A stretch of 58,680 nucleotides of DNA, counting the filler, from Malassezia furfur (lineage: Eukaryota): the NCBI GenBank assembly GCA_052055015.1. It is 6 parts of 6 records of this genome, joined end to end, with 100 filler letters (N's around TTAATTAATTAA, not from the genome) between each part and the next. Parts side by side here need not be neighbours in the genome. Positions count along the whole stretch, not along the records: positions 1 to 9,768 come from JBQJIT010000410.1; positions 9,869 to 19,623 come from JBQJIT010000411.1; positions 19,724 to 29,416 come from JBQJIT010000412.1; positions 29,517 to 39,183 come from JBQJIT010000413.1; positions 39,284 to 48,940 come from JBQJIT010000414.1; positions 49,041 to 58,680 come from JBQJIT010000415.1. One strand, given 5' to 3'. The notes under the pieces are model-generated. The model made no database searches. It was given only the letters and a program-made list of their open reading frames with translations, and was not told the DNA's origin. Made by a program: the position numbers and the translations under genes. Below are positions 1 to 58,680 of the stretch, piece by piece (positions within the stretch are counted from its first letter, which is position 1; the number at the start of each line of letters is the position of its first letter).

Positions 1-3000
1 TCTGGCGCAAAAACGGCGCGAGGAAGCGCAGCTGCGCGAGGAACAGGCGGTGGAAGGCCGCGCGTCCCTCGGGCTGCTTGGCGCCGAGCAGCTGGGGCAG
101 GAAGAGGCGGTGCGACACGAGTGACACCCATGCAAACGCGAAGCCGGGGAAGAAGAAGGGCTGCAGCGTGTGCAGCGAGTTGGCGATCGCCAGCAGCGCG
201 GCAAAGTAGGCGCCATGCAGCTGGTTCTCGGCGCCGTGCAAGTCGTGCAGCAAGCTCGAGAACAGGCGGAAGAAGGGGCGCTGCTGGAAGCGCGCGCCGT
301 GTGCCTCGTGCGCCTGCGCAAGGACCAGCGTGACGATCGACAGGATCTTGGTGAGGTAGTGCACCTTAGCCGCCTCGTCGTTCACGCCGTGCGGGTCCGC
401 ATGGTACTTGACCATGTACACGATCATCTTGGCAAACGTGTCCACCGGCGAGTACAGCCCGCTCGCCAGCGTCCCGCCGACCGCCTGCTGCTTGAGGAAG
501 TGGTCGACGCTCACCTCGGTGCACACGCGGAAGAAGAGCGAGCTGATCTCTTCGCCCTTGAGCACGTTTTGGCTCTGCAGCTGGCGCACGTACTCGATAA
601 AGGTCTTTTCCGGCGTGGACGACTGCTGGTACACGCGCACCCAGTTGGCAAAGGAGTAGGCGAGCTGCTCGCGCAGCGGCAATTCGCCGGCGCCCTCGCT
701 TGCCTCTTCGAGGAGTGCGGCGACGCTCGGCGAGGCGCGGCCGAACTGCGCGGCCTGTGCGAGCGCGCCGAGCAACCCCTGGAGCTGCGCACGTCCCGCC
801 AGCTTCTCACGCAGGCACGCACGGGCGAAGGCGACGCTGAACTCGACGACGCTCGGGCGGAAGTGCGTGCGGACGAGCAGCTTGGCGAGCTGCTGGTCCT
901 CGTCGGCGATCGCCACGAGGTTGGCACGCACAAGCGCCAACGTGACGGGCACATTGAACTTGCGCTCGTCCTCCGCAAAGACGAGCCAGGCGGTGACTTC
1001 CTTGGCGACCTTGGGCGACTGCTCGCACAGCTGCTCGAGGAGCGCCACCCACACATCACGTGCCAGGTCCGACGGCGCCTTGTAGAGCAGCTGCACGACC
1101 TTTTGCGCGAGGAGCAAGATGGCGTCGTCGCGCGGCGCCGCAACGCTCACAAGCTCGGTGAGCGACGGCGAGATCTGGCGCACAAAGTGCGTCGCGGGCA
1201 GCGTCGCGAGCGTCTGCGTGTCGCCGACCTCCGCAAAGAAGGGCTCCAGCTTGGCGGCGATCAGGCCGAAGCGCTCGAGCGCCTGCACGGGCGCGAGCGT
1301 CGCGACGGCCATCTCTTCGTACGCCTCAGCAGCGCGCACCTCGTCGACGCGCGGCTCCATCGGCATTGCGAGGCTCTCGTACACGCGCAGCTGTGCGGGC
1401 TGCAGGCCGGGCGGCGCAATGCGCAGCGGGTCGGGCAGCTTGGTGCTGTAGTGCGACAGCGCGGCGCTGTCCCAGAACAGCGTGCCGCGGCCGTGCGCAC
1501 GGAACTCGCGACGCGCGGTGTAGGCGGCGGCGAGGCCATCGTCGACCTTGGCGAGCGCCTTTTCCATCGCCGTCTTTTCGATCACCACGCACGCCAAGTC
1601 GAGGTTGTCCTGCACCAGGAGCAGCAGTGCCTGCTCGGGCAACTGCTGCTCGGTGACACCACCCGCGGCAAACAGCGTGCGCGCGTGCGCCAGCACACTC
1701 ACGCGCAGCGGCTCCTTGCACGTAACGAGCGCGAGGCTGCCCGCCATGCTCTGCGCCATGTGGTGCGCCGCGGCGGCCATCTTGCGCTCGTCGGGCTCCA
1801 TCGCAAAGTCTTTGCTCACGAGCTCGCGCGTGGAGATCGACGCGATGGTCACGGAGCGCTCGACCACCGGCGTGATGATCTCCTGGATCGCGCGCTCGAT
1901 CGCGACAAACAGCACGCGCTTCCACGGCGCCTGATTCGCGTACGGCACCACCTGCGGGCTCACCACGATGTACTGCGCCATGTTTTGCAGCAGCGCACCG
2001 AGCTTGTCGACCGGCGCATACGCGTCGTTCACCGCAAGCTTCTCCATGCCCTGCGCCAGCGCCGCAGCGCCGGGGTAGGCCGCGATGGCTTCCGGCGGCG
2101 CCTCGACGGGCCGACGGCCAAGCAGCAAGACACTCGGCTCGAGCGCCTGGAGGTCGACCTGGAGCGACTTGAACAGCACCTCGATCTCAAACTTGAGATT
2201 CAGCTTGAGGTCGGCGAACTGATACAGCTCCACGAGCAAGCGGCACACGGCCATCAGCCACGGGTTCGGCGGCTGGAACACGTCCGAGGACGCACAGTGC
2301 TCCAGCACCTTGCACACGAACGGGATCACCACAATCAGGCGCCCGCTCTCGTGGCCCTGCAGGAGGAGCTCCTTGAACGCGAGGTTGCGGAAGCGGATCG
2401 GCTTGTTCTTGGCGAGCGTCGCGCTGCCGAGCCACGATGCAAGATTCTTGAGCACGGTGCGCTCCGACGTCGACTGCATCGTCTTTTCCGACTCGAGCAA
2501 GTTCTTCAGCTTGACAAACGTCTCGTAGAGCACGTAGCGGTACACGGCGCGCTGCTCCAGACCGTCGAGCACGTGCATGTACAGCTCGTGGTTGTTCGGC
2601 TCGATGCTCGCACGCTCGAGCACAAGGTACTTGGCGAACCAGTGCAGGATGCCGGGCTGCACCATCTCGCGCAGCGCGGGCATCTTGCTAGCAAAGTTGG
2701 CCGTCGTCAAGTTGTTGAGCGTAAAGAGGATCTTGTCGGAGAGCTCCTCGCTCGGCTTGTGCTGCGCATCGCCGGCCGGTAGCGCATCGGGCGCGATCGC
2801 CGCAAAGCTGCGCGCATCGGCGAGCGTCGGCGGCGGCGGCACCTTGCCGCTCTTGGCGTTCGCAAGCGCATGCGTCACGACGTTGACGAGCTCGGGGTGC
2901 GTCTGCTGCAGCTGTGGCAGCGCCAGCAGCGCCTGGCACAGCTGCGGCCACTCGGCGAGGCGCGCCTGGAAGCGCAGCAGCGCCTGAATGCCAAAGTGGA

Positions 3001-5251
3001 ACATGGTCGAGTCCGGCGGAGAGCGCAGCGCGTCGAGCACGTAGCGGATCGCGATGCCGAGCGGGATCGAGTCGATCAGCTGGTACTGGATCAGTGAGCC
3101 GAACACCACCGCGGTCATCAGCAGCTCGCGCGGCGGGTAGTATAGCTCGAACCAGCGGTGCTCGTCAAACAGCGTGTGCACCATGCACGCGAACAGCTGG
3201 TGGTCGTGCTCGTCGTCCGACAGCTTGCACCGCTGCAACAGCGCAATGATCTCGTCCACGCTCGTCTTTTCCTCGTACATCTGGCGGTACCACGTGTCTG
3301 CCTCGCGGTGGATGTCCTTCGGGAAAGAGGCCACCGACAAGCCCGGCTCGACGCCCTCGGCGCCGGGCGTGAGGGACATGAGCCGCGGGTGCAGCTGCAG
3401 GCACAGGTTGCGCACCACCTTGAAGTGCTCAATCTCTTCGGCCGACATGCTGTCGCCGTTCGCGCGCAAGACGCGCAGAATCGTGGCGACCGTCTGCACG
3501 CTGAGCGGCACAAACGTCGGCTCCACCTGCGGGTCGCGCCGCAGCAGGTCGGCCTTGACCTTGCCCTCGAGGAAGTCGAGCGCCGCGTGGATCACGTGCG
3601 GCTCACTGGCCTCGCCGACGAGGCGCTGCAGGTAGGGCTCAAGCGCCAGGTAGTCGCGCCGCGCCGCGTACGCCGCCACGTCCAGCGCAAATGCCAGCGG
3701 ACGCAGCTCGAGCAGGCGGTCGACAAACTGCAGCTCGTGCGCGACCTCGACAATGCGCGCAAGGTGCAGCGGCGACTCGCGGTAGACGCGCAGCAGCAGG
3801 TCGAGCAGCAGCGTCGGCGAGGTGTGCCAAAGCTGCCAAAACACAAGCTGCTGCTGCGTGTGGCCCGCCAGGAACATGACAAGCAGCTTGCTCACCAGCT
3901 CGGGGTGCACCGCGTTCGTCGACTGCGGCAGCTGCACCAAACCGAGAAGCACGAGCTCGGCGTGCGTCTTGATCGCCCGCTCGAGGATCGCCGTAACCGC
4001 CTTGCCGACCTCGGCACCATCCTCGGTGCCCGAGGCGCTGCCGGCCAGTTCCATCAGCGTCTCGATCAGGTCCAGCGAGTTCCACGTAGAGTCGACGGCG
4101 TGCTGCGCCTGAGTCTGCACCACCGCCGGCGCCTGGGCCAGCGCGTCGAGCGTCAGCACACGCCGCGTGTGCACCGCGGTAAAGGAAAAGGTATCTTCGC
4201 CGAGCACCAGCAGGTTGTACAACAGCTGGAGCTGGCGCAGCCGGTGCGTCCACACGCCCCAGAGACCGGCGACTGCAACGTCGCTGGCGTCCGCCAGGGT
4301 GTCAGCAGCGGGCGCAGCAAGTAGCACGGCTGCGAGGCCCATGCCGAGGCCGACGCTCGGCGCAAATGTCGCATACTCGAGGGCATCGAGCCTGCGAATC
4401 ACCTGCGCCCATGACAGCTGCTTGTCGAGCGCCGACAGGGCACGCGTAAGTGCGTCAAAGTTGGTCACGGGGCGCTGCGCCGCCACCGGTGCAGAAAAGA
4501 GCGTACCGAGCAGCTGCGCCACGTCCTGCACCGATGCCGACGTCCACTTACAGTGGGTCAGCAGCGAACGCGCCAGCTCCACGGACACCAGGCCGTCAAG
4601 ACCCAAGTCGAGCAGCACACTGGCCAAGGTGCGCTTGGCGGGCACCTTGGGCACGGCCGTGAGCAGCGCCTGGGACAGCACATCGGCGCCCACGCGCTCC
4701 TTTGCTGCGGAAAAGATCTGCTGCCGCTCGAGCGGCGCAAGCGCGGGACCGTCGTGCGACGGATCCGCGAGAAATTGGGAAAGAAAGGCGCCGAGTGTGG
4801 CCGGCGTCGTCGCCTGCCGGCTACGCGCGAGCTGGTCCAAAGCCGCATCCAATACGGCCGTGCTCGGCGCGTCGGGCGGCAGCGTCGACGTGCCCACGTC
4901 GGGTAGGGGGGTAAACATGGTGCGCGTCACAAGGGAGGCGCACTGCTGCAGGGCTTGTTGGGCCAAAGGCTGGTCGTTGGCTGCGCGCTGCAGTTCCGTT
5001 TGGAGTGTGTTGCGCGCACGCGAGCCAAACTCGTCGACGAGCAAGGCAAACTCACGAAGGGTGTCTTGGTAGTTGTCCGGCGCGAGTCGCCAGACCAGGT
5101 AAGCGATCTGCCGCTCGGCAATGCCGGGTACCGATACGTCGCTTGCCGCACGCGCTTCGCGGCTCCTCTCCGGCGTACTCGAGTCCCGTTGCGTCAGGCC
5201 TACTCGTGCCTGCGAACGGAGCGTCTGCGCGATCGGTGATATGCCCCGCAC
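1..5251 (-). CDS. NOT1: CCR4-NOT scaffold subunit Not1/Cdc39, 3'-partial (runs off the window start); start codon uncertain
   Basis: One frame, absent from the ORF track because no stop is reached. It encodes the N-terminal motif QIAYLVWRLAPDNY..E...V..FG, the MIF4G segment LKNLASWLGSATLAKNKPIRFRNLAFKELL...PPNPWLMAV..LLVELY..ADLKLNLKFEIEVL and the C-terminal LQPFFFPGFAFAWVSLVSHRLFLP. First in-frame ATG is 4918; 5251 is a candidate GTG start. Confidence 0.93.
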   Translation of the reverse strand, partial: MRGISPIAQTLRSQARVGLTQRDSSTPERSREARAASDVSVPGIAERQIAYLVWRLAPDNYQDTLREFALLVDEFGSRARNTLQTELQRAANDQPLAQQALQQCASLVTRTMFTPLPDVGTSTLPPDAPSTAVLDAALDQLARSRQATTPATLGAFLSQFLADPSHDGPALAPLERQQIFSAAKERVGADVLSQALLTAVPKVPAKRTLASVLLDLGLDGLVSVELARSLLTHCKWTSASVQDVAQLLGTLFSAPVAAQRPVTNFDALTRALSALDKQLSWAQVIRRLDALEYATFAPSVGLGMGLAAVLLAAPAADTLADASDVAVAGLWGVWTHRLRQLQLLYNLLVLGEDTFSFTAVHTRRVLTLDALAQAPAVVQTQAQHAVDSTWNSLDLIETLMELAGSASGTEDGAEVGKAVTAILERAIKTHAELVLLGLVQLPQSTNAVHPELVSKLLVMFLAGHTQQQLVFWQLWHTSPTLLLDLLLRVYRESPLHLARIVEVAHELQFVDRLLELRPLAFALDVAAYAARRDYLALEPYLQRLVGEASEPHVIHAALDFLEGKVKADLLRRDPQVEPTFVPLSVQTVATILRVLRANGDSMSAEEIEHFKVVRNLCLQLHPRLMSLTPGAEGVEPGLSVASFPKDIHREADTWYRQMYEEKTSVDEIIALLQRCKLSDDEHDHQLFACMVHTLFDEHRWFELYYPPRELLMTAVVFGSLIQYQLIDSIPLGIAIRYVLDALRSPPDSTMFHFGIQALLRFQARLAEWPQLCQALLALPQLQQTHPELVNVVTHALANAKSGKVPPPPTLADARSFAAIAPDALPAGDAQHKPSEELSDKILFTLNNLTTANFASKMPALREMVQPGILHWFAKYLVLERASIEPNNHELYMHVLDGLEQRAVYRYVLYETFVKLKNLLESEKTMQSTSERTVLKNLASWLGSATLAKNKPIRFRNLAFKELLLQGHESGRLIVVIPFVCKVLEHCASSDVFQPPNPWLMAVCRLLVELYQFADLKLNLKFEIEVLFKSLQVDLQALEPSVLLLGRRPVEAPPEAIAAYPGAAALAQGMEKLAVNDAYAPVDKLGALLQNMAQYIVVSPQVVPYANQAPWKRVLFVAIERAIQEIITPVVERSVTIASISTRELVSKDFAMEPDERKMAAAAHHMAQSMAGSLALVTCKEPLRVSVLAHARTLFAAGGVTEQQLPEQALLLLVQDNLDLACVVIEKTAMEKALAKVDDGLAAAYTARREFRAHGRGTLFWDSAALSHYSTKLPDPLRIAPPGLQPAQLRVYESLAMPMEPRVDEVRAAEAYEEMAVATLAPVQALERFGLIAAKLEPFFAEVGDTQTLATLPATHFVRQISPSLTELVSVAAPRDDAILLLAQKVVQLLYKAPSDLARDVWVALLEQLCEQSPKVAKEVTAWLVFAEDERKFNVPVTLALVRANLVAIADEDQQLAKLLVRTHFRPSVVEFSVAFARACLREKLAGRAQLQGLLGALAQAAQFGRASPSVAALLEEASEGAGELPLREQLAYSFANWVRVYQQSSTPEKTFIEYVRQLQSQNVLKGEEISSLFFRVCTEVSVDHFLKQQAVGGTLASGLYSPVDTFAKMIVYMVKYHADPHGVNDEAAKVHYLTKILSIVTLVLAQAHEAHGARFQQRPFFRLFSSLLHDLHGAENQLHGAYFAALLAIANSLHTLQPFFFPGFAFAWVSLVSHRLFLPQLLGAKQPEGRAAFHRLFLAQLRFLAPFLRQ

Positions 5252-5366
5252 GGTGTCTCGCGAGTCTCGCTCGCCGTTCCCAGCGCTGCAGCGCAATGAA
5301 AGACGACGAAGAACGACGACGCCCGGCCCCCCGCGTTTCGGCCGAATTCCTATGTCCAATGAGCGT

Positions 5367-8300
5367 CTAGGGAGATCCGGTGGCCGTGCGCGCCCCGATC
5401 AGGTGCGCGGCCAGCGCCGCGATCACCAGCATGTACATCTGCATGAGGTTGGCCATCACAAAATGCGTGATGCTCTGTCCGATCTCGAGCCAGGAACCAG
5501 TGTCTCGGATCGCAAAGAAAAAGTTGAGCGCCAGCACATCCCCGGCAAGCGCCGCGGCAGTCAGCGGAATGTAGACGTCGCGCACGCCCAGCCCACTCGC
5601 CAGAATCGACACGCGGTCGGTCTCGGGCGGGTAGGCGCGGCCCTCGGTAGGCTCGATGCACAGCGTGGCGAGCACCCCCGATAGAAAGACAAACGGCACA
5701 ATTAGCTTGAGCACCAGCAGCGCCGCCATCCAGAACGGGCTAAAGACCGGCAACAGTCGGTACACGGGCGACAGGTAAAACGACGAGATGGACGCAATGT
5801 TGCCCGTGCCAAAGAAACCGACGTGCAGCAGCAAGAAGTAGAATACGCCGACCCGCACGTCGTCCAGAATCATGCCGCGCGGCGCCGGGCGCGGCGTATT
5901 GGCGGCAATCGCGCGATGCCGCGCTAGTTCGGCCTCAAAGTGCGCCCAGGTGAGCACCAACACAGTGTAGACAAACAGGAAGAAGACCTCGTCGCGCAGC
6001 GACAGCAGCACAAATACCGGCGCAACCGCATACACGAGAAGGATGAGGCGCTGGCGCTTTGGCTGTGCATACGTCTGCCCGTCATGCGCCCTGGGGCGCT
6101 GAAAGCCGACGGCAAACGGCATGGTGAGAGACAGGGCAAGCACGAGCCAGCCAAGCACCTGGTTCCCCAACGGCAGGCCCTGCTTGCTCCGCAGGCTGTA
6201 CGCGGACGACGCGGTTGTTGCGCACGCGACCAGAAGGAGCACGAGCTGGCCACCGAGGGCCTGGCGCGTGCGCGGCAGGAAATCCACGGGGTCCTCGGTG
6301 TCTTCGTTGGGCTCGCGCTCCCACATGCGCATTTGCTCCTCGGACCGCGCCATGGCACGCGCATACACCTTCTTGTCGCGGCCCAGGTAGTCGGCATTCT
6401 GAAAAAAAGTCGTAGGCCACGCCCACAGCGCCGCGCCGACGACAAAAAAGAGCAGGCCGCTCAGGACGAGTTGTGTGATGCTCTCCTCCTTCTCGGTGGA
6501 CTTAACCATAAAGTAGACGCTCGAGGCTGCACATACGATCCACACCAGCAAGGCGAGCTCGTGAGCATTTTGAAAGTTGCGTGGCATGGTGAACGGCCAC
6601 ATCATGCTGCCCAGCAGCAGAAGGGCCCACGCGACTCGGTGCAAGTAGCCATAGGCGGCGACCTCGAGGAGCGCCAGCAGCACAATGGCGTACAGCCCGA
6701 CGCGTGCGAGCGTCTGCATACGCGCAGCACGCTCCGACACACCCGCGCGCAGGCGCTGCGCCGACGCGCGCGCCAATGCAACGCCATACACATGCGCACG
6801 CAGTGCGACCAACATCCACACGGCGCTGCATGCACCGGCGTACACAAAGTAGATGAGAGGCGAGCCGTTGCGCACAAACTGGTGCACGACGTATGCCGAG
6901 GCGCCCACCACGACAGACACGGGCGCCCACTGCAACTGGTACGCCGCAACGTGGTCATCCAGAGCGTAGTGCAGCAGGAACGTCGTGCCGTACAGCAGCA
7001 CACCGATGTATCCCAGCACGACGATGGCCATAAGCGTGCGTGCGTCGTACTTGTGCAGGTACATGGCGCCCTGAAGCGCGAGATGAATCAGCTCCGCACA
7101 CTCCTCGAGTGCCTCGTCGTACTCGCCGTCATCGATGCGCTGCGCAATGCTTGCCACGAGGTCGGCACCGGGGGGGTCACCGTCCAGCGGCGCATAGGGT
7201 ACAAACGAGCTCATGCGCGCCACGAGCTGGTCATGCTTGACCCGGTACACCTCGAGCACCTGCTCGGCATTCGCACGGGCGGCGTGTGCAGCATAGGCCG
7301 GGTCGACGTCCACGTACGCGAGCGGCAGCTGTCCCTCGGAGTTGGCGGGCATCGGTACGCCCAGCCACGTCGCCAGCAGCGGCGCAATGTCGGCCTGCTC
7401 GATGTCGTGGCGCGCGATGGCGTCCAGGTCCCAGTCCTCATAGTAGTTCTCTTCCGGAAAGTCGTACGAGGCCGCGCGCTTGGGTCGCGGCACACCGGCA
7501 CCCCAGGCAACGATCGGCGTGCGCGTATTGTCCGGGTCGCCGTCGCCATGGTTGCCTCGCTTGGACATGCCATGGTCGGCGGTGAGGATGTACGCAGTAC
7601 GCTCATCGGCGAAGTACGCACGGAATAGGTCCTCGACCTCGTGCGTGATGGCGTCCACGACGATCGTATTCCCGACGTATTCTGCTGAGTGCGGTCCGTA
7701 GGTGTGTCCGGTGGTGTCGAGGCCGAGCAGGTGCAGGAAGAAGAAGGTGTGCGGCGCACGCAGCTGTGCGTCCAGCACAGGATCTGCGCGTGCGCGATCG
7801 AGCAGCGCACGCAGCTCATCCAGAACCCACACATCAAGCTCGACGGCGTCCTTGGTAAAGTCCTCGGCGTCCTCGTCGTACACAGCAGCATCGACGCGCC
7901 CCGGAGGTGTGCCAAGCGCAAACATGGGCACAATGTCAGGCGAGCCAAATGCATACGTGTGCGCCGACTGGTTCAACACCGAGTCGAACGCGATGGGGTT
8001 CACTTTCCACCCCCGCGTCACAGCGCTTATATCTTCGTACATGCCCGCCAGCAGCGCGACGTGCCCCGGGCGCGACTCTGTAGGAACGCGCGTATGACTT
8101 ACGCCGTATGTTCCGGACTTCGCCGCGATGCCATGCAGATACGGCGCGGCAAATGCGTCATCGACGTGCGCCTTTTCCTCCGTCGAGACATTCCGCGTAA
8201 AGGCGCTGGGAAAGGTGCCTTGGAAATACTCGCCGCTCGCGTTTTGTGCCACGAGGTCTGCCTGCGCCCACATGGGGAAGCGTGCGGGCTCGTGCGCCTT

Positions 8301-8528
8301 GAAAAGCGTGTCGGCGCGCAGTCCGTCGGCGACAAAGAGCACGACGCGCTGCGCCGGTGCCGGCCCCGCCTGGGCCGCGTCGACCGCGAAACGCGGTGTG
8401 GGATGTACGACGGGCGAGCGAAAGTAGATATCAAAGATGGACCACGTAAAGATTAAATGGAATACAAGGGTCGTCGCGAAGAACTCGAGGCGGCGCGACG
8501 GCATCCACCGAGACCACGCAGCGCGCAT
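5367..8528 (-). CDS. MCD4: GPI ethanolamine-phosphate transferase 1 (Mcd4/PIGN)
   Basis: Motifs VADGLRAD, SHTRVPTESRPGHVA, HLLGLDTTGH, TADHGMS..G.HGDG, a multi-TM C-terminus and FFGTGNIASISSF. ATG at 8528, alternative at 8504. Confidence 0.95.
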   Translation of the reverse strand: MRAAWSRWMPSRRLEFFATTLVFHLIFTWSIFDIYFRSPVVHPTPRFAVDAAQAGPAPAQRVVLFVADGLRADTLFKAHEPARFPMWAQADLVAQNASGEYFQGTFPSAFTRNVSTEEKAHVDDAFAAPYLHGIAAKSGTYGVSHTRVPTESRPGHVALLAGMYEDISAVTRGWKVNPIAFDSVLNQSAHTYAFGSPDIVPMFALGTPPGRVDAAVYDEDAEDFTKDAVELDVWVLDELRALLDRARADPVLDAQLRAPHTFFFLHLLGLDTTGHTYGPHSAEYVGNTIVVDAITHEVEDLFRAYFADERTAYILTADHGMSKRGNHGDGDPDNTRTPIVAWGAGVPRPKRAASYDFPEENYYEDWDLDAIARHDIEQADIAPLLATWLGVPMPANSEGQLPLAYVDVDPAYAAHAARANAEQVLEVYRVKHDQLVARMSSFVPYAPLDGDPPGADLVASIAQRIDDGEYDEALEECAELIHLALQGAMYLHKYDARTLMAIVVLGYIGVLLYGTTFLLHYALDDHVAAYQLQWAPVSVVVGASAYVVHQFVRNGSPLIYFVYAGACSAVWMLVALRAHVYGVALARASAQRLRAGVSERAARMQTLARVGLYAIVLLALLEVAAYGYLHRVAWALLLLGSMMWPFTMPRNFQNAHELALLVWIVCAASSVYFMVKSTEKEESITQLVLSGLLFFVVGAALWAWPTTFFQNADYLGRDKKVYARAMARSEEQMRMWEREPNEDTEDPVDFLPRTRQALGGQLVLLLVACATTASSAYSLRSKQGLPLGNQVLGWLVLALSLTMPFAVGFQRPRAHDGQTYAQPKRQRLILLVYAVAPVFVLLSLRDEVFFLFVYTVLVLTWAHFEAELARHRAIAANTPRPAPRGMILDDVRVGVFYFLLLHVGFFGTGNIASISSFYLSPVYRLLPVFSPFWMAALLVLKLIVPFVFLSGVLATLCIEPTEGRAYPPETDRVSILASGLGVRDVYIPLTAAALAGDVLALNFFFAIRDTGSWLEIGQSITHFVMANLMQMYMLVIAALAAHLIGARTATGSP

Positions 8529-8579
8529 GCTGGTGGAAGCGCGTGGATGCACGTGCGCCGGCGCCGCGCCGGGTGGAGG

Positions 8580-9664
8580 CTATGGTACCCAGACCTGCTC
8601 GAGCTGGTTCGACTCGTCCTGGGCCTGCTGTTGCATTTGCTCCATGTGGGCGCGTGCCAGCTGGTGTTCCTGGGTTTCGGAGCGGAGGCGATTGACGAGG
8701 CGGATGCCATGTACCGCCTTGCGGAAGGTGCGCTTGGCGTTGAAGGCGCTCTTGAGGTCTGGCAGCAGGTCCTTCTGCTCCGCGTCTTCCGTACGTCCCG
8801 CGTGCCGGATCCACGGATGTTGCAGTGCCTGCGTCGCCGTCATCCGCTGGTTCTGGTCAATGGTAAGCAGGCGGCGGATAAAGTCGCGCACCTCGTCAGA
8901 CACGTCACGCCAGTAGATCTCGGGCTCAAACTTGTAGTCGGCATTGACGATGGCCTGCATCTCCTCGGCGCCCGAGTCGCGGTCAAACGGCGTGTAGCCA
9001 CAGAGCAGGAAATAGGTGATCACGCCAATGGCCCACATGTCGACTGGCTTGCCATGGCCCGTCTTGCGGAAGATCTCGGGGGCCATATACCCTGGCGTGC
9101 CGCATGTCGTGCTGAGTGCCGTCATCTTGTCGTCGTCGACCATGCGCGACAGGCCGAAATCGGCAATCAGCAGGTCGGAGTGCTCGCTGCGGTCGCGGAA
9201 CAGCAAATTCTCCGGCTTGAGGTCGCGGTGGACGATGCCCTGCGCATGCAGGTACTCGACCGCCTCCAGCACTGTCCGGATAATCTGAGCCGCATCCTTC
9301 TCATAGTAGCTGCCCCGCTCGCAGATGCGGTCGAACAACTCTCCGCCTTGGCAGAGATCGGTGACCAAGTATAGATTGTTCATCGTCTCGAAGTAGTCGA
9401 CCAAAGATACGATGCCTTTGTGGTCCACCGAGACGCGCTTTAGAGATGCAATTTCGTTGCGCACCATGTGCTCGCGCCCACGCATCAGGCTCTTGCTAAT
9501 GACCTTGCATGCATAGTACTTGCCAGTCTCAATGTGCACCGCTTCCTTGACCACCTGCGTGAATAAAAGTCACGTACAGCATATGTTCCTTGACCAAGCG
9601 TCCGGCCCGTTTTGTAGGCACACGGCACCGTAGCAGGCCGCTGCGCTGCTGCGTTCGTCGCCAT
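8580..9664 (-). CDS. CMK1: Ca2+/calmodulin-dependent protein kinase (CaMK1 family), 1 intron
   Basis: LGQGTYA|VVKEA is restored by a 23-nt intron at 9555-9577. Also HRDLKPEN, DFG, CGTPGYMAPE and a CaM-binding-like FNAKRTFRKAV. Confidence 0.9.
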
Positions 9665-9768
9665 CGTGGGGGATGGGGGGCAGACGCGATCCGTCACGTG
9701 ATACAACCATCCGCTCGATGGACTTCTTTGGTGGGGCGAAGCCGAAGGAGCGTGCACAGGGCCGGGCG

Positions 9769-9868
9769 NNNNNNNNNNNNNNNNNNNNNNNNNNNNNNNN
9801 NNNNNNNNNNNNTTAATTAATTAANNNNNNNNNNNNNNNNNNNNNNNNNNNNNNNNNNNNNNNNNNNN
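9769..9868. other. Artificial contig spacer (N44-TTAATTAATTAA-N44)
   Basis: Six-frame stop linker flanked by Ns. Confidence 0.99.
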
Positions 9869-10035
9869 GCGCACAGACCAGCGTCGCCGAGACGGAAATC
9901 GCCTCGGGCCTCGGCCGCGACGTTGACGCGGCGATTCGCGCCGCCCAGGGCGCATGCACGCCCGAGGAGCGTGCGGTGCTGGATGTGCTGCACCGCTTCT
10001 CGCAGCAGTACCTCGGCGCCTCGCGCTCGGAGTAG
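9869..10035 (+). CDS. 3' end of an unidentified protein (partial)
   Basis: Open frame AQTSVAETEIASGLGRDVDAAIRAAQ...QQYLGASRSE-TAG with the codon style of neighbouring genes. Confidence 0.5.
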
Positions 10036-10110
10036 ACGCGCGCCATAGTACGACATACCCTGTTCGTCCCAGCCCCCCAGGTGGAGGTCCGCATCGCCGG
10101 CTCCCCCGCC

Positions 10111-12383
10111 ATGCAGGCCGACGTGCCGCCGGGCGCCGCGCTGCACGCGATGCTCGCGACGCCGCACGACGAGCCCGCGACGCACGAGGCATTTGCCGTG
10201 CTCTCGGAAATGTACCCCGGCGCCGACTTGCGCCGCATCCGCGCACACGCGCGGCGCGACCTCCGCCGCGACGCCAACCGCGCGACACGCACGTTTTGCG
10301 CGGCGCTCGCGGACGTCGACGCTGCGCTCGCGGACATGGAAAGCGAGACTAGCAACGCAAAGAAGGCGTGTGAGACGACGCTCGCGTCCATGGACGACGC
10401 CATCGCCGCAGCGCAGCCGGTGCTCGAGCATGCAGGCGCACTCACCAAGCAGAGGTAGGTCCCTCACTCACCCAGCGAAACCGCCCAGCTTCACGAGGAG
10501 ATGGCGCGAAAGCTGCTGGACCGCATGACGCTCTCGGCCACCGAGGAACAGGCGCTCCTGCAGTCCGACGCGCCCGTCGACGCTGCACTGCTTGCGTCCA
10601 TCGACAAGCTGCATGCCATCCTGGGCGACGCCCTCCTCCTCATGGACCTTGGCGACCTGCGTATCGGCGACAACACACCCGCAGACGGTCCCCATCCCGA
10701 GCACCCGTCGTCGGCACGCATCCCGGAAGAGGCCCAGGCCACGATCGATCTTCGTGCGCGCGCGTCGGCCCTGCTCGATACGGCGTACCGCCGCGTCGCG
10801 CATTATGCGTCGTCGGCGCTGCGCCGGCTCCCGATCGAGGGCGCCGAGGCACCCGAGATCCTGCGCGCAGCACTCCAGCGCCTCGCCGCGCGCGAGGACC
10901 TCTTCCGCTCCGTCCTCGCGGCGTTTGCCGAAACGCGCGCGGCGCTGCTTCCCGACGCATTCGTGCATGCGCTCACGGTCGGTGGGCCAGCGCCCACCTA
11001 CCTGCCGCGCCCCATTGAGATGCACGCGCACGACGCGGCACGGTACGTGTCCGACATGCTCGCCTGGGTGCACCAGCTGCTGGCGAGTGAGCGCGAGCTG
11101 ATCGTGTCGCTATTGGCATCGCTAGCACCGCCGCCGCCCGCCGCCGACGATGCCTCCGCACGCAGGCACCACCGCCGGATTGGCGAGCGGCACACGGGCC
11201 TCGACGCGAGCGTCGACCTGCGCGGCGCCGGGCCGCTTCTCCGGCCGGGGCACACGACGCTGGATGCACCCGTCTTTGACGCGCTCGTGCGCAACATCCT
11301 CGAGCGCAACGTCGCAGGCTGTTGCCGCCCACTCAAGGTGCGTGTGCTGCACACGCTGCGCAGCCAGATGGACGGCGTGGTGGTGCTTCGCCTCTATTTT
11401 CTGCTGCGTTTTTACCGCACGACCATGCAGCATACGATCGGCGCGCGTGCCGAGCTTAGTACGACGCTGCGCGAACTTGTGCAGGTCGCCGATGAGTCCT
11501 TTGTGCGTGCGCTTCAGGCGTTCTTTGACGCGCGCCTCGCGCACTTCGCTGCGCTGCCCGGCGCCGACGCACTGGCCGCAACGCGCGAAGCGGCACAGCT
11601 TGTGCGTGCGAGTCTGCAGGAATGTGCTCAGGCGCGCGACGCGGATGCGTCAAGCACCGAGGACGTCCAGGCACTCGAGCGCCACGTCGCCACACACTTT
11701 GTCGAGCCGCTGCGCAAGGGCGTCGCGGCCTGTGCGATGCGGCCACGCGCTGAGACATCCGCGGAGCCCGACGGATGGTCGCGATACCTGCGCTGGTCCG
11801 CGGCACCGAAGGCGGCCGAGCGCGTGTACGAAACGCAGGCGTGGCATGCCGACGTCTTTCTTGTCCAGGCGCTCGCCCCAGTCTGGGTACGTCGATGCAC
11901 TAACTCCAGTCGGCGCTGCAGCCATATGAGGGCGAAACTCAAGCGACTTGCCGTCAACTGTCGGTGCAGCTTAGCGCAGCGCTCGAGCGCATCGCCGAGG
12001 CACACGTACGTCGCTTGCTCACACAGTACACGGCGCTCGTTCAGGATGCGGCGCTCGATTCGGTCGTCAACAAGACGTCGGCGACGGACGCTGCGGTCGG
12101 CGAGGCACTGCATGCTTTTCTAGCGTCGCCTGAGCTGCTCATTGCACCCTCGCGGCTGCAAGCACTTCCTACGCCCCTCCCAGCCACGATCCACCGCGCG
12201 GCGCTCGCCCAAATCGCCCACCAGTACGCCGAAGCGCACCCGGCGCCCGTCTCGCCCGAGGCGGCCAGTCTGCCCGCTCCGAGTGAGGTTGCGATGCTTC
12301 TGGATGTGCAGGACACCAAGAAGGCCATGCCTGCACGTGCATTGCTCGAGCGCGCGCTAGTTGCGTCTACGAAAAGTACTTAG
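10111..12383 (+). CDS. COG6: Conserved oligomeric Golgi complex subunit 6, 2 introns
   Basis: Motif PRPIEMHAHDAARYVSDMLAWVHQ. Introns 10455-10475 (21 nt) and 11887-11909 (23 nt) join three ORF-track fragments in frame. Confidence 0.88.
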
Positions 12384-13078
12384 GCGCTGCGTTCTCGTAG
12401 CCCTTCATGTCCTCGGGGGCAAAGCAGCAGAATACGACCTGGTCGAGCTTGCTGCCGCTCGGTCCCTCGAGGAATGCCTTGACCTGCTCGAGCGCCGCAT
12501 CGGTCGCGGCTGCCTTGGGGTAGCCGTACACCCCGGTCGAGATCGAGGGGAACGCCTGGGTGAGCCATGCGCCCACATACCACGGAACGCAGCCCTGCGT
12601 CGGCGGCGACCTGCAAGCTGTTGCGGTACGCAGCCTGGAGCAGGGCCTTGCTTTCGCTCGGAGAGTTCTCCGCATCTGTATGAGTGCCTGGACCACGTAC
12701 AAACGGGGCCGACGGTGTGGATGACTGCCTTGGCAGGCAGGTTGTAGCCCTTGGTCAGCTTTGCTTCGCCGGTCGCACATCCCTGGGTTAGGCTATGACA
12801 CACATTGTGCTGGCGGCACTCCTCCAAGAAGCGTTTATCATTCGCAGCGCGGTGGATGGCGCCATCGACTGCGTGAGCGTAGCACGTACCGCCGCCGCCG
12901 CCCAGGAGCGAGTTGTTTGCGGCATTGACGATGGCGTCGACACGCACTGCATCAGCGCGCGGTTACCTACGCTTCGTAATGTCACTGCGTCAGATTATTC
13001 CACTTACCCGCAGCACAGCGCGATCTTCTTGGCAAGCGCGTTGGCAAACGGAAGCGGCACGAGCGTCGGTGCGGCCAT
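12367..13078 (-). CDS. MacroD/YmdB-type macrodomain protein (ADP-ribosylhydrolase / O-acetyl-ADP-ribose deacetylase family), 6 introns
   Basis: Spliced product [33 protein letters not shown]...[24 protein letters not shown]...[13 protein letters not shown]. Introns 12985-13007, 12947-12970, 12869-12889, 12783-12803, 12676-12700 and 12556-12580; 14-nt exon at 12971-12984. Confidence 0.92.
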
Positions 13079-13174
13079 GATGTGGGGAGCTTCGGCCCTA
13101 GGCACCTCCACCTGGCCCAAGCACTCCGTCGCGCGGCGTGCAAATTTGCAATTTCCTCGTCGACCTTCTTGGAC

Positions 13175-13566
13175 ATGAGTGTGCCCCAACACCCCCAGCA
13201 GCAAGTCATCCTCCAGCACGCGCCGGAGCCCAGTGTGCTTTCGAAGCGTACGTGCACCGACTTACACAGTCACGATGGGCGCCATGATGGGCTCGCTTGT
13301 GGGCCTCACCATTGGCTTTATCGGCGGTGGTTTCCAGATCCTTCGGTACGTCGCCTCTCTGACCCAGTGCCGGTCCTGGCCCCCGCGGTGCTCTTGCGAC
13401 GCTGTCGCAATACATGCTGTCTTCTGGCGCCACGTTCGGCTTCTTCATGTCGATCGGCTCGGTCCTCCGCACCGAGTCGGCGCTGCACGACGACGAGCGG
13501 TGGCGCGCCGCTTTCCGTGCGCACGGCAACCGCGTCACGATCGCCGAGCGTGCGCGGCGCGAGTAG
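13175..13566 (+). CDS. MGR2: Mitochondrial TIM23-associated Mgr2/Romo1, 2 introns
   Basis: Spliced product KLTMGAMMGSLVGLTIGFIGGGFQILRAGPGPRG...MLSSGATFGFFMSIGSVLR. Introns 13248-13269 and 13346-13367 (22 nt each). Confidence 0.9.
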
Positions 13567-13586
13567 TTGATACAGGTAGCTACGTA

Positions 13587-14531
13587 CTAGGTAATGCGAC
13601 GCAGCTTCGCCTGGATGAACCGGCGGTCCATCACCGCGCCGGTGCGCCGGTTGGTGTTGACCTTGACGACTTCCTCCACGCGGCCCTCGAGGCCGCCGGC
13701 CTCGGCGACGAGCGCTTCGACCTCGGCCACCGTGAAGAAGTAGGCCATGGTGTGGTCACCCCGGCGGTACCAGTCGTGGTCGTCGCTCAGCAGGCTTGGC
13801 TCGGCCCACTGTGCGTCCTTGCGCGTATGGAAGCGCAGCTGCGCCAAATCGCCGCGCGCATAGTCGCGGAACACGACCGTGGCACCGAGCGGCACAGCAC
13901 GCAGCAGCGAGCGTAGCACTGGCACATGCTCGTGCGGCGGGATGGCCGACATCACAAAGATGAGCGACAGCGTGGTGACTGGCGGCCACTCGCGCCGCGC
14001 GAGATGCTCGGCGAGCGCATCCGACGTGCGCTGGCCCACCAGGTCGTACACGAACGCATTGACGCGCGCCTCGGTGTACGCGGGGTGCGCTTCGACCATC
14101 TGCACAGCGCGCGGCGAAAAGTCGCAACAGTGCACGCGGAGCGCCGCGTTCTTCTCGAGTAGGGGGTATACCGTATTGCCGACGCCGCAGCCGACCTCGA
14201 GTAGGACGGGGGTGTCGGTGGGGAGCGCGGTATCGATGTGTTCCTCGTCACCCTCTGCGCCCGTATCGCTCGCGGCGCGCAACTCCTGGAACTCACGGTC
14301 GGTCCAGTGCCGGTTTTTGAAAAACTTGTCCTGGTGCGCCTTGTAGAATTTGTCCCATGCCTTGCCCGCCTCGCGCTGCATCTTGTCGATCATAAATGGC
14401 GTGCTGACGCGCCGATTCTGTGCGAGCACGTCGTCGGCACGCGTCTGCGGCACGCTCGCAGGCACATTGCCCGGGATCGGCCTCGGCGCACGCGCCGCGT
14501 CGTGCGCCGGCGGCGCGTCGGCGGCCTCCAT
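13587..14531 (-). CDS. METTL6: tRNA m3C methyltransferase, METTL6/Trm140-141 family
   Basis: WDKFYK....FFKNRHWTDREF, SAM motif LLEVGCGVGN, CDFSPRAV, FRDYARGDLAQLRF. Confidence 0.85.
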   Translation of the reverse strand: MEAADAPPAHDAARAPRPIPGNVPASVPQTRADDVLAQNRRVSTPFMIDKMQREAGKAWDKFYKAHQDKFFKNRHWTDREFQELRAASDTGAEGDEEHIDTALPTDTPVLLEVGCGVGNTVYPLLEKNAALRVHCCDFSPRAVQMVEAHPAYTEARVNAFVYDLVGQRTSDALAEHLARREWPPVTTLSLIFVMSAIPPHEHVPVLRSLLRAVPLGATVVFRDYARGDLAQLRFHTRKDAQWAEPSLLSDDHDWYRRGDHTMAYFFTVAEVEALVAEAGGLEGRVEEVVKVNTNRRTGAVMDRRFIQAKLRRIT

Positions 14532-14562
14532 CGTAGTCCCACGTGGCTTTCGTCCTTCCGCG

Positions 14563-17500
14563 ATGTCGGCGTGGATGTCGAGCGGGCGCGAGCCCGTGGT
14601 CCTGCTGCAGGACTCGGTGTTCCGCGTGCGCCAGTTCGTGCAGACGCTCCCACCGGGTGCTAACGAGGCGCTGCACGCCGACCCGTACGTCGCGCCGAAC
14701 GCCGCGGGCATCGACGCCGAGTCGGAGTATGCGTTCTGTACAACGGCCGACCGTGCGCATGTCTGGCGGAGCAACAGCGCGAACCCGACGTGCTACACGT
14801 TCCCGATCCCTGCATCGAGCGACCACTGTGCTGTGCACTGCACACTCCTCCCGCGACCGCTCAACGAGAGCGCCGAACCTGCGCTGCTGCTCGCGAATGC
14901 CCAGGGCGAAGTGCGGTTCTGGGACGTGGTCTCTGACGCATTCACCACGCCTGAGGCCGAAATCGTGCAGACCCAGCTCCCGCTCGAGCACGGCGAGGTG
15001 CTTACCGCTGCCACACGCATCGACGTACGTCCCGCCCACTGACGCAGCCGAGCCAAGCCGTGTACGCAACGAGCGCGGCGCGCCTCTTCCGCGTGCATGC
15101 CTACGTACACCGCGGCGAGCACCACCTCGTGCACTCCGTGTATACCGAGCACAAGGGCTTGCTCAGCCGCTTCTTCCAGTCGGCGCCGGGCGCGGCCGGG
15201 AGCGGCACCATCAAGCGCCTTGCGGTCGGCGCCGCGTCGGCGGATGCACTGCATGTGCACCTGTATGCGCTCAGCGCCCATGCCGTGCAGGTGTGGCGCG
15301 TGCCAATCGCCGGCTCTGGCGCGGCGTCGCACCAGCCCAAGCACCTCGTTGACGACGACCAGCTGCACAAGACCATCGCGAGCCGCGCGATGTGTGCGAG
15401 CGGACGGCGGTACAGCAACGCCGCTGGCGCCCAGCTGCAGCTCGTCGACATTGCGCCGTTGTCAGCGCACCGCATCGCCGTGCTGTACGCGGACCAGAGC
15501 GACGTGTCGTCGAGTGCTGCGGCGTACGGCCTGGCGCTGGTGGGCGTCGCCGCCGACGGCACACTGGCCGTAGAGCAGGTGCGTCCACTGGCCTACCGCC
15601 GCGCGAACGACCCCCGTGCCCTGCCGCGCCTCGCCGTGTCCGAGAGCGCGCCGCCCGTCGCGTTTGTCGCGTTCGACGACGCGCTCGTCACGCAGCTGCT
15701 CGGCGATACCGCCGGCGGCGCCGTCGAGGAGAGCGTCGTGCTCAAGCCCGGCGAGAACCGTGTACTGGGTGCGGCACTGGTGCTCGCACCTGGCGCACCG
15801 GGCGCGCGCGCGGTGCGCTGGGCCGCGCAGACGTCGCACAGCGGCGTGCTGCTCGTCGACATGGACGTGGCACATGCGGCACACATCGCCGAGGAGCAGC
15901 AGCCAACGTCGCCGACCATGCACGCCGCGCGCGTTGCGCGCCTCCAAGAGCGCCTCGAGAAGGGCGTGTGGTACGGCGAGGACGCGGCGAATCCGCTGCA
16001 GCTCGACACGCTCCCCGACGACCTCGACACGGATCTGCTGCAGGCCGCTGTCGAAAACATCAGCCGTGCGCTCGTGCGTGGCGAGCTGAGCGCAATGCGT
16101 ACGTCGGTCGACCTGCGCACGGCGCTGGCGCAGCGCGTGGCGTGCTGCGTGCGCCTGATTGCGCTCGTGGGCGAGAATGGCTACCTGATGCGCCTCGCCC
16201 GCACCGCGCGCCTGCAGCTGCGCAGCGATGCCGAGCTGCTGGCCGGTGCGGGCGACCTGTGGCGCTTCTTTGATGATAGCGTGCAGAGCGGCACGCACGG
16301 CGCACACCTGCTCCCCGCGGCGATCCACACCGCGCTCGGCACGCAGAGTACGCCGCACGACACGGAGCGCTTCTTTTTCGAGCACGAGCTGGAGCAGATG
16401 CCTGCGCTGCTCGCCGCACTGCTTGCCGCCGTGCAGCCGCGCACGGACGATGCGCGCGCCGTCGTCGAGGCTACGCGGCTCGTGCTTGCGCTGCGCTTCG
16501 GCGCCGCGCGTTTCCGCGCGGAGCACGGCGAGGCGTATGCCCTCGACGCCACGCCGGCCGTTGCGTTCGAGCCGTGGTTCGCGCACGCGAGCAGCATTGA
16601 GCTGCTCGAGACGCTTTTCCGTGCGACGCTGCACACGCTGCAGCGCAACGCCAAGGGTGTCAAGGTCGCCGAGCTGCGCACGCAGCTGTGTGCGCTCGCC
16701 GAGTTTACCATGGACACGTACGATGCGCGCCTCGTCTACCTCACCGCGGCTGCGGCCGACGGCGACGGGAGCGGTCCGGCGCTCGAGGCGACACGCGCCG
16801 CGTACGACCACGCGCGCCCTGCGCTGCTGCACCCATTGCTCGACGTCGGGCGCGCCGACAAGGCGTTTGCGCTCGCCGAGCAACACCGCGATTTTGCAAC
16901 ACTCACTGCGCTGTGCTTTGCGACCGCACCCGAGGACACCGCGGGTGGCAAACGTGCTAAGCATACGCACCCCGCGGCCGCCGCGCACGAGCCGGCCGAG
17001 GTGCGAGTCGAGGCCTACCTGGACCGATACGGCATGCCGTTTGCCGAGGAGCTGTATCAATACTACATCCAGCACGGCGCGTTCCGCAAGCTGTTTGAGC
17101 CGCAGCCGGAGCATGCGCCGCTTGTGCTCACCTTCCTCGAGACGCATCCGCAGTATCGTCGCATGGCGTGGGTGCACGACGTGCTGCTCGGCCGCTTTGA
17201 CCGCGCGAGCGCCATGCTCCGTGTCTGTGCGCGCGAGGAGCGCGACGACTACCGCGCGAAGCAGTCGATGCTGAGCCTCGGCAAACTCGCACACCTCGCG
17301 ACGCTCAGCGACCTCGACGCGGCGCTCGCCGCGCCGCAGGAGCAGGCGGCGCTCGAGGCGTTTGACGACGCCCTGGACCTCGTCCACGTGCAGAACCGGC
17401 TGCGCGACCGCTGGGCACATGCCGCGCACACGGCCCAGACCGCACCCGAGGCCGCCGCGGAGCGTGTCGTGCAGACCGTCGCGCCGCGCCTCGACGCATG

Positions 17501-18206
17501 GCCCGCGACGCGCGCGCTGTTTGTCATGCTCGCCACGCAGCTGCTCGCCGGCCACGTGGCATCGGGCGAGGCGCTCGTGGACCTGCTCACCCTGCAGGAC
17601 CCTGCGTACGCGGCGCCCGCCGCCGACACGGCGCTGACCGACTTTGCCATTGCGGTGCAGGTGTACGTGCGCATCGACGCACCGGGTGAGCAGAAGCACA
17701 CGCTACTCGCGATGCTGTGGCGCCGGCTGTACCTCCAGGACGATTGGCACGCAGCAAGCTCCACGGCGCACAAGACCGACCAGGCCGTGCTGGAGGAGGT
17801 GCGCAGCACCGTGGCCTTTGCCACCATCCAGGCGGTGCTTGCGAACGAGAGCACGGCGCACGTGCTGCTCAGCCCCGAGCAGGTGTGCGCCCGTGCGCCG
17901 CCGAGTGTCGAGGCGCTCGCGGCGCGCTTCCCCGGTGTGCCGCACGTCCAGCTCACGCAGCTCCATGACGAGTGGGAGGCGGAGCATGCACAGCTCGTCG
18001 AGCTCGTTGAGCAGACCAAGCTCGCCTCGTTCTTTGCGCAGGTACTCGCCCAGCCCGTGCCCGATGCCGACCCGGTCGAGGCCCGGACGGCACGCGCCGA
18101 CGAGGTCGACGAGGACGACGACATGCACGACGCGCCGTGGGCTGAGCGCAAGCTGCCCGGGTACGCCGCATTTGATGCGCCTCTTGACGTCGAGGAGGCA
18201 ATATAG
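14563..18206 (+). CDS. NUP133: Nucleoporin Nup133, 1 intron
   Basis: About 1200 aa, propeller-like N-terminus plus helical stack; AFALAEQHRDFATL, WVHDV...FDRAS, MLSLGKLAHLA. A 23-nt intron at 15025-15047 joins the 14350 and 15060 ORFs. Confidence 0.8.
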
Positions 18207-18400
18207 TGGGTAGGTGCAAGCAGCACAGCCGAGATAGGTGTGGGCGCCGAGCCACCAGGGCGACATGGCCGCGGCCTACGTCGCTGCGCGGCGCGACCGA
18301 GGGGCCACATCCCAGTGCTTCGCCGCCATACACAGTGCATCGTGGGCGGCACCGCGTGTCACGGCGCGCCATCCCCTCTCCCTCTATATGCTACCTACGC

Positions 18401-19623
18401 CTAGCGCCGCCGCACGGTCTGCGACTGCTGCAGCTTGCGCTGCGCACGCTTCTTCTCGATCTGCTTGCGCTTCGCCTGCTCAGCAGGCGTGAGCTTCTCA
18501 AACTTTTCCTGCTGCGCCTTGCGCCGCGCCTCCTCCCGCTCCTCCTGCTCGTCGGCATCCGCGTACTGCGCGGCCTGCTCCTCAAGCGCCTTGGCGACCT
18601 CGACGCGCGTCTTCTTCAGCGAATTTTGCGTCTCGGGACGCAGCGCCAGGAGCGTCGAGCGGCCCAGCGACGCGAGGTAGAGCGCATCGATGATATCGAG
18701 TGCCGCGGCGAGCACGGGGAACGTCGCCTCCGTGTCGCGCACCGAGCGCGGCAGGCGCAGCGTTACCACCACGCGGTCCACACTCGGCGAGCTTGCCGAG
18801 GCCGGGCGCGATTCCGGCTGGTCGCTCACGACGATGCTCTCGACGAAGCGGCCGGCGGGGCCATTGATGGCCTCGACGAGCCCAAGACGCTTGCGCTGCT
18901 CGTCGCCGCGCGCGCCGACCTCGCCCAGGAAGCGGTCCGTCAGCTCGCCGTGCTCCGACGCAATCGCGAAGCGCTCGTCCAGCGCCCGCTGCGCGTTGGC
19001 GTTGTCCGCGTCGGCCACCTTGGCGAACAGGAGGTCAAACCGGTTCTGGCGCACGTGCTGCAGCGCGTGCTTGTCAATCAGTGCAAAGGTGCCGAGCGTG
19101 CGCTTCTCGTCGCGCGGCAGGCGGAAGGCGAGCGCGACGCGGTCGTGCACTTGGACGGGCGTCGAAGGGAGCCACAGGTGGTCATACAGGAATGCGCCCA
19201 CGCGCTTGAGCACATCGTGGCGCGGCGCAAGTTGGAGTGTGGCCTGCAGGGCATCGACACCACGCCGGCCTGACGCAAACAGCATGGCGTCCGCCGCGCC
19301 GTTCCAGACGAGCAGCGAGCGGTCGTCGCCGGCGCCGACGAGCGCAAACTCGGTGCGCAGCGCGCGCGCGTACGTCTCGGCGAACTGGTTCGCGATACGG
19401 CGGTTGCGCCAGCGGCCGATCCAGGCTGCCAGCGCGTACAGCAGCGCGAGCGCGAGCAGCGCGCCCTGCAGATAGAACTGCTCCGGGTAGAAAGCGACGT
19501 GGAACTTGCCGACGTCGCCCTCCCAGAGCGGGGGGTGAGTGGGCTTCGGCACCGCACGAAACGGGTCGAGCACCTTGGTGACCGCGTCGGCGAGCGGCTG
19601 GAATCGCTGCGCAAGCACGTCCA
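18401..19623 (-). CDS. DUF1682/CCDC47 (PAT complex) ER membrane protein, 5'-partial
   Basis: Single TM followed by GRWRNRRIA..F, FASGRRG, and a C-terminal coiled coil KFEKLTPAEQAKRKQIEKKRAQRK. Confidence 0.8.
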
Positions 19624-19723
19624 NNNNNNNNNNNNNNNNNNNNNNNNNNNNNNNNNNNNNNNNNNNNTTAATTAATTAANNNNNNNNNNNNNNNNNNNNN
19701 NNNNNNNNNNNNNNNNNNNNNNN
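19624..19723. other. Artificial contig spacer
   Basis: N44-TTAATTAATTAA-N44. Confidence 0.99.
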
Positions 19724-20000
19724 TACGCGCCGCGCGCTGCGGGTGCTGCGCGCCGAGAACCAGTCGCTGCGTGCGCGCGAGTACCTCGCGACGCTGGCGT
19801 CGCTCGCGCCGCTGCCGAAGCCGCAGCACAAGGCAGCGCACGAGGCACCGTGGGACGCGCTTGCCGACGAGGCGCGGCGCCTCGCGACGGCGCCGTGCGT
19901 GGTCGATATTTCCAAACCGTCGCGGCGCGCGGCGGTGCAGTACGAGGCGCAGTGCCGCGCGCGGTGCCGGCTCTCTGAGCAGGTCGCGCGGCTTGTATAG
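19724..20000 (+). CDS. 3' end of a protein resembling the basidiomycete dynactin p150 C-terminus (partial)
   Basis: RAALRVLRAENQSLR...LAPLP...AP.VVDIS resembles, from memory, the LR.EN..L...LPPLP...P.VVDLS tail of fungal p150Glued. Confidence 0.45.
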
Positions 20001-20106
20001 GGTTGTAGGATAGGAAGGAGACCATGCGGTTATCTGGACTGCGCTGCCGGTGGGGCGACGCGAGCGGAGCGCTGCCTCGGGCGCTCGTCCGTCGCGGGCG
20101 GCGTGC

Positions 20107-20158
20107 CGAACTCGCGCGCGGAGCTCGCGCACGGAGCTCGCGCACGGAACTCGCGCGC
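20107..20158. repeat. 13-bp tandem repeat x4 (consensus GGARCTCGCGCRC)
   Basis: cgaactcgcgcgc ggagctcgcgcac ggagctcgcgcac ggaactcgcgcgc. Confidence 0.9.
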
Positions 20159-20209
20159 CTGCCGTCTGGTCCACGCTGGACTCCACATCCTATCCACATT
20201 GCACACTAC

Positions 20210-23209
20210 TTACAAGCGACTGTGCCAGTCGAGCTCCTGGAGCCGGCGGCGCCCTTCGGAGCCGCCGTAGAGCGTATTGATCTGTGCCTCGAGGCTCATG
20301 CCAAACACGGCCGCGAGCGCCTCGTGGATCGTGCCGACAAACACGACCTGCAGGTCGTCGCGCACCGTCTTCGGCAGGTCCTGCTCGTACTCTTTGCGGT
20401 TGCGCGTCGGGAGCACCACCTTGCGGATCCCTGCACGGTGTGCGCCCAGCACCTTTTCCTTGATGCCGCCCACCGGCGTCACATGCCCACGCAGCGTGAT
20501 CTCGCCCGTCATCGCGAGGTGCGGGTCGAGCGGCACACGCAGGTAGAGCGACACGAGCGCACATGTCATGGCGACGCCCGCGCTCGGCCCGTCCTTGGGC
20601 GTGGCGCCCGAGGGAATGTGCAGGTGCACGTCGTTCTTGGGGAACTCGGACGCACGGTCCGCCGTGATGCCGAGCGCAAACGCGTGCGCCTTCACCCACG
20701 AGAACGCGAGCTCGGCGGATTCGCGGATCACGTCGCCAAGCGAGCCCGTGAGCTTGAGCTGCGCGTTGCCGGGCGGCATGAACGCCGACTCGATGTGCAG
20801 GATGCCGCCGTTGCCCGAGCCCTGGTACGCCAGGCCCGTCGCGACGCCCGGCACGCCTTCCGCATCGGCGACCTCGGGCTCGTACGTCTCGTGGCCGAGG
20901 ATGCGCGCGAGGTCCGCGACGCGCACCACCGGGTCGTACGCCTTGTTGGACGACATGCCGCCGAGGCTGCGGTGCTCGGCGTACTCGACCGCCTTGGCAC
21001 GCACCACGTCGCCGATGCGGCGCTCGAGCGTCCGCACGCCGGCCTCGCGCGTGTACGCGGTGGCGACCGCGAGCAGCACCTCGTCGCTGATCTGCACCTG
21101 CGCGGGCTGCAGGCCCTGTGCCTCGATCTGCTTCGGGAGGATGTGCTGCCGCGCAATCGCCACCTTTTCGTCGTGCGTGTAGCCGGGCACCGACACCACG
21201 TCCGTGCGGTCGAGCAGCGGCTCGGGGATCGTGTCGAGCGTGTTGGCCGTCGCAATGAACAGCACGCGGCTCAGGTCGACGGGCACGTTGATGTAGTGGT
21301 CCTTGAACGTGTGGTTCTGCTCGGGGTCCAGCACCTCGAGCAGCGCCGCGGTGGGGTCGCCGTGCAGCGCATTCCCGCTCGACAGCTTGTCGACCTCGTC
21401 GAGGAGCATCACACAGTCGCTCGCCTTGGCGCGCCGCAGCGCTCCCACGATCGAGCCGGGCAGCGCACCGACGTACGTGCGCCGATGCCCACGGATCTCG
21501 GCCTCGTCGCGCACACCGCCCAGCGACAGGCGCACAAACGGACGCTGGAGCGCCGCGGCCAGCGAGCGCGCAATCGACGTCTTGCCCGTGCCGGGCGGGC
21601 CGACCAGCAGCAGGATCGGGCCCTTGTACTGCACCGTGACGCGCCCAAGGTCGCCCACGTCCGCATCGGGCGCCGCATGCGCCGCGCGCGCCTCGGCCGC
21701 CTCGCGCGCCTGCACCTGCTTCAGGTCAAGCACCGCGAGGTACTCGAGGATGCGCTTCTTGATCTTGTCGAGGCCATAGTGGTCCGCATCGAGCACCTTG
21801 CGCGCGCGGGGGATGAGCGGCTCCGCGTGCACGTCGCCGGCCGCCGACGTCGGCACCAGCGACGCGAGCGTCTCGGCGTCCAGGTCCGCCGACGTGCGCT
21901 CCCACGGCAGGTCGGCCATCGTCTCGAGGTAGTTGATCAGCATGCCGCGCTCCATGCTCTGCGACGGCATGCGCTTCAGGCGGCGCAGCTCCTGCTGGCA
22001 CGCCTTGCGCGCCTCGGGCGTGAGCGGCACCTGCTCGAGGCGCGCCGCGAGCGCCGCCACTTCGTCCGCGCCGTCGTCGTCGTCGTCGTCGTCCATCATG
22101 CTCCGCGCGCGCGACGGCGGCGGCGGCGGCGCATCGTCCTGGCCCACGATACGCCGCGTCACCTGCGGCGCACGCTCCTTGCCCGGCACGCGGCGCACCA
22201 CGGCACGCTCGTCGCCCTGGCGCGGCGGCTCGCCCTGGAAGATGCGCAGCGACGACACCACGCCGGGGTTGATGCGCGCCAGCTCGGCCGCGACGGTCTC
22301 GAGCTGCGCGCGCGACAGCGCCGAGCGCTGCTGGTCGTGCAGCGCATACGGGATCGCTAGGAGCATCTCGCGCAGCGTCTGCATCCGCGCCACGCCGCGA
22401 TCAAGCATCTGCGTGGTGTACGCCACGCGCGGCTCGACGGGCACGATCGTCAGGTGGTGCAGCCGCTCGTCCCACGCACACGCGCCACCGAGGGCGCCGA
22501 CAAGCAAGTCGGCCAGCATCCCGCTCGACATCTGGTCAAACTCGCGCAGGAGCAGCGTCACGCGCTTCAGCAGCGGCGGCGGCAGCAGCGGCACACGCGC
22601 CACCACCGAGTTGGGCGACGCGGCGTGCGTCGGGATGGACGCGCGGCCCATCAGCTCGACGAGCCGCTTCGCCGACTTGCGCATCGCACGCACGCCGGGC
22701 GTCTCGTCCTTGGGCGCGGCCGCCGTCAAGTCTTGGGGGAAGGCACGCAGCTCGACGACCGTGATGTTGGCCACGACGGGCTCGGCGGCAAGCACGGGCC
22801 TGCCGATCTTCGCACGCATCAGGCCCGAGATCTGCAAGCGGCACTCTTCGCTCGCGGGCGAGTTGACGAGGCGCAGCACACGCGCCACACATCCCCACGT
22901 GTGCAGACCGTCGAGGCTGTCGGGCGGAATCTCGCCGACCTCGGCAGACTGCTTCGCGACACACAGGATGAGCACGGGACGCTGGGCATTCGCCTGCGCC
23001 TGCTTCGACGTGGGCACCGTCTCCGAGGCGCGCGCCTCTTGCGCGTCGAGCTCCTTGCGCTCCTGCAGGGCCGTGCGCAGCAGGCCGAGACACGTCGTCT
23101 GCGGCACCGGGATGGAGAGGACAAGGCCAGGATGCAAAATCTGGGGGTACGGCAGTGCCAGAATCGGCAGCCGATGTGGGATCACCACAGCTCCGGTCGA
23201 TGGGTCCAT
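20210..23209 (-). CDS. LONP2: Peroxisomal Lon protease (LONP2/Pln)
   Basis: Walker A GPPGTGKT, HRRTYVGALPG, LDEVDK, catalytic KDGPSAG and GGIKEK; C-terminal PTS1 tripeptide SRL. Confidence 0.93.
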   Translation of the reverse strand: MDPSTGAVVIPHRLPILALPYPQILHPGLVLSIPVPQTTCLGLLRTALQERKELDAQEARASETVPTSKQAQANAQRPVLILCVAKQSAEVGEIPPDSLDGLHTWGCVARVLRLVNSPASEECRLQISGLMRAKIGRPVLAAEPVVANITVVELRAFPQDLTAAAPKDETPGVRAMRKSAKRLVELMGRASIPTHAASPNSVVARVPLLPPPLLKRVTLLLREFDQMSSGMLADLLVGALGGACAWDERLHHLTIVPVEPRVAYTTQMLDRGVARMQTLREMLLAIPYALHDQQRSALSRAQLETVAAELARINPGVVSSLRIFQGEPPRQGDERAVVRRVPGKERAPQVTRRIVGQDDAPPPPPSRARSMMDDDDDDDGADEVAALAARLEQVPLTPEARKACQQELRRLKRMPSQSMERGMLINYLETMADLPWERTSADLDAETLASLVPTSAAGDVHAEPLIPRARKVLDADHYGLDKIKKRILEYLAVLDLKQVQAREAAEARAAHAAPDADVGDLGRVTVQYKGPILLLVGPPGTGKTSIARSLAAALQRPFVRLSLGGVRDEAEIRGHRRTYVGALPGSIVGALRRAKASDCVMLLDEVDKLSSGNALHGDPTAALLEVLDPEQNHTFKDHYINVPVDLSRVLFIATANTLDTIPEPLLDRTDVVSVPGYTHDEKVAIARQHILPKQIEAQGLQPAQVQISDEVLLAVATAYTREAGVRTLERRIGDVVRAKAVEYAEHRSLGGMSSNKAYDPVVRVADLARILGHETYEPEVADAEGVPGVATGLAYQGSGNGGILHIESAFMPPGNAQLKLTGSLGDVIRESAELAFSWVKAHAFALGITADRASEFPKNDVHLHIPSGATPKDGPSAGVAMTCALVSLYLRVPLDPHLAMTGEITLRGHVTPVGGIKEKVLGAHRAGIRKVVLPTRNRKEYEQDLPKTVRDDLQVVFVGTIHEALAAVFGMSLEAQINTLYGGSEGRRRLQELDWHSRL

Positions 23210-23364
23210 CGTGGGGTGATAAGAGCAAAGACCTCACGCGGGTGGCGCAGGGTCGTGCGGGGTGGAGGTGGGGGCGGCTCCGCTGCACCGCGCCGGTCGG
23301 CCCCCGCCGCGTCATCGGCCGACGCCTTCCGACACGCACCTCCACATCGTCACGCCTGCCTCGC

Positions 23365-24961
23365 ATGCTTGCGCCGTCGGTGCGCCGCTGCGCCGCGTCG
23401 CATCTCGGCCGCGCATCCGCACCCGGAGCGACTGGCGCGCGTGTGCGTTTCGCGCCATCGCCTACCGGCTACCTGCACGTCGGCGGGCTGCGCACCGCGC
23501 TCTTCAACTACCTCCTCGCACGGCACACCAAGGGCACCTTCGTTCTTCGCATCGAGGACACCGACCAAACCCGGCTCGTGCCGGGCGCCGCTGACGCGCT
23601 GCAGGACGCACTCACGTGGGCAGGCATCGAATGCGACGAGGGACCCCGCCAGGGCGGCGCGTACGGGCCTTACGTCCAGTCGGAGCGCCTGCCCATTTAC
23701 CGCACCTACGCCGAGCGCCTGCTGCATGCGGGGCGTGCGTACCGCGACTTTCGGCCGCCCGTGCAGCGCGACGCCAACGCACGCACCTCGGCGCTGCTCC
23801 GCGAAGCCTACCTGCCGCCGAGCGAGGACGAGGCACAGGAACGCATCGCTCGGGGGGAGCCGTACGTCATCCGCCTCCGCATGGAGCCTGGGCGCACGTT
23901 TGCATACGAGGACGGCGTGTACGGCACCATGACCTTTCGGCCAGACATGATTGGCGGCGTGGGCGACGACCCGATCATCGTCAAGTCGGACGGGTGGCCG
24001 ACATACCACCTCGCGTCGGTCGTCGACGACACCGAGATGGCCATCACCCACGTCCTCCGCGGCGAGGAATGGCTCCCGTCGATGCCCAAGCACCTCGCAC
24101 TGTACGAGGCCATCGACGCCAAGCCGCCCACGTTTGTGCACCTCCCGCTGCTCATCAACGCGGACGGCAGCAAACTGTCCAAGCGGTCCGGCGACGTGCG
24201 TGTCGAAGACTATCGCGCACGCGGCATCGAGCCCGAGGCGCTCGTGAACCTCGTGGCACTTACAGGCTACAACCACCAACATACGGACGCGGACGACAGC
24301 GACGTGCTCTCGATGGCGCAGCTGATCGACGAGTTCGAGCTGCGCCGCATCTCGCACTCGCGCGCGACGCTGCCCACCGAAAAGCTGCCTTTCCTGAACC
24401 GGCGGCACATGATGGCCAAGATGCACGACCCATCGACGCGCCCGGCCATGCTCGCGCGGCTCCGGCCGCTCTTTGACGCCGAGCTCGGCGCGGAGGCCGC
24501 GCGCGCCATCCCCGACGACGCGCTGCTCGACACGGCGGCGTTGGGATGCCAGCGCGTGGATACCCTCGCGCAGGTGCCGCACAGCGTCGCGTACTATTTC
24601 CAGCAGCCCGACTGGGGCTCCGAAGAGTGCCGCCGCTTTCGCGCGTCGGTCAAGACACCCGCATTTGGTACGTACGGTGCACCGTGTCCCACTAACCGCA
24701 GAGGGCGTCTTGCGCAGCGCACCCACCTTCTTTGAGCAGGTCAGCGCGTGGGAATCGGCGGAACTGCACACCGCGCTGCAGGCATGGATGAAGGCACAGC
24801 CAGAGGGCCGCGCCGCCGTGCAAAAGAGCCTGCGCATCGCGCTCTCCGGCAAGAGCGCAGGACCGCCCGTCGCCGAGATCGCCCATGCGCTCGGCCAGGC
24901 ACAGACCGTGGCGCGTTTGCACGCGGCCCTGGCCTGGGACGCGGCGCATCGCACGCCGTAG
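23365..24961 (+). CDS. MSE1: Mitochondrial glutamyl-tRNA synthetase, 1 intron
   Basis: Arg/Ala/Ser-rich presequence, RVRFAPSPTGYLHVGG, HVLRGEEW, KLSKR. A 34-nt intron at 24668-24701 joins the anticodon-binding tail LRIALSGKSAGPPV. Confidence 0.92.
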
Positions 24962-24963
24962 CA

Positions 24964-25584
24964 TCACCGCCGCTGCGGGCCGGTGTTCTGTAGCGTATCG
25001 ACCATATCGCGGAACTGCGCAATGATCTCGGCCTCTTTGCGCGCGCGCTCTTCGGCCTGCTGCTTGAGGTATGCCCGGCGCTCGTCGGTCGCATAGTTGC
25101 GGCGCGAGCGGCGCTGCGTGCTGGCTGCGTCGCCCGGCGCCGATGCGTCGTCCAGGGGCGGAGTTTCGGTGTACGGCTGCGGCCCCACCTCCTCGTCGTC
25201 GCTCGGATCGGCGGCTCGCGCGGGCGGCGCCGGTTCCTGCCGACGCGGCGACTGTTCCATGCTCTTCGACCGCGAGCGTGACCGGTGGTGGTGGCGGTGC
25301 CGATGCGAGCGATGTGCATGCCGCTCTCGATCTGAGCGGGGCGTGCGGCGGTGCTCATCGTCCGCGTCGTGCGCACGATGCCGCTCGCGGTGGTGCCGGT
25401 GGTGACGACGCGCGCGGTCGGCGTCGTGTGCCGACGTCGCCCGGCGCGCCTCGTCTTCGCTGTCCGAGAGCGAGCGCCGTGGCGAGGGTGGCCAGATCGT
25501 GTACGAGGCTGCCTCGCGTGCCTCGTAGCGCTGCTGTACGCGCGCCGCTACCGCGTCGCGCGCTGCGAGGCCCGTGCTCGCCAT
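24964..25584 (-). CDS. NKAP-like (DUF926/SynMuv) protein with an apparent internal deletion
   Basis: N-terminal IWPPSPRRS, an RS/His-rich middle, EEVGPQP, and a C-terminal YATDERRAY....EERARKEAEIIAQFRDMV matching the NKAP tail YSADEKRAL....EER.KRE..I.A.FREMV. Confidence 0.7.
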   Translation of the reverse strand: MASTGLAARDAVAARVQQRYEAREAASYTIWPPSPRRSLSDSEDEARRATSAHDADRARRHHRHHRERHRAHDADDEHRRTPRSDRERHAHRSHRHRHHHRSRSRSKSMEQSPRRQEPAPPARAADPSDDEEVGPQPYTETPPLDDASAPGDAASTQRRSRRNYATDERRAYLKQQAEERARKEAEIIAQFRDMVDTLQNTGPQRR

Positions 25585-25694
25585 CTGCAGGCGCCGCGAG
25601 GTTCGTGCACGTGACCAGGTGCCAAGTTCCGGCGGCGCGGCTTGCTCCTGACTTGAACGCGCCAGCTGTGCTCACCGAATCTGCGCAGCGGTTT

Positions 25695-25772
25695 ATGATA
25701 CATCCCCACGAGCCAGGTGCTGTGTTATCGACGTACTCGCCGATTTTCCAACGTGTGAAGCCTCCCTTCTGA
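25695..25772 (+). promoter_or_regulatory. Poor-context uORF in the eIF5 leader (25 codons)
   Basis: TTT-ATG-A context; the TGA ends 12 nt before the main CAAA-ATG. Confidence 0.7.
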
Positions 25773-25784
25773 AGCTAGTGCAAA

Positions 25785-27145
25785 ATGACCATTGTCAACA
25801 TTCGCCGCGACGTGGACGACAAGTTCTACCGCTACCGGTACGTATGCACACGACTCACGCAGTATGCCGCTGCTCGAGACCAAGATCGAGGGACGCGGTA
25901 ACGGTATCAAGACGGTGATTCCCAACATGTCGGACATTGCGCGCGCACTCAGCCGCCCGCCGAGCTGTACGTTGCTCTTAACTCACACCAGACCCGGCCA
26001 AGTACTTTGGTTTCGAGCTCGGTGCGCAGACGATTCTCGACGAGAAGAACGACAGGTACATTGTGAACGGTGCGCACGATGCGAACCGTCTGCGTGAGCT
26101 GCTCGACGGCTTCATCGACCGCTTCGTGCTGTGTGGCGCCTGCAAAAACCCCGAGACGGACCTGAAGATCCGCGATGGGGACATTCTGCGCGACTGCAAG
26201 GCGTGTGGCAAGCGCACCCCGCTTGACCCGCGCCACAAGCTCACCACGTACATCAGCAAGAACCCGCCACCGAAGCGTGCCAAGGGCACCAAGGGCGCGG
26301 GTGCCTCTTCCGGCCAGACCGTCGAGGCCGCCGACGACGCAGCGAACGGCGGCAGCGACGACGAGCTCACGCGCCGCATCGCGTCCGAGGCCGCGACCAT
26401 CCCGACGGCTGAGCAGCGTGCCGCGGACAAGGACATCGACGAGGACTGGTCGGTGGACACCTCCGAGGCGGCCGTCGCCGAGCGCGTCAAGGCGCTCGAG
26501 GGCAAGCTGACCAACGTGCTCTCGCTCGGCGACGAGGACGAGGACGAGGGCGAGTCGTCGCCCTACTCGCAGTACGGCACGTGGATCCTCGAGGCGCGTG
26601 ACGCGAACCAGACGCTCAGCGCCGCCGACGTGTACAAGAAGGCACAGGAGCTGGGCATCGAGAAGAAGCACAAGACGCTCCAGGTGCTCTTCCAGGCGCT
26701 CTTTGACGACAAGGCGCCGCAGCAGGTGGAGCAGTACGCGCCCGTGCTGCTCAAAATGGTCACTTCGGAGAAGCACCAAAAGGCGATGCTCGGTGGAATC
26801 GAGCGCCTTGCGGGTCTGCAGCAGCCGTCGCTCGTGCCGAACGGCGTGCCGAAGCTGCTCATGAACCTGTACCAGATCGATGTGCTCGACGAGGACGTGG
26901 TGCGCCAGTGGGGCACCCACGTCTCGAAGAAGTACGTCGACAAAGAGACCTCGAAGCGCGTCCGGAAAGCCGCCGCGCCCTTCCTCGAGTGGCTGGACCA
27001 GGCGGACAGCGACGACGAGGACAGCAGTGACGACGAGGATGATGGCGAGGATGACGAGGATGACGGGGATGCCACCACGCCGCCGGCCGCCAACGGCAAG
27101 CCCAGCGACTACCAGGAGGGCGACTCGGACCTGGACGACCTGTAG
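25785..27145 (+). CDS. TIF5: Translation initiation factor eIF5, 2 introns
   Basis: [17 protein letters not shown]...[21 protein letters not shown], zinc-binding CGAC.NPET...CKACG, W2 domain with acidic tail. Introns 25838-25862 and 25967-25991 (25 nt each). Confidence 0.96.
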
Positions 27146-27206
27146 CCGTGCGCGCATGCCGCGTTAGTCAGCCTCCGTAGCTTGTCTCCACATCGCGACC
27201 TGGACC

Positions 27207-27970
27207 ATGGCCCCCGCCGCGGCCGCTGCGTCCGATCCGTGGGCGGCGACGTACGCTTTGAATGCGCCGCGCCCCGCACAGGCGACGCACACCTACCCGC
27301 TTCCTGCGCCGCCCGAGGCGCAAGCCGCGAGGCCCGTGCCGGATATCCTGGAGCGCCCGCGCGACAAGACGCGTTCCAGCGAGGTCGATCTGAGCGCGCT
27401 CCAGTTCCTCTTTGCCGAGATGGTCGCCTATGCGCAGACGCGCGTCTCGGGCATTGCCGAGTTCGAGCGATTGCTCTCGACGATGGGCGCGCGCGTCGGC
27501 CAGCGTGCGCTCGTGCTCCTCGTGCACCGTAAGGAGACGAGTGCGAACCCCAAAAAGCCGCGGCGCGAAACGCGGCTTTTGCCCACGCTGCTCTGGCTGC
27601 ACACGGCGTTCTGGAAGGCGGTGTTTGGCATGCAGGCCGACAGTCTGGAGCGCAGCACCGAGTCGGGACGCAACGACGAATGTACGTGCCGCACTGACCG
27701 CAGTCATGATTTCGACCAACGACCCCCTCTTTTCGCGCGGCATCTCGATCCCCAAGGAGATGGCGCAGCTGAGTGTCGAGGCATTTGCCGCGGGCATTGT
27801 CGAGGGCGCACTGGATGCGCTGGGCTTTGTACGTGACTGGACGCTGACCACAGCCCGCGCGCGTCACGGCGCATGGGGTGCCGACGGACGCCCATCCCAA
27901 CCGGACCACGATCCTGATCAAGCTCGAGCGGAGTGTGATGGAGCGCGAGGCGGCCCTCGGCGGCTCGTAG
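27207..27970 (+). CDS. TRS31: TRAPP subunit Trs31/TRAPPC5, 2 introns
   Basis: EVDLSALQFLFAEMVAYAQ, FWKAVFG.QADSLE, AFAAGIVEGALD.LGFPARVTAH. Introns 27682-27703 and 27829-27853. Confidence 0.92.
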
Positions 27971-27984
27971 TGTGGTATATACAG

Positions 27985-29416
27985 CTATGCATCCTCGTCC
28001 TGGTAGTAGGCGCGGAAAACGGGCTCGCTGCGGAGCATCGGCAGCTCGTCGAGCGCCTCGTACACGTGCAGGAAGAGCTGGGGGAAGCGGCGCACAAAGA
28101 ACGCCAGGAAGCCCTCGGGCATCGGGCTGAGCTGCTTCTTGAGCTGCGGCTGCATGTCCTGGAAGTGGTGCTTCTTGTTCCGGATGACACGCAGCAGATC
28201 CTGTACGCTGCTCTTGTCGTACTTACGGAAGCGGCCCAGGTCCTCGAGGAAGGCGCGGTCGAAGCGCCGGCGCCAGTCGGAGCCGATCACCGCCTCCGCA
28301 TTGCGCTCGAGCACCTGCGACGCGAGCGACGGCGGATCGCGCTCCATCGTCTCGAGCCGGTCGCTGACGTCCTGCAAGAAGCCGAGCTTGCGCTGCGCGT
28401 TCCAGAAGAAGGGGTGCTGCGCCACGCGGTCCGCCGACGGCCGATCCGCCGGCTGCGGCGCAATCATGCGCGCGATCAGCGCGTGTGCCTCGACCGTGTC
28501 TTCACACGTCGCGTCCAGCGCGCTGAGGTCGGGGCGGTTCTGCACGATGTGCATTTCGCGCTCGTACTGCGTCCCGAACGGATGCTTCCCGCCCGTGAGC
28601 AGGTAGAACGCGACGCACCCCAGCGAGAAGATGTCGACCGCGCGCGTGAGCCGCGCACTCTCCTCGCTCTCGGGCCGCGGCACGAGCGGGCGGTGGCCCT
28701 GCAGCACCTCGGGCGCCCGCCAGCCGACCGTGCCGCCCGGCTGGTTGATCGACTGGCTGAAGCTGCTCTGCGCGAGGCCGTCCATGCGCTTCGACAGGCC
28801 AAAGTCGGACAGGAGCATGCGCAGCTTGTTTTGGGCCGTGAGCGTCACCAAAATGTTTTGCGGCTTGATGTCGCGGTGCACGATCGAGAGCGAGTGCAGG
28901 TGCTGCAGCCCGGCAGTGATTTGCTTGAACGCATTGCGCGGCTCGAGGTACTGTGCCAGCTGCGCGTGCTCCACGGGGCGCTCGACCAGGTCCGCAAGGC
29001 TCGCGGGGCACTGCTCGAGCGCAATGTACAAAAAGTTGTGCGTGAGCTCCTGGCAGTAGTAGCGGATCACGTTGGGGTGGTTGTCCGCGGACTGCAGCAG
29101 CGACACCTCCTTGGACGCCATCAGCACAAAGTCACGCAGCAGGCGCTTGACCGCGACCGCGCGGCCCTGGAAGGTGCCGCGGAACACCACGGTGCCCGAC
29201 GACCCATATCCAAGCACCTCGTCCGAGATTTGCAGCGTCGACGGCGCAAGGGGCTCGCCGGCCGGCGTCATGGCCGTCACGGCCGGGGCAGCCGACGGCG
29301 CAGGCGACGACGACGGCGACGACGACGCTGTGCGCGTCCGCTCTGCGGCCTCGTCCGTACGCGCAGGCGTCGACTGCCGCGCCAGCACCGCCGCACCGGC
29401 GCGCGTGCCGCGGCGC
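27985..29416 (-). CDS. IRE1: Ire1 kinase/endoribonuclease, cytosolic part (5'-partial)
   Basis: LGYGSSGTVVFRGTFQGRAVAVKR, HRDIKPQN, GTVGWRAPE, and the KEN domain DLLRVIRNKKHHF. Confidence 0.96.
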
Positions 29417-29516
29417 NNNNNNNNNNNNNNNNNNNNNNNNNNNNNNNNNNNNNNNNNNNNTTAATTAATTAANNNNNNNNNNNNNNNNNNNNNNNNNNNN
29501 NNNNNNNNNNNNNNNN
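29417..29516. other. Artificial contig spacer
   Basis: N44-TTAATTAATTAA-N44. Confidence 0.99.
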
Positions 29517-30545
29517 GCGCCCGGCGCCGGCGAGCTCGACGCCGACGGCATCCGGCGCATCTGGCGCCGCCGGGCGCCCGTGTACCTCGGCTCGCTGCAG
29601 GAAGGCGCCGCGCCCGCGACCGAGCTCCCCTCGCTCGATGCGGCGCTCGCGCAGGCCGGGCTCGGGGCGCCGCGTGCGCCGCCGAAACGCTCGTCGCTCG
29701 ACGCGTTTGTGCACGCGTACGACGAGCTGAGCGAGGAGGCCGAGCACCCCGTGCCCGTGTACCTCACCTCGCTCACGCACTCGCACCACGTGAACCCCAA
29801 CTCGGCGGCGTTCGTGGACGGCGCGGTGAAGCGCCGGCGCCTCGCGCACTGCTTTGCGGACCCGATGCGCTACGTGCCGAACGACTCGATGCACGGGTGT
29901 GTGTATGTGCACCCGGCGTCGCCCGCGTGGGTGCCCGGCCCCAGCCTGCTGATCACCATCCCCAGCGCGCAGGGCAGCGTCGAGGACTCGGCGCACGCGA
30001 CGCCCGTGTTTATGCCCGTGCACCCCCACGGGCGGAGCGTCGCGATGGCGCCGCCGTCCGGTGCGCTGTTCCCCACGCTCGGGTACCGCTACCCGACGCA
30101 CCTGTACACGGGCATGCGCATTGTGGCGCCGCCGTCGCTGCTGCGCGTCTTTTCGCGGAGCGGCGACCCGCCCGCGCTGCTCGACGACCACCGCACCGAG
30201 CGCGTGTTCCACGGCATGGCGGCGAGCCGCACGCTGATGACCGGCACGATGATGTCCGTGCAGCACCGGCACTCGCTGAGCGGCATGGTGAACCGGTACC
30301 GCGGGGGCAACTCGATCCTGCACCCTGCGCTCGAGCGGCTGCGCTTTGCGCTCGCCGCGCAGCTCGCCGAGCAGCGGCGGCAGCTGCGTGCCGAGGAGCA
30401 GGCCGAGGAGCTCGAGGAGGAGCCGATCCGCGGCGAGCGTATCAAGATGCCGATCGCCGGCACGCTTGTGTACGCGTGGGACTGGCCTACCGTGCTCCCG
30501 TGGGTGGGCGCCGAGGGCGACGACGCGCGCCGGCCGCAAGCCTGA
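29517..30545 (+). CDS. Hypothetical protein, 5'-partial
   Basis: Open frame of more than 320 codons with genome-typical G/C third positions, ending 7 nt before the SUV3 stop. No family recognised. Confidence 0.7.
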   Translation, partial: APGAGELDADGIRRIWRRRAPVYLGSLQEGAAPATELPSLDAALAQAGLGAPRAPPKRSSLDAFVHAYDELSEEAEHPVPVYLTSLTHSHHVNPNSAAFVDGAVKRRRLAHCFADPMRYVPNDSMHGCVYVHPASPAWVPGPSLLITIPSAQGSVEDSAHATPVFMPVHPHGRSVAMAPPSGALFPTLGYRYPTHLYTGMRIVAPPSLLRVFSRSGDPPALLDDHRTERVFHGMAASRTLMTGTMMSVQHRHSLSGMVNRYRGGNSILHPALERLRFALAAQLAEQRRQLRAEEQAEELEEEPIRGERIKMPIAGTLVYAWDWPTVLPWVGAEGDDARRPQA

Positions 30546-30552
30546 TGATAGC

Positions 30553-32922
30553 TTATGTACTATATACGCGTTGCACCGCACGGCGGTGCTCGGGACGCAC
30601 CTCGTCGCCGCGCCCGAGGCGCGTCAGGCGGCGCGCACGCTGGAAGCGGATCGCGCGCAGGCAAAATTCGATCGCGTCCTCGGTGCGCGCCTTGCGCTGC
30701 TCGACCGCCGCCTGGAAGCAAAAGGCGAGCGGGAAGCGGTACGACAGCCAGAGGTAGAGCGACATGGAGCGGTGGTGCGACTCGAGGAGCATCAGCGTGT
30801 CGATCGTCAGCATCTCGGCATCGTCCGCATGCGTAAACAGCTCGAGCGGCTCGTGCGGCGTGTTCGCCTCGTCGCGCCGCTGCCGCGCACGCTGCATCGC
30901 ACCGACGACCGCCTCTTCGGTCTCGAGCGTGCCGAGCCCCGCGGCACACGACTCGAACGGGATCAGCGCTCCGCGTGCATACAGCGCGACGGCGTTGCCA
31001 AACCACGCCACCAGCCGCTCGTCGCGCAGATTCACCGGCGCATTCGCCCACTTCTCCTTCTCGGGGTGCGTGAGGCTGTTGCGGCTGCGCTGCTCGACGA
31101 TCGGCGCAATGGCCTGCTGTGATGCAAAGTTGGCCAGCGCAAACGACCGCGGCTCAATGTGCGCCAGGAGCGTCATGTCCTCGTACAGTGCCGCAAGCGC
31201 CCGCGCGCGGCGCCCGCGCGGCGCCGGCGCACGGCGTGCCTCGTCCTTGAGCGGCAGCAGCAGCGCAAGCGACTCGAGTAGCCCGCTCGCGGGCTGCAGC
31301 GCCGCGCGGCCGAGCGGCAGCGTGGGTGCAGCCAGCGCCGCACGCAGCATCGGCATGTCGTTCTCGTGGCGCGTGAGCGCCAGGCCTCCAGCGTTGCTGT
31401 CGTGCGTGCCGTAGCGCCCCGCTCGGCCCGCAATCTGCTTGATCTGCGAGATGGACAGGGGCACGTTTTCCGTGCCGTTCCACTTGGTCACTGCGTCAAA
31501 GATGACGCGGCGGATCTTGAGGTTGAGGCCCATGCCGATCGCATCGCTCGCGACCATCACATCGAGCTTGCCGGCATTGAACAGCTTCGCCTGCTCGCTC
31601 TTGGTCTCGGGCGGGAGGCTGCCGTACGCGACCGCACACTGCAGCCCGGTCTGCTCCTCGATCTGCTTCTTGAGCTGGAAGATGGCGCTCCGGCTGAACG
31701 CCACGACACAGTCCCCGCGCTGGATCTGCCGCAGATCGTTGCGCAGACTGTGCGGCGCAACAGCCAGCGGCGTGAGCCGCTCGTACTCGTGCACATGCAG
31801 CACGTCGCCACACAGCTGTGCGAGGCGCTGCACGAGCGGCACGGCACTCGCCTCGCCACACACATGCAGCTCCTTGGCCGCCAGGCCCAGCACCGCCTGC
31901 GTCCACGCCGAGCCGCGCTGCATGTCGGCGATCATCTGGATCTCGTCGACGACCGCGACGTCGTATGCGCTATTCGGGTCGGCCATCTCGACCGTGCACG
32001 ACACGAGCCCCGCGAGGGGGTCGACAATCTGCTGCTCCTCGCCCGTGCGCAGATTGCACGCGCGCGGCGGAATCGACGGCGCAATGGTCCCCTCGTTCAG
32101 ACGCTCCCACACTTCGTGCGCAAGCAGGCGCAGCGGGCCGCAGTACAGACCTGTGCGCGCACGCGACAGCGCCACCAGCGCACCGTGCGTTTTGCCCGAG
32201 TTGGTCGGGCCGACGTGCATGTGAATCTGGCGCGTAAGAGTGCGGGCAGTCGCATAGGCATTCTCGGGCACACGCAGGTCCGTCACGTCGTACAGCAGCT
32301 GGATCTGCCGTAGCGACGCATGCACTGCAACCGCGACCTCGGGCGCAAGACGCGAGGCGGTGCCGCGCACGAGCCGCGCGCGCAGCTCGCTCGTGAGCCA
32401 CGCCAGAAACGCGTGCACACACGCACGCTGGATCGCCAGCTCCCCGACGCCATCAAACTCGGCCGCGATCGCGGCGTACGGCGCAAACTGCTGCGACGAC
32501 ACACGCTTCGACGCGTGTGCTGCCGCCCAGCACTGCACCGCGGCGCGCGTGAGGGCGTGTGCGTCATCGGAGCGCAGCACACGCGCATCGACGCGCGCGC
32601 TGTCGCGGAGGCCGCGTGGCTGCGCGGAGAGCACGGCGTGCAACGCGCTGCGCTCCACACCGAGTCCGGCAAGGACGGCGATCGTCGTGTCATCGTCAGC
32701 GAGGTGGCGCGCCGTGTCGCCGATGCGCCTCTTGACGGACGCGACGGAAATCGGCTTGGGCGGCTCGGCGAGCTTGGGAACGGGACGGCGCGGCGGCGGC
32801 CGGCGCGCCTCTTTGGTGCGTGGCGCCGACGACGTGCGCCACCGGCACAGCAGTGGGGTATATGGCCGGAGCACGGCGCGCGCGCAGGCGCGCACGCTGG
32901 GCGTCGCGGCGTGCAGCGACAT
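30553..32922 (-). CDS. SUV3: Mitochondrial degradosome RNA helicase Suv3
   Basis: HVGPTNSGKT, GPLRLLAHE, DEIQMIAD.QRGSAWT, YGSLPPE, SDAIGMGLNL, QIAGRAGR; N-terminal presequence. Confidence 0.95.
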   Translation of the reverse strand: MSLHAATPSVRACARAVLRPYTPLLCRWRTSSAPRTKEARRPPPRRPVPKLAEPPKPISVASVKRRIGDTARHLADDDTTIAVLAGLGVERSALHAVLSAQPRGLRDSARVDARVLRSDDAHALTRAAVQCWAAAHASKRVSSQQFAPYAAIAAEFDGVGELAIQRACVHAFLAWLTSELRARLVRGTASRLAPEVAVAVHASLRQIQLLYDVTDLRVPENAYATARTLTRQIHMHVGPTNSGKTHGALVALSRARTGLYCGPLRLLAHEVWERLNEGTIAPSIPPRACNLRTGEEQQIVDPLAGLVSCTVEMADPNSAYDVAVVDEIQMIADMQRGSAWTQAVLGLAAKELHVCGEASAVPLVQRLAQLCGDVLHVHEYERLTPLAVAPHSLRNDLRQIQRGDCVVAFSRSAIFQLKKQIEEQTGLQCAVAYGSLPPETKSEQAKLFNAGKLDVMVASDAIGMGLNLKIRRVIFDAVTKWNGTENVPLSISQIKQIAGRAGRYGTHDSNAGGLALTRHENDMPMLRAALAAPTLPLGRAALQPASGLLESLALLLPLKDEARRAPAPRGRRARALAALYEDMTLLAHIEPRSFALANFASQQAIAPIVEQRSRNSLTHPEKEKWANAPVNLRDERLVAWFGNAVALYARGALIPFESCAAGLGTLETEEAVVGAMQRARQRRDEANTPHEPLELFTHADDAEMLTIDTLMLLESHHRSMSLYLWLSYRFPLAFCFQAAVEQRKARTEDAIEFCLRAIRFQRARRLTRLGRGDEVRPEHRRAVQRVYST

Positions 32923-32972
32923 GGCACAAGGCAAAAAACCGCGGCGCTTCCTGCCCCTCCACACTGGACGCG

Positions 32973-35197
32973 ATGAAGGTCGTGGGCCTGCTGTCTGGCG
33001 GCAAGGACAGCTGCTTCAACCTGTGCCACTGCGTGCTGCAGGGCCACGAGGTCGTCGCTGTCGCGACGCTTGCGCCGCCCGGCGGCAAAGGTACGCGTGC
33101 GCCCTCACACAGACGAAATCGACTCGTACATGTACCAGACCGTCGGGCATGACGCGGTGCAGGCGGTTGCCGACGCGCTGCAGGTGCCACTGTACCGCGC
33201 GCACATCACCGGCACGGCCGTGAACCAGGACGCGGTGTACGGTGCACGCGATCCGCGCACATCCGGCGCACAGGTGGGCGACGAGACCGAGGACCTGTAC
33301 CGCCTGCTCCAGACCGTCAAGGCGGCGCACCCGGACGTCGAAGGCGTGAGCGCCGGCGCGATCCTATCCAACTACCAGCGCGTGCGCGTCGAGCATGTGT
33401 ACGTCGCACCCTACTGACGCAGCGCGCGGCGCAGCGATCTGCAGCTCCAGCCCCTCGCATTCCTTTGGCAGCGCAACCAGGCGCATCTCTTAGACGAGAT
33501 GGTGCGCTCCGGCCTCGTTGCGGTCCTGCTCAAGGTTGCCGGCATCGGCCTCACCGAGCGCGACCTCGGCAAGACGCTGCAGCAGATGCAGCCGAAACTT
33601 GCGCAGCTCGTACGTACCTGCCTAACCCCAGAACGCACTGTACGGCGCGCATATTTGCGGCGAGGGCGGCGAATACGAGACGCTGACCATCGACGCACCG
33701 CTGTTTGCGAAGCAGATCGCCATGTACGTGTGTGACTTACGCAGCCACCAAACCGAGACGGTTGTGCATGCCGACGCGGCCTTTGCGAGCGTCAGCTACC
33801 TCCGTGTCCAAAAGACTGAGCTGATTCCCAAGCCGCCGGCGTCGTTTGGCCCGGACGCCGTGCGTGCGGCGCTGCAGGCACCGCCGCTCCTGGATCCAAT
33901 GGGCGAGCATACGTATGCTGTCGCACAGACGCACAGAGCGCAAGGACATGGAGATGCGCTGCCCGCGGCAACGTGTGCGGCAGAGCCCTTTGCGCCGGCC
34001 GTGTACGTCCGCGGCGCATGGCTGGCGGTCGGCGACGTGGCTGGCGTGCCGGAGGACGACTTTGCGCGCGAGACACACAGTGCGATGACGCGCCTCGCAG
34101 ATACGTTGGCGTCGCAAGGCTTCGCGATGACCGACGTGTGCCACGTCAACGTGTACCTTGCGTCGCAGTCGCTCTTCCCCGCGTTCAACGCCGTGTACTG
34201 CACGTTTTTCGGCGCCGCGCCGCCGTCGCGCGCGTGTGTTGCCGTGCCGCTGGGCTCGGGCGGCGCACGCGTTGCGCTCGATGCGGTCGCGTTCCATGAT
34301 ACCCAACCTTCGACACGCCGCGCGCTCCACGTCCAGAGCCTGAGCTACTGGGCCCCTGCGAACATTGGCCCCTACTCGCAGGCGGTGTGCACGGACCACC
34401 GCATCTGGATCGCCGGGCAGATCGGCATGGAGCCCGCGACGCTGCGTGTGCCGCCCGACGAGGCGCTGCAGCTCGCGCTCGCGCTGCAGCATGTGCGCCG
34501 CATCGTGCTGGCCGTGCGCGAGTGGAGCTATGCGCAGAGCGAGGGGTACGTCGAGGGCGGTCTCTGCTGGGTCGCGTCGCGGCATGCCGACACGCTGGGC
34601 GCTGCTGTTGCGCACGCCTGGGGCGAGGCGCACAGCGCCGCCACCGACGAAGACGACGCGGTGCATGCGCACCAGCAAGGCGTGGACGATACGACGTGGC
34701 TCGGTGAGGATCGCGCGCCCGGGGAGCTGCCGCTGCTCCTTGTGCGCCTCGCGGAGGATGCGCTGCCGAAGCATGCAGCGGTTGAGTGGCAGCTGACCGC
34801 GAGTGTGGGCCGCTCGCGCTTTGTTGAGGCGGACGACGACGAGGCGTACGCTGCGCCGAAGGCATGTGCCGGCACGTTTGTGCGTAGCGGCGTGCGGTGC
34901 ACCTACCGTCTGTCGCACGTGCCGATGCTCGACACGTTCCTGGGCGTCGCGACGCTGGAAGCGGCGTCGGATGCGGCGGACGAGGCGAACGAAGCAGCGG
35001 ACGTAGTGTGTGCGGCGCTCGCGCGGTCACTGCATATCCGACTGGTGCATTCGGCGGCACGGGCCGATGCCGATGCGCTGCTTTCGCGCGTGACGGAGCG
35101 CCGCGCGACGGCGCACATCCCCGCACACGGCTGGGCGCTGCCGGGCAGCGCATGGGCGTCGGGCGCGGGTGCGGCCGGCGTCGTGTTCCTCGGGTAG
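32973..35197 (+). CDS. DPH6: Diphthine-ammonia ligase with C-terminal Rid/YjgF domains, 4 introns
   Basis: LLSGGKDS, DEIDSYMYQTVGH, GAILSNYQRVRVE, CGEGGEYET, LHVQSLSYWAPANIGPYSQA. Introns 33091-33112, 33399-33422, 33610-33631 and 33724-33744. Confidence 0.95.
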
Positions 35198-35252
35198 GCG
35201 CCCCGAGCCACAGGGGGCGCAGCGCACAGCGCATTCGATACTACGTCGCTAG

Positions 35253-36704
35253 CTACTCCACCTTTTGCGGCACCTTGCTGGTGGACATGTAGATCCACTG
35301 CACACAGAACGCCACGAACCCGACCATGGTCGAGATCGCCCCCGCGACGTACGGCCACGAGCTGCTCAGCATGCGTGGGTACTCGTCGTGGTTGAACGGG
35401 CGCACGGGCGCCACGTCCTCGGTCAGGATGTACGTCCACCCGTGCCGCTTCCAGTTCACACGGAACGTAAACACGCCATGGCGGTCCGGCAGACGGAAGA
35501 CGCCCGAGTACCGCGTGACGTCGCCGACGACGCTCGCCTCGAGCGGCAGCGTCACGTACGGGTCGAGCATCGTGATCGCCAGCTGCAGGTCGAGGTCGGT
35601 CGGCGCGGCGGTCCAGCGGCCGTCGCGGTACTGCTGGACGTCCATCGTAAAGTAGACGCGGTCCTTGATGCGGTACATCTTGGTCGCGACGCCCACCTCC
35701 TCCTCGTAGTCGGGGCGCGTGTCGGCCTCCGACGCGCGGCACCGCTCGTGCGTCGAGCGGACGACACGGAGCACGCCGCGCTCCTGGAACGTCCACGCAG
35801 TGAGGTCGTCGACCACCGCACGGTGCACGCTGCGCGCCGCATCGTCCAGGGCGGCGTTCTGAAGCAGCTCGGTGCTGCCCACAAACACGACGCGCGCCGA
35901 GTTGGTGCGCAGCTGCACGGCGGACGCGAGCGCCGCCGTCGCATCCGGCGCGGTTGCGTCAAAGCCCACGAGCAGCTGCGCCGCGTCGCTGGGCTGCTCG
36001 AGCTGCGCGAGGTTCGTCAAGACGGCGTCGCTGCCCTTGCCCGACACCTTGGGCACCTCGGACTCGTACGCGGTCGACGGCGGGACGAGCAGCGGGAACG
36101 CGAGCGGGTTCGGCCCGATCCAGTGCGCAATGCCGCGGTAGGTCAGCGGCTGCGTCGCGAGCGCCGCGCGCGTCGCGTCGGAGAACACGACGGGGTTCGC
36201 TGCGCCGCCCGCGGAGAAGTGCGCACGGTGGCCGCCGACGAGTACGGCGGTGTGGTCGCCCGTGTCGTGCTCGCGGTCGTAGCCAAAGTGGTCCACGAGG
36301 CTCGTGCCGCGCTCGGCGAATTCGAGCGAAAACTCGCGCGCAAAGTCGCGCCAGGCCTCGGAGAGCGACGGCGAGAGGGCGACGAACAGGTTGCCGCCGT
36401 CCTCGGCGAAGCGCACGAGCGCCTGCGGCGCAAGCGCGCCCTTGAGCCCCTTGAGCTCGGGCACGAGCAGCGCGATGTGATCAAACGCGCGCTCGCCGTA
36501 GTCGTACAGCGCATTGTCCTTCTTGACCGACGCAGGGTCGCGCAGCGTCACTTCGTACCCCCGGCTGTCCAGGCTCTCGAGGAAGCGCGCATACGACGGC
36601 CGTGCGTCAGACTCGACAACAACAAGCAAGCGGTTGCCCGCGGCGCCCGCGAGCACCACGCGCGCGGCGACGGCCAGCACGCCCAGCAACCAACACGACC
36701 ACAT
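35253..36704 (-). CDS. WBP1: Oligosaccharyltransferase subunit Wbp1/OST48
   Basis: Signal peptide, ARVVFVGS, MLDPYV, FRLPDRHGVFTFRVNW.R.G.T, VRPFNHDEYPR and a C-terminal TM. Confidence 0.93.
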   Translation of the reverse strand: MWSCWLLGVLAVAARVVLAGAAGNRLLVVVESDARPSYARFLESLDSRGYEVTLRDPASVKKDNALYDYGERAFDHIALLVPELKGLKGALAPQALVRFAEDGGNLFVALSPSLSEAWRDFAREFSLEFAERGTSLVDHFGYDREHDTGDHTAVLVGGHRAHFSAGGAANPVVFSDATRAALATQPLTYRGIAHWIGPNPLAFPLLVPPSTAYESEVPKVSGKGSDAVLTNLAQLEQPSDAAQLLVGFDATAPDATAALASAVQLRTNSARVVFVGSTELLQNAALDDAARSVHRAVVDDLTAWTFQERGVLRVVRSTHERCRASEADTRPDYEEEVGVATKMYRIKDRVYFTMDVQQYRDGRWTAAPTDLDLQLAITMLDPYVTLPLEASVVGDVTRYSGVFRLPDRHGVFTFRVNWKRHGWTYILTEDVAPVRPFNHDEYPRMLSSSWPYVAGAISTMVGFVAFCVQWIYMSTSKVPQKVE

Positions 36705-36766
36705 GGCGGTCCGAGCTCGGTCCGACGGCGGCGGTGCCACGTGACTGCGTACGCCGCGCCACGACG

Positions 36767-38215
36767 ATGGCGGAACGCGGAGCCCCCGCGGCTGCGCGCG
36801 TGTCCGAGGGCGACGCGGGCACCAAGCCCGCGCACGATGAGAGCGCAAGCGGCGCGAGTACCAGTGCGGATGCAGACGCGCACAGCGACGCGGTGCGCGC
36901 GCTGCTCGCCGCGCACGAGGTGCCGTTCGTCGTGCACGACGACGCCGACGTGCACGAGAACGAGCTCGAGGAGTTCTACTCGTACGTCGAGGCGCCGCTC
37001 TTTGTCGAGAACCGCGAGAGCTGGCTGGAGTGGTGTGCGGCGCACTGGGACGCGGTCGTCCCCGCCGAGCACCGCCAGGACACATGGCCGGCGCTGCCGG
37101 CGCGCGTGCGGCGGCAGGTGCTGCAGCGGCTGCTCGCCGCGCTCGACCTGCAGGACCCTGCGGCGCGGCTGTGTGCGTCGCGCGCGCTGCTGTACCACCT
37201 GCAGGGCACGTTTGACGACGTGTCGAGCGACGACGAGCAGATGCACTGGGTGCGCGAGAATGCACAGCAGCTGCTGGACCTGGGCGGCGTGGACGACATT
37301 TTTGTCGCGGCGAAGCGCGCGTGCTGGAAGCACGAGTGGTTCAGTGCGCTGCCCGACTACCTACCGCCCGACGCGCGCGGTGAGGGGCGCGAGGCGCTGC
37401 TCACGCCCGAGACCAAGGCCGAGTACATGGAGGAGATCAACGTCGAGGTGACGGTGCACTTTGCGCAGCTGTACACCATCCTCGAGATGCTGCGGGGCGA
37501 CGACGCGCTCAGCGAGGCGCTCATGGCGCTCGACCCGCCGCTTCCCGTGTTCCTCTTCCGCCTCGTGGCGAACCTGCGCGAAAAGAGCATCAAGGGGTTC
37601 CCTGTGAAGAAGCTCGTGCTGCTCCTGTGGAAGTCGGTGCTCGCGACGCTCGGCGGCGCCAGTGCGATCGATTCGGCCAAGGCACGCACGCGCCAGAAAG
37701 AGGGTCTGGGCGCGCGCAGCAAGGACGCGATGCGCAGCCCGACGACCCCCGACGATATCCGGCAGTTTAGCGCCGAGCTCGCCGCCAAGTACCCGACGCT
37801 GCTGCACGCCGGTGCGCTGCAGCGGCTGCATGCCGCCGAGGAGCTTGCGATGGCGACGCAGCCGCTGCCTGCGCGCCACGCGCACGACGAGCACGCCGCG
37901 CCGCCGCCCTCGGCGGGCAACGGCAACGGCAACGGCAACGGCGCGTCGGCGCCGCTGCCGATGCGCCAGGGCAAGCTCAAGTTCCAGACGGACCAGTCGC
38001 GTCCGTTCGTCCTGCCGTACGCGCCCGAGCAGGCGATGCGCGACGCAGTGCCCGCGAGCATCCAAGAGGCGCTGCAGCTGTACGGCAGCCACCTGTACAT
38101 CGACACGGGCGTGTGGCAGACGTGTGCGGTGCGGGAACAGCTCGTGTCCGAGATGCAGGGCGACACGACGGATGCGGACGGGATGGAGGCGGCCGTGCGT
38201 GCGCTGTTGCTGTAA
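36767..38215 (+). CDS. FAR11: STRIPAK subunit Far11/STRIP, N1221 domain plus only the start of DUF3402 (appears truncated)
   Basis: DDADVHENELEEFYSYVE, RALLYHLQGTF, QMHWVRENA, KGFPVKKLVLLLWKSVL..LGG, FQTDQSRPF.LP, VPASIQEA..LY; then TAA. Confidence 0.82.
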   Translation: MAERGAPAAARVSEGDAGTKPAHDESASGASTSADADAHSDAVRALLAAHEVPFVVHDDADVHENELEEFYSYVEAPLFVENRESWLEWCAAHWDAVVPAEHRQDTWPALPARVRRQVLQRLLAALDLQDPAARLCASRALLYHLQGTFDDVSSDDEQMHWVRENAQQLLDLGGVDDIFVAAKRACWKHEWFSALPDYLPPDARGEGREALLTPETKAEYMEEINVEVTVHFAQLYTILEMLRGDDALSEALMALDPPLPVFLFRLVANLREKSIKGFPVKKLVLLLWKSVLATLGGASAIDSAKARTRQKEGLGARSKDAMRSPTTPDDIRQFSAELAAKYPTLLHAGALQRLHAAEELAMATQPLPARHAHDEHAAPPPSAGNGNGNGNGASAPLPMRQGKLKFQTDQSRPFVLPYAPEQAMRDAVPASIQEALQLYGSHLYIDTGVWQTCAVREQLVSEMQGDTTDADGMEAAVRALLL

Positions 38216-38251
38216 TCCCCACGTGGCCTCCACCTGTAGCGAGCGAAGCGA

Positions 38252-38262
38252 GAAAAAAAATT
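38252..38262 (+). promoter_or_regulatory. RRPE-like element upstream of UTP10
   Basis: GAAAAAAAATT in otherwise GC-rich DNA, about 35 nt before a ribosome-biogenesis gene. Confidence 0.55.
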
Positions 38263-38298
38263 ATTCGTGGCCGGCCGCGTGCCGGGTTGGTGGACACC

Positions 38299-39183
38299 AT
38301 GACGTCGCTGGCCACGCAGTTGGCGGGCCTTGCGGCGCAGCGCGCGGCGCGCACCGACGTAGCGAATGCGGTGCGCCAGCGCGACTCGTACCTGTTTACG
38401 CCGCGCGTCGCGGCGGAGCAGGACTATGCGACCGTGCACGCGCTCGGCGTGACGGGCTGGGAGCAGCTCGTGAACGAGGACGCGGCGCTCGCCGCGTTCC
38501 CGCACGCGGAGCTGCTGTTTGGCGACGAGAGCGTGCGCATGGACCGCGCGACGCTGCCTGCCGCGGAGAACGCGCGGCTGGACGCGGCGTGCACGGCGCT
38601 GCTGTACCTGCTGGGCCCCGTGCTGCTGTCGCGCAGTGCGGCCAAGTGCGTCGAGTGGCTCGTGCGGCGCTTTGCGGTGCATGTGCATGTGCCGCGCGTG
38701 GTGGTGCACGTCTTTTTGCCGTACCACACCACGCCGCAGTTTGCGCGCATGCTGCAGCTGCTCCCCGTGGACCGTGAGCCGGCGCTGCGCTTCCTCGCGC
38801 CGGTGAAGCAGGCGCAGACGCCGCTGCCGACCTCACTGCTGCTGCACGCGATGGCCGCGGACGACGACGTGCTGCGCCTCGTCGCGCAGACGCAGGCGCC
38901 CGCGGACGTGCCCGAGCGGCGCGTCCCGGTGACGTTCTGGACGGCGACGCTCGTGCAGTTCTGCGTGCAGCTCGGCGCGCCCGCGTCGCGCAAGCGCGCG
39001 CTGCCGGCCCACCGCGCACAGGAGGTGCTCGCCGTCGTGCTGCCCGAGACGCTGCGCCTGCTCGCGCCGCCCGTCGAGACCGAGGCGGCCGTCGGCGCGC
39101 TCATGGTGCTGTGCTCGCTGAGCACGGCGTTTGCGCTGTCGCCCGCGGCGGTGCGCGGCGTGCTCGAGAGCGTCGCGCGCGTC
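38299..39183 (+). CDS. UTP10: U3 snoRNP protein Utp10/HEATR1, 3'-partial
   Basis: MTSLATQL...SYLF.P..AA.QD, ENARLD, A.KCVEWLVRRFAVH, FLPYH.T..F.RMLQL. Confidence 0.92.
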
Positions 39184-39283
39184 NNNNNNNNNNNNNNNNN
39201 NNNNNNNNNNNNNNNNNNNNNNNNNNNTTAATTAATTAANNNNNNNNNNNNNNNNNNNNNNNNNNNNNNNNNNNNNNNNNNNN
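39184..39283. other. Artificial contig spacer
   Basis: N44-TTAATTAATTAA-N44. Confidence 0.99.
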
Positions 39284-39425
39284 CCGCGCCCCCACGCCGC
39301 CTGGCAAGCGCGCGGCGCTCGACACGCCCGCCACCGCGCCGTCCAGCGACCGCGTGTCGGGCGTGGAGCGCCTCCGCCGCCTGGTGGCATCCACGCAGCA
39401 GCTCCTCCGTAGCCCCAGCAGCTAG
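39284..39425 (+). CDS. Possible 3' end of an unidentified protein (partial)
   Basis: Frame ...DTPATAPSSDRVSGVERLRRLVASTQQLLRSPSS-TAG ends just before the CLC promoter motifs. Confidence 0.35.
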
Positions 39426-39484
39426 CCTGGCCGCGGCGTCTCCACCTCCACACGCGCGCGGTCCGCCGCGTCCTTCCTCGAGGC

Positions 39485-42390
39485 ATGGCAGGTGCGCAGG
39501 CGCCGACCGCGGCGGACGCGCCGAGCCCCGACGGTTTGCTGGAGCAGACCAAGCACTATGAGCGTGTACGTAAAGAGGCTCATACAGTTCACCACCGTCG
39601 ACTGGGTCGTCGATGGGCGCCGCGAGCGCGTCAAGATGATGCGCCAGGAAGAAGAGGTGCAGCGCCTCGCGGAGCAGATGCACGAGCGCGGATCGATGGC
39701 GTGGCGCGCGCTGAACCTGCTTGCGTCGCGCCTGCCGCTTGGCGAGTACATGCGTGCGGGCATGCAGCGCGTCGGCGCGTGGGCCGGCCCGTTTTTGTGG
39801 CAGCTGCACACGGTGTTGTTGTCCGCCGCTGAGAACGCCGTGGTGCTGCTCGTGGGTGCGTAGCGCGCGCAGACTGACGCAGGCATCCTGATTGGGCTCA
39901 ACATGGCCATCATCAGCGTGGTCACCGAGTGGGCCTCGGACCTGAAGCAGGGCTACTGCTCCACGGGCTGGTGGCTCAACAAGAAGTTTTGCTGCTGGGA
40001 GCAGATGGACCCCACCGGCCCCGGCGCGGCATCGGTGCCGGTCGGCATCGCTGCTGCGGCCGCGCAGGCGACGGCCACGGCGCCCTCGTCCACCATGACG
40101 CTCGTGAGCAGCGCCCTAGCGCACGCGACGCAACTCGCGCGGCGAGCCAACGGCACCGAACCGGCTGCGGTGGTGTCTGCCATGGAGGAGACGTGCGCCG
40201 AGTGGGTCGAGTGGTCACACTGGACGTTGCCCGCGTACGTGGTGTGGATCGCGATGTCGGTGCTGTTTGCGTCCGTGTGTGCGACGCTGGTCAAGCACTA
40301 TGCGCCGTACGCGGCGGGGAGCGGCATCAGCGAGATCAAGTGCGTGCTGTCCGGCTTCATCATCGACGGCTTTTTGAGTCTGTGGACGCTGGTCATCAAG
40401 AGCATTGGGCTGCCGTTGGCCATCGCGTCCGGCCTGAGCGTCGGCAAAGAGGGCCCGGCCGTGCACGTCGCGTGCTGCATGGGCAACGTCGTGGCCGGTG
40501 CGCTGCGTACGCTGGTGCCGAGCCAAGGTGCGTCGCTGTGCTAACCCAGCCAAGCTGCGCGAGCTGCTCACCGCGTCGAGCGCCGCGGGCGTCGCCGTCG
40601 CGTTCGGCTCGCCGATCGGCGGCGTGCTGTTTGCCCTCGAAGAGATGACGAGCCATTTCCCCGCATCGACCATGTGGCGCACGTTTCTGTGTGCGCTGGC
40701 GAGCACCGCGGCACTGTCGTTCATGAACCCGTTCCGCACGGGCAAGCTGGTCATGTTCCAGGTGGAGTACAGCCGCGACTGGCACTACTTTGAGCTGGTG
40801 TTCTACGTGGTGATCGGGATTATGGGCGGGCTGTACGGCGAGTACGTCGTGCGCTACAACCTCCAGGTCCAGCGCTTCCGCCGCAAGCGCCTCGCACAGC
40901 GCGGTGTCCAGGAAGCAGTCGTGCTGGCGCTGGTCACCGCACTCATCACCTACTTCAACCGCTTCCTGCGTCTCGACATGACCGAGTCGCTCGAGGTGCT
41001 CTTCCGCCAGTGCGAGGGTGCAAGCGACAGCGACGTGCTGTGCCTGTCGCGCGTGCAGTGGTCCATGGCGTTCTCGCTTTTTATGGCGACGGCGCTGCGC
41101 TTCGTGCTGGTGATCTTGTCGTACGGGTGCAAGGTGCCAGCCGGGATCTTTATCCCGTCGATGGCCGTCGGCGCGACCTTTGGACGCATGGTCGGCATCC
41201 TCGTCAAGGCGCTGCAGTCGGCGCACCCCGACTGGCGCCTGTTCAGCGCGTGCACCGCCGGCGAGCCGTGCATCACGCCGGGCACGTACGCGGTGATGGG
41301 CGCGGCCGGGGCGTTGGCGGGCGTTACGCGGATCACCGTCGCGGTGGTGGTCATCATGTTCGAGCTGACCGGCGCCTTGACCTACATCCTGCCCATCATG
41401 CTCGTCGTCGGCACCGCCAAGCTCGTGGCAGATTTGCACGGCAAAGGCGGCGTATCCGACCGGCTGATCAAGTTCAACGGCTTCCCCTACCTCGAGCAGG
41501 AAGACCACCTGTTCGGCACGAGCGTCGGGGCGCTCATCACGCACACGCCATCGGTGCTGTGCGCCAGCGGCGTGCGCCTCGACGAGGTGGAGGCGCTCCT
41601 TGCGCGCGGCACCTTCAAAGGCTTCCCCGTGGTACAGAGCCAAGAGGACCCGACGCTGCTGGGCTACGCGGCACGCAACGACCTGCGCTACGCGCTCGGC
41701 AAGGCCAAGCACCACCAGAAGCTCGCGCCCAGCACCGTGTGCCGCTTCCACCCCGGAAGCTCGGAAGAGTTTGCGCTCACCACCACGCAAACGCACGACG
41801 TGCCGCCGATGCGAGCGACGGGCGGCGGCGTGCCCGACTACGACGTGTGGGAGTCGCTGCGCTTCTTCAGCACCGCACGCGCGGCCGACGACGAGCGCGC
41901 GCGGCACGAGGCGGCGCTCGATGTCGGCGACGACGACGAGGCCGCTGCGCCGCCGCTCGCCACGCTCGAGCTCGGCGCATGGGTCGACCCGACGCCGCTG
42001 ATTGTGCAGCCCGACCTCGACTTGGAGGTGGTCGCGGAACTGTTCCGCCAGATGGGCCCGCGCGTGATCCTCGTGGTGGAGCGCGGCGCGCTGGTGGGCA
42101 TGGTCACGATCAAGGACCTGCTCAAGCACGTCGCGAGCAAGGAGTACGAGGAGCACCACGCGCGCGGTGCAGCGCTGCCCGTCACCACGGACGACACGCA
42201 GCCACACGAGTTCGACGTGGGCACGGGCGAGCTCGAGGCGATGCTCGACTCGCTCTGGCTGCGCTTCGAGGCGCTGGCGGCGCGTGTGCCGTGGCCTGGG
42301 CGCAGCGCGCCGGCTGCGCCGGCCGACCGCGTGCCGCTGAGGACCCTCTACGAGCACCATGATACCGAGGAGACAGAGCATGTACCATAG
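39485..42390 (+). CDS. GEF1: CLC-family Cl-/H+ exchanger with CBS domains (Gef1/ClC-3-like), 3 introns
   Basis: YERFTTVDW, GSGISE, GKEGP (gating Glu), FGSPIGGVLFALEE, PAGIFIPSM, FELTG. Introns 39566-39587, 39856-39882 and 40528-40549. Confidence 0.9.
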
Positions 42391-43094
42391 CTATCGGAGC
42401 TTTTTGTCTTCAAAGAAGGTCTGGGTCAGTGGGACAGTCGACGTACCCGCAAGTTGCTCAGCTGCCAAATGCACGCGACGACCAGCGCAATGATCTGGAT
42501 CAGGATGCACCAGAATGCGCGCGCATTGGTCGACTCGCTCAAATCGCGGAAGCTCATCTCGCGCTCGCGCTGGAACTGCTGCTCCTTGCGCAGGTCGCGC
42601 ATCTTGGCGTTGAGCGAACGCGCACGCGACAGGAGGTCGTTCGAGTGCTCCTTGTCCGCCTGCGTGTTGGGCCGGTGCGAGTCACCGAGCACGACCTCGA
42701 CGTGCATCCGCACCTCGGGCAGGTGGCCGTTGCTCATGCGCTTGCCGTGGTACTCGGTCTGGACGCAGATTTCGTGGTTGCCCGGCTCGTGCGACGTGAA
42801 CGCAAACTTGCCCTCGGGCTTCCCGCGCGCCGACACAAGGATGTGGTCGGTCTCGATGTGCTTCACAACAATGCCGATGCCGATATCGGTGGGTATATCG
42901 TAGTGGGACTGCGTGTCGTCCCACTCTTCCGTGTAGTAGTGGGCGACGACGATCGTGTCCTTTGGCAGCTGCTCGTAAAAACACTTGTTCGCGCCCGCCT
43001 CAAAGTAAAAATAGAGCGGCTGGACGCTCCGCACGAGCGTCAGCACAAACACCGCGAGCCACGCTGGGCTCATACACGCGCGCGGCACCCGCAT
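42391..43094 (-). CDS. p24/emp24/gp25L family cargo receptor, 1 intron
   Basis: Signal peptide, GOLD domain LYFY...KCFYEQLP...FAFTSHEPG.H.IC, EQQFQRERE..FRD.SESTN, TM. A 26-nt intron at 42421-42446 yields the tail TFFEDKKLR. Start 43094 or 43073. Confidence 0.92.
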
Positions 43095-43188
43095 TCCGAC
43101 CGTGTTGGGAAGAAGCGAGCAGCGGCGGCGCACCGCCTCCCGATCGCCCACGTGATCATCGGCACACCCCCACGGCGTCCCTTGGACC

Positions 43189-43787
43189 ATGCCGCCCGCC
43201 GCGTCGCCCGAGGTCGAGCTGCGCCAGATCGGCCTGGGGTTCACGCGGCTTCTGTTCCCGTTCTGGGTGCGCAAGCAGCCGAAGCAGCATCCGCACAAGC
43301 TGCTTAACTCGACCGAGCGTCTCGATCTACGGTACGCCGTCCGCATGCTTACCGCAGCGCGTCGCAGCGCACGTTCGATGGCGCCTACACCCGCGCGGCG
43401 CTCGGTCAACTGTCGTTTGCGCTGGCCGTGATGCGCCTTTTCCAGAAAGAGTTTTTCTGGATCGGGTTCGCGAACTGCATCATGTCACTGGGGCTGTTCA
43501 TCACCGCCGTGCTGCGCTACCGCATGACAATGCAGTATTCGGCCAAGGTCAGCGAGATGGGCACCATGCGCCAGAAGGTCTACGCACAAGATGCAGCGGC
43601 GTCTGCACAGGATGCGGCGGCGCGCTCGACGGCGGACGCGATCGACACGGCGCAGCCGCCGGTCGTTGAGGAGCATTCGTACCTGCTGCTGCCCCGCTTC
43701 CAGACCGCGGGCTACGTGGTCGCATTCGTGACTCTATTTGTGCTTGGCGTGGAAGTCGCCATCATTGTACTTATCCTCACCCTGTAG
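43189..43787 (+). CDS. DUF202-family small membrane protein, 1 intron
   Basis: A 26-nt intron at 43332-43357 gives LRASQRTFDGAYTRAALGQLSFALAVMRLF..EF..IG, with three TM segments. Confidence 0.75.
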
Positions 43788-43932
43788 TTGGCGCGTCCGG
43801 CGTGGCCTTGGCGTAGGACCCTGGCGCGCTCGGACCCCCGCACAGACACGTGACGCTTGCCCCGCCCTGGCGGGTGTGCGTGCCAAGGCCGCACGTCCTT
43901 CTGTGCTTGTTTTGGAATCGTTGCAACCTAGC

Positions 43933-45732
43933 ATGTCGATATCGGCCGTGCAGTCTGTGCCCAGCAGATCCGCTGCGGAGAAGGGTGCTGCACCGCAGCC
44001 CTCGCGCCCGTTTTTTGCGGACGAAGTGGAAGAATTGGGCGACGAGGAGCTCGGCGAAGACGTTGACCTGGGCGTGGGCCAGTATGCCGACGCATTCCGC
44101 GGCAGCAGCGCGGACGAATACACACTTTCCGAGTCACTGCAACAGAGTACGTGGCTGGATGCTCACACAGAAGCCGTGCCGCCGGTGCACACGCGCACGA
44201 TGGCCGCCGCCCAGACGGCCATTCCTGAGCCGGTGCGCAAATACCTCGTTCTGTTCCACCAGGCGATCGTGAGTCACTCGATGCCAGACATGATCCATGC
44301 GTACGAGTCGCACTGGAACCGGCTCACCGAAAAGTACTACCAGCGCACCGAGTGGCCGGATGCCGAGACCATCGCGCCGCTGGTGGGCGACGACGCAACC
44401 TTCCTGATGCTGTACCGCGAGTTGTGGTACCGGCACGTCTACTCGCGCCTCATGCCCGACGGAGAGGACCGGTTCCAGTCATACGACAATTACTGCGACC
44501 TGTTCAACTATATCCTGAACTCGGACGGGCCGGTGCCGTTGGAGCTGCCGGTGCAGTGGCTCTGGGACATGATCGACGAGTTTATCTACCAGTTCCAGTC
44601 CTACTCACAGTGGCGCAACAAGGTACACACCAAAAGCGAGCACGACTTGCAGCTGCTCCAGGATGGCGGAGTGTGGAGCGCGTACAACGTGCTCAACGTC
44701 CTCTACTCGCTTATCCAAAAATCGCGCATCACCGAGCAGCTGATCGCCAGTGACGCGGGCGAGGAGCCCGAGGCGGTCGCGGGTGCGTTCGGCGCGCGGC
44801 CGTTGTACAAGACGCTCGGCTACTTTAGCCTGATTGGCCTGCTGCGCGTGCATGTGCTGCTGGGCGACTATACCTTGGCGCTCAAGACGCTCGACCACCT
44901 CCATCTCCACCAAAAGAATGGCTTCTTGAACCGCGTCACGGCGTGTCATGTCACCGCGTACTATTACGTCGGCTTTGCGTACATGATGCTGCGCCGCTAC
45001 CCCGACGCGATCCGTGCGTTTTCGCACATCCTCGTGTTTGTGATGCGGCTACGGCAGTACCACACGCGGAACTATCAGTACGACCAGATCAACAAAATGT
45101 CCGACCGCATGTATGCACTGCTTGCCATGTGCTGTGCGCTGTGCCCGACGCGCCTCGACGAGAACGTGGCATCGGCGATGCGCGAAAAGTACGGCGAGCA
45201 GTACGCCAAAATGACCCAGGGCGGCGACGATGCACTTCATGCCTACCAAGAGCTGTTCCTCTACGCGTGTCCCAAGTTTCTGACGTGCAATCCCCCGCCC
45301 TACCACGATGCCGATGCGCTCAAGGCGTACGCGCAGGCGCCGCCCCTCGACCCCGTGCAGCACCAGCTGCGGCTCTTTTTGGCCGCGGTCCAGACGCAGC
45401 GGTCCAACGTCTCGATCCGCGCCTTTTTGCGCCTCTACACCGCGCTCGGCACCGACAAGCTCGCGAGCTTCCTCGAGGTCGATGAAGAAGAGGTGCTCGA
45501 GATGCTCATGGTGCTCAAGAGCAGTACGCGGAGCGTCAAGTGGACCGCAGGCGGGCTGCTCGAGGGCGAGGTGGTGCGCACGAGCGACCTTCAGTTTGCG
45601 ATCGACGCCGACATGGTGCAGATCGCGGAGGCGCGGATCGGGCGCCGATACGGCGACTGGTTCGTGCGCAACGCGAGCCGCATGCACGACGTGCTGGTCG
45701 CGTTGCGGCGCAAGCCGCTGCCTGTGCCCTGA
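43933..45732 (+). CDS. EIF3L: Translation initiation factor eIF3 subunit L
   Basis: [63 protein letters not shown]. Probable in-frame 24-nt intron at 44147-44170. Confidence 0.95.
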
Positions 45733-45754
45733 CGCACGCGACCGGCGCCGCAGC

Positions 45755-45779
45755 GGAAATCGCTGGAACCAGATGGAAT
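45755..45779. promoter_or_regulatory. Step-type heat-shock element (distal)
   Basis: GAA at 45756, 45766 and 45776 (exact 10-bp spacing) upstream of Hsp70. Confidence 0.6.
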
Positions 45780-45866
45780 CGGGTCCACGTGGCCTTGTGC
45801 GCGATGGGCCAATGCACGCCCCTCGCGGCGCGGTCCATGCCACGTGGTGGAGGTGTCGTCGGTGGG

Positions 45867-45907
45867 CGAAGCGCACCGAAGCAAACCGAATCTTTCGTGC
45901 GGATTCT
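45867..45907. promoter_or_regulatory. Step-type heat-shock element (proximal)
   Basis: GAA at 45868, 45878 and 45888, then TTC at 45894 and 45904. Confidence 0.6.
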
Positions 45908-45967
45908 ACGGGATGCGGGCAAGTGCCACGGCCAGGCCCGTGCTGGGGCACGGCCCTTAGGCGCAGA

Positions 45968-45974
45968 TATAAAA
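45968..45974 (+). promoter_or_regulatory. TATA box of Hsp70
   Basis: TATAAAA about 40 nt upstream of the ATG; the only canonical TATA I noticed upstream of a gene in the window. Confidence 0.75.
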
Positions 45975-46013
45975 CATAGGGGTCCCACCCGAGGGTCCAC
46001 CTCACCAAACATC

Positions 46014-47921
46014 ATGACAAAGGCTATTGGTATTGACTTGGGTACTACCTACTCGTGTGTGGCCGTTTGGCAGAATGACCGTGTTGAGGTCATTGCCAAC
46101 GACCAGGGCAACCGTACGACGCCCTCGTACGTTGCCTTCACCGACACCGAGCGTCTCATCGGTGACGCCGCCAAGAACCAGGTGGCGATGAACCCGCATA
46201 ACACCGTCTTCGACGCCAAGCGTCTCATCGGTCGCAAGTTCGAGGACCCTGAGGTGCAGGCCGACATGAAGCACTGGCCCTTCACGGTCGTTGCCCGCGA
46301 TGGCAAGCCCGTCATCCAGGTGGAATACAAGGGTGAGAAGAAGACCTTCACCCCTGAGGAGATCTCGGCCATGGTCCTCACCAAGATGCGCGAGATCGCC
46401 GAGGCCTACCTCGGTGGCACCGTGAAGGACGCCGTGATCACGGTCCCTGCCTACTTCAACGACTCGCAGCGCCAGGCTACCAAGGACGCTGGTGTGATTG
46501 CCGGCCTCAACGTGCTCCGTATCATCAACGAGCCCACCGCGGCCGCGATTGCGTACGGTCTCGACAAGAAGTCGGAGGCCGAGAAGAACGTGCTCATCTT
46601 TGACTTGGGTGGTGGCACGTTCGATGTGTCGCTCCTGACCATTGAGGAGGGCATCTTCGAGGTCAAGGCCACCGCCGGTGACACGCACCTGGGTGGTGAG
46701 GACTTTGACAACCGCCTGGTCAACTTCTTCGTCCAGGAGTTCAAGCGCAAGTTCAAGAAGGACCTTACCACGAACGCCCGTGCGCTCCGCCGTCTGCGCA
46801 CGGCCGCCGAGCGTGCCAAGCGCACCCTGTCGTCCTCGGCGCAGACCAGCATCGAGATCGACTCGCTCTTTGAGGGCATCGACTTCTACACTTCGATCAC
46901 GCGCGCCCGCTTCGACGAGCTGTGCGGTGACCTCTTCCAGGCGACGCTCCAGCCCGTCGAGAAGGTGCTGCGTGACGCCAAGATCGACAAGAGCCAGGTG
47001 AACGACATTGTGCTGGTCGGTGGCTCGACCCGTATTCCCCGCGTGCAGAAGCTCCTGAGCGACTTCTTCAACGGCAAGGACCTCAACAAGTCGATCAACC
47101 CCGACGAGGCCGTTGCCTACGGTGCCGCGGTCCAGGCTGCCATCCTCACGGGTGACACCTCGGAGAAGACGCAGGACCTGCTCCTGCTCGATGTGGCGCC
47201 GCTCTCGATGGGTATCGAGACCGCCGGCGGTGTCTTCACGCCGCTCATCAAGCGCAACACCACGGTGCCGACCAAGAAGTCGGAGGTCTTCTCGACCTAC
47301 GCCGACAACCAGCCCGGTGTGTTGATCCAGGTGTTCGAGGGTGAGCGTGCCCGCACCAAGGACAACAACCTGCTCGGCAAGTTTGAGCTGTCGGGCATTC
47401 CCCCGGCGCCCCGTGGTGTGCCCCAGATTGAGGTGACGTTCGACGTGGACGCCAACGCCATCCTCAACGTGTCGGCTGCCGACAAGACGACCGGCAAGTC
47501 GGAGAAGATCACGATCACCAACGACAAGGGTCGCCTGTCGAAGGAGGACATTGAGCGCATGGTCGCCGACGCCGAGAAGTACAAGGCGGAGGACGAGGCG
47601 GCTGCGGAGCGCATCCAGGCCAAGAACGGCCTCGAGTCGTACACCTACAACCTCCGCAACTCGCTCAACGAGGAGGGTCTCTCGAGCAAGCTCGAGGCCT
47701 CGGACAAGGAGAACCTCAAGAAGGCGATTGACGAGACCATTGAGTGGCTCGACCACAGCCAGGAGGGCTCCATTGACGAGTACAAGGAGAAGCAGAAGGA
47801 GCTCGAGGAGATTGCCAACCCCATCCTCCAGAAGGCCTACGGCGCTGCGGGCGGTGCGCCCCCGCAGGCTGGCGGCGCCCCGGCGGACGAGAGCGGTCCT
47901 CAGGTCGAGGAGATCGACTAA
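46014..47921 (+). CDS. SSA1: Cytosolic Hsp70 (Ssa family), intronless
   Basis: [39 protein letters not shown]-terminal GPQVEEID; high-expression codon usage. Confidence 0.97.
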
Positions 47922-48273
47922 ATGCGCACATGACTTTGTAGCATCCCAGATATCCCCCCTAGTAATCTAAGTGGTTATGTGACGAAAAAAACAAGTGTGG
48001 AGAAGAAAAAATTAGAGAAGTCTTTGGCCTCTTAGAAGGGGCGGGACTTGGTCGCGCCTACGGCGGGCCTAAGGGGCTGCCATCTGGTTTGACCCAAGGT
48101 TCAGCACCACGGTCGAGGGCCTGGCACTACGGGGCAGATCAAGGCCCGGGTAGCCGACTTGGGCGTGCCCGCGCGCGCCAGGCCCGGTCGGTCGGCCTGG
48201 CGCCGGGCCGCGGGGGCCAGGACCGTTCCTATGCATAGCACACCTGCTCTTGTACATTCTGTCTAGCACGCTG

Positions 48274-48940
48274 CTAAAACTTGCGCTGAATCGGATCGAT
48301 GCGCTGTCCCATCTTGGTCGTGACGCGCGGGAGCGTGAGGCGCTGGTGCTGCGTCCGGGTGTTCCACTCGGACCCAATGGGCTGGCGCATCGCCGCTTCG
48401 TACTGCGCCGCGCTGGTATACGGGTACGGCAGGTCCTTGGCTTTGAACTTGGCCGCCTTCTTGTCGAGCCGCTCGTTGATGATCACGTTGTCCATCGCGC
48501 GGTCCTTGCGCTGCGCCGGGTCGAGGCCCGGCACGTGGCGTACGTGCTCGGGCTTCTTGGGCTTGCGGCGCGCGCCCTTGCCGCCCCACGCGCCCCACCC
48601 GGGCAGCTCGGTGGACTCGTCGCGCGGCGCCTCGGCACGCACTGCGCGCTGCTTTTCGCGCGCAAAGTCGAGCGTCACGTCGTCGCCCGCAAACGCCTCG
48701 GACACGAGGTCGCGCTGCTGCATCGGGAGCAGCGTCGAGGCGCGCTTGCCGCGCCCCCGCTTGCCGCGCGCATGCTTGCTCGGCACCTCGACCATCTCGT
48801 CGCCGCTCGCCTCCGAGGCGCTCGGCGCGTCGTCGGCCGCACGCGCGAGGTGTGCGTCGGGCTCGATCGCGAGCGCCGCGTCGTCGGCCGCGGCGTCGCG
48901 CGCCACGAACCAGGTCCTCGTGGGCAAGGACAGCAGCGCG
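48274..48940 (-). CDS. UTP14: SSU processome protein Utp14, C-terminal part (5'-partial)
   Basis: QRDLVSEAFAGDDV..DF..EK, LPGWGAWGG, RKD....VIINE, LPYPY....QYE..MR.PIG.EWN, G..IDPI. Confidence 0.93.
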
Positions 48941-49040
48941 NNNNNNNNNNNNNNNNNNNNNNNNNNNNNNNNNNNNNNNNNNNNTTAATTAATTAANNNN
49001 NNNNNNNNNNNNNNNNNNNNNNNNNNNNNNNNNNNNNNNN
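48941..49040. other. Artificial contig spacer
   Basis: N44-TTAATTAATTAA-N44. Confidence 0.99.
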
Positions 49041-50533
49041 GTCCGGGCAAGGGCTGGGACGAGTCGGCGTTTGTCACGTCGCGGCCCAAGCTCGTCGCGC
49101 AGCGCACGCAGGCCCCGTCGTCGGCGACACGCGCCCAGGCACCTCCCGCTGCACCGGCCGCACGGCGTCCGTCGCAGCAGTACGAGCGTGCGCGCGATGA
49201 CGCACGCACCCCGCCGCGTGAGCGCACCAGCTGGCTTGCGGGCCTGTTCAAGCCGCACGAAGGCTCCACCGCACGGCGGCTGTCCAAGCGCCTGTCGATG
49301 CCGCTCGTCGGTGCACCGCCGTCGCGCTCGGCAGCACGCATGACAAGCGGCGGCACCGCACGCACTGCCTCGACGCAGCGTGTGCGCCCCACGATCGTGC
49401 TCACCCAGTCTGCCGACGCTCGGACGTCATGGGGGGCCGACGCCGAGACCAACGACGACGCAGATGCCTCGACGCATACGGTGATTGACACCCAGGCGGC
49501 ACCTGCGCAGGACTCCACGGTGCACAGCAGCGCATACGCCGAGCACAGCGCAGACGCGAGGCTCGAGGCGTACCCCCCGCCGGCACACGCCGACGGTGCG
49601 TGGGCGGCAGACCCAGGCGCAGCGGCACCGGTGCCGCCGAGCGCTTCGCAGCCAGTCGGCTGGGACACTGCCGAGGCGTCTGGGGCGTGGAATGTGGCGC
49701 AGCCAACGTACCCGACTGCCGAGGCGTCCGCGGCGTGGAATGCGGCGCAGCCGTCGTATCCGACCGCCGAGGCGTCCGCGGCGTGGAATGCGGCGCAGCC
49801 GTCGTACCCGACCGCCGATACGTCTGCGGTGTGGAACGCAGCGCAGCCGTCGTACCCGCCCGTCGCGGCGTCTTCGAGCGAGGCCACAGGGCTGGCGCCA
49901 GCGCTGTCGTACCCGACCACTGAGGCGTCCGCGGGTTGGAATGCAGCGCAGCCGTCGTATCCGACCGCCGAGGCGTCCTCGAGCGAGGCCACAGGACTGG
50001 CGCCAGCGCTGTCGTACCTGCACGTGCCTGTCGTGCCGTGGCCGACGTACCTCTCCCATGATACCAGCTCGCCCAGCGAGCGCGCTGCGCCACGCGCGTA
50101 TGCACCTCCCGAAATACCTGTGCGGCGCACCGATGCGTCGGTACGCGCGCAACGGCACTGGAGCATGCCGACGTCGCTCGCCGGCGCGCTCTTCCCCCCA
50201 GCCGACACCTCGCCGCAGCTCGCGCCGCCGATCGGCGCGGTAGCGGGCCGTGCCGCGTCGCCGTTCCTGCCCGCGCTCTTCCTAGCGCCGGCGTCTGGTG
50301 CGCCGCGCGCCGTGTCGACGCCCGTGCGCCCTGCGCCGCAGCGCTCGGCGTCTGGCGCGTTCAAGTGGCGCGCACCTGGCTCGTTTACAGCGCGCCGGCG
50401 GTCGCAACCCCTGCCGCCGCTGCGGCCGCCCCCCGAAAGCGGACTCCCGCCGATCCCCGACGTGCCGGACACCTCGGGGTCGCTGCCGATGAGCGAACGA
50501 AGTGGAAATGAAGCGTTCGGCTTCGCCGTATAG
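49041..50533 (+). CDS. Low-complexity Ala/Pro/Ser-rich hypothetical protein with internal repeats, 5'-partial
   Basis: Frame is open from the contig start (PGKGWDESAF...) through the 49298 ORF to a TAG. Confidence 0.65.
49667..50018 (+). repeat. Coding minisatellite, 48-nt unit (WNAAQPSYPTAEASAA) with a 105-nt higher-order duplication
   Basis: TGGAAY unit starts at 49688, 49736, 49784, 49832 and 49937. Confidence 0.92.
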
Positions 50534-50543
50534 CTATGTACAG

Positions 50544-52290
50544 TCATTCCATCTCACGCCCCCCCGACGCATGCTCCGCGAGCGAGTGGGTCTTTTGCCA
50601 CGACTCGAGCACGAGCTGGAGACGCATGCGTGCGGCGTGCAGCGCTTCCTGGTCGCCTGGCGCATCGGCCGGCCCCAGCTGCTTGTTGCGTACGCCTTCC
50701 TGCAGGAGCAGCGTCCAGAGTTTGTGTACCTGCCGGCCGTAGCGCTCCTGCGCGGCGATGCCTGCCACCTCCAGGAAGGTGCACCACAGCGACGCGACGA
50801 GTGACTGCCGCGCGACCGGCGGCGTGGTGCACCGCACCTGCCACGTCCACATCCGCGCCGGGCGCAGCACCTCAGGCACGGACTGCGCCGCGTCGGGCAG
50901 TGACACGGACGGCGGCAGGCCGCTGCACTGGACGACGGACGGCAGTGCTGTTTGCAGGCACGCAAAGTACAGGGCTGCGATGCCCGCCATGCGCGACACA
51001 TACATGTGCGTCGACTCCTCCGTGTCCGGGCGGAACCCGAGCATCTTGCGATACGTGCGCTCGTCGGTGTCGGTCGGGCGTTCGGGCACATAGCCCAGTA
51101 CATACGGACACTTTTTCACGAGGCGCGCCATGAGCACATGGCCCAACTCGCCGTGGCCGCGCAGCATGAGCCCGAGCGCGGTGCGTGCGAGGGGGTACGC
51201 CGTCTCCTGCCGAGCGGCGACCTCCTGCTCCGCCTGCCGGATAAGGCCCTTGGCGAGGTGGTTGAGGGTCCAGTAGTAGAGGAAGCGCTGCGCCTGCGTA
51301 TCCGGTACGTCCTTGGCCTCTTGCAGCACGGTGTGGATCGCGTTGGTGATGCGCGCAATCTCGGCCTGCGTGTTGGTCAGCTGTCCAATCTTGGGCGTGA
51401 TGGCGCGCTTCGCAGCAAAGCACTGCTTCCGCCATGCCGGATTCGCCGCGACTGCCGGCAGGATTTCCTCCTTGATCGTGCGCATCTCGGCCTGCCAGTG
51501 CGCATACTCCTTCGCGGCGATCGGCCAGATGCGCTCGCCTCCGCGCATCGTATTGTACACGCCCTCTTTCTGGGCGAGCTCGGCGAGCTCCTTTTCCTTG
51601 GCGGCCGCACGCGCCTTTTCCTCTTCGGCTGCGCGCTTCTCGCGCTCGATGCGCGCGAGTTCGGCCTCGCGCGCGCGCTTTGCCTCGGCCTTGGCCTGCT
51701 CCTGGCGCTTGCGTGCGTGGGCGAGCTGCTCGGCCTCGTGTGCCGCGCGCTTTTCGGCGTCGCGGATCGCCTGCTCGATGCCCTCCCAAAGCGACGCGTT
51801 GCGCTGGTCGAACGACTCGCGCTCGATGCGCTCAGATTCCTTCTGCTGCAGCTGGAAGCGAGAAAGCAGGTCCGACACCTCCTGGACGCTGCGGTCTGCG
51901 GCGCGCGGCGTCGAGGCGTGCCGCACACGCACGGGGCCCTGGTGAAAGATGGGCCGCTGGGTCAGTAAGCACGCGACGTACCCATGCACGTCGCCGGCTC
52001 TCGGCCTCCCATGCCTCCCATGGATCGAGTTCGTTTGCGAGCCGCACGGCAGACAGGTCAGCGGCGTGCTCGCCCGCGTCGGTATCGTCGTCGTCGTCGT
52101 CGTCGCTCGCAAGGTCGGCCCACCACTTGGGCCGCGGCACATCGCGCCAGTTGACGGGATCGGTATCGCTCTCATCGTCCGACGACTCGTACACGTAGCG
52201 CCCTGTCGGCTTGCGCGGCGCCAATGCGTCCATGCGCGGCGCGCGCTCTGCACGCTCGGTCCGCGCCGGCGTCGTCCGCCGAGCAGCCAT
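50544..52290 (-). CDS. GLE1: mRNA export factor Gle1, 1 intron
   Basis: Coiled coil, then KIGQLTN, WTLNHLAK..I.QAE.EV, AYPLA, LMARLVKKCPY, Y..RM.GI.ALY.A. 25-nt intron at 51957-51981. Start 52290 or 52233. Confidence 0.88.
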
Positions 52291-52325
52291 CGTCGTCGCG
52301 ACGACGCCCGATCGCCCGATGCACA

Positions 52326-53667
52326 ATGCCACCAGCCGCGTACGACGTGCTGGCGCTGTCGCCGCAGTGCCCGGTGGTGCTGCCGCTGACCATTGCGCAC
52401 CAGTGCGGACAGGCGTTCCGGTGGCGCAAGGTGCTTGTGCCTGCGAGGGGCAAGGAGCCGCGGCGACTCGAGTGGTCGCTGTGCCTGCGTGACCGCGTCG
52501 TGTTCGTCACGCACGATCGTGCGTCGCATGCGCTGCTGCACCGCACCGTGTATGCGCCCAACGCGGCGCGCACCGACACAGCGAGCTGGCTACGAGACTA
52601 CCTAAACCTCGACACGCCCGCGGCGACGTGGTTCGAAGAGTGGAGCGCCAAGGACCCCGTCTTTGCGAAACATGCCCAGCGGTTTGCGGGGGGCAACATC
52701 CTGCGGCAGGACCCGTGGGAGTGCATGTGCGCGTACGTGCCCCGGCTCACACAGCTTTATCTGCAGCTCCAACAACAACATCCCGCGCATCAGCCAGATG
52801 GTGCACAAGCTGTGTGAGCACTTTTCGCCGTGCCTGCATGTCGAAGACTACCCACCAGGCGCCCGCCTGTGTCATACCCTCGACATGAACGAGCTTGCGG
52901 ACGAGCCAGAGAAGCATGTGTCGCTTGCGTACCATCCCTTCCCGCCGCCCACGCGGCTCGCGCAGCCCGACGTAGAGGGACGGCTGCGTGCGTTGGGATT
53001 CGGGTACCGAGCCAAGTACCTCGCACAGACCGCCGCGATGCTGTGCGAAAAAGCACGCGAAGCACTCCCTTTGGGTGCGCCCGACGAGAAGGTCGACGAG
53101 GCCGTGTATGCCGAGCTGTTGCAGCTGCGCCACCTGTCGTACTATGACGCTCGTGAACGGCTGCTGCCCCTTGCCGGCATCGGCCCTAAAGTCGCCGACT
53201 GCATACTGCTCATGTCGCTTGACCAAGCGAGCAGCATTCCCGTGGACCGCCACGTATTCCAGTTTGCCGAGCGGTGGTACGGCATCCGCACGAAACGGTA
53301 CGAAGAGGTCGCCGACCGCCTGCGTGCCATCTGGGGCGAGCGTGCGGGCTGGGCGCACTCGGTACGTCGCGAGACTGACCCCCAGTTCCTGTTCTATGCC
53401 GACCTTCCCTCGCTGCTCGCGTACGAGCCGGATGCCGACGTGAAGGTGGAGCCCAAGGCGGAGCCGGGCGAGGCACCGAACGCAGAGGACTGCGCGCACG
53501 ACACCGATACGAAGCCCAAAGTGGAAGGGGCGCATGATGACATGCCCGCGCCCGCCTCTGTCAAGCTCGAAGATACCGACGGCGTGGTGCCTGCGGACCC
53601 CGCTGGGCGCGACAGCCGCGCCCGCGACGCCATAGAGACTCCTAGCAAACGCGCACGGACCGCGTAG
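52326..53667 (+). CDS. OGG1: 8-oxoguanine DNA glycosylase/AP lyase, 2 introns
   Basis: CGQAFRW, ILRQDPWE..AFICSSNNNIPRI, LGFGYRAKY, HhH-GPD GIGPKVADC...IPVD.H, AGWAHS. Introns 52733-52754 and 53362-53385. Confidence 0.95.
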
Positions 53668-53704
53668 CGCGGCGGAGTGCTGCTTTCCTCCACATATCAA
53701 CACG

Positions 53705-56303
53705 ATGGAGGCCATGCGGCAGCGCCTGCTGGCGCAGCAGCTGGGCCTCGCTTCGCCGACGCCCGGGACACAGCAGGACCGCGGGAGTCCACGGACACCC
53801 CAGGGTGCTGCGTCGCCCAGTGTACGTGCGCGCCCGGGATGGCGTACCGAGCCGCGTGTGCGCATGATGCCGTCAACGCCGGAGCCGCCGAGCCCCTGGA
53901 TGTTGGGCCGTGGCCCCAGCACGCCGACGCGTGGTACGCCGCAGACGCGCACGCCGCAGAGGCGAACACCCGATCACAGCCTGGGAACACCCACGGCGCC
54001 CGGGACACCGCTCGAACGGAGCAACCTCTCTGCGAAGGACCGCGAGAAGCAGCTGCAGACGATGCTCTCGAGTCTTGTGACGGTCGTTGAGAAGGTCGAC
54101 ATGGACAAGGCCAACGTCCCCGGCCTGCTGTGCCGTCTGCTGCCGCACCAAGTGCAAGGCATCGAGTGGATGCAGCAGCGCGAGTGTGGCGACATCAAGG
54201 GGGGGATCCTGGCCGACGATATGGGATTGGGCAAAGTACGTCGCCGGCTCACACAGACCGTACAAATGCTGGCGCTCATCTTGCAGCACCGGACCCTGGA
54301 CAGCATGCAGTCGAACGAGCCGACCGACGACCTGGCCGCGAACCTGGCCAAAGAGGGCCTCGGCAAGGCCAAGGCCAAGAACAAGGCGCCGCCGACCAGT
54401 GGCCAGGACGACCCCGACGGTGCGGTGTTTGTGGACGATGTGGAAGACATGCTCGAGCAGCGGCGCAGGGCCGTGTACGCATCGGGCACCAAGACGACGC
54501 TCATCATTGCGCCGCTCGCGGTCGTGGAGCAGTGGCAGCGCGAGGCAAACGAAAAGACGGGGCACAAACTGCAGGTGTATGTGCACCATGGCCCGCACCG
54601 CGCCAAGTCGGTGGACGTGCTGCGGCGCGCCGACGTGGTGATTACGACGTACGCGACAGCCACCAACGAGCACTCGCAGTACCTCGCCGACTTGGACCAA
54701 GATGCGCCGAACCTCGGGTCGCAAGGGCGCCCCATTGCGCTGGATTCGGACTCGTCCAGCTCCGCGTCGGCGTCGTCCGACTCGGACACACCGCTGCCCC
54801 GCCGTACGGTGCGTAAGCCGCGTGCGCGCGCCCCACGCGCGCCGCTGTTCCAGATGAAGTGGCTGCGCGTGGTACTGGGTAGGTGGTTTGGCTGACACAG
54901 ACGAGGCGCACAACATCAAGAACTACCGCGCCAAGAGCAGCCAGGCGTGCTACGAGCTGTCGCTGAATGCGGCGTCGCGCTGGTGCCTGACCGGGACGCC
55001 GCTGCAGAACAATGTGCTGGAGCTGTTCAGCCTGATGCACTTTTTGCGGGCGGCGCCGTTTGATGACCTGTCGCACTTTCGCGAGAAGATTGACGACCCG
55101 CTGAAGAGCAAGTACGTTGCCGAGCCTCACGCAGCATCCGCGCGCGCAGCGAGTACGGGATGAAACGGCTGTGCGTCGTTCTGCGCACCATCATGCTGCG
55201 GCGCACCAAGGATGCCGAATACAACGGCAAGAAACTGCTGCAGCTGCCGAAGCGCAACGTCGACGTGGTCATGCTCGACTTTGCGAGTGAGGAGGAGCGC
55301 GCGTTCTACCGCAAGAATGAGCTGCGCATCAAGGACAGCCTGTCGGACGAAGCGGACGGCAAACACGATATGATGGGCATGCTGGTGATGCTCCTACGAC
55401 TACGGCAAGGTAGGTGGTGCACTGACGCAGCGTGCAATCACCCTGCGCTGATCACGGGCCAGGCGCCGCGTGCGCCGACGGCGCCCGATGCGCCGGCCGT
55501 CGCGGCGGCCGACACCGGCATGAGTGCGGACGACGAGCTGGCCGAGCTGCTGTCGGGGCTGTCGGTGCGTACGCAGCACTGTGAGCGGTGCCAAGTGTCG
55601 CTGCCTGCGTCGCACCCAGCCGAGTCGGGCCACGTGCTGTGTGCCGGGTGCCGTGCGCAGGCCAAGGACGAGGCGGAGCGCGGCATCGACTGGGGCACGC
55701 GGAGCTCTTCTAAGGTCGACAAGGTGGTGAAGCTCCTGGACATGATTCATCGCGAAGCGCGGGACGACAAGACGATCGTGTTTAGCCAGTTTACCTCGTT
55801 TCTGGACCTGCTGGGCCCCGTGCTGCAGAAGCACGGTGTGGAGTTTGTGCGATGTGCGTGGCTGCGTGGCTGACCCAGACGACGGGACCATGTCGCGCAC
55901 GGCGCGCGAGGCGGCGCTGCAGGCGATCCGGACGCGGCGCGAGACGCGCGTGATTCTGATCTCGTTCAAGGCCGGGAGCACGGGCCTGAACCTGACGTGC
56001 TGCAACCGGGTGATTCTGTGCGACCTGTGGTGGAATCCGCAGATCGAGGAGCAGGCGTTTGACCGTGCGCACCGGTACGTGGGCTGGCTCACACAGGCTC
56101 GGCCAGGCGAAAAACGTGTACATTTACAAGCTGTCGATCACCGACACGGTCGAGGAGCGGATTCTGCAGCTACAGGAGAAGAAGCGTGCGCTTGCCAAAG
56201 CGGCGCTGGATGGCAGCACGCAGCTGTCGCGCGGTACGTGACGAAGCCTGACGCAGCCTCGCGCCTGTCGGCGACGGAGCTGAATTTCCTGTTTGGTGCG
56301 TAG
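53705..56303 (+). CDS. SNF2-family ATPase of the Rad5/Rad16/Uls1 class with a reduced RING-like insert, 7 introns
   Basis: [68 protein letters not shown]. Introns 54236-54256, 54879-54900, 55112-55134, 55410-55430, 55854-55878, 56075-56096 and 56234-56256. Confidence 0.9.
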
Positions 56304-56398
56304 TAGTGGCTCCGCAAAGGGCCGGCTTTCTGGGGCCTCCACAGTGCGTATAGAAGGAGGGGAAATTCGGCTTTTTTTGGCCACGCGCCACGGAATCG

Positions 56399-58625
56399 AT
56401 GACAGCAGTGGAAGGGGTGAGCCATGCGATGCAGGCGTACGAGGCGCCGTACCGTGAGGCGATCGTGCGCAAGCACCGCTCGCGCCTTCGTGGGCTCCTG
56501 TACCTCTTTTCGTTTGCGCCGCCGGTGCCCTCGCCCGTGCGCGCGCCGCTCGCGTTCCTTCGGCACCCGACGGTGCTGTACGTGCTGGGCCTGACGTGCG
56601 CGATCGTGGCCGGTGGCGGCCTGTCGGCGATCGACTTGCTGTACGGCTACTGGTCGCACACGGTCAAAGAATACCAGTGGACGGATCCCTCGTACGCGCA
56701 GCGCCACAGCAATTTGCTGGCGTGGATCAATGTGGTGATCGGCGTGCTGGTGCTGCTGACGAGCTGGGGCTTTGTGACGCTCATGCCGCTCGCGACGCAC
56801 GAGCTGTGCCACCGGCTGCGCGAGGAGTACTTTGCTGCGGCGATCGTGCAAGATCCCGGGTTCTTTGACACGCACGGCCCAGGCGAGATTGCCTCGCGCG
56901 CGAACCGCGACGTGACGCAGCTGCGCGCGGCGTTTGGCGAGAAGCTGGGCTTCTTTGCGAATGCGGTCGCGACGCTGGTCACGAGCATGGTGATGGCGTT
57001 CGCGCGGGCGCCGACGGTCGCGGGCGTGCTGCTCACCGTGCTGGTGTTTGCGGTGCTCGTCACGACGACGCTCGGTGCGCTGGGCGACATGGTGACCTCG
57101 TCTGCGCTCGACGTCGACAGCCGTCTCTCGACGTTTGTCGAGCAGGTGCTGTCGTCCGTGCGCGTGGTGCACTCGTTCGAGCTGACGCAGATCCTCGTCG
57201 CGCGGATGCACACGCTGTACATTGCGCCGCTCGCGCGCTTCGTCGCGCGGCGCGCCGCGGTCAAGGGCGCCGACGTGTCGTCGATGTACTTTGTGATCAA
57301 CGCGCTCTACTCGCTTGGGTTCTGGTGGGGCTCGGTGCAGATCGCCAAGGGGCGCGAGCAGATGGACGGGGTGATCTCGTGTTTCTACAACTACCTCAGC
57401 TCGATGTTCTCCATGGCGATGGTCGTGCCTCACCTGCTCAGCCTCATCGAGAGCGGCACGGCGCTGCGCAAGATGCGTGCGGTGATCGAGCGTGAGCCGC
57501 ACGTCGACGTGCGCGCGACCGATGGCGCGATCCTCGGCGTGCCGGTGGGCGCACCGAACCCCGAGCACCTGCCGACGTACGAGCCGAGCTTTGCGCTCGA
57601 CCACGTCACGTTTGCATACCCCGCGCGGCCGTACACGGCGAGTCTGCGCGACGTCTCCATCTTTTTCCCGCCGGGCAAGGTCACGGCGCTCGTCGGCCCG
57701 TCGGGCAGCGGCAAGTCGACCATTACGGCGCTGCTGGGCCGCGAGTACGACCCCGAGACGTCCAATGTGCCCGTGGCCGGCGACGAGAAGATCGGCGGTG
57801 CAGACGGCGCCAAGGGCCAGGATGCCAAGGACGAAAAGGCCGCTGCGTCCCGCGACAAGTCGCCGGAGCGCGCCGCGTCGCGTGCGTCGCACGACGGCGA
57901 CCTCGAGGAGGCGCGCGAGCGCGTGCATGGCGGCGGGCGTGTGCTGTTTGGCGGCGTCGACGTCCGCGAGCTGAATGTGCGCTGGCTGCGTTCGCAGATT
58001 GCCGTCGTGCGGCAGAACCCCCAGCTGTTTAGCGGCACGATCGCCGAAAACGTCGCGATGGGCCTCACGGCGGTGCAGCCCGACGCCTCGGTCGCGGACG
58101 AGGCGGTGCGTGCCAAGGTGCAAGAGGCGCTCGTCAAGGCCGAGGCGTGGTCGTTTGTCAAGAAACTCCCCCAGGGCATGGACACCTACCTGGGCGGCGG
58201 CCGCAACGTGCACCTCTCGGGCGGCCAGCGCCAGCGCATTGCGATCGCGCGTGCGCTCGTGCGTGAGCCGCAGATCCTGTGCCTGGACGAGGCGACCTCC
58301 GCGCTCGACACCTCGACCGAGGAGCGGATCAAGCGCATGCTGCAGCGCGAGCAGGCGGCGCGCGGGATGACCACCATCATCGTCGCGCACCGCCTCTCGA
58401 CCGTACAGCATGCCGACCAGATCGTGACGCTGACGCTCGGCGCGGTCGCCGAGGTCGGCACGCACCACGAGCTGATGCGCCACACCGACGGCGTGTACTA
58501 CCGGATGGTGATGCACAACCGCATCGCGTCTGGCCTGCCGCTCGACGACGACGACGACGCCGAGCCCGACGTGCCCGACCATACGACGGGCGTTGAGACC
58601 ACGACGCAGGCATCGAGCAGTGCGT
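56399..58625 (+). CDS. ABCB (MDR/P-glycoprotein-type) transporter, first TMD-NBD half, 3'-partial
   Basis: Absent from the ORF track (no stop). TMD with QDPGFFD...GEIASR...GEKLG, Walker A GPSGSGKST, signature LSGGQRQRIAIARAL, Walker B CLDEATSALD, VAHRLST. Confidence 0.92.
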
Positions 58626-58680
58626 GGCGTGGTCGTTTGTCAAGAAACTCCCCCAGGGCATGGACACCTACCTGGGCGGC
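58626..58680 (+). repeat. Exact 55-nt copy of 58144-58198 at the contig end (probable assembly k-mer artefact)
   Basis: Identity stops at exactly 55 nt; the offset of 482 nt is not a multiple of 3. Confidence 0.85.

Follow-up and report, generated by a model that had tools for sequence, protein, structure and literature searches.

Where does translation of NOT1 begin in Malassezia furfur when the conserved N-terminus of the protein lies upstream of every available AUG? The window analyzed here (58,680 nt joined from six records of one assembly, filler included; 66.7% GC) carries the 5′ part of NOT1 (CDC39/CNOT1), which encodes the scaffold of the CCR4-NOT deadenylase, of a Malassezia furfur-like yeast. 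The NOT1 open reading frame lies on the minus strand (2..5398) and is open to the low-coordinate window edge, the 3′ side of the gene. Six Pfam families identify it (E 8e-91 to 9e-20): CNOT1 HEAT, TTP-binding, CAF1-binding (MIF4G), DUF3819, ARM, and Not1 C-terminal. They occur in the expected order past the first in-frame ATG (2..4915, minus), and the window edge truncates the final one. The upstream neighbour, assigned by Pfam, is MCD4 (5367..8528, minus), a GPI ethanolamine-phosphate transferase of the PigN family with its TAG stop at 5369-5367.

The first in-frame ATG of NOT1 is at 4916..4918 (minus, context ACC ATG T) and is a possible start for a shorter isoform. The next minus-strand ATG is at 5432, and none is present in any frame from 4919 to 5429. 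Rechecked coordinates place the beginning of QIAYLVWRLAPDNYQDTLREFALLVDEFG (5024..5110, minus), a conserved NOT1/CNOT1-family N-terminal motif (QIAYLV…EFG), at 5110, 64 codons upstream of ATG 4918. An ORF scan finds the frame closed by an in-frame TGA (5399..5401, minus) inside the MCD4 ORF, and acc-GTG (5251-5249) and ggc-CTG (5197-5195) are confirmed as in-frame near-cognate codons. The original prediction held that full-length Not1 starts at a near-cognate codon since its conserved N-terminus has no AUG, and comparative evidence supports this. Full-length Not1 probably initiates at the GUG at 5249..5251 (minus, context CACC GTG C at 5255-5248), 111 codons before the first AUG. ATG 4918 would then be codon 112, and QIAYLVWRLAPDNYQDTLREFALLVDEFG codons 48-76. 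The N-terminal coding segment (4919..5251, minus) is ATG-free in any frame and resembles that of a distant relative. The 115-nt spacer from the MCD4 stop to the GTG (5252..5366, minus) also lacks ATG and is presumed to hold the promoter and 5′ leader. Rfam gave 0 matches at E<=1 on 4700-5700, and ARAGORN detected no tRNA in the region considered (4500-6000).

Homology of the upstream segment to CNOT1, which the original prediction had proposed, was tested with a profile of seven Malassezia Not1 N-termini (A1). The profile matched human CNOT1 chains 8FY4_A, 8BFI_A, and 8FY3_A in PDB (E 1.8e-27 to 1.8e-26). Its positions 42-86 pair with human CNOT1 residues 7-51, a stretch with a conditional E of 1.5e-6 and an i-E, taken alone, of 0.28. 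The N-terminal helical region is thus homologous to the CNOT10/11-docking part of CNOT1, first residues included. In other Basidiomycota, QIAYLVWRLAPDNYQDTLREFALLVDEFG aligns with IVKAQIVFLLSTLTEDNF..EIRSL.EQHG, and in models from Termitomyces, Atractiella, and Rhodosporidiobolus this motif is preceded by Met and roughly 10-50 further residues. AlphaFold predicts four helices over residues 41-108 (pLDDT 75-89 in ten-residue blocks), and QIAYLVWRLAPDNYQDTLREFALLVDEFG falls within these confident helices. Met112, encoded by ATG 4918, sits after them in a loop (109-129). Codons 2-21 (5189..5248, minus) encode RGISPIAQTLRSQARVGLTQ, a basic peptide that lacks acidic residues and is near-invariant in several species. 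There are four K+R and no D+E in codons 1-22, and pLDDT is 38-49 over codons 2-21. With the V/M start position counted, the M. furfur B lineage and M. yamatoensis show no difference across codons 1-21, and M. japonica matches at 20 of 21 positions. The protein probably begins with a basic, disordered head of 40 residues, which, on alignment and structure prediction, would be followed by the first four helices of the N-terminal helical domain, corresponding to the very N-terminus of human CNOT1.

Three metagenome contigs (L001-L003) from a distant Malassezia-like clade, with 39% protein identity and MCD4 also upstream, provided a DNA-level comparison. A genome-contig search for DNA of further relatives gave one match, an irrelevant actinobacterial sequence (L004). 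In the distant clade, the ORF from the GTG spans 2055 codons and the first Met is at codon 121. The GTG lies with its CACC..C context in the sequence CACCGTGC, which does not vary between the window and any of the three contigs. Past the GTG, the sequences differ at wobble positions (TCA/TCG, CCG/CCT, ATC/ATT, CTC/TTA, CGT/CGC), SPIAQxLR is kept with synonymous changes, and the alignment gaps in the coding segment (12, 6, and 3 nt) are all multiples of three. In a frame test of window versus L001 from GTG to ATG, frame pair 0/0 scored 94 (z=12.5) and the eight other pairs had z<=1.8. Over the 117-120 nt upstream of the GTG, all nine frame pairs had z<=2.6. Frame-specific similarity starts at the GTG, and no frame is similar upstream of it. 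The original prediction depended on purifying selection upstream of 4918, and frame-specific conservation is what the segment displays.

Within the distant clade, L001 and L002 differ over codons 1-120 at 3, 1, and 9 sites in the first, second, and third codon positions (binomial p=0.009). Eight of the differing codons are synonymous and four non-synonymous, with no indel, and intergenic DNA further upstream contains 1-3-nt indels. Over the same codons there is no synonymous excess between L001 and L003, where only five codons differ (one synonymous, four non-synonymous; 2/2/2 by position), and L002 and L003 have six synonymous and six non-synonymous differences, again small numbers. Across the three contigs, the 65 nt immediately preceding the GTG show no differences. 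All three have an in-frame TAA 20 codons upstream of the GTG. In L001 and L003, a 5-codon in-frame uORF ends at that TAA, and L002 lacks its ATG. The pyrimidine-rich non-coding block CGTCGTCTTTCATTGCGCTGCAG (5286..5308, minus), which ends in CAG, aligns to CCTCTTTTTTCGGTGCGCTGAG of the distant clade. By hand count, its position relative to the GTG is offset by 2 nt; it therefore lies in a different frame, and an in-frame coding reading of the block, window versus L001, was ruled out.

These comparisons bear on whether Not1 starts only at AUG 4918, with the upstream similarity reflecting an untranslated leader conserved for other reasons. The public M. furfur model WFD45611.1 (1922 aa) starts at this ATG, and its Met is invariant in 7/7 A1 sequences, yet it is not at that position in L001-L003. 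An untranslated leader also accords poorly with similarity that is frame-specific, shows wobble changes and 3n gaps, and covers a segment homologous to the structured CNOT1 N-terminus with confidently predicted helices. A start at AUG 4918 alone is very improbable.

The same data discriminate between the GTG and other in-frame near-cognate codons, namely CTG 5197, downstream ACG, ATA, or ATC, and an upstream TTG. The window has several of these in frame, CUG generally initiates most efficiently among near-cognates, and one clade (P0007) has Leu in place of Val. Only the GTG, however, is conserved in both position and context. CTG 5197 lies within the 12-nt stretch missing from L001-L003, and conservation with wobble changes already extends over codons 2-18, which precede it. 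Upstream near-cognate starts are opposed by the lack of similarity in any frame before the GTG and by the TAA 20 codons upstream in the distant clade. A start at one or more of these other codons is therefore unlikely. Of the two candidates first put forward, GTG 5251 is retained on its conservation boundary and invariant context, and CTG 5197, absent from the distant clade, is not.

The ATG-free run of the window (514 nt) is the seventh longest on the minus strand. Counting both strands, 11 of 1337 gaps are at least 512 nt, and at least two of the longer ones span N runs. On its own, the run is modestly unusual and not exceptional for the GC content. In L001-L003 (54% GC), the equivalent runs of 435, 514, and 435 nt are the longest in each locus, where the next-longest gaps measure 228-250 nt against a mean of 48-51 nt. 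There, no ATG occurs in any frame from the GTG until codon 121. Of the two features that the original prediction had proposed to look for in relatives, depletion of AUG is found in this clade, and conservation of the near-cognate GTG both in this clade and, as Val at the site, in other Malassezia models.

Across the genus, T-V is present at the site in seven of ten sequences: the window, M. furfur B (P0160), M. japonica (P0175), M. yamatoensis (P0005), and L001-L003. Val occupies the GTG position in fused NCBI models from M. furfur, M. japonica, and M. yamatoensis. For M. furfur B and M. japonica, ORF calls begin with M at this very codon, which, given Val in the fusion models, implies GTG in these two. 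The remaining three of ten, compared at the protein level only, do not show T-V. For M. obtusa, the ORF call begins with MDRRRD, 28 codons downstream of the site, and the region is skipped in the NCBI model; the M. vespertilionis model has SFPSLTQRLRSQ attached to MCD4; and the P0007 clade reads FILGPYSPIAQQ, with Leu at the position of the Val.

Among the named public models, each one seen either lacks about 111 N-terminal residues or is fused to a neighbour. The truncated model is WFD45611.1, and P0158 starts with MFTPLPD at the ATG 4918 position. Models fused to MCD4 are present for M. furfur (3075 and 3076 aa), M. obtusa (3054 aa), M. japonica (3087 aa), and M. vespertilionis (3097 aa); the fusion records include KAI3628076.1, WFD02889.1, WFD38351.1, and the M. 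vespertilionis model. The M. yamatoensis model (2379 aa) is fused to a kinase. Such models in six named species imply that annotators found no usable AUG there, and a NOT1 that begins at a GUG upstream of the first AUG would explain them. Loss of an ATG by sequencing error or strain-specific mutation found no support among the sequences compared. The same state is present in independent assemblies of two M. furfur lineages, M. japonica, M. yamatoensis, and the three metagenome contigs, and in many Logan/ENA contigs, where calls of 2034 aa each occur on as many as 21 contigs. The probability of such an error or mutation is next to nil.

The fused models could instead mean that a spliced upstream exon supplies the AUG, up to a true MCD4-NOT1 fusion. 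In the window, the intron would be 5436..5286 (GTACAT..CTGCAG), and the block at 5308-5286 resembles a pyrimidine tract followed by AG. An exhaustive scan for one GT-AG intron (18-259 nt) gave 20 in-frame solutions for the window; the number for L001-L003 was 23-28. The fusion annotations nevertheless use four junctions in four species, all different (ANLMQ/IAGN, TAHSL/VAWAS, VIDRS/RRDAR, and LLLAAN/SFPS), and the partner in M. yamatoensis is the kinase rather than MCD4. Each solution in the window requires an ATG within the MCD4 coding sequence, and no intergenic ATG is present there. The introns required in the window are 70-247 nt with donors such as GTACAT, GTGATC, and GTTCCT; the curated M. 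sympodialis introns in Table 2 of PMC5389616 have a mean of 30 bp. In L001-L003, the in-frame TAA excludes acceptors upstream of 6000, and a hand count puts the homologous acceptor, AG 6023-6024, out of frame with an M. furfur-type donor. A short-intron solution from ATG 5904 is present in L001 and L002 and lacking in L003, where there is a 2-nt deletion. No in-frame solution is common to the window and L001-L003 in the single-intron scan, a fusion would call for introns of 70-253 nt, and no conserved splice junction joins the MCD4 and NOT1 frames. A spliced AUG is thus quite unlikely.

The GUG is usually a weak start codon in eukaryotes. At 5251, it has A at -3, CC at -2/-1, and C rather than G at +4. 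The A at -3 and CC at -2/-1 make the context favourable, and it matches the bases most often found near the first ATG in 24 long window ORFs (-3 purine 16/24, -2 C 12/24, -1 C 13/24, +4 C 10/24). A hairpin downstream of the GTG, of a kind that might aid initiation, was not found: 121-nt folds around the GTG were no better than shuffles (window z=0.30, L001 z=-0.57), and none was conserved. For initiation at the GUG, the 5′ end of the mRNA would lie upstream of 5251, and a scanning ribosome would accept the near-cognate codon in its favourable context, presumably reading it as Met by means of initiator tRNA. Since no frame contains an AUG from the leader to codon 112, ribosomes passing over the GUG would go on to in-frame AUG 4918, where they could make a Not1 that lacks the N-terminal helices. 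A short isoform produced by such leaky scanning is plausible, given that in two clades no frame has an AUG there. Three P0007 peptides and the gene names were looked for in one supplement to the proteogenomics study of M. sympodialis (PMC5389616), and none is present. More tentatively, the conserved GUG, the AUG-free leader, and the AUG-free first 111-120 codons may form a built-in rheostat across the readable Malassezia lineages, in which the balance of long Not1, carrying the docking helices and the near-invariant basic head, to head-less Not1 would follow start-codon stringency (eIF1/eIF5 balance, stress).

A known system with similar features is EIF4G2 (DAP5/NAT1) of animals, whose full protein has no AUG start available and is made from a conserved GUG, a use that is experimentally proven. 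Not1 would resemble EIF4G2 in being a housekeeping regulator of mRNA fate that needs a conserved GUG, in good context, to be made as a complete conserved protein. Unlike EIF4G2, Not1 belongs to another protein family and kingdom, its GUG use is deduced from comparison, and its in-frame AUG 111 codons downstream may give a second isoform. Among fungi, near-cognate-initiated N-terminal extensions are described for N. crassa cpc-1 (PMC5487733), peroxisomal 6-phosphogluconate dehydrogenase isoforms (PMC7214817), and yeast ALA1 and GRS1 (PMC3245939, PMC3306390). They share with Malassezia NOT1 an in-frame, conserved coding signature before the first AUG, a conserved near-cognate codon, and A at -3. 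In those cases, the AUG form is canonical and the extension adds a targeting signal or isoform. In Malassezia Not1, the non-AUG form would be the canonical one, because the extension carries the conserved N-terminal helices of the family itself. The terms NOT1 and CCR4 do not occur in PMC5487733. Among literature covered mostly as titles and opening lines of abstracts, no report was found of a non-AUG or near-cognate start for NOT1, CDC39, or CNOT1, including in papers on non-AUG initiation or proteogenomics in Malassezia.

Human CNOT1 offers a further parallel. According to a review (PMC12746107), its long form has at least 235 extra N-terminal residues that dock CNOT10 and CNOT11, and the origin of the long and short isoforms is stated to be unknown. 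As in that description, Malassezia may have two N-terminally different scaffold forms, and its segment aligns to the start of the extra human region. The Malassezia forms differ from the human ones in being predicted only, and would be separated by 111 residues.

Non-AUG initiation of a main conserved protein, as opposed to an optional extension, is rare and usually goes unrecognized. Here it would affect an essential mRNA-decay regulator in the dominant fungal genus of mammalian skin, and the GUG start would account for a systematic error in NOT1 annotation in Malassezia. The locus provides a test case for how N-terminal isoforms of the CCR4-NOT scaffold arise and whether start-codon choice sets their ratio. 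If the rheostat were true, the composition of the main deadenylase would track start-codon stringency, and Malassezia would supply a mechanistic precedent for the long and short isoforms of human CNOT1.

The 3′ end of MCD4 (PigN family) and the 5′ part of NOT1 both lie on the minus strand. The MCD4 ORF runs to TAG 5369–5367, and NOT1, which encodes six CNOT1/Not1 Pfam domains, follows 115 nt beyond. Open from 5398 to the window edge, the NOT1 frame is closed upstream by TGA 5401–5399. The conserved stretch QIAYLV…EFG begins at 5110, 64 codons ahead of the first in-frame ATG (4918–4916); no minus-strand frame contains an ATG between 4919 and 5429. Coordinates were checked, and all those of the original prediction at the NOT1 5′ end were correct. 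The 514-nt ATG-free run is the seventh longest on the minus strand of the window (66.7% GC), in which 11 of 1,337 gaps between ATGs are ≥512 nt; taken alone, the run proves little. Paired 44-base N runs occur every ~9.75 kb (9769–9868, 19624–19723, 29417–29516, 39184–39283, and 48941–49040), and at least two pairs (19624–19723 and 48941–49040) fall within the window's longest ATG-free gaps.

A profile of seven Malassezia Not1 N-termini matched the solved human CNOT1 N-terminal chains 8FY4_A, 8BFI_A, and 8FY3_A with E values of 1.8e-27 to 1.8e-26. Profile positions 42–86 were paired with CNOT1 residues 7–51, a stretch that is weak by itself (i-E 0.28). Among 1.84 billion representatives, a full HMMER search returned NOT1 proteins from other Basidiomycota, including Termitomyces, Atractiella, and Rhodosporidiobolus, in which a Met and ~10–50 residues precede IVKAQIVFLLSTLTEDNF..EIRSL.EQHG, the counterpart of ERQIAYLVWRLAPDNYQDTLREFALLVDEFG in the window Not1. 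The profile match and these starts therefore place a conserved family N-terminus upstream of the first AUG in the window's organism. An AlphaFold model of the Not1 N-terminus was built on an 18-row alignment (mean pLDDT 82.4). Residues 1–40 are predicted with low confidence, residues 41–108 form four helices (pLDDT 75–89 by ten-residue blocks), and Met112 sits in the loop that follows (109–129).

A metagenome scan yielded three contigs from a distant Malassezia-like clade (L001–L003; 54% GC, 39% protein identity), also with MCD4 upstream. CACC-GTG-C is invariant between the window and these contigs, which have a TAA in the NOT1 frame 20 codons upstream of the GTG. Their ORF from the GTG is 2,055 codons long with its first Met at codon 121, and a 2,055-aa ORF call with 759 cluster members uses the same start codon. 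Past the GTG, most differences between the window and L001 within SPIAQxLR are wobble changes. All alignment gaps downstream of the GTG are multiples of three. From GTG to first ATG, the local score for frame pair 0/0 is 94 (z=12.5 versus shuffles), and the eight remaining pairs have z≤1.8; in the 117–120 nt upstream of the GTG, no frame pair exceeded z=2.6. L001 and L002 differ across codons 1–120 at 3, 1, and 9 sites by codon position (p=0.009), with eight synonymous and four non-synonymous changes and no indel, whereas intergenic DNA of the clade carries 1–3-nt indels. No synonymous excess was found for L001 versus L003 (one synonymous, four non-synonymous) or L002 versus L003 (6/6), pairs with few differing codons. 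ATG-free runs at the NOT1 start (435, 514, and 435 nt) are the longest at each locus; the next longest are 228–250 nt and means are 48–51 nt.

GTG 5251 is the boundary of frame-specific conservation. Its position and context are both conserved, and the context carries the bases found most often around the first ATGs of 24 long window ORFs. Comparison supports the predicted near-cognate start of full-length Not1 and singles out GTG 5251–5249 as the probable start codon. CTG 5197, also proposed, was set aside and lies within a 12-nt stretch absent from L001–L003. Translation only from AUG 4918 is at odds with the coding signature and homology, and a sequencing error as the cause of the missing ATG is excluded by independent assemblies. 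The 20 residues directly after the proposed start, RGISPIAQTLRSQARVGLTQ (window 5189–5248, minus; L001 6061–6110), are conserved far above the next ~90. The start and these residues are identical at 21/21 positions in M. yamatoensis and M. furfur B and at 20/21 in M. japonica. The peptide is basic, has no acidic residue, and is predicted with low confidence; it may serve as a binding motif or localisation signal, or reflect a constraint near the start.

A word-indexed search with the N-terminal 420 residues matched only six relatives, named from cluster look-ups. Public NCBI NOT1 models of six Malassezia species (P0005, P0006, P0158, P0159, P0160, P0170, and P0175) are all truncated or fused. 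M. furfur WFD45611.1 (1,922 aa) begins MFTPLPD, at the first ATG. MCD4–NOT1 fusions are annotated in M. furfur (KAI3628076.1, 3,076 aa, and a 3,075-aa NCBI model, from which the window Not1 differs at 5/1,750 residues), M. obtusa (3,054 aa), M. japonica (3,087 aa), and M. vespertilionis (3,097 aa), with different junctions in every species. The near-identity to the 3,075-aa model marks the window as M. furfur or a very close relative. The 2,379-aa M. yamatoensis model fuses NOT1 to an upstream protein kinase. MCD4 within fusion models lacks its own stop codon, and the M. furfur and M. vespertilionis fusions have also lost part of its C-terminus. Read-through models have Thr-Val exactly at the window acc-GTG, the site reading DTVRGISPIAQ in both M. 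furfur lineages, ITVRGISPIAQ in M. japonica, and NTVRGISPIAQ in M. yamatoensis. In Logan/ENA contigs of the M. furfur B lineage and of M. japonica, ORF calls show M at this codon; taken with the Val of the read-through models, this implies GTG. A further clade in the profile (P0007) has Leu there at the protein level, and the M. obtusa ORF call begins 28 codons downstream. In Ustilaginomycotina, the 2,140-aa Sympodiomycopsis kandeliae protein (P0012, CAO1624704.1) starts near window residue 93, without the N-terminal family motif; this may reflect a NOT1 start problem beyond Malassezia or a missed exon.

Alternatively, a spliced exon could provide an AUG for the NOT1 frame. Every ATG was scanned with a single GT-AG intron (18–259 nt) into the frame without a stop. 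The window gave 20 solutions. All have their ATG inside MCD4 coding sequence, use donors such as GTACAT or GTGATC, and need introns of 70–247 nt; an average of 30 bp is reported for curated M. sympodialis introns (PMC5389616). With a short intron, an intergenic ATG reaches the frame in L001 and L002, whereas L003 lacks this solution and the window lacks such an ATG. No solution is common to the window and L001–L003.

The one upstream block conserved between the window and the distant clade is pyrimidine-rich, ends TGCGCTG(C/A)AG, and stands ~35 nt ahead of the GTG (window 5286–5308, minus; L001 6003–6024). Its distance from the GTG differs by 2 nt between the two lineages, so it is non-coding; it may serve as an element of the core promoter or leader. 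The block resembles a 3′ splice site, and no conserved donor was found. The last 65 nt ahead of the GTG are identical across L001–L003. In L001 (5983–6000) and L003 (3259–3276), the NOT1 frame also contains a five-codon uORF (ATG GGA CCT CCG TCG TAA), 25 codons ahead of the GTG; L002 has ATA in place of its ATG. Rfam, ARAGORN, and folding detected no RNA elements near the NOT1 start.

Other window ORFs have late first ATGs. In a CCDC47 (PAT complex) homologue (18404–19675, minus), the Pfam match begins at ORF residue 66 and the first in-frame ATG (19285) is residue 131; its start is not judgeable from the window because its 5′ region contains N runs (19624–19667 and 19680–19723). Plus-strand ORFs for a nucleoporin, Hsp70, Glu/Gln-tRNA synthetase, and PAF67 (14955–18203, 45486–47918, 22972–24732, and 43732–45729) have 67–145 open codons ahead of the first ATG. 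Their Pfam matches all begin past that ATG, so these four give no sign of a NOT1-like non-AUG start.

No report of a Malassezia NOT1 non-AUG start was found in the literature searched on NOT1/CNOT1 non-AUG initiation, Malassezia, and fungal near-cognate starts. On comparative grounds, NOT1 is probably another case of a main ORF with a conserved near-cognate start, a kind already known. From the lack of an AUG in any frame, we infer that a short Not1 isoform may arise from the downstream AUG. Human CNOT1 is described as occurring in a long and a short form, whose origin is stated to be unknown and whose N-termini differ where CNOT10 and CNOT11 dock (PMC12746107), which makes the two-isoform idea worth testing. 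A GTG start of Malassezia NOT1 would be of immediate use for annotation, and a testable two-isoform hypothesis follows from it.

Follow-up and report, generated by a model that had tools for sequence, protein, structure and literature searches.

The window, a 58,680-nt stretch of Malassezia furfur DNA made of six joined parts of six records (filler included), contains 37 elements in 16 genes, spanning positions 9555..56256, that are very probably ordinary U2-type GT-AG spliceosomal introns reduced to little beyond three recognition signals. Judged from the DNA, their makeup is that of GT-AG introns of the spliceosomal type, 21-27 nt in length, whose branch box is anchored 5-6 nt from the 3' end. 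An independent regex motif scan of both strands of the window recovered the same 37 elements that a preliminary description had proposed. They are given here, together with one micro-exon and the evidence for each:

9555..9577, minus strand: 23-nt intron, CAMK-like protein kinase; predicted frame switch
10455..10475, plus strand: 21-nt intron, COG6; internal in-frame TAG, removal gives a gap-free alignment with 9 of 10 homologs
11887..11909, plus strand: 23-nt intron, COG6; frame switch, homolog alignment
12006..12026, plus strand: 21-nt intron, COG6, 3n, stop-free; retention gives a 7-residue insert missing in 8 of 10 homologs
12556..12580, minus strand: 25-nt intron, MacroD-type macrodomain gene; frame switch, part of the 190-aa model
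12676..12700, minus strand: 25-nt intron, MacroD gene; frame switch, MACROD1/2 alignment stops at the donor, in the 190-aa model
12783..12803, minus strand: 21-nt intron, MacroD gene, 3n, stop-free; if retained, adds 7 residues compared with human MACROD1 and MACROD2
12869..12889, minus strand: 21-nt intron, MacroD gene, 3n, stop-free; if retained, adds 7 residues directly behind the GGGG motif, compared with MACROD1/2
12947..12970, minus strand: 24-nt intron, MacroD gene, 3n; signals and continuous 190-aa model, downstream flank of the micro-exon
12971..12984, minus strand: 14-nt micro-exon, MacroD gene, between 23-nt and 24-nt introns; spliced model
12985..13007, minus strand: 23-nt intron, MacroD gene; frame switch, in the 190-aa model
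13248..13269, plus strand: 22-nt intron, Romo1; frame switch, 115-aa ORF needs both introns out
13346..13367, plus strand: 22-nt intron, Romo1; Pfam Romo1 positions 7-30 in the upstream exon, 33-66 in the downstream exon
15025..15047, plus strand: 23-nt intron, Nup133; frame switch, Nucleoporin_N profile colinear over exons
24668..24701, plus strand: 34-nt intron, glutamyl-tRNA synthetase, the length outlier; frame switch, fixed acceptor, ambiguous donor
25838..25862, plus strand: 25-nt intron, eIF5; frame switch, spliced N-terminus
25967..25991, plus strand: 25-nt intron, eIF5; eIF-5_eIF-2B profile up to 42-44 before and from 46 after the junction
27682..27703, plus strand: 22-nt intron, TRAPP subunit; TRAPP profile stops at 81 near the exon end, restarts at 85 at the next exon's first residue
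27829..27853, plus strand: 25-nt intron, TRAPP subunit; TRAPP profile 129/130 exactly at the junction
33091..33112, plus strand: 22-nt intron, diphthine-ammonia ligase (DPH6); gap-free against homologs including an M. brasiliensis record
33399..33422, plus strand: 24-nt intron, DPH6, 3n, in-frame stop; homolog alignment
33610..33631, plus strand: 22-nt intron, DPH6; frame switch, homolog alignment
33724..33744, plus strand: 21-nt intron, DPH6, 3n, reading frame stop-free; aligns gap-free once excised
39566..39587, plus strand: 22-nt intron, CLC chloride channel; frame switch, signals, crossed by a 944-aa ORF
39856..39882, plus strand: 27-nt intron, CLC, 3n; in-frame stop 5 nt past the donor, coding sequence on both sides
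40528..40549, plus strand: 22-nt intron, CLC; frame switch, 13 residues over 12 Voltage_CLC profile positions
42421..42446, minus strand: 26-nt intron, p24/EMP24; frame switch, C-terminal tail from a short last exon
43332..43357, plus strand: 26-nt intron, DUF202 protein; frame switch, DUF202 profile position 5 is the first residue past the junction
44147..44170, plus strand: 24-nt candidate intron, eIF3L, 3n, stop-free; splice signals only
51957..51981, minus strand: 25-nt intron, GLE1; spliced model gap-free against intron-less orthologs in three related loci
52733..52754, plus strand: 22-nt intron, OGG1; 22-nt version aligns exactly
54236..54256, plus strand: 21-nt intron, SNF2-family ATPase, 3n, stop-free; splits Walker A, removal restores the motif in register with 10 homologs
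54879..54900, plus strand: 22-nt intron, SNF2; homolog alignment, Pfam SNF2-rel_dom restarts at the first residue past the junction
55112..55134, plus strand: 23-nt intron, SNF2; homolog alignment, Pfam SNF2-rel_dom
55410..55430, plus strand: 21-nt intron, SNF2, 3n, stop-free; homolog alignment
55854..55878, plus strand: 25-nt intron, SNF2; homolog alignment, Pfam
56075..56096, plus strand: 22-nt intron, SNF2; homolog alignment, same-site orthologous introns in L001 (24 nt) and L004 (25 nt)
56234..56256, plus strand: 23-nt intron, SNF2; homolog alignment, orthologous 26-nt intron in L004

Element lengths were 21 nt (7 elements), 22 (10), 23 (6), 24 (3), 25 (7), 26 (2), 27 (1) and 34 (1), with a median of 23 nt (n = 37); a motif-drawn list may miss non-consensus or longer introns and possibly biases this distribution short. 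The preliminary description gave the same median and most of the same classes, but it had six elements of 21 nt and four of 24 nt, a difference of 3 nt at one boundary. The shortest of the 37 elements measure 21 nt, and the distribution has its mode at this minimum. All 37 start with GT(A/G)NG(T/C), carry a (C/T)TNA(C/T) branch box and end in CAG, as had been described, figures that hold partly by construction because this motif was used to draw the list. The donor hexamers are GTACGT (25), GTAGGT (4), GTGCGT (3), GTACGC (2), GTATGT, GTGTGT and GTAAGT (1 each), and the boxes are CTGAC (13), CTCAC (12), CTAAC (5), CTTAC (3), CTCAT (2), TTCAC (1) and CTGAT (1). Five nucleotides follow the presumed branch A in 30 of 37 elements and six in the other 7, which leaves 1-2 nt between box and CAG and not the 1-3 nt given earlier. 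The presumed branch A lies at position 16 (9 elements), 17 (9), 18 (5), 19 (5), 20 (6), 21, 22 or 28 and, in agreement with the earlier account, never before position 16. The spacers between 5' splice site and branch (103 G, 98 C, 53 A, 49 T) likewise bear out the absence of a pyrimidine tract. The introns have a GC content of 60%; the tiny introns of ciliates are AT-rich.

The pattern is far more frequent than expected by chance. A strict form of it matched 39 times, compared with a mean of 2.6 (sd 1.6, maximum 8) in 200 dinucleotide-preserving shuffles; 36 of these 39 matches fall on listed introns and 3 lie elsewhere (13550, 17935 and 49382). Spread over both strands of the window, 2.6 matches amount to a chance expectation of about 0.04 for a single gene strand of 1.8 kb. 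A motif-blind gene finder, with GT..AG and codon usage as its sole inputs, predicted 11 introns exactly in one run and 8 more in another, and had one boundary in common with 5 further introns. Longer candidates from its runs were set aside as presumed gene fusions or antisense artefacts.

Reading-frame and homology analyses provide evidence that these elements interrupt coding sequence. The best coding frame shifts as splicing, and not read-through, would have it in all 26 non-3n elements. An ORF that crosses each of the junctions was picked in 16 of 16 genes, with the wrong frame for Romo1 and TRAPP in that run; in a separate run, these two had ORFs running from ATG to stop over 115 and 238 aa. 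Alignment to homologs or solved structures placed 18 of 37 junctions exactly (SNF2 7/7, DPH6 4/4, COG6 3/3, GLE1, OGG1 and two in MacroD), and the claim that excision of nearly all elements restores a frame or a conserved motif was upheld. For most junctions outside these 18, support comes from Pfam colinearity or from motifs that splicing restores, profile positions being colinear over the exons of TRAPP, Romo1, eIF5, CLC, Nup133 and DUF202. Splicing of the kinase element links an upstream exon that closes with the glycine loop to the remaining kinase domain, and the Pfam Pkinase match picks up at profile position 14 directly past the junction. The spliced MacroD model (exons of 71, 14, 57, 65, 82, 95 and 189 nt) runs 190 aa from ATG to stop and reads as a complete macrodomain. 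In other Malassezia DNA, orthologous introns of 24-26 nt occupy the same sites with the same layout, and annotated proteins of M. brasiliensis, the closest of the named species, are gap-free over 7 of the window's junctions.

Other boundaries were considered for several elements. A 55-nt version of the GLE1 intron was rejected as it destroys a conserved block, as were 28-nt and 34-nt versions in OGG1, which lose 2 and 4 conserved residues, respectively. In CLC, the spacing of the Voltage_CLC profile favours 22 nt over a 43-nt alternative at 40528..40549. Alternatives also exist for the glutamyl-tRNA synthetase intron (25 nt through donor 24677, GTGCAC, frame kept) and for the MacroD intron at 12985..13007 (32 nt from another in-frame donor, as proposed by the gene finder).

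In layout, each intron is made up of a donor hexamer (GTRNGY, in most cases GTACGT), a 6-12-nt linker, a 5-nt CTNAC-type box, 1-2 nt and CAG. Recognition would occur across the intron (intron definition). As its motif suggests, the A of the box would be the branch point, with a lariat loop of 16-22 nt, and the CAG 5-6 nt downstream, with no pyrimidine tract before it, would be used as the first AG past the branch. The smallest introns measure 6 + 6 + 5 + 1 + 3 = 21 nt, where the lengths pile up. The lower limit may be about 6 nt from donor hexamer to branch box plus 5 nt after the branch A. The limit visible at 21 nt, with the branch A at position 16 at least, is based on 37 introns from one window.

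It had been proposed that splicing here runs close to a steric limit at which U1 and U2 can hardly bind at once, and that this implies a remodelled spliceosome. In its strongest form, in which the 16-nt minimum from 5' G to branch A is a hard floor that leaves no room for both U1 and U2, we consider this rather unlikely. In its favour are the clustering of the branch A at its two lowest positions, the lack of introns below 21 nt, the 6 nt alone that separate donor hexamer from branch box in the shortest introns, and a 14-nt micro-exon flanked by introns of 23 and 24 nt. However, Stentor splices out introns of 15-16 nt with a lariat turn of ~10 nt and a spliceosome whose components are mostly conserved (PMC9505925), so 16 nt is not a general steric limit and a remodelled spliceosome does not follow from short introns. 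The sample behind the floor is also 37 introns of one window. No Rfam matches were found in the window.

It is less likely still that some stop-free 3n elements are never, or not always, removed and represent short coding inserts or 'exitron'-like segments. Eleven of the 37 elements are 3n; three contain an in-frame stop and eight do not, so that retention of the eight would go unpunished. Six of these eight, however, are inserts missing from nearly all homologs (COG6 12006, MacroD 12783 and 12869, DPH6 33724, SNF2 54236 and 55410), and the chance frequency of strict matches given above also speaks against this reading. At the COG6 site, the two remaining homologs either have their own 8-residue insert or end there; at the DPH6 site, two other records have inserts at exactly the same position. 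The remaining two elements, eIF3L 44147-44170 and possibly MacroD 12947-12970, are the candidates for retention. The eIF3L element, already described as defined by splice signals, lies in a variable region where the PDB alignment begins downstream and the MAFFT alignment is ambiguous. The spliced model fits the two nearest homologs as well as the unspliced one does (530 v 529 and 422 v 421); for the other two homologs the scores are 297 v 301 and 229 v 215.

That the elements are non-spliceosomal, being pseudogene indels that arose in sequencing or assembly, or targets of IRE1-type or tRNA-endonuclease-type excision, has nothing more than their small size in its favour and is hardly credible, as it is contradicted by the GT..CAG ends, U1-type donor and branch box common to 37/37, by host genes that are otherwise intact and conserved, and by same-site orthologous elements of differing length in other species.

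As spliceosomal introns, these elements have close parallels. The spacing of branch point and 3' splice site is anchored, of the Yarrowia lipolytica type. Irimia and Roy (2008; PMC2483917) described such introns in Y. lipolytica, Trichomonas vaginalis and Giardia lamblia, which, like those of the window, have no pyrimidine tract and a fixed distance from box to terminal AG. The Y. lipolytica ACTAAC-AC-AG has the spacing of 30/37 window introns (CTNAC-N-CAG), in line with the parallel drawn in the preliminary description. In contrast, the introns of Y. lipolytica are long, with a median of 204, and their ACTAAC box is stricter (PMC2483917), whereas the third box position is free in the 21-27-nt introns of the window. 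The same paper tied the anchored pattern to intron-poor genomes, whereas the window has 37 introns in ~30 genes. Ciliates also have spliceosome-removed introns in the 15-30 nt range, of ~25 bp in Paramecium and Nyctotherus and 15-16 bp in Stentor (PMC5014332, PMC9505925), but they belong to another eukaryotic supergroup, and Stentor falls well under the 21-nt minimum. Microsporidia, dicyemids and myxozoans (intron medians of 22 bp) are given as exceptions to a rule of no introns under 30 bp (PMC13644364); Malassezia is unnamed in that paper's introductory list of short-intron lineages, nor does the word occur in the main text. Unlike the organism studied here, these are obligate parasites, and microsporidian short introns are reported to be poorly spliced (PMC13644364), whereas 99% of the 5350 M. 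sympodialis introns (mean 30 bp) have RNA-seq support (PMC5389616).

Very short introns in the genus Malassezia are already on record. A review states 'very short introns' for it, M. restricta introns average 37.2 bp, their median being 30 (PMC9241646, PMC6473144), and Malassezia annotators set minimum intron lengths of 10-20 (PMC5389616, PMC9241646, PMC6473144). The introns of the window are the same phenomenon in the same genus, and their novelty is less than had been assumed, but with a median of 23 (n = 37) they are shorter than those of M. sympodialis (mean 30) and M. restricta (median 30). The intron passages of the same three papers describe no branch box, no constant spacing between it and the 3' end and no lower length limit.

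Malassezia species are, according to a review, commensals of the skin whose genomes are small and compact (7-9 Mb). The earlier term free-living was inexact for them, and they conform to the usual association of short introns with compact genomes. Deletion bias in a genome of this kind may have pressed introns against their lower functional limit, and a pile-up of lengths would be the expected pattern. Ustilago maydis, of the same subphylum, shares CTGAC-type branch boxes, but its introns have a median of 95 nt and its best box occurs in only 12-30% of them (PMC2483917), so that intron compaction is specific to the Malassezia lineage.

We searched both strands of the window with a regular expression (GT[AG]NG[TC], followed by [CT]TNA[CT], 1-3 nt and AG), removing nested alternatives, and recovered 37 elements in 16 genes between positions 9555 and 56256. 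Their lengths are 21 (7 elements), 22 (10), 23 (6), 24 (3), 25 (7), 26 (2), 27 (1) and 34 nt (1), with a median of 23 nt (n = 37), confirming the claim of the preliminary description that the stretch holds 37 introns, nearly all of 21-27 nt, and correcting its tally by one element (it had listed six of 21 nt and four of 24 nt). As in ultra-short intron lineages, the bulk of the set lies below 30 nt (36 of 37 elements at 21-27 nt, counted in one window and not over a genome). Every element begins with GT[AG]NG[TC], most commonly GTACGT (25/37), and ends in CAG; this agreement is partly built in, as the motif was used to compile the list. All 37 also contain a YTNAY box, which reads CTGAC, CTCAC, CTAAC or CTTAC in 33. 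Downstream of the A of this box, the putative branch point, lie 5 nt in 30 elements and 6 nt in 7, and the letters between box and CAG are C (16), G (15), A (12) and T (1); no element contains a pyrimidine tract.

The analysis drew on the window, public proteins and a few related contigs. The 58,680 nt have a GC content of ~67% and include ten masked blocks of 44 N each. Pfam searches of stop-to-stop ORF pieces named ~30 genes: NOT1, PIG-N, a protein kinase, COG6, a macrodomain protein (MacroD), Romo1, Nup133, CCDC47, Lon, a class I tRNA synthetase, eIF5, a TRAPP subunit, an IRE1-like kinase/RNase, SUV3, diphthine-ammonia ligase (DPH6), OST48, a CLC channel, p24, eIF3L, HSP70, Utp14, GLE1, OGG1, an SNF2-family ATPase and an ABC transporter among them. 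The best named protein matches come from Malassezia, with 82% (DPH6) and 92% (COG6) identity to M. brasiliensis and 55% (SNF2) to M. yamatoensis, which identifies the organism as a Malassezia of this lineage. An Rfam search of the window returned no match. Several other features of the gene content were observed. The IRE1-like ORF (27985-29460, minus strand) carries kinase and Ribonuc_2-5A domains, but the next gene lies too close to leave space for a luminal sensor domain; this absence may be an artefact of masking, as the 5' end of the ORF meets a masked block. The ORF at 29469-30542 (plus strand, 358 codons) combines a GC3 of 0.94 with a strong coding score, and no Pfam match was found on either strand. 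The match to the Utp14 C-terminal profile (minus strand) is restricted to 48277-48984; upstream of it on the same strand, with a masked block between, lies a 520-codon ORF (48985-50547) that has no Pfam hit.

To place the junctions, we aligned the spliced models to homologs retrieved from public records. Eighteen junctions, in SNF2, DPH6, COG6, GLE1, OGG1 and MacroD, are exact by alignment. All seven SNF2 junctions are gap-free against ten homologs; of the two 21-nt in-frame elements of this gene, one splits the Walker A motif and the other a conserved helicase block. The four DPH6 junctions align, including that of a 21-nt in-frame element, and the alignment rules out an alternative acceptor that would give a 36-nt intron. 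The three COG6 junctions likewise align; if retained, the element at 12006-12026 would add a 7-residue insert that is missing from 8 of 10 homologs. Removal of 25 nt from GLE1 yields a model that is gap-free against intron-less orthologs in three related loci, whereas the 55-nt alternative proposed by a gene finder destroys a conserved block. For OGG1, the 22-nt version aligns exactly and donors giving 28 or 34 nt delete conserved residues. Reading through the MacroD elements at 12869-12889 and 12783-12803 would insert 7 residues at each of two places when compared with human MACROD1 and MACROD2, and the fully spliced model (190 aa) reads as a whole macrodomain.

Other junctions are supported by domain continuity. 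Removal of the 23-nt intron of the protein kinase gene connects the exon that ends in the glycine loop with the remainder of the kinase domain. Pfam profile positions run continuously across exons in TRAPP (129 to 130 and 81 to 85), Romo1 (30 to 33), eIF5 (42 to 46), CLC, Nup133 and DUF202, and in CLC they disfavour a donor that would give a 43-nt intron. Support is weak for some elements: for CLC 39566-39587 it is the reading frame, and for MacroD 12947-12970 an ORF together with splice signals. In the glutamyl-tRNA synthetase gene, the acceptor of 24668-24701 is firm, and an in-frame donor giving 25 nt is the remaining alternative to the one giving 34 nt; a Pfam search of the exon tail gave nothing useful for choosing between the two. 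The evidence for the eIF3L element (44147-44170) is its splice signals, as had been said of it from the start: an alignment to a PDB entry begins downstream of the junction, the homolog alignment is ambiguous, and spliced and unspliced versions tie in score for the two nearest homologs.

Because the element list was drawn with the motif, we ran controls against chance. The strict pattern matches the window 39 times, compared with 2.6 ± 1.6 matches (maximum 8) in 200 dinucleotide-preserving shuffles; 36 of the 39 fall on listed introns, and the three elsewhere are about the number expected by chance. For each of the 26 elements with a length not divisible by three, the best downstream coding frame is the one predicted by splicing, which is not the frame that read-through would give. 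Most motif hits outside the list do not pass this frame test. One such decoy (17935-17960, plus strand, 26 nt), on the sense strand of Nup133, is motif-perfect (GTGTGC...CTCAC-G-CAG); its removal would disrupt the reading frame, and coding potential persists in the unspliced frame. We also used the motif-blind dynamic-programming gene finder written for this analysis, whose inputs were codon usage and GT..AG, with introns limited to 70 or 200 nt. It placed 11 introns exactly at the 70-nt limit and 8 more at the 200-nt limit, and shared one boundary with five others. Long "introns" that it proposed were set aside as fusing neighbouring genes or lengthening antisense ORFs, the 55-nt GLE1 prediction being the one tested. 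Once introns are removed, an ORF crosses all junctions in 16 of 16 genes, with ATG-to-stop ORFs of 115 aa for Romo1 and 238 aa for TRAPP. A search of the Nkap_C-like gene (24964-25584) produced no candidate for a missed intron.

The MacroD gene has 6 introns in 712 nt and exons of 71, 14, 57, 65, 82, 95 and 189 nt. One of its exons is the following feature:

12971-12984, minus strand: 14-nt micro-exon of the spliced MacroD model, between introns of 23 and 24 nt

This arrangement suggests that the introns flanking the micro-exon must be handled successively.

To compare these introns with those of relatives, we used Malassezia-like loci (L001, L003 and L004; ~49% GC) that a single metagenome scan with an SNF2 homolog had recovered with the same GLE1-OGG1-SNF2 order. 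Introns of the same kind in them include:

L004:12205-12229, 25 nt: orthologous to the SNF2 intron at window position 56075
L004:12383-12408, 26 nt: orthologous to the SNF2 intron at window position 56234
L001:12214-12237, 24 nt: orthologous to the SNF2 intron at window position 56075
L001:9080-9105, 26 nt: orthologous to the OGG1 intron of the window
L001:9559-9584, 26 nt: a further intron

They start with GTATGT, GTACGT or GTGTGT as donor, and the putative branch A lies 5-7 nt from the end. Since relatives carry orthologous introns of the same kind, tiny introns anchored at the 3' end are characteristic of the genus. SNF2 has 2-3 introns in the low-GC relatives versus 7 in the window, none of the three relatives has the GLE1 intron, and the OGG1 intron occurs in L001 but in neither L003 nor L004; judged from these sequences, intron presence differs among Malassezia species. 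Run on the three related loci, the gene finder predicted one intron, and it was dropped there as too insensitive.

The public homologs also bear traces of these introns. Inserts of 7-8 residues occur at exact intron sites in nine protein records (P0002, P0005, P0006, P0126, P0127, P0130, P0131, P0244 and P0247), and that of P0006 is a letter-for-letter translation of the 24-nt intron at L001:12214-12237. Gene callers evidently read through tiny in-frame introns of Malassezia. Two further records (P0007 and P0009, 1174-1188 aa) have OGG1 domains fused to an SNF2 ATPase. As OGG1 and SNF2 are separate neighbours in the window (52224-56303) and in L001, L003 and L004, these fused records are probably annotation artefacts. 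These observations bear on annotation quality: tiny introns that are divisible by three and contain no stop codon are silently read through, and protein records from several Malassezia carry the resulting inserts.

We considered which class of intron the elements belong to. Non-spliceosomal introns of the IRE1/HAC1 and tRNA types are marked by stem-loop cleavage sites, not by GT-AG and branch signals, and the uniform GT..CTNAC..CAG layout makes such a reading unnecessary. Minor, U12-type introns have an extended RTATCCTT donor and a TCCTTAAC branch box; the donors here are all GT[AG]NG[TC], with G at position 5 in 37 of 37, and we reject this assignment. The elements instead have the properties of U2-type GT-AG introns: a donor complementary to U1, an AG end, and restoration of frame and homolog colinearity on removal.

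Short introns of the genus Malassezia are already in print. M. sympodialis is credited with 5350 introns of mean length 30 bp, 99% of them supported by RNA-seq (PMC5389616), and M. restricta with a median of 30 (PMC9241646), while annotators of Malassezia genomes set a minimum intron length of 10-20 and a review speaks of "very short introns". The anchored architecture described by Irimia and Roy (2008) goes together with a strict, extended branch consensus in an intron-poor genome. Lim et al. classed M. sympodialis as intron-poor; the density in the window (37 introns in ~30 genes) is not poor for this stretch, and the third letter of its CTNAC-like box is free to vary. Among other lineages, U. 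maydis, which belongs to the same subphylum, has introns with a median length of 95 nt (PMC2483917). Tiny introns are known from ciliates, among them introns of 15-16 nt in Stentor with a lariat turn of ~10 nt (PMC9505925), and also from microsporidia, dicyemids and myxozoans (PMC13644364). The passage of that last paper, from 2026, on lineages with introns below 30 bp does not name Malassezia, nor does the main text of a 590-species survey mention it. Our literature search found no dedicated paper on Malassezia and very short introns; it returned size statistics alone and no account of the branch box, of its spacing or of a length floor, though papers beyond those searched, and supplements, may cover them.

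All 37 elements have a fixed distance between box and AG and lack a pyrimidine tract. A similarly anchored branch point and AG is described for Y. lipolytica (ACTAAC-AC-AG), T. vaginalis and G. lamblia (PMC2483917), the spacing in Y. lipolytica being the same as in the window introns. The window introns are an unusually short case of two known kinds, those of ultra-short intron lineages and those with an anchored branch point and 3' splice site. The CTNAC-N-CAG 3' end adds another independent, convergent case to those of Yarrowia, Trichomonas and Giardia, here together with extreme shortness.

Position, signals, restored frames and conservation are what the data show; from these signals and from established knowledge of U2-type splicing we propose how such introns could work. 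U1 would pair with intron positions +1 to +6. Within this pairing it is +4 that tolerates mismatch, and a C there would fit a GC-rich genome. Judging from the box, U2 would pair with CTNAC and leave its A bulged, and the acceptor would be the first AG past the branch, 5-6 nt downstream. Because 1-2 nt separate the box from CAG, a pyrimidine tract has no room. The linker between donor hexamer and box measures 6 nt in 9 introns, 7 in 9, 8 in 5, 9 in 5 and 10 in 6, with others of 11, 12 and 18 nt, so that its distribution declines from the minimum; this is the shape expected if deletions drive introns against a functional lower limit. The shortest length, 21 nt, is the sum of donor, linker, box, one letter and CAG (6 + 6 + 5 + 1 + 3).

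The presumed branch A lies at positions 16-22 from the 5' end, except for one at 28 (n = 37), in agreement with the preliminary description, which had placed it never before position 16. That description had interpreted the set as a free-living fungus splicing near a steric limit with a remodelled spliceosome. We find that the introns are real and minimal and that a lower floor at 21 nt is visible, its steric nature being putative; "free-living" is inexact for Malassezia, a skin-associated yeast, and a remodelled spliceosome is not implied by the introns seen. A bolder proposal is that the pile-up at 21 nt reflects a genuine structural minimum, with 6 nt of linker ahead of the branch box and 5 nt beyond the branch A, for a spliceosome that keeps both its donor and its branch-site helices. 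GC-rich Malassezia of the M. brasiliensis lineage would then stand at this wall genome-wide and even splice 14-nt micro-exons, and their splicing factors would be altered correspondingly in how they recognise the 3' site and the branch. We offer it as speculation that is rather unlikely to be correct. Agrobacterium transformation with targeted deletion has been described for M. furfur and M. sympodialis (PMC5654937). As Malassezia can be grown and transformed, reporter introns could be used to measure the lower size limit of splicing, and, if the proposal were true, this yeast would be a natural system for that measurement.

Follow-up and report, generated by a model that had tools for sequence, protein, structure and literature searches.

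Malassezia furfur encodes an ortholog of the late splicing factor NKAP from which the conserved core has been removed in frame, and the same core-less form occurs in M. brasiliensis and M. yamatoensis. The gene lies on the minus strand of the window (i.e., the whole stretch of DNA that was analyzed, 58,680 nucleotides). We consider it probable that this NKAP ortholog has undergone one old deletion of its core, that the remnant has since been under constraint, and that the loss was tolerated on a background of tiny introns.

An NKAP ortholog without its conserved core

The ORF is an uninterrupted single exon of 206 codons by translation (Table 1), and its product is ~100% identical to a deposited M. 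furfur “hypothetical protein” (CBS14141_002212), from which it differs at one residue in the database search. The counts given for GLX27_002212 in the supplements of Coelho 2023 were considered as expression data for CBS14141_002212 and rejected, as GLX27_ tags are not equatable with CBS14141_ tags. A phmmer search connects the M. furfur protein to the M. japonica cluster (E 1e-25), and among 83 stretches matched in a metagenome scan, seven (L001–L007) encode a relative. The gene order GluRS–NKAP–eIF5 is collinear between the window and L003, L005, and L006/L007, with a GluRS-like gene convergent at the NKAP 3' end, eIF5 divergent at the 5' end, and further collinear genes on both sides. The phmmer score and this conserved gene order together place the NKAP match far beyond chance, and the ORF is the positional NKAP ortholog of M. 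furfur. The stop codons of the GluRS-like gene (TAG, 24959–24961) and of NKAP (24964–24966, minus strand) lie 2 bp apart, so that the two 3' UTRs must overlap antisense; the arrangement is similar in L003 and L006.

Table 1. Coordinates of the NKAP gene, its parts, and example micro-intron candidates, counted from the first letter of the window.
Feature	Position	Strand	Basis
Whole NKAP gene	24964..25584	-	ORF, translation, synteny
N-terminal helix and Y-x-I-W-P-P-S-P motif, aa 1-35	25480..25584	-	alignment A4, AF2
Arg/His-rich low-complexity stretch, aa 57-108	25261..25416	-	composition
SDDEEVGPQPYT motif, aa 128-139	25168..25203	-	alignment A4
Putative relic linker ETPPLDDASAPGDAAST, aa 140-156	25117..25167	-	alignments A2, A4
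Deletion junction, T156 / Q157	25117..25119 / 25114..25116	-	
Kept C-terminal long helix, aa 157-200	24985..25116	-	Pfam, PDB alignment, AF2
Candidate micro-intron	9555..9577	-	motif + ORF scan
Candidate micro-intron	11887..11909	+	
Candidate micro-intron	13346..13367	+	
Candidate micro-intron	15025..15047	+	
Candidate micro-intron	25967..25991	+	
Candidate micro-intron	27682..27703	+	
Candidate micro-intron	33610..33631	+	
Candidate micro-intron	40528..40549	+	
Candidate micro-intron	52733..52754	+	

The protein carries the landmarks IWPPSP (aa 30–35), VGPQP (aa 133–137), and PGDAAS (aa 150–155), the last followed after one residue by QRRSRRNYATDERRAYLKQQAEERARKEAEIIAQFRDMV. Within these motifs, W31, S34, and P35 are nearly invariant in alignment A4 and G134 and P135 are invariant. 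The first 35 residues are identical to M. furfur at 34/35 positions in M. furfur CBS9595 and at 32/35 in M. brasiliensis, which also shares 12/12 residues of the SDDEEVGPQPYT motif. The Arg/His-rich stretch (18 R and 14 H among 52 residues), predicted by AF2 to be disordered (pLDDT <50), occupies the place of the RS and basic regions of animal NKAP.

Alignment A2 places a 45-column gap in M. furfur (a 45-column gap is also present in A4) opposite M. japonica residues 131–175, equivalent to human A322–R366, and a further 5-column gap opposite M. japonica 115–119, where a conserved upstream Y-G is gone. Across 21 NKAP sequences from fungi and animals, 33 columns are invariant; M. furfur keeps five of them, has seven changed (all flanking the deletion), and has lost the remaining 21 with the deleted block, which thereby ranks with the best-conserved parts of NKAP. 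The invariant core block (GKRIPRRGEIG ... G-Y/F-VMSG-S/A-RH ... AVR) is absent from the M. furfur protein. GPQP and RRSRR are separated by 20 residues in M. furfur vs. 68 in M. japonica, leaving no room for hidden coding sequence, and tblastn of six orthologs (five with an intact core and the core-less M. yamatoensis protein) against the window returned nothing at E <0.1 beyond the NKAP gene itself.

Profile and structure searches locate the break in the same place. In a search with the Pfam Nkap_C profile (PF06047; DUF926/SynMuv_product), M. furfur residues 158–196 match only the C-terminal helix portion, positions 63–101 of 102 (E 1.3e-4), and the whole-protein score of 22.5 bits falls below the gathering cut-off of 25 bits; the M. 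brasiliensis protein scores 23.2 bits over positions 67–101. In comparison, seven intact Malassezia-type orthologs score 134.8–148 bits, with coverage of positions 2–101 or 4–101 in 6/7 and of 2–99 in the other (P0048), and intact relatives overall score 134.8–161.7 bits. The relevant matches among solved structures are to human NKAP only (7w5b_3, also 8c6j, 9fmd, and 9xu3), M. furfur residues 157–195 aligning to human 367–405 (7w5b_3) with a weak E of 0.33; the M. furfur long helix corresponds to this human segment and beyond. AF2 predicts only three helices in M. furfur (4–25, 44–49, and 153–200; pLDDT ~90 for the last and <60 for the remainder), while in M. japonica it predicts extra helices at 126–135, 150–159, and 165–181, ahead of the long helix at 185–222.

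These results bear out much of the preliminary description of this gene, which had called the protein NKAP-like—an assignment now carried by synteny, the phmmer match, and the partial Nkap_C match—and had named the three landmarks and reported that some 45 near-invariant residues were absent from an intact frame, with too little DNA between the landmarks to hide them. It had also put the gene forward, together with an intron finding, as the best candidate for an undescribed system in the window; on that point we differ, as the M. furfur protein is a core-less variant of NKAP and not a new system.

Distribution of the deletion across Malassezia

The deletion is fixed in M. furfur. The 90%-identity cluster of M. 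furfur NKAP comprises 11 member sequences on 116 contigs (4+53+45+5+3+1+1+1+1+1+1) from NCBI, Logan, and ENA assemblies, and the junction ...[AS]STQRRSRRNYATDERR... is found in 11/11 members. A 148-residue ENA sequence (P0004), which is the M. furfur protein over its first ~61 residues and wholly divergent thereafter, comes from an 874-bp contig and is probably frameshifted or chimeric.

The core deletion is also present in M. furfur CBS9595 (KAI3626545.1, CBS9595_001906), M. brasiliensis (WFC93459.1, MBRA1_000079), and M. yamatoensis (WFC98733.1, MYAM1_001465), the last detected when the C-terminal 58 residues were run with HMMER against 1.84 billion representatives (12 hits, E up to 0.001). 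These proteins have the same deletion and junction type as M. furfur and vary in the length of the His/Arg-rich region, and that of M. yamatoensis has an overall identity of 36% to M. furfur NKAP. For annotation, four deposited hypothetical or uncharacterized proteins can now be reannotated as truncated NKAP orthologs scoring under the Pfam threshold. An intact core is encoded in M. japonica (WFD38100.1), M. vespertilionis, and Malassezia sp. CBS17886 among the named matches, none of which bears the name M. psittaci or M. obtusa, and further in L003, L005, and L006 (with NKAP a single exon in the latter two) and in the P0006, P0008, P0024, and P0048 types.

Several features point to a common origin of the core-less forms. 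The GPxP-to-RRS[RK]R linker is of similar size in M. furfur and M. yamatoensis (20 and 18 residues, vs. 68 in M. japonica), and the two share the derived residues K178R and E179S in columns invariant in 21 other sequences, as well as a basic residue (R in M. furfur, K in M. yamatoensis) in place of Q181, which is invariant in the same number. An ML tree also joins them, with moderate support (UFboot/SH-aLRT 81/91) from a short alignment. Given the similar linker size, the shared derived residues, and the tree grouping, the simplest reading would be a single loss before the M. furfur and M. yamatoensis lineages diverged. According to Coelho 2023 (PMC10410736), M. brasiliensis falls inside the M. 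furfur complex, and clade A contains the groups M. yamatoensis/M. psittaci, M. furfur/M. brasiliensis, and M. japonica/M. obtusa, M. vespertilionis being the earliest to diverge. We propose that an old, in-frame deletion of ~135 bp, since fixed and accompanied by local decay around the deletion site, may have been a single event on the stem shared by the M. furfur complex (M. brasiliensis included) and M. yamatoensis, later than the divergence of the M. japonica lineage.

Another state of the core, degenerate and not deleted, occurs in P0010, P0176, P0190, and P0191 from Logan/ENA assemblies. In P0010, P0176, and P0191, RRGEIG is shortened and Y/F-VMSGSRH has become FIVSNAEK; Nkap_C matches the degenerate form with 44.9 bits over positions 21–101. 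This lineage sits on a branch of 2.15 with no firm placement in the ML tree, and a homology search with P0010 yielded one further cluster only. It may be an intermediate or a parallel stage of decay, and it hints at weakened constraint on the mini-domain in at least two related lineages; with the tree position not firm, more than one independent decay event is possible.

Micro-introns, constraint on the remnant, and alternative explanations

A motif and ORF-joining scan detected 23 candidate micro-introns in the 58.7 kb of the window (examples in Table 1), with a median length of 23 nt (range 22–34), GTACGT-type 5'SS, CTNAC-type branch motifs, and a median spacing of 5 nt between the branch A and the final base of the intron (n = 23). 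A looser first scan had given 40 window candidates, 23 of them at 21–27 nt; the longer ones look like coding sequence and were rejected. Among 13 candidates in the relatives, five were validated by homology, one was spurious (antisense to eIF5), and seven had no window counterpart. All five validated introns, each from a core-intact relative, are 23–27 nt long with the branch A 5–6 nt from the 3'SS. Orthologous introns are also alike in length: the second eIF5 intron measures 25 nt in the window and 26 nt in L006 (9503–9528), and the intron at 27682 measures 22 nt in the window vs. 27, 27, and 26 nt in L003, L005, and L006.

In M. furfur, two 25-nt introns interrupt the 5' part of the eIF5 gene (25785–27145, plus strand); the first (~25838–25862) was recognized by eye, the scan having missed it on account of the short upstream exon. 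Both are lost in L003 and L005, and L006 keeps the second only; conversely, a validated 23-nt intron in the GluRS gene of L006 has no counterpart in M. furfur. Gain and loss of micro-introns is evidently ongoing within the group.

The preliminary description had explained the loss of the core by co-evolution with micro-introns that have their 3'SS hard-wired to the branch point. Such an adaptive loss would fit the position of the deleted block, which is exactly the part beside the branch-point-to-3'SS loop in the human C* spliceosome (PMC9984181), as well as the median of 5 nt between branch A and 3'SS in M. furfur and the shorter unfiltered distance in the window than in L003 and L006 (median 5, n = 23 vs. 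median 7, n = 8; Mann-Whitney p 0.0077). However, we discarded this last difference because it rests on unverified candidates and validated introns show 5–6 nt in both groups; intron length does not differ between the same sets (p 0.17), orthologous introns are alike, and the core is intact in the clade-A species M. japonica and M. vespertilionis and in relatives that themselves bear micro-introns of 23–27 nt with the same spacing. Very short introns are moreover reported for all haploid Malassezia (PMC7426719), with a mean of 37.2 nt and a median of 30.0 nt in M. restricta (PMC9241646, Table 1). Short introns throughout the genus and in core-intact relatives imply that tiny introns are much older than the deletion, which is confined in our ortholog alignment to the M. 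furfur complex and M. yamatoensis and does not track intron shortening. The loss of the NKAP core does not explain the micro-introns, and we regard the co-evolutionary account as quite unlikely.

Conservation within the remnant is uneven. The C-terminal helix (aa 157–200) is identical to M. furfur at 44/44 positions in CBS9595, 43/44 in M. brasiliensis, and 26/44 in M. yamatoensis, compared with 66/91, 32/49, and 20/71 in the middle region and 10/17, 12/17, and 0/6 in the linker (aa 140–156; Fisher, helix vs. positions 1–156: p = 0.00015, 0.0015, and 0.001, respectively). By these counts the remnant helix appears preferentially conserved, and purifying selection seems to have acted since the deletion on the two motifs WPPSP and GPQP and most of all on the helix. 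The linker is the least conserved segment of the protein and is polymorphic within M. furfur (PGDAAS, PSDAAS, PGVAAS); from this low identity and polymorphism, the “PGDAAS landmark” is best read as a decaying relic, and the linker as a whole as a putative degenerate remnant of YG..LLPGEGAAMA. The low-complexity middle region changes rapidly in length, and M. brasiliensis lacks a 43-residue Arg/His-rich stretch (aa 74–116, 25237–25365, minus strand) that is present in both M. furfur lineages.

The whole locus might be a functionless, decaying relic, with NKAP heading to complete loss as in S. cerevisiae, from whose spliceosomes it is absent per Dybkov 2023 (PMC9984181). The alteration of seven otherwise invariant residues around the deletion, the polymorphic linker, and the long branches of M. 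yamatoensis (1.44) and the M. furfur stem (0.65, vs. 0.23 for M. japonica) are all compatible with this; yet 11/11 M. furfur variants have an intact ORF, as do three other named lineages; WPPSP and GPQP are retained; and within the M. furfur complex the helix is fully or almost fully conserved, against a divergence of ~20% elsewhere in the protein. We give general decay of the gene little credence and favor a constrained remnant.

Conservation of the helix could also reflect a role outside splicing, the remnant having been co-opted for chromatin, transcription, or RNA binding by its basic region, or the helix having acquired a new partner. Animal NKAP has been reported in transcriptional repression, and its RS and basic regions to bind proteins and RNA independently of DUF926 (PMC3950704). 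The helix residues that were kept are, however, the ones that fungi and humans have in common; this speaks for the ancestral partner and makes co-option very improbable in our judgment.

An assembly or annotation error is scarcely credible, and so, on indirect grounds, is a full-length second NKAP elsewhere in the genome: the junction recurs in all 11 variants on 116 contigs and in four named lineages, so that the core deletion is not an assembly artefact, NKAP is single-exon in relatives (L005, L006), the window contains no other NKAP match, and no protein named M. furfur is among the best 120 of 1939 matches to M. japonica NKAP—all 120 of which have PF06047—in a database that includes annotated M. 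furfur proteomes.

The remnant in the light of known spliceosomes

In the human C* spliceosome, the NKAP domain at residues 329–358/359 sits on the PRP8 RH-En linker, where it connects the N-terminal with the C-terminal part of SLU7 and touches the 3' side of the branch-point-to-3'SS (PPT) loop, and the long helix at 360–413 runs to PRP22 and docks on its RecA2 lobe (Dybkov 2023; PMC9984181). Knock-down of NKAP moves NAGNAG 3'SS choice to the distal site (PMC9984181), and in Leishmania NKAP braces the PRP22 RecA2 lobe (PMC13601561). The placement of NKAP near SLU7 and PRP8 in the preliminary description agrees with these structures, in which the lost block sits on both (PMC9984181). As the gap equals human A322–R366, the whole PRP8/SLU7/loop-side mini-domain and the first seven helix residues are gone and the PRP22-reaching part is kept.

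For the remnant we propose a reduced form of this role; both its part in the spliceosome and the reason why the loss was tolerated are inferred. The deletion removed the Nkap_C mini-domain (human A322–R366, including the 329–359 domain), after which the gene was kept, with WPPSP, GPQP, and the C-terminal helix apparently under purifying selection. The shortened NKAP may still join late (C*/P-stage) spliceosomes via its basic Arg/His-rich region, its N-terminal motifs, and a helix that, extrapolating from the human and Leishmania structures, presumably contacts PRP22 RecA2 (i.e., as in the human and trypanosomatid complexes). It would no longer clamp the PRP8 RH-En linker, SLU7, and the 3' side of the branch-point-to-3'SS loop. 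With 5–6 nt between branch A and 3'SS there would be almost no loop to hold, and the loss was probably tolerated for that reason; the genus-wide tiny introns would be a permissive background rather than a co-evolving partner.

The strongest form of this model—that exon ligation in M. furfur and M. yamatoensis proceeds with NKAP cut down to a PRP22-bracing helix and N-terminal tethers, the clamp being dispensable at 5–6 nt—is, in our estimation, doubtful. If true, it would constitute a natural separation-of-function allele of a C*-stage factor, compensating changes would be expected in SLU7 or the PRP8 RH-En linker along with altered use of tandem 3'SS, and the degenerate-core lineage (P0191) would represent a second, intermediate stage of the same relaxation. 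More generally, the loss of the core with conservation of the rest suggests that the N-terminal motifs and the PRP22-facing helix can function independently of the PRP8/SLU7-docking mini-domain. This would amount to a natural domain dissection of a late splicing factor in a genetically tractable yeast with introns of 21–27 nt, for which close relatives with the intact form (e.g., M. japonica) are available for allele swaps. Our literature search found no paper joining NKAP with Malassezia; a search on Malassezia introns and the spliceosome returned nothing on NKAP core loss among the titles and abstract openings listed, and the main text of the preprint “Coupling of spliceosome complexity to intron diversity” mentions neither NKAP nor Malassezia.

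Compared with human NKAP, the M. furfur protein is alike in its N-terminal W-x-x-SP, basic low-complexity middle, GP-x-P, and C-terminal long helix, and unlike it in lacking A322–R366, i.e., the whole 329–359 mini-domain and the base of the helix; the middle region is Arg/His-rich in M. furfur and Lys/Ser-rich in human. The closest named ortholog with an intact core, that of M. japonica (WFD38100.1, P0011; deposited as NF-kappa-B-activating protein C-terminal domain-containing protein), belongs to the same clade A and has a similar length (223 aa) and the same motifs, but differs in its full Nkap_C match (144.2 bits, positions 4–101) and in three extra predicted helices at 126–181. S. cerevisiae is another fungal lineage without the NKAP mini-domain, though by a different route: its spliceosomes lack NKAP entirely, whereas in M. 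furfur the remainder of the protein is kept and conserved.
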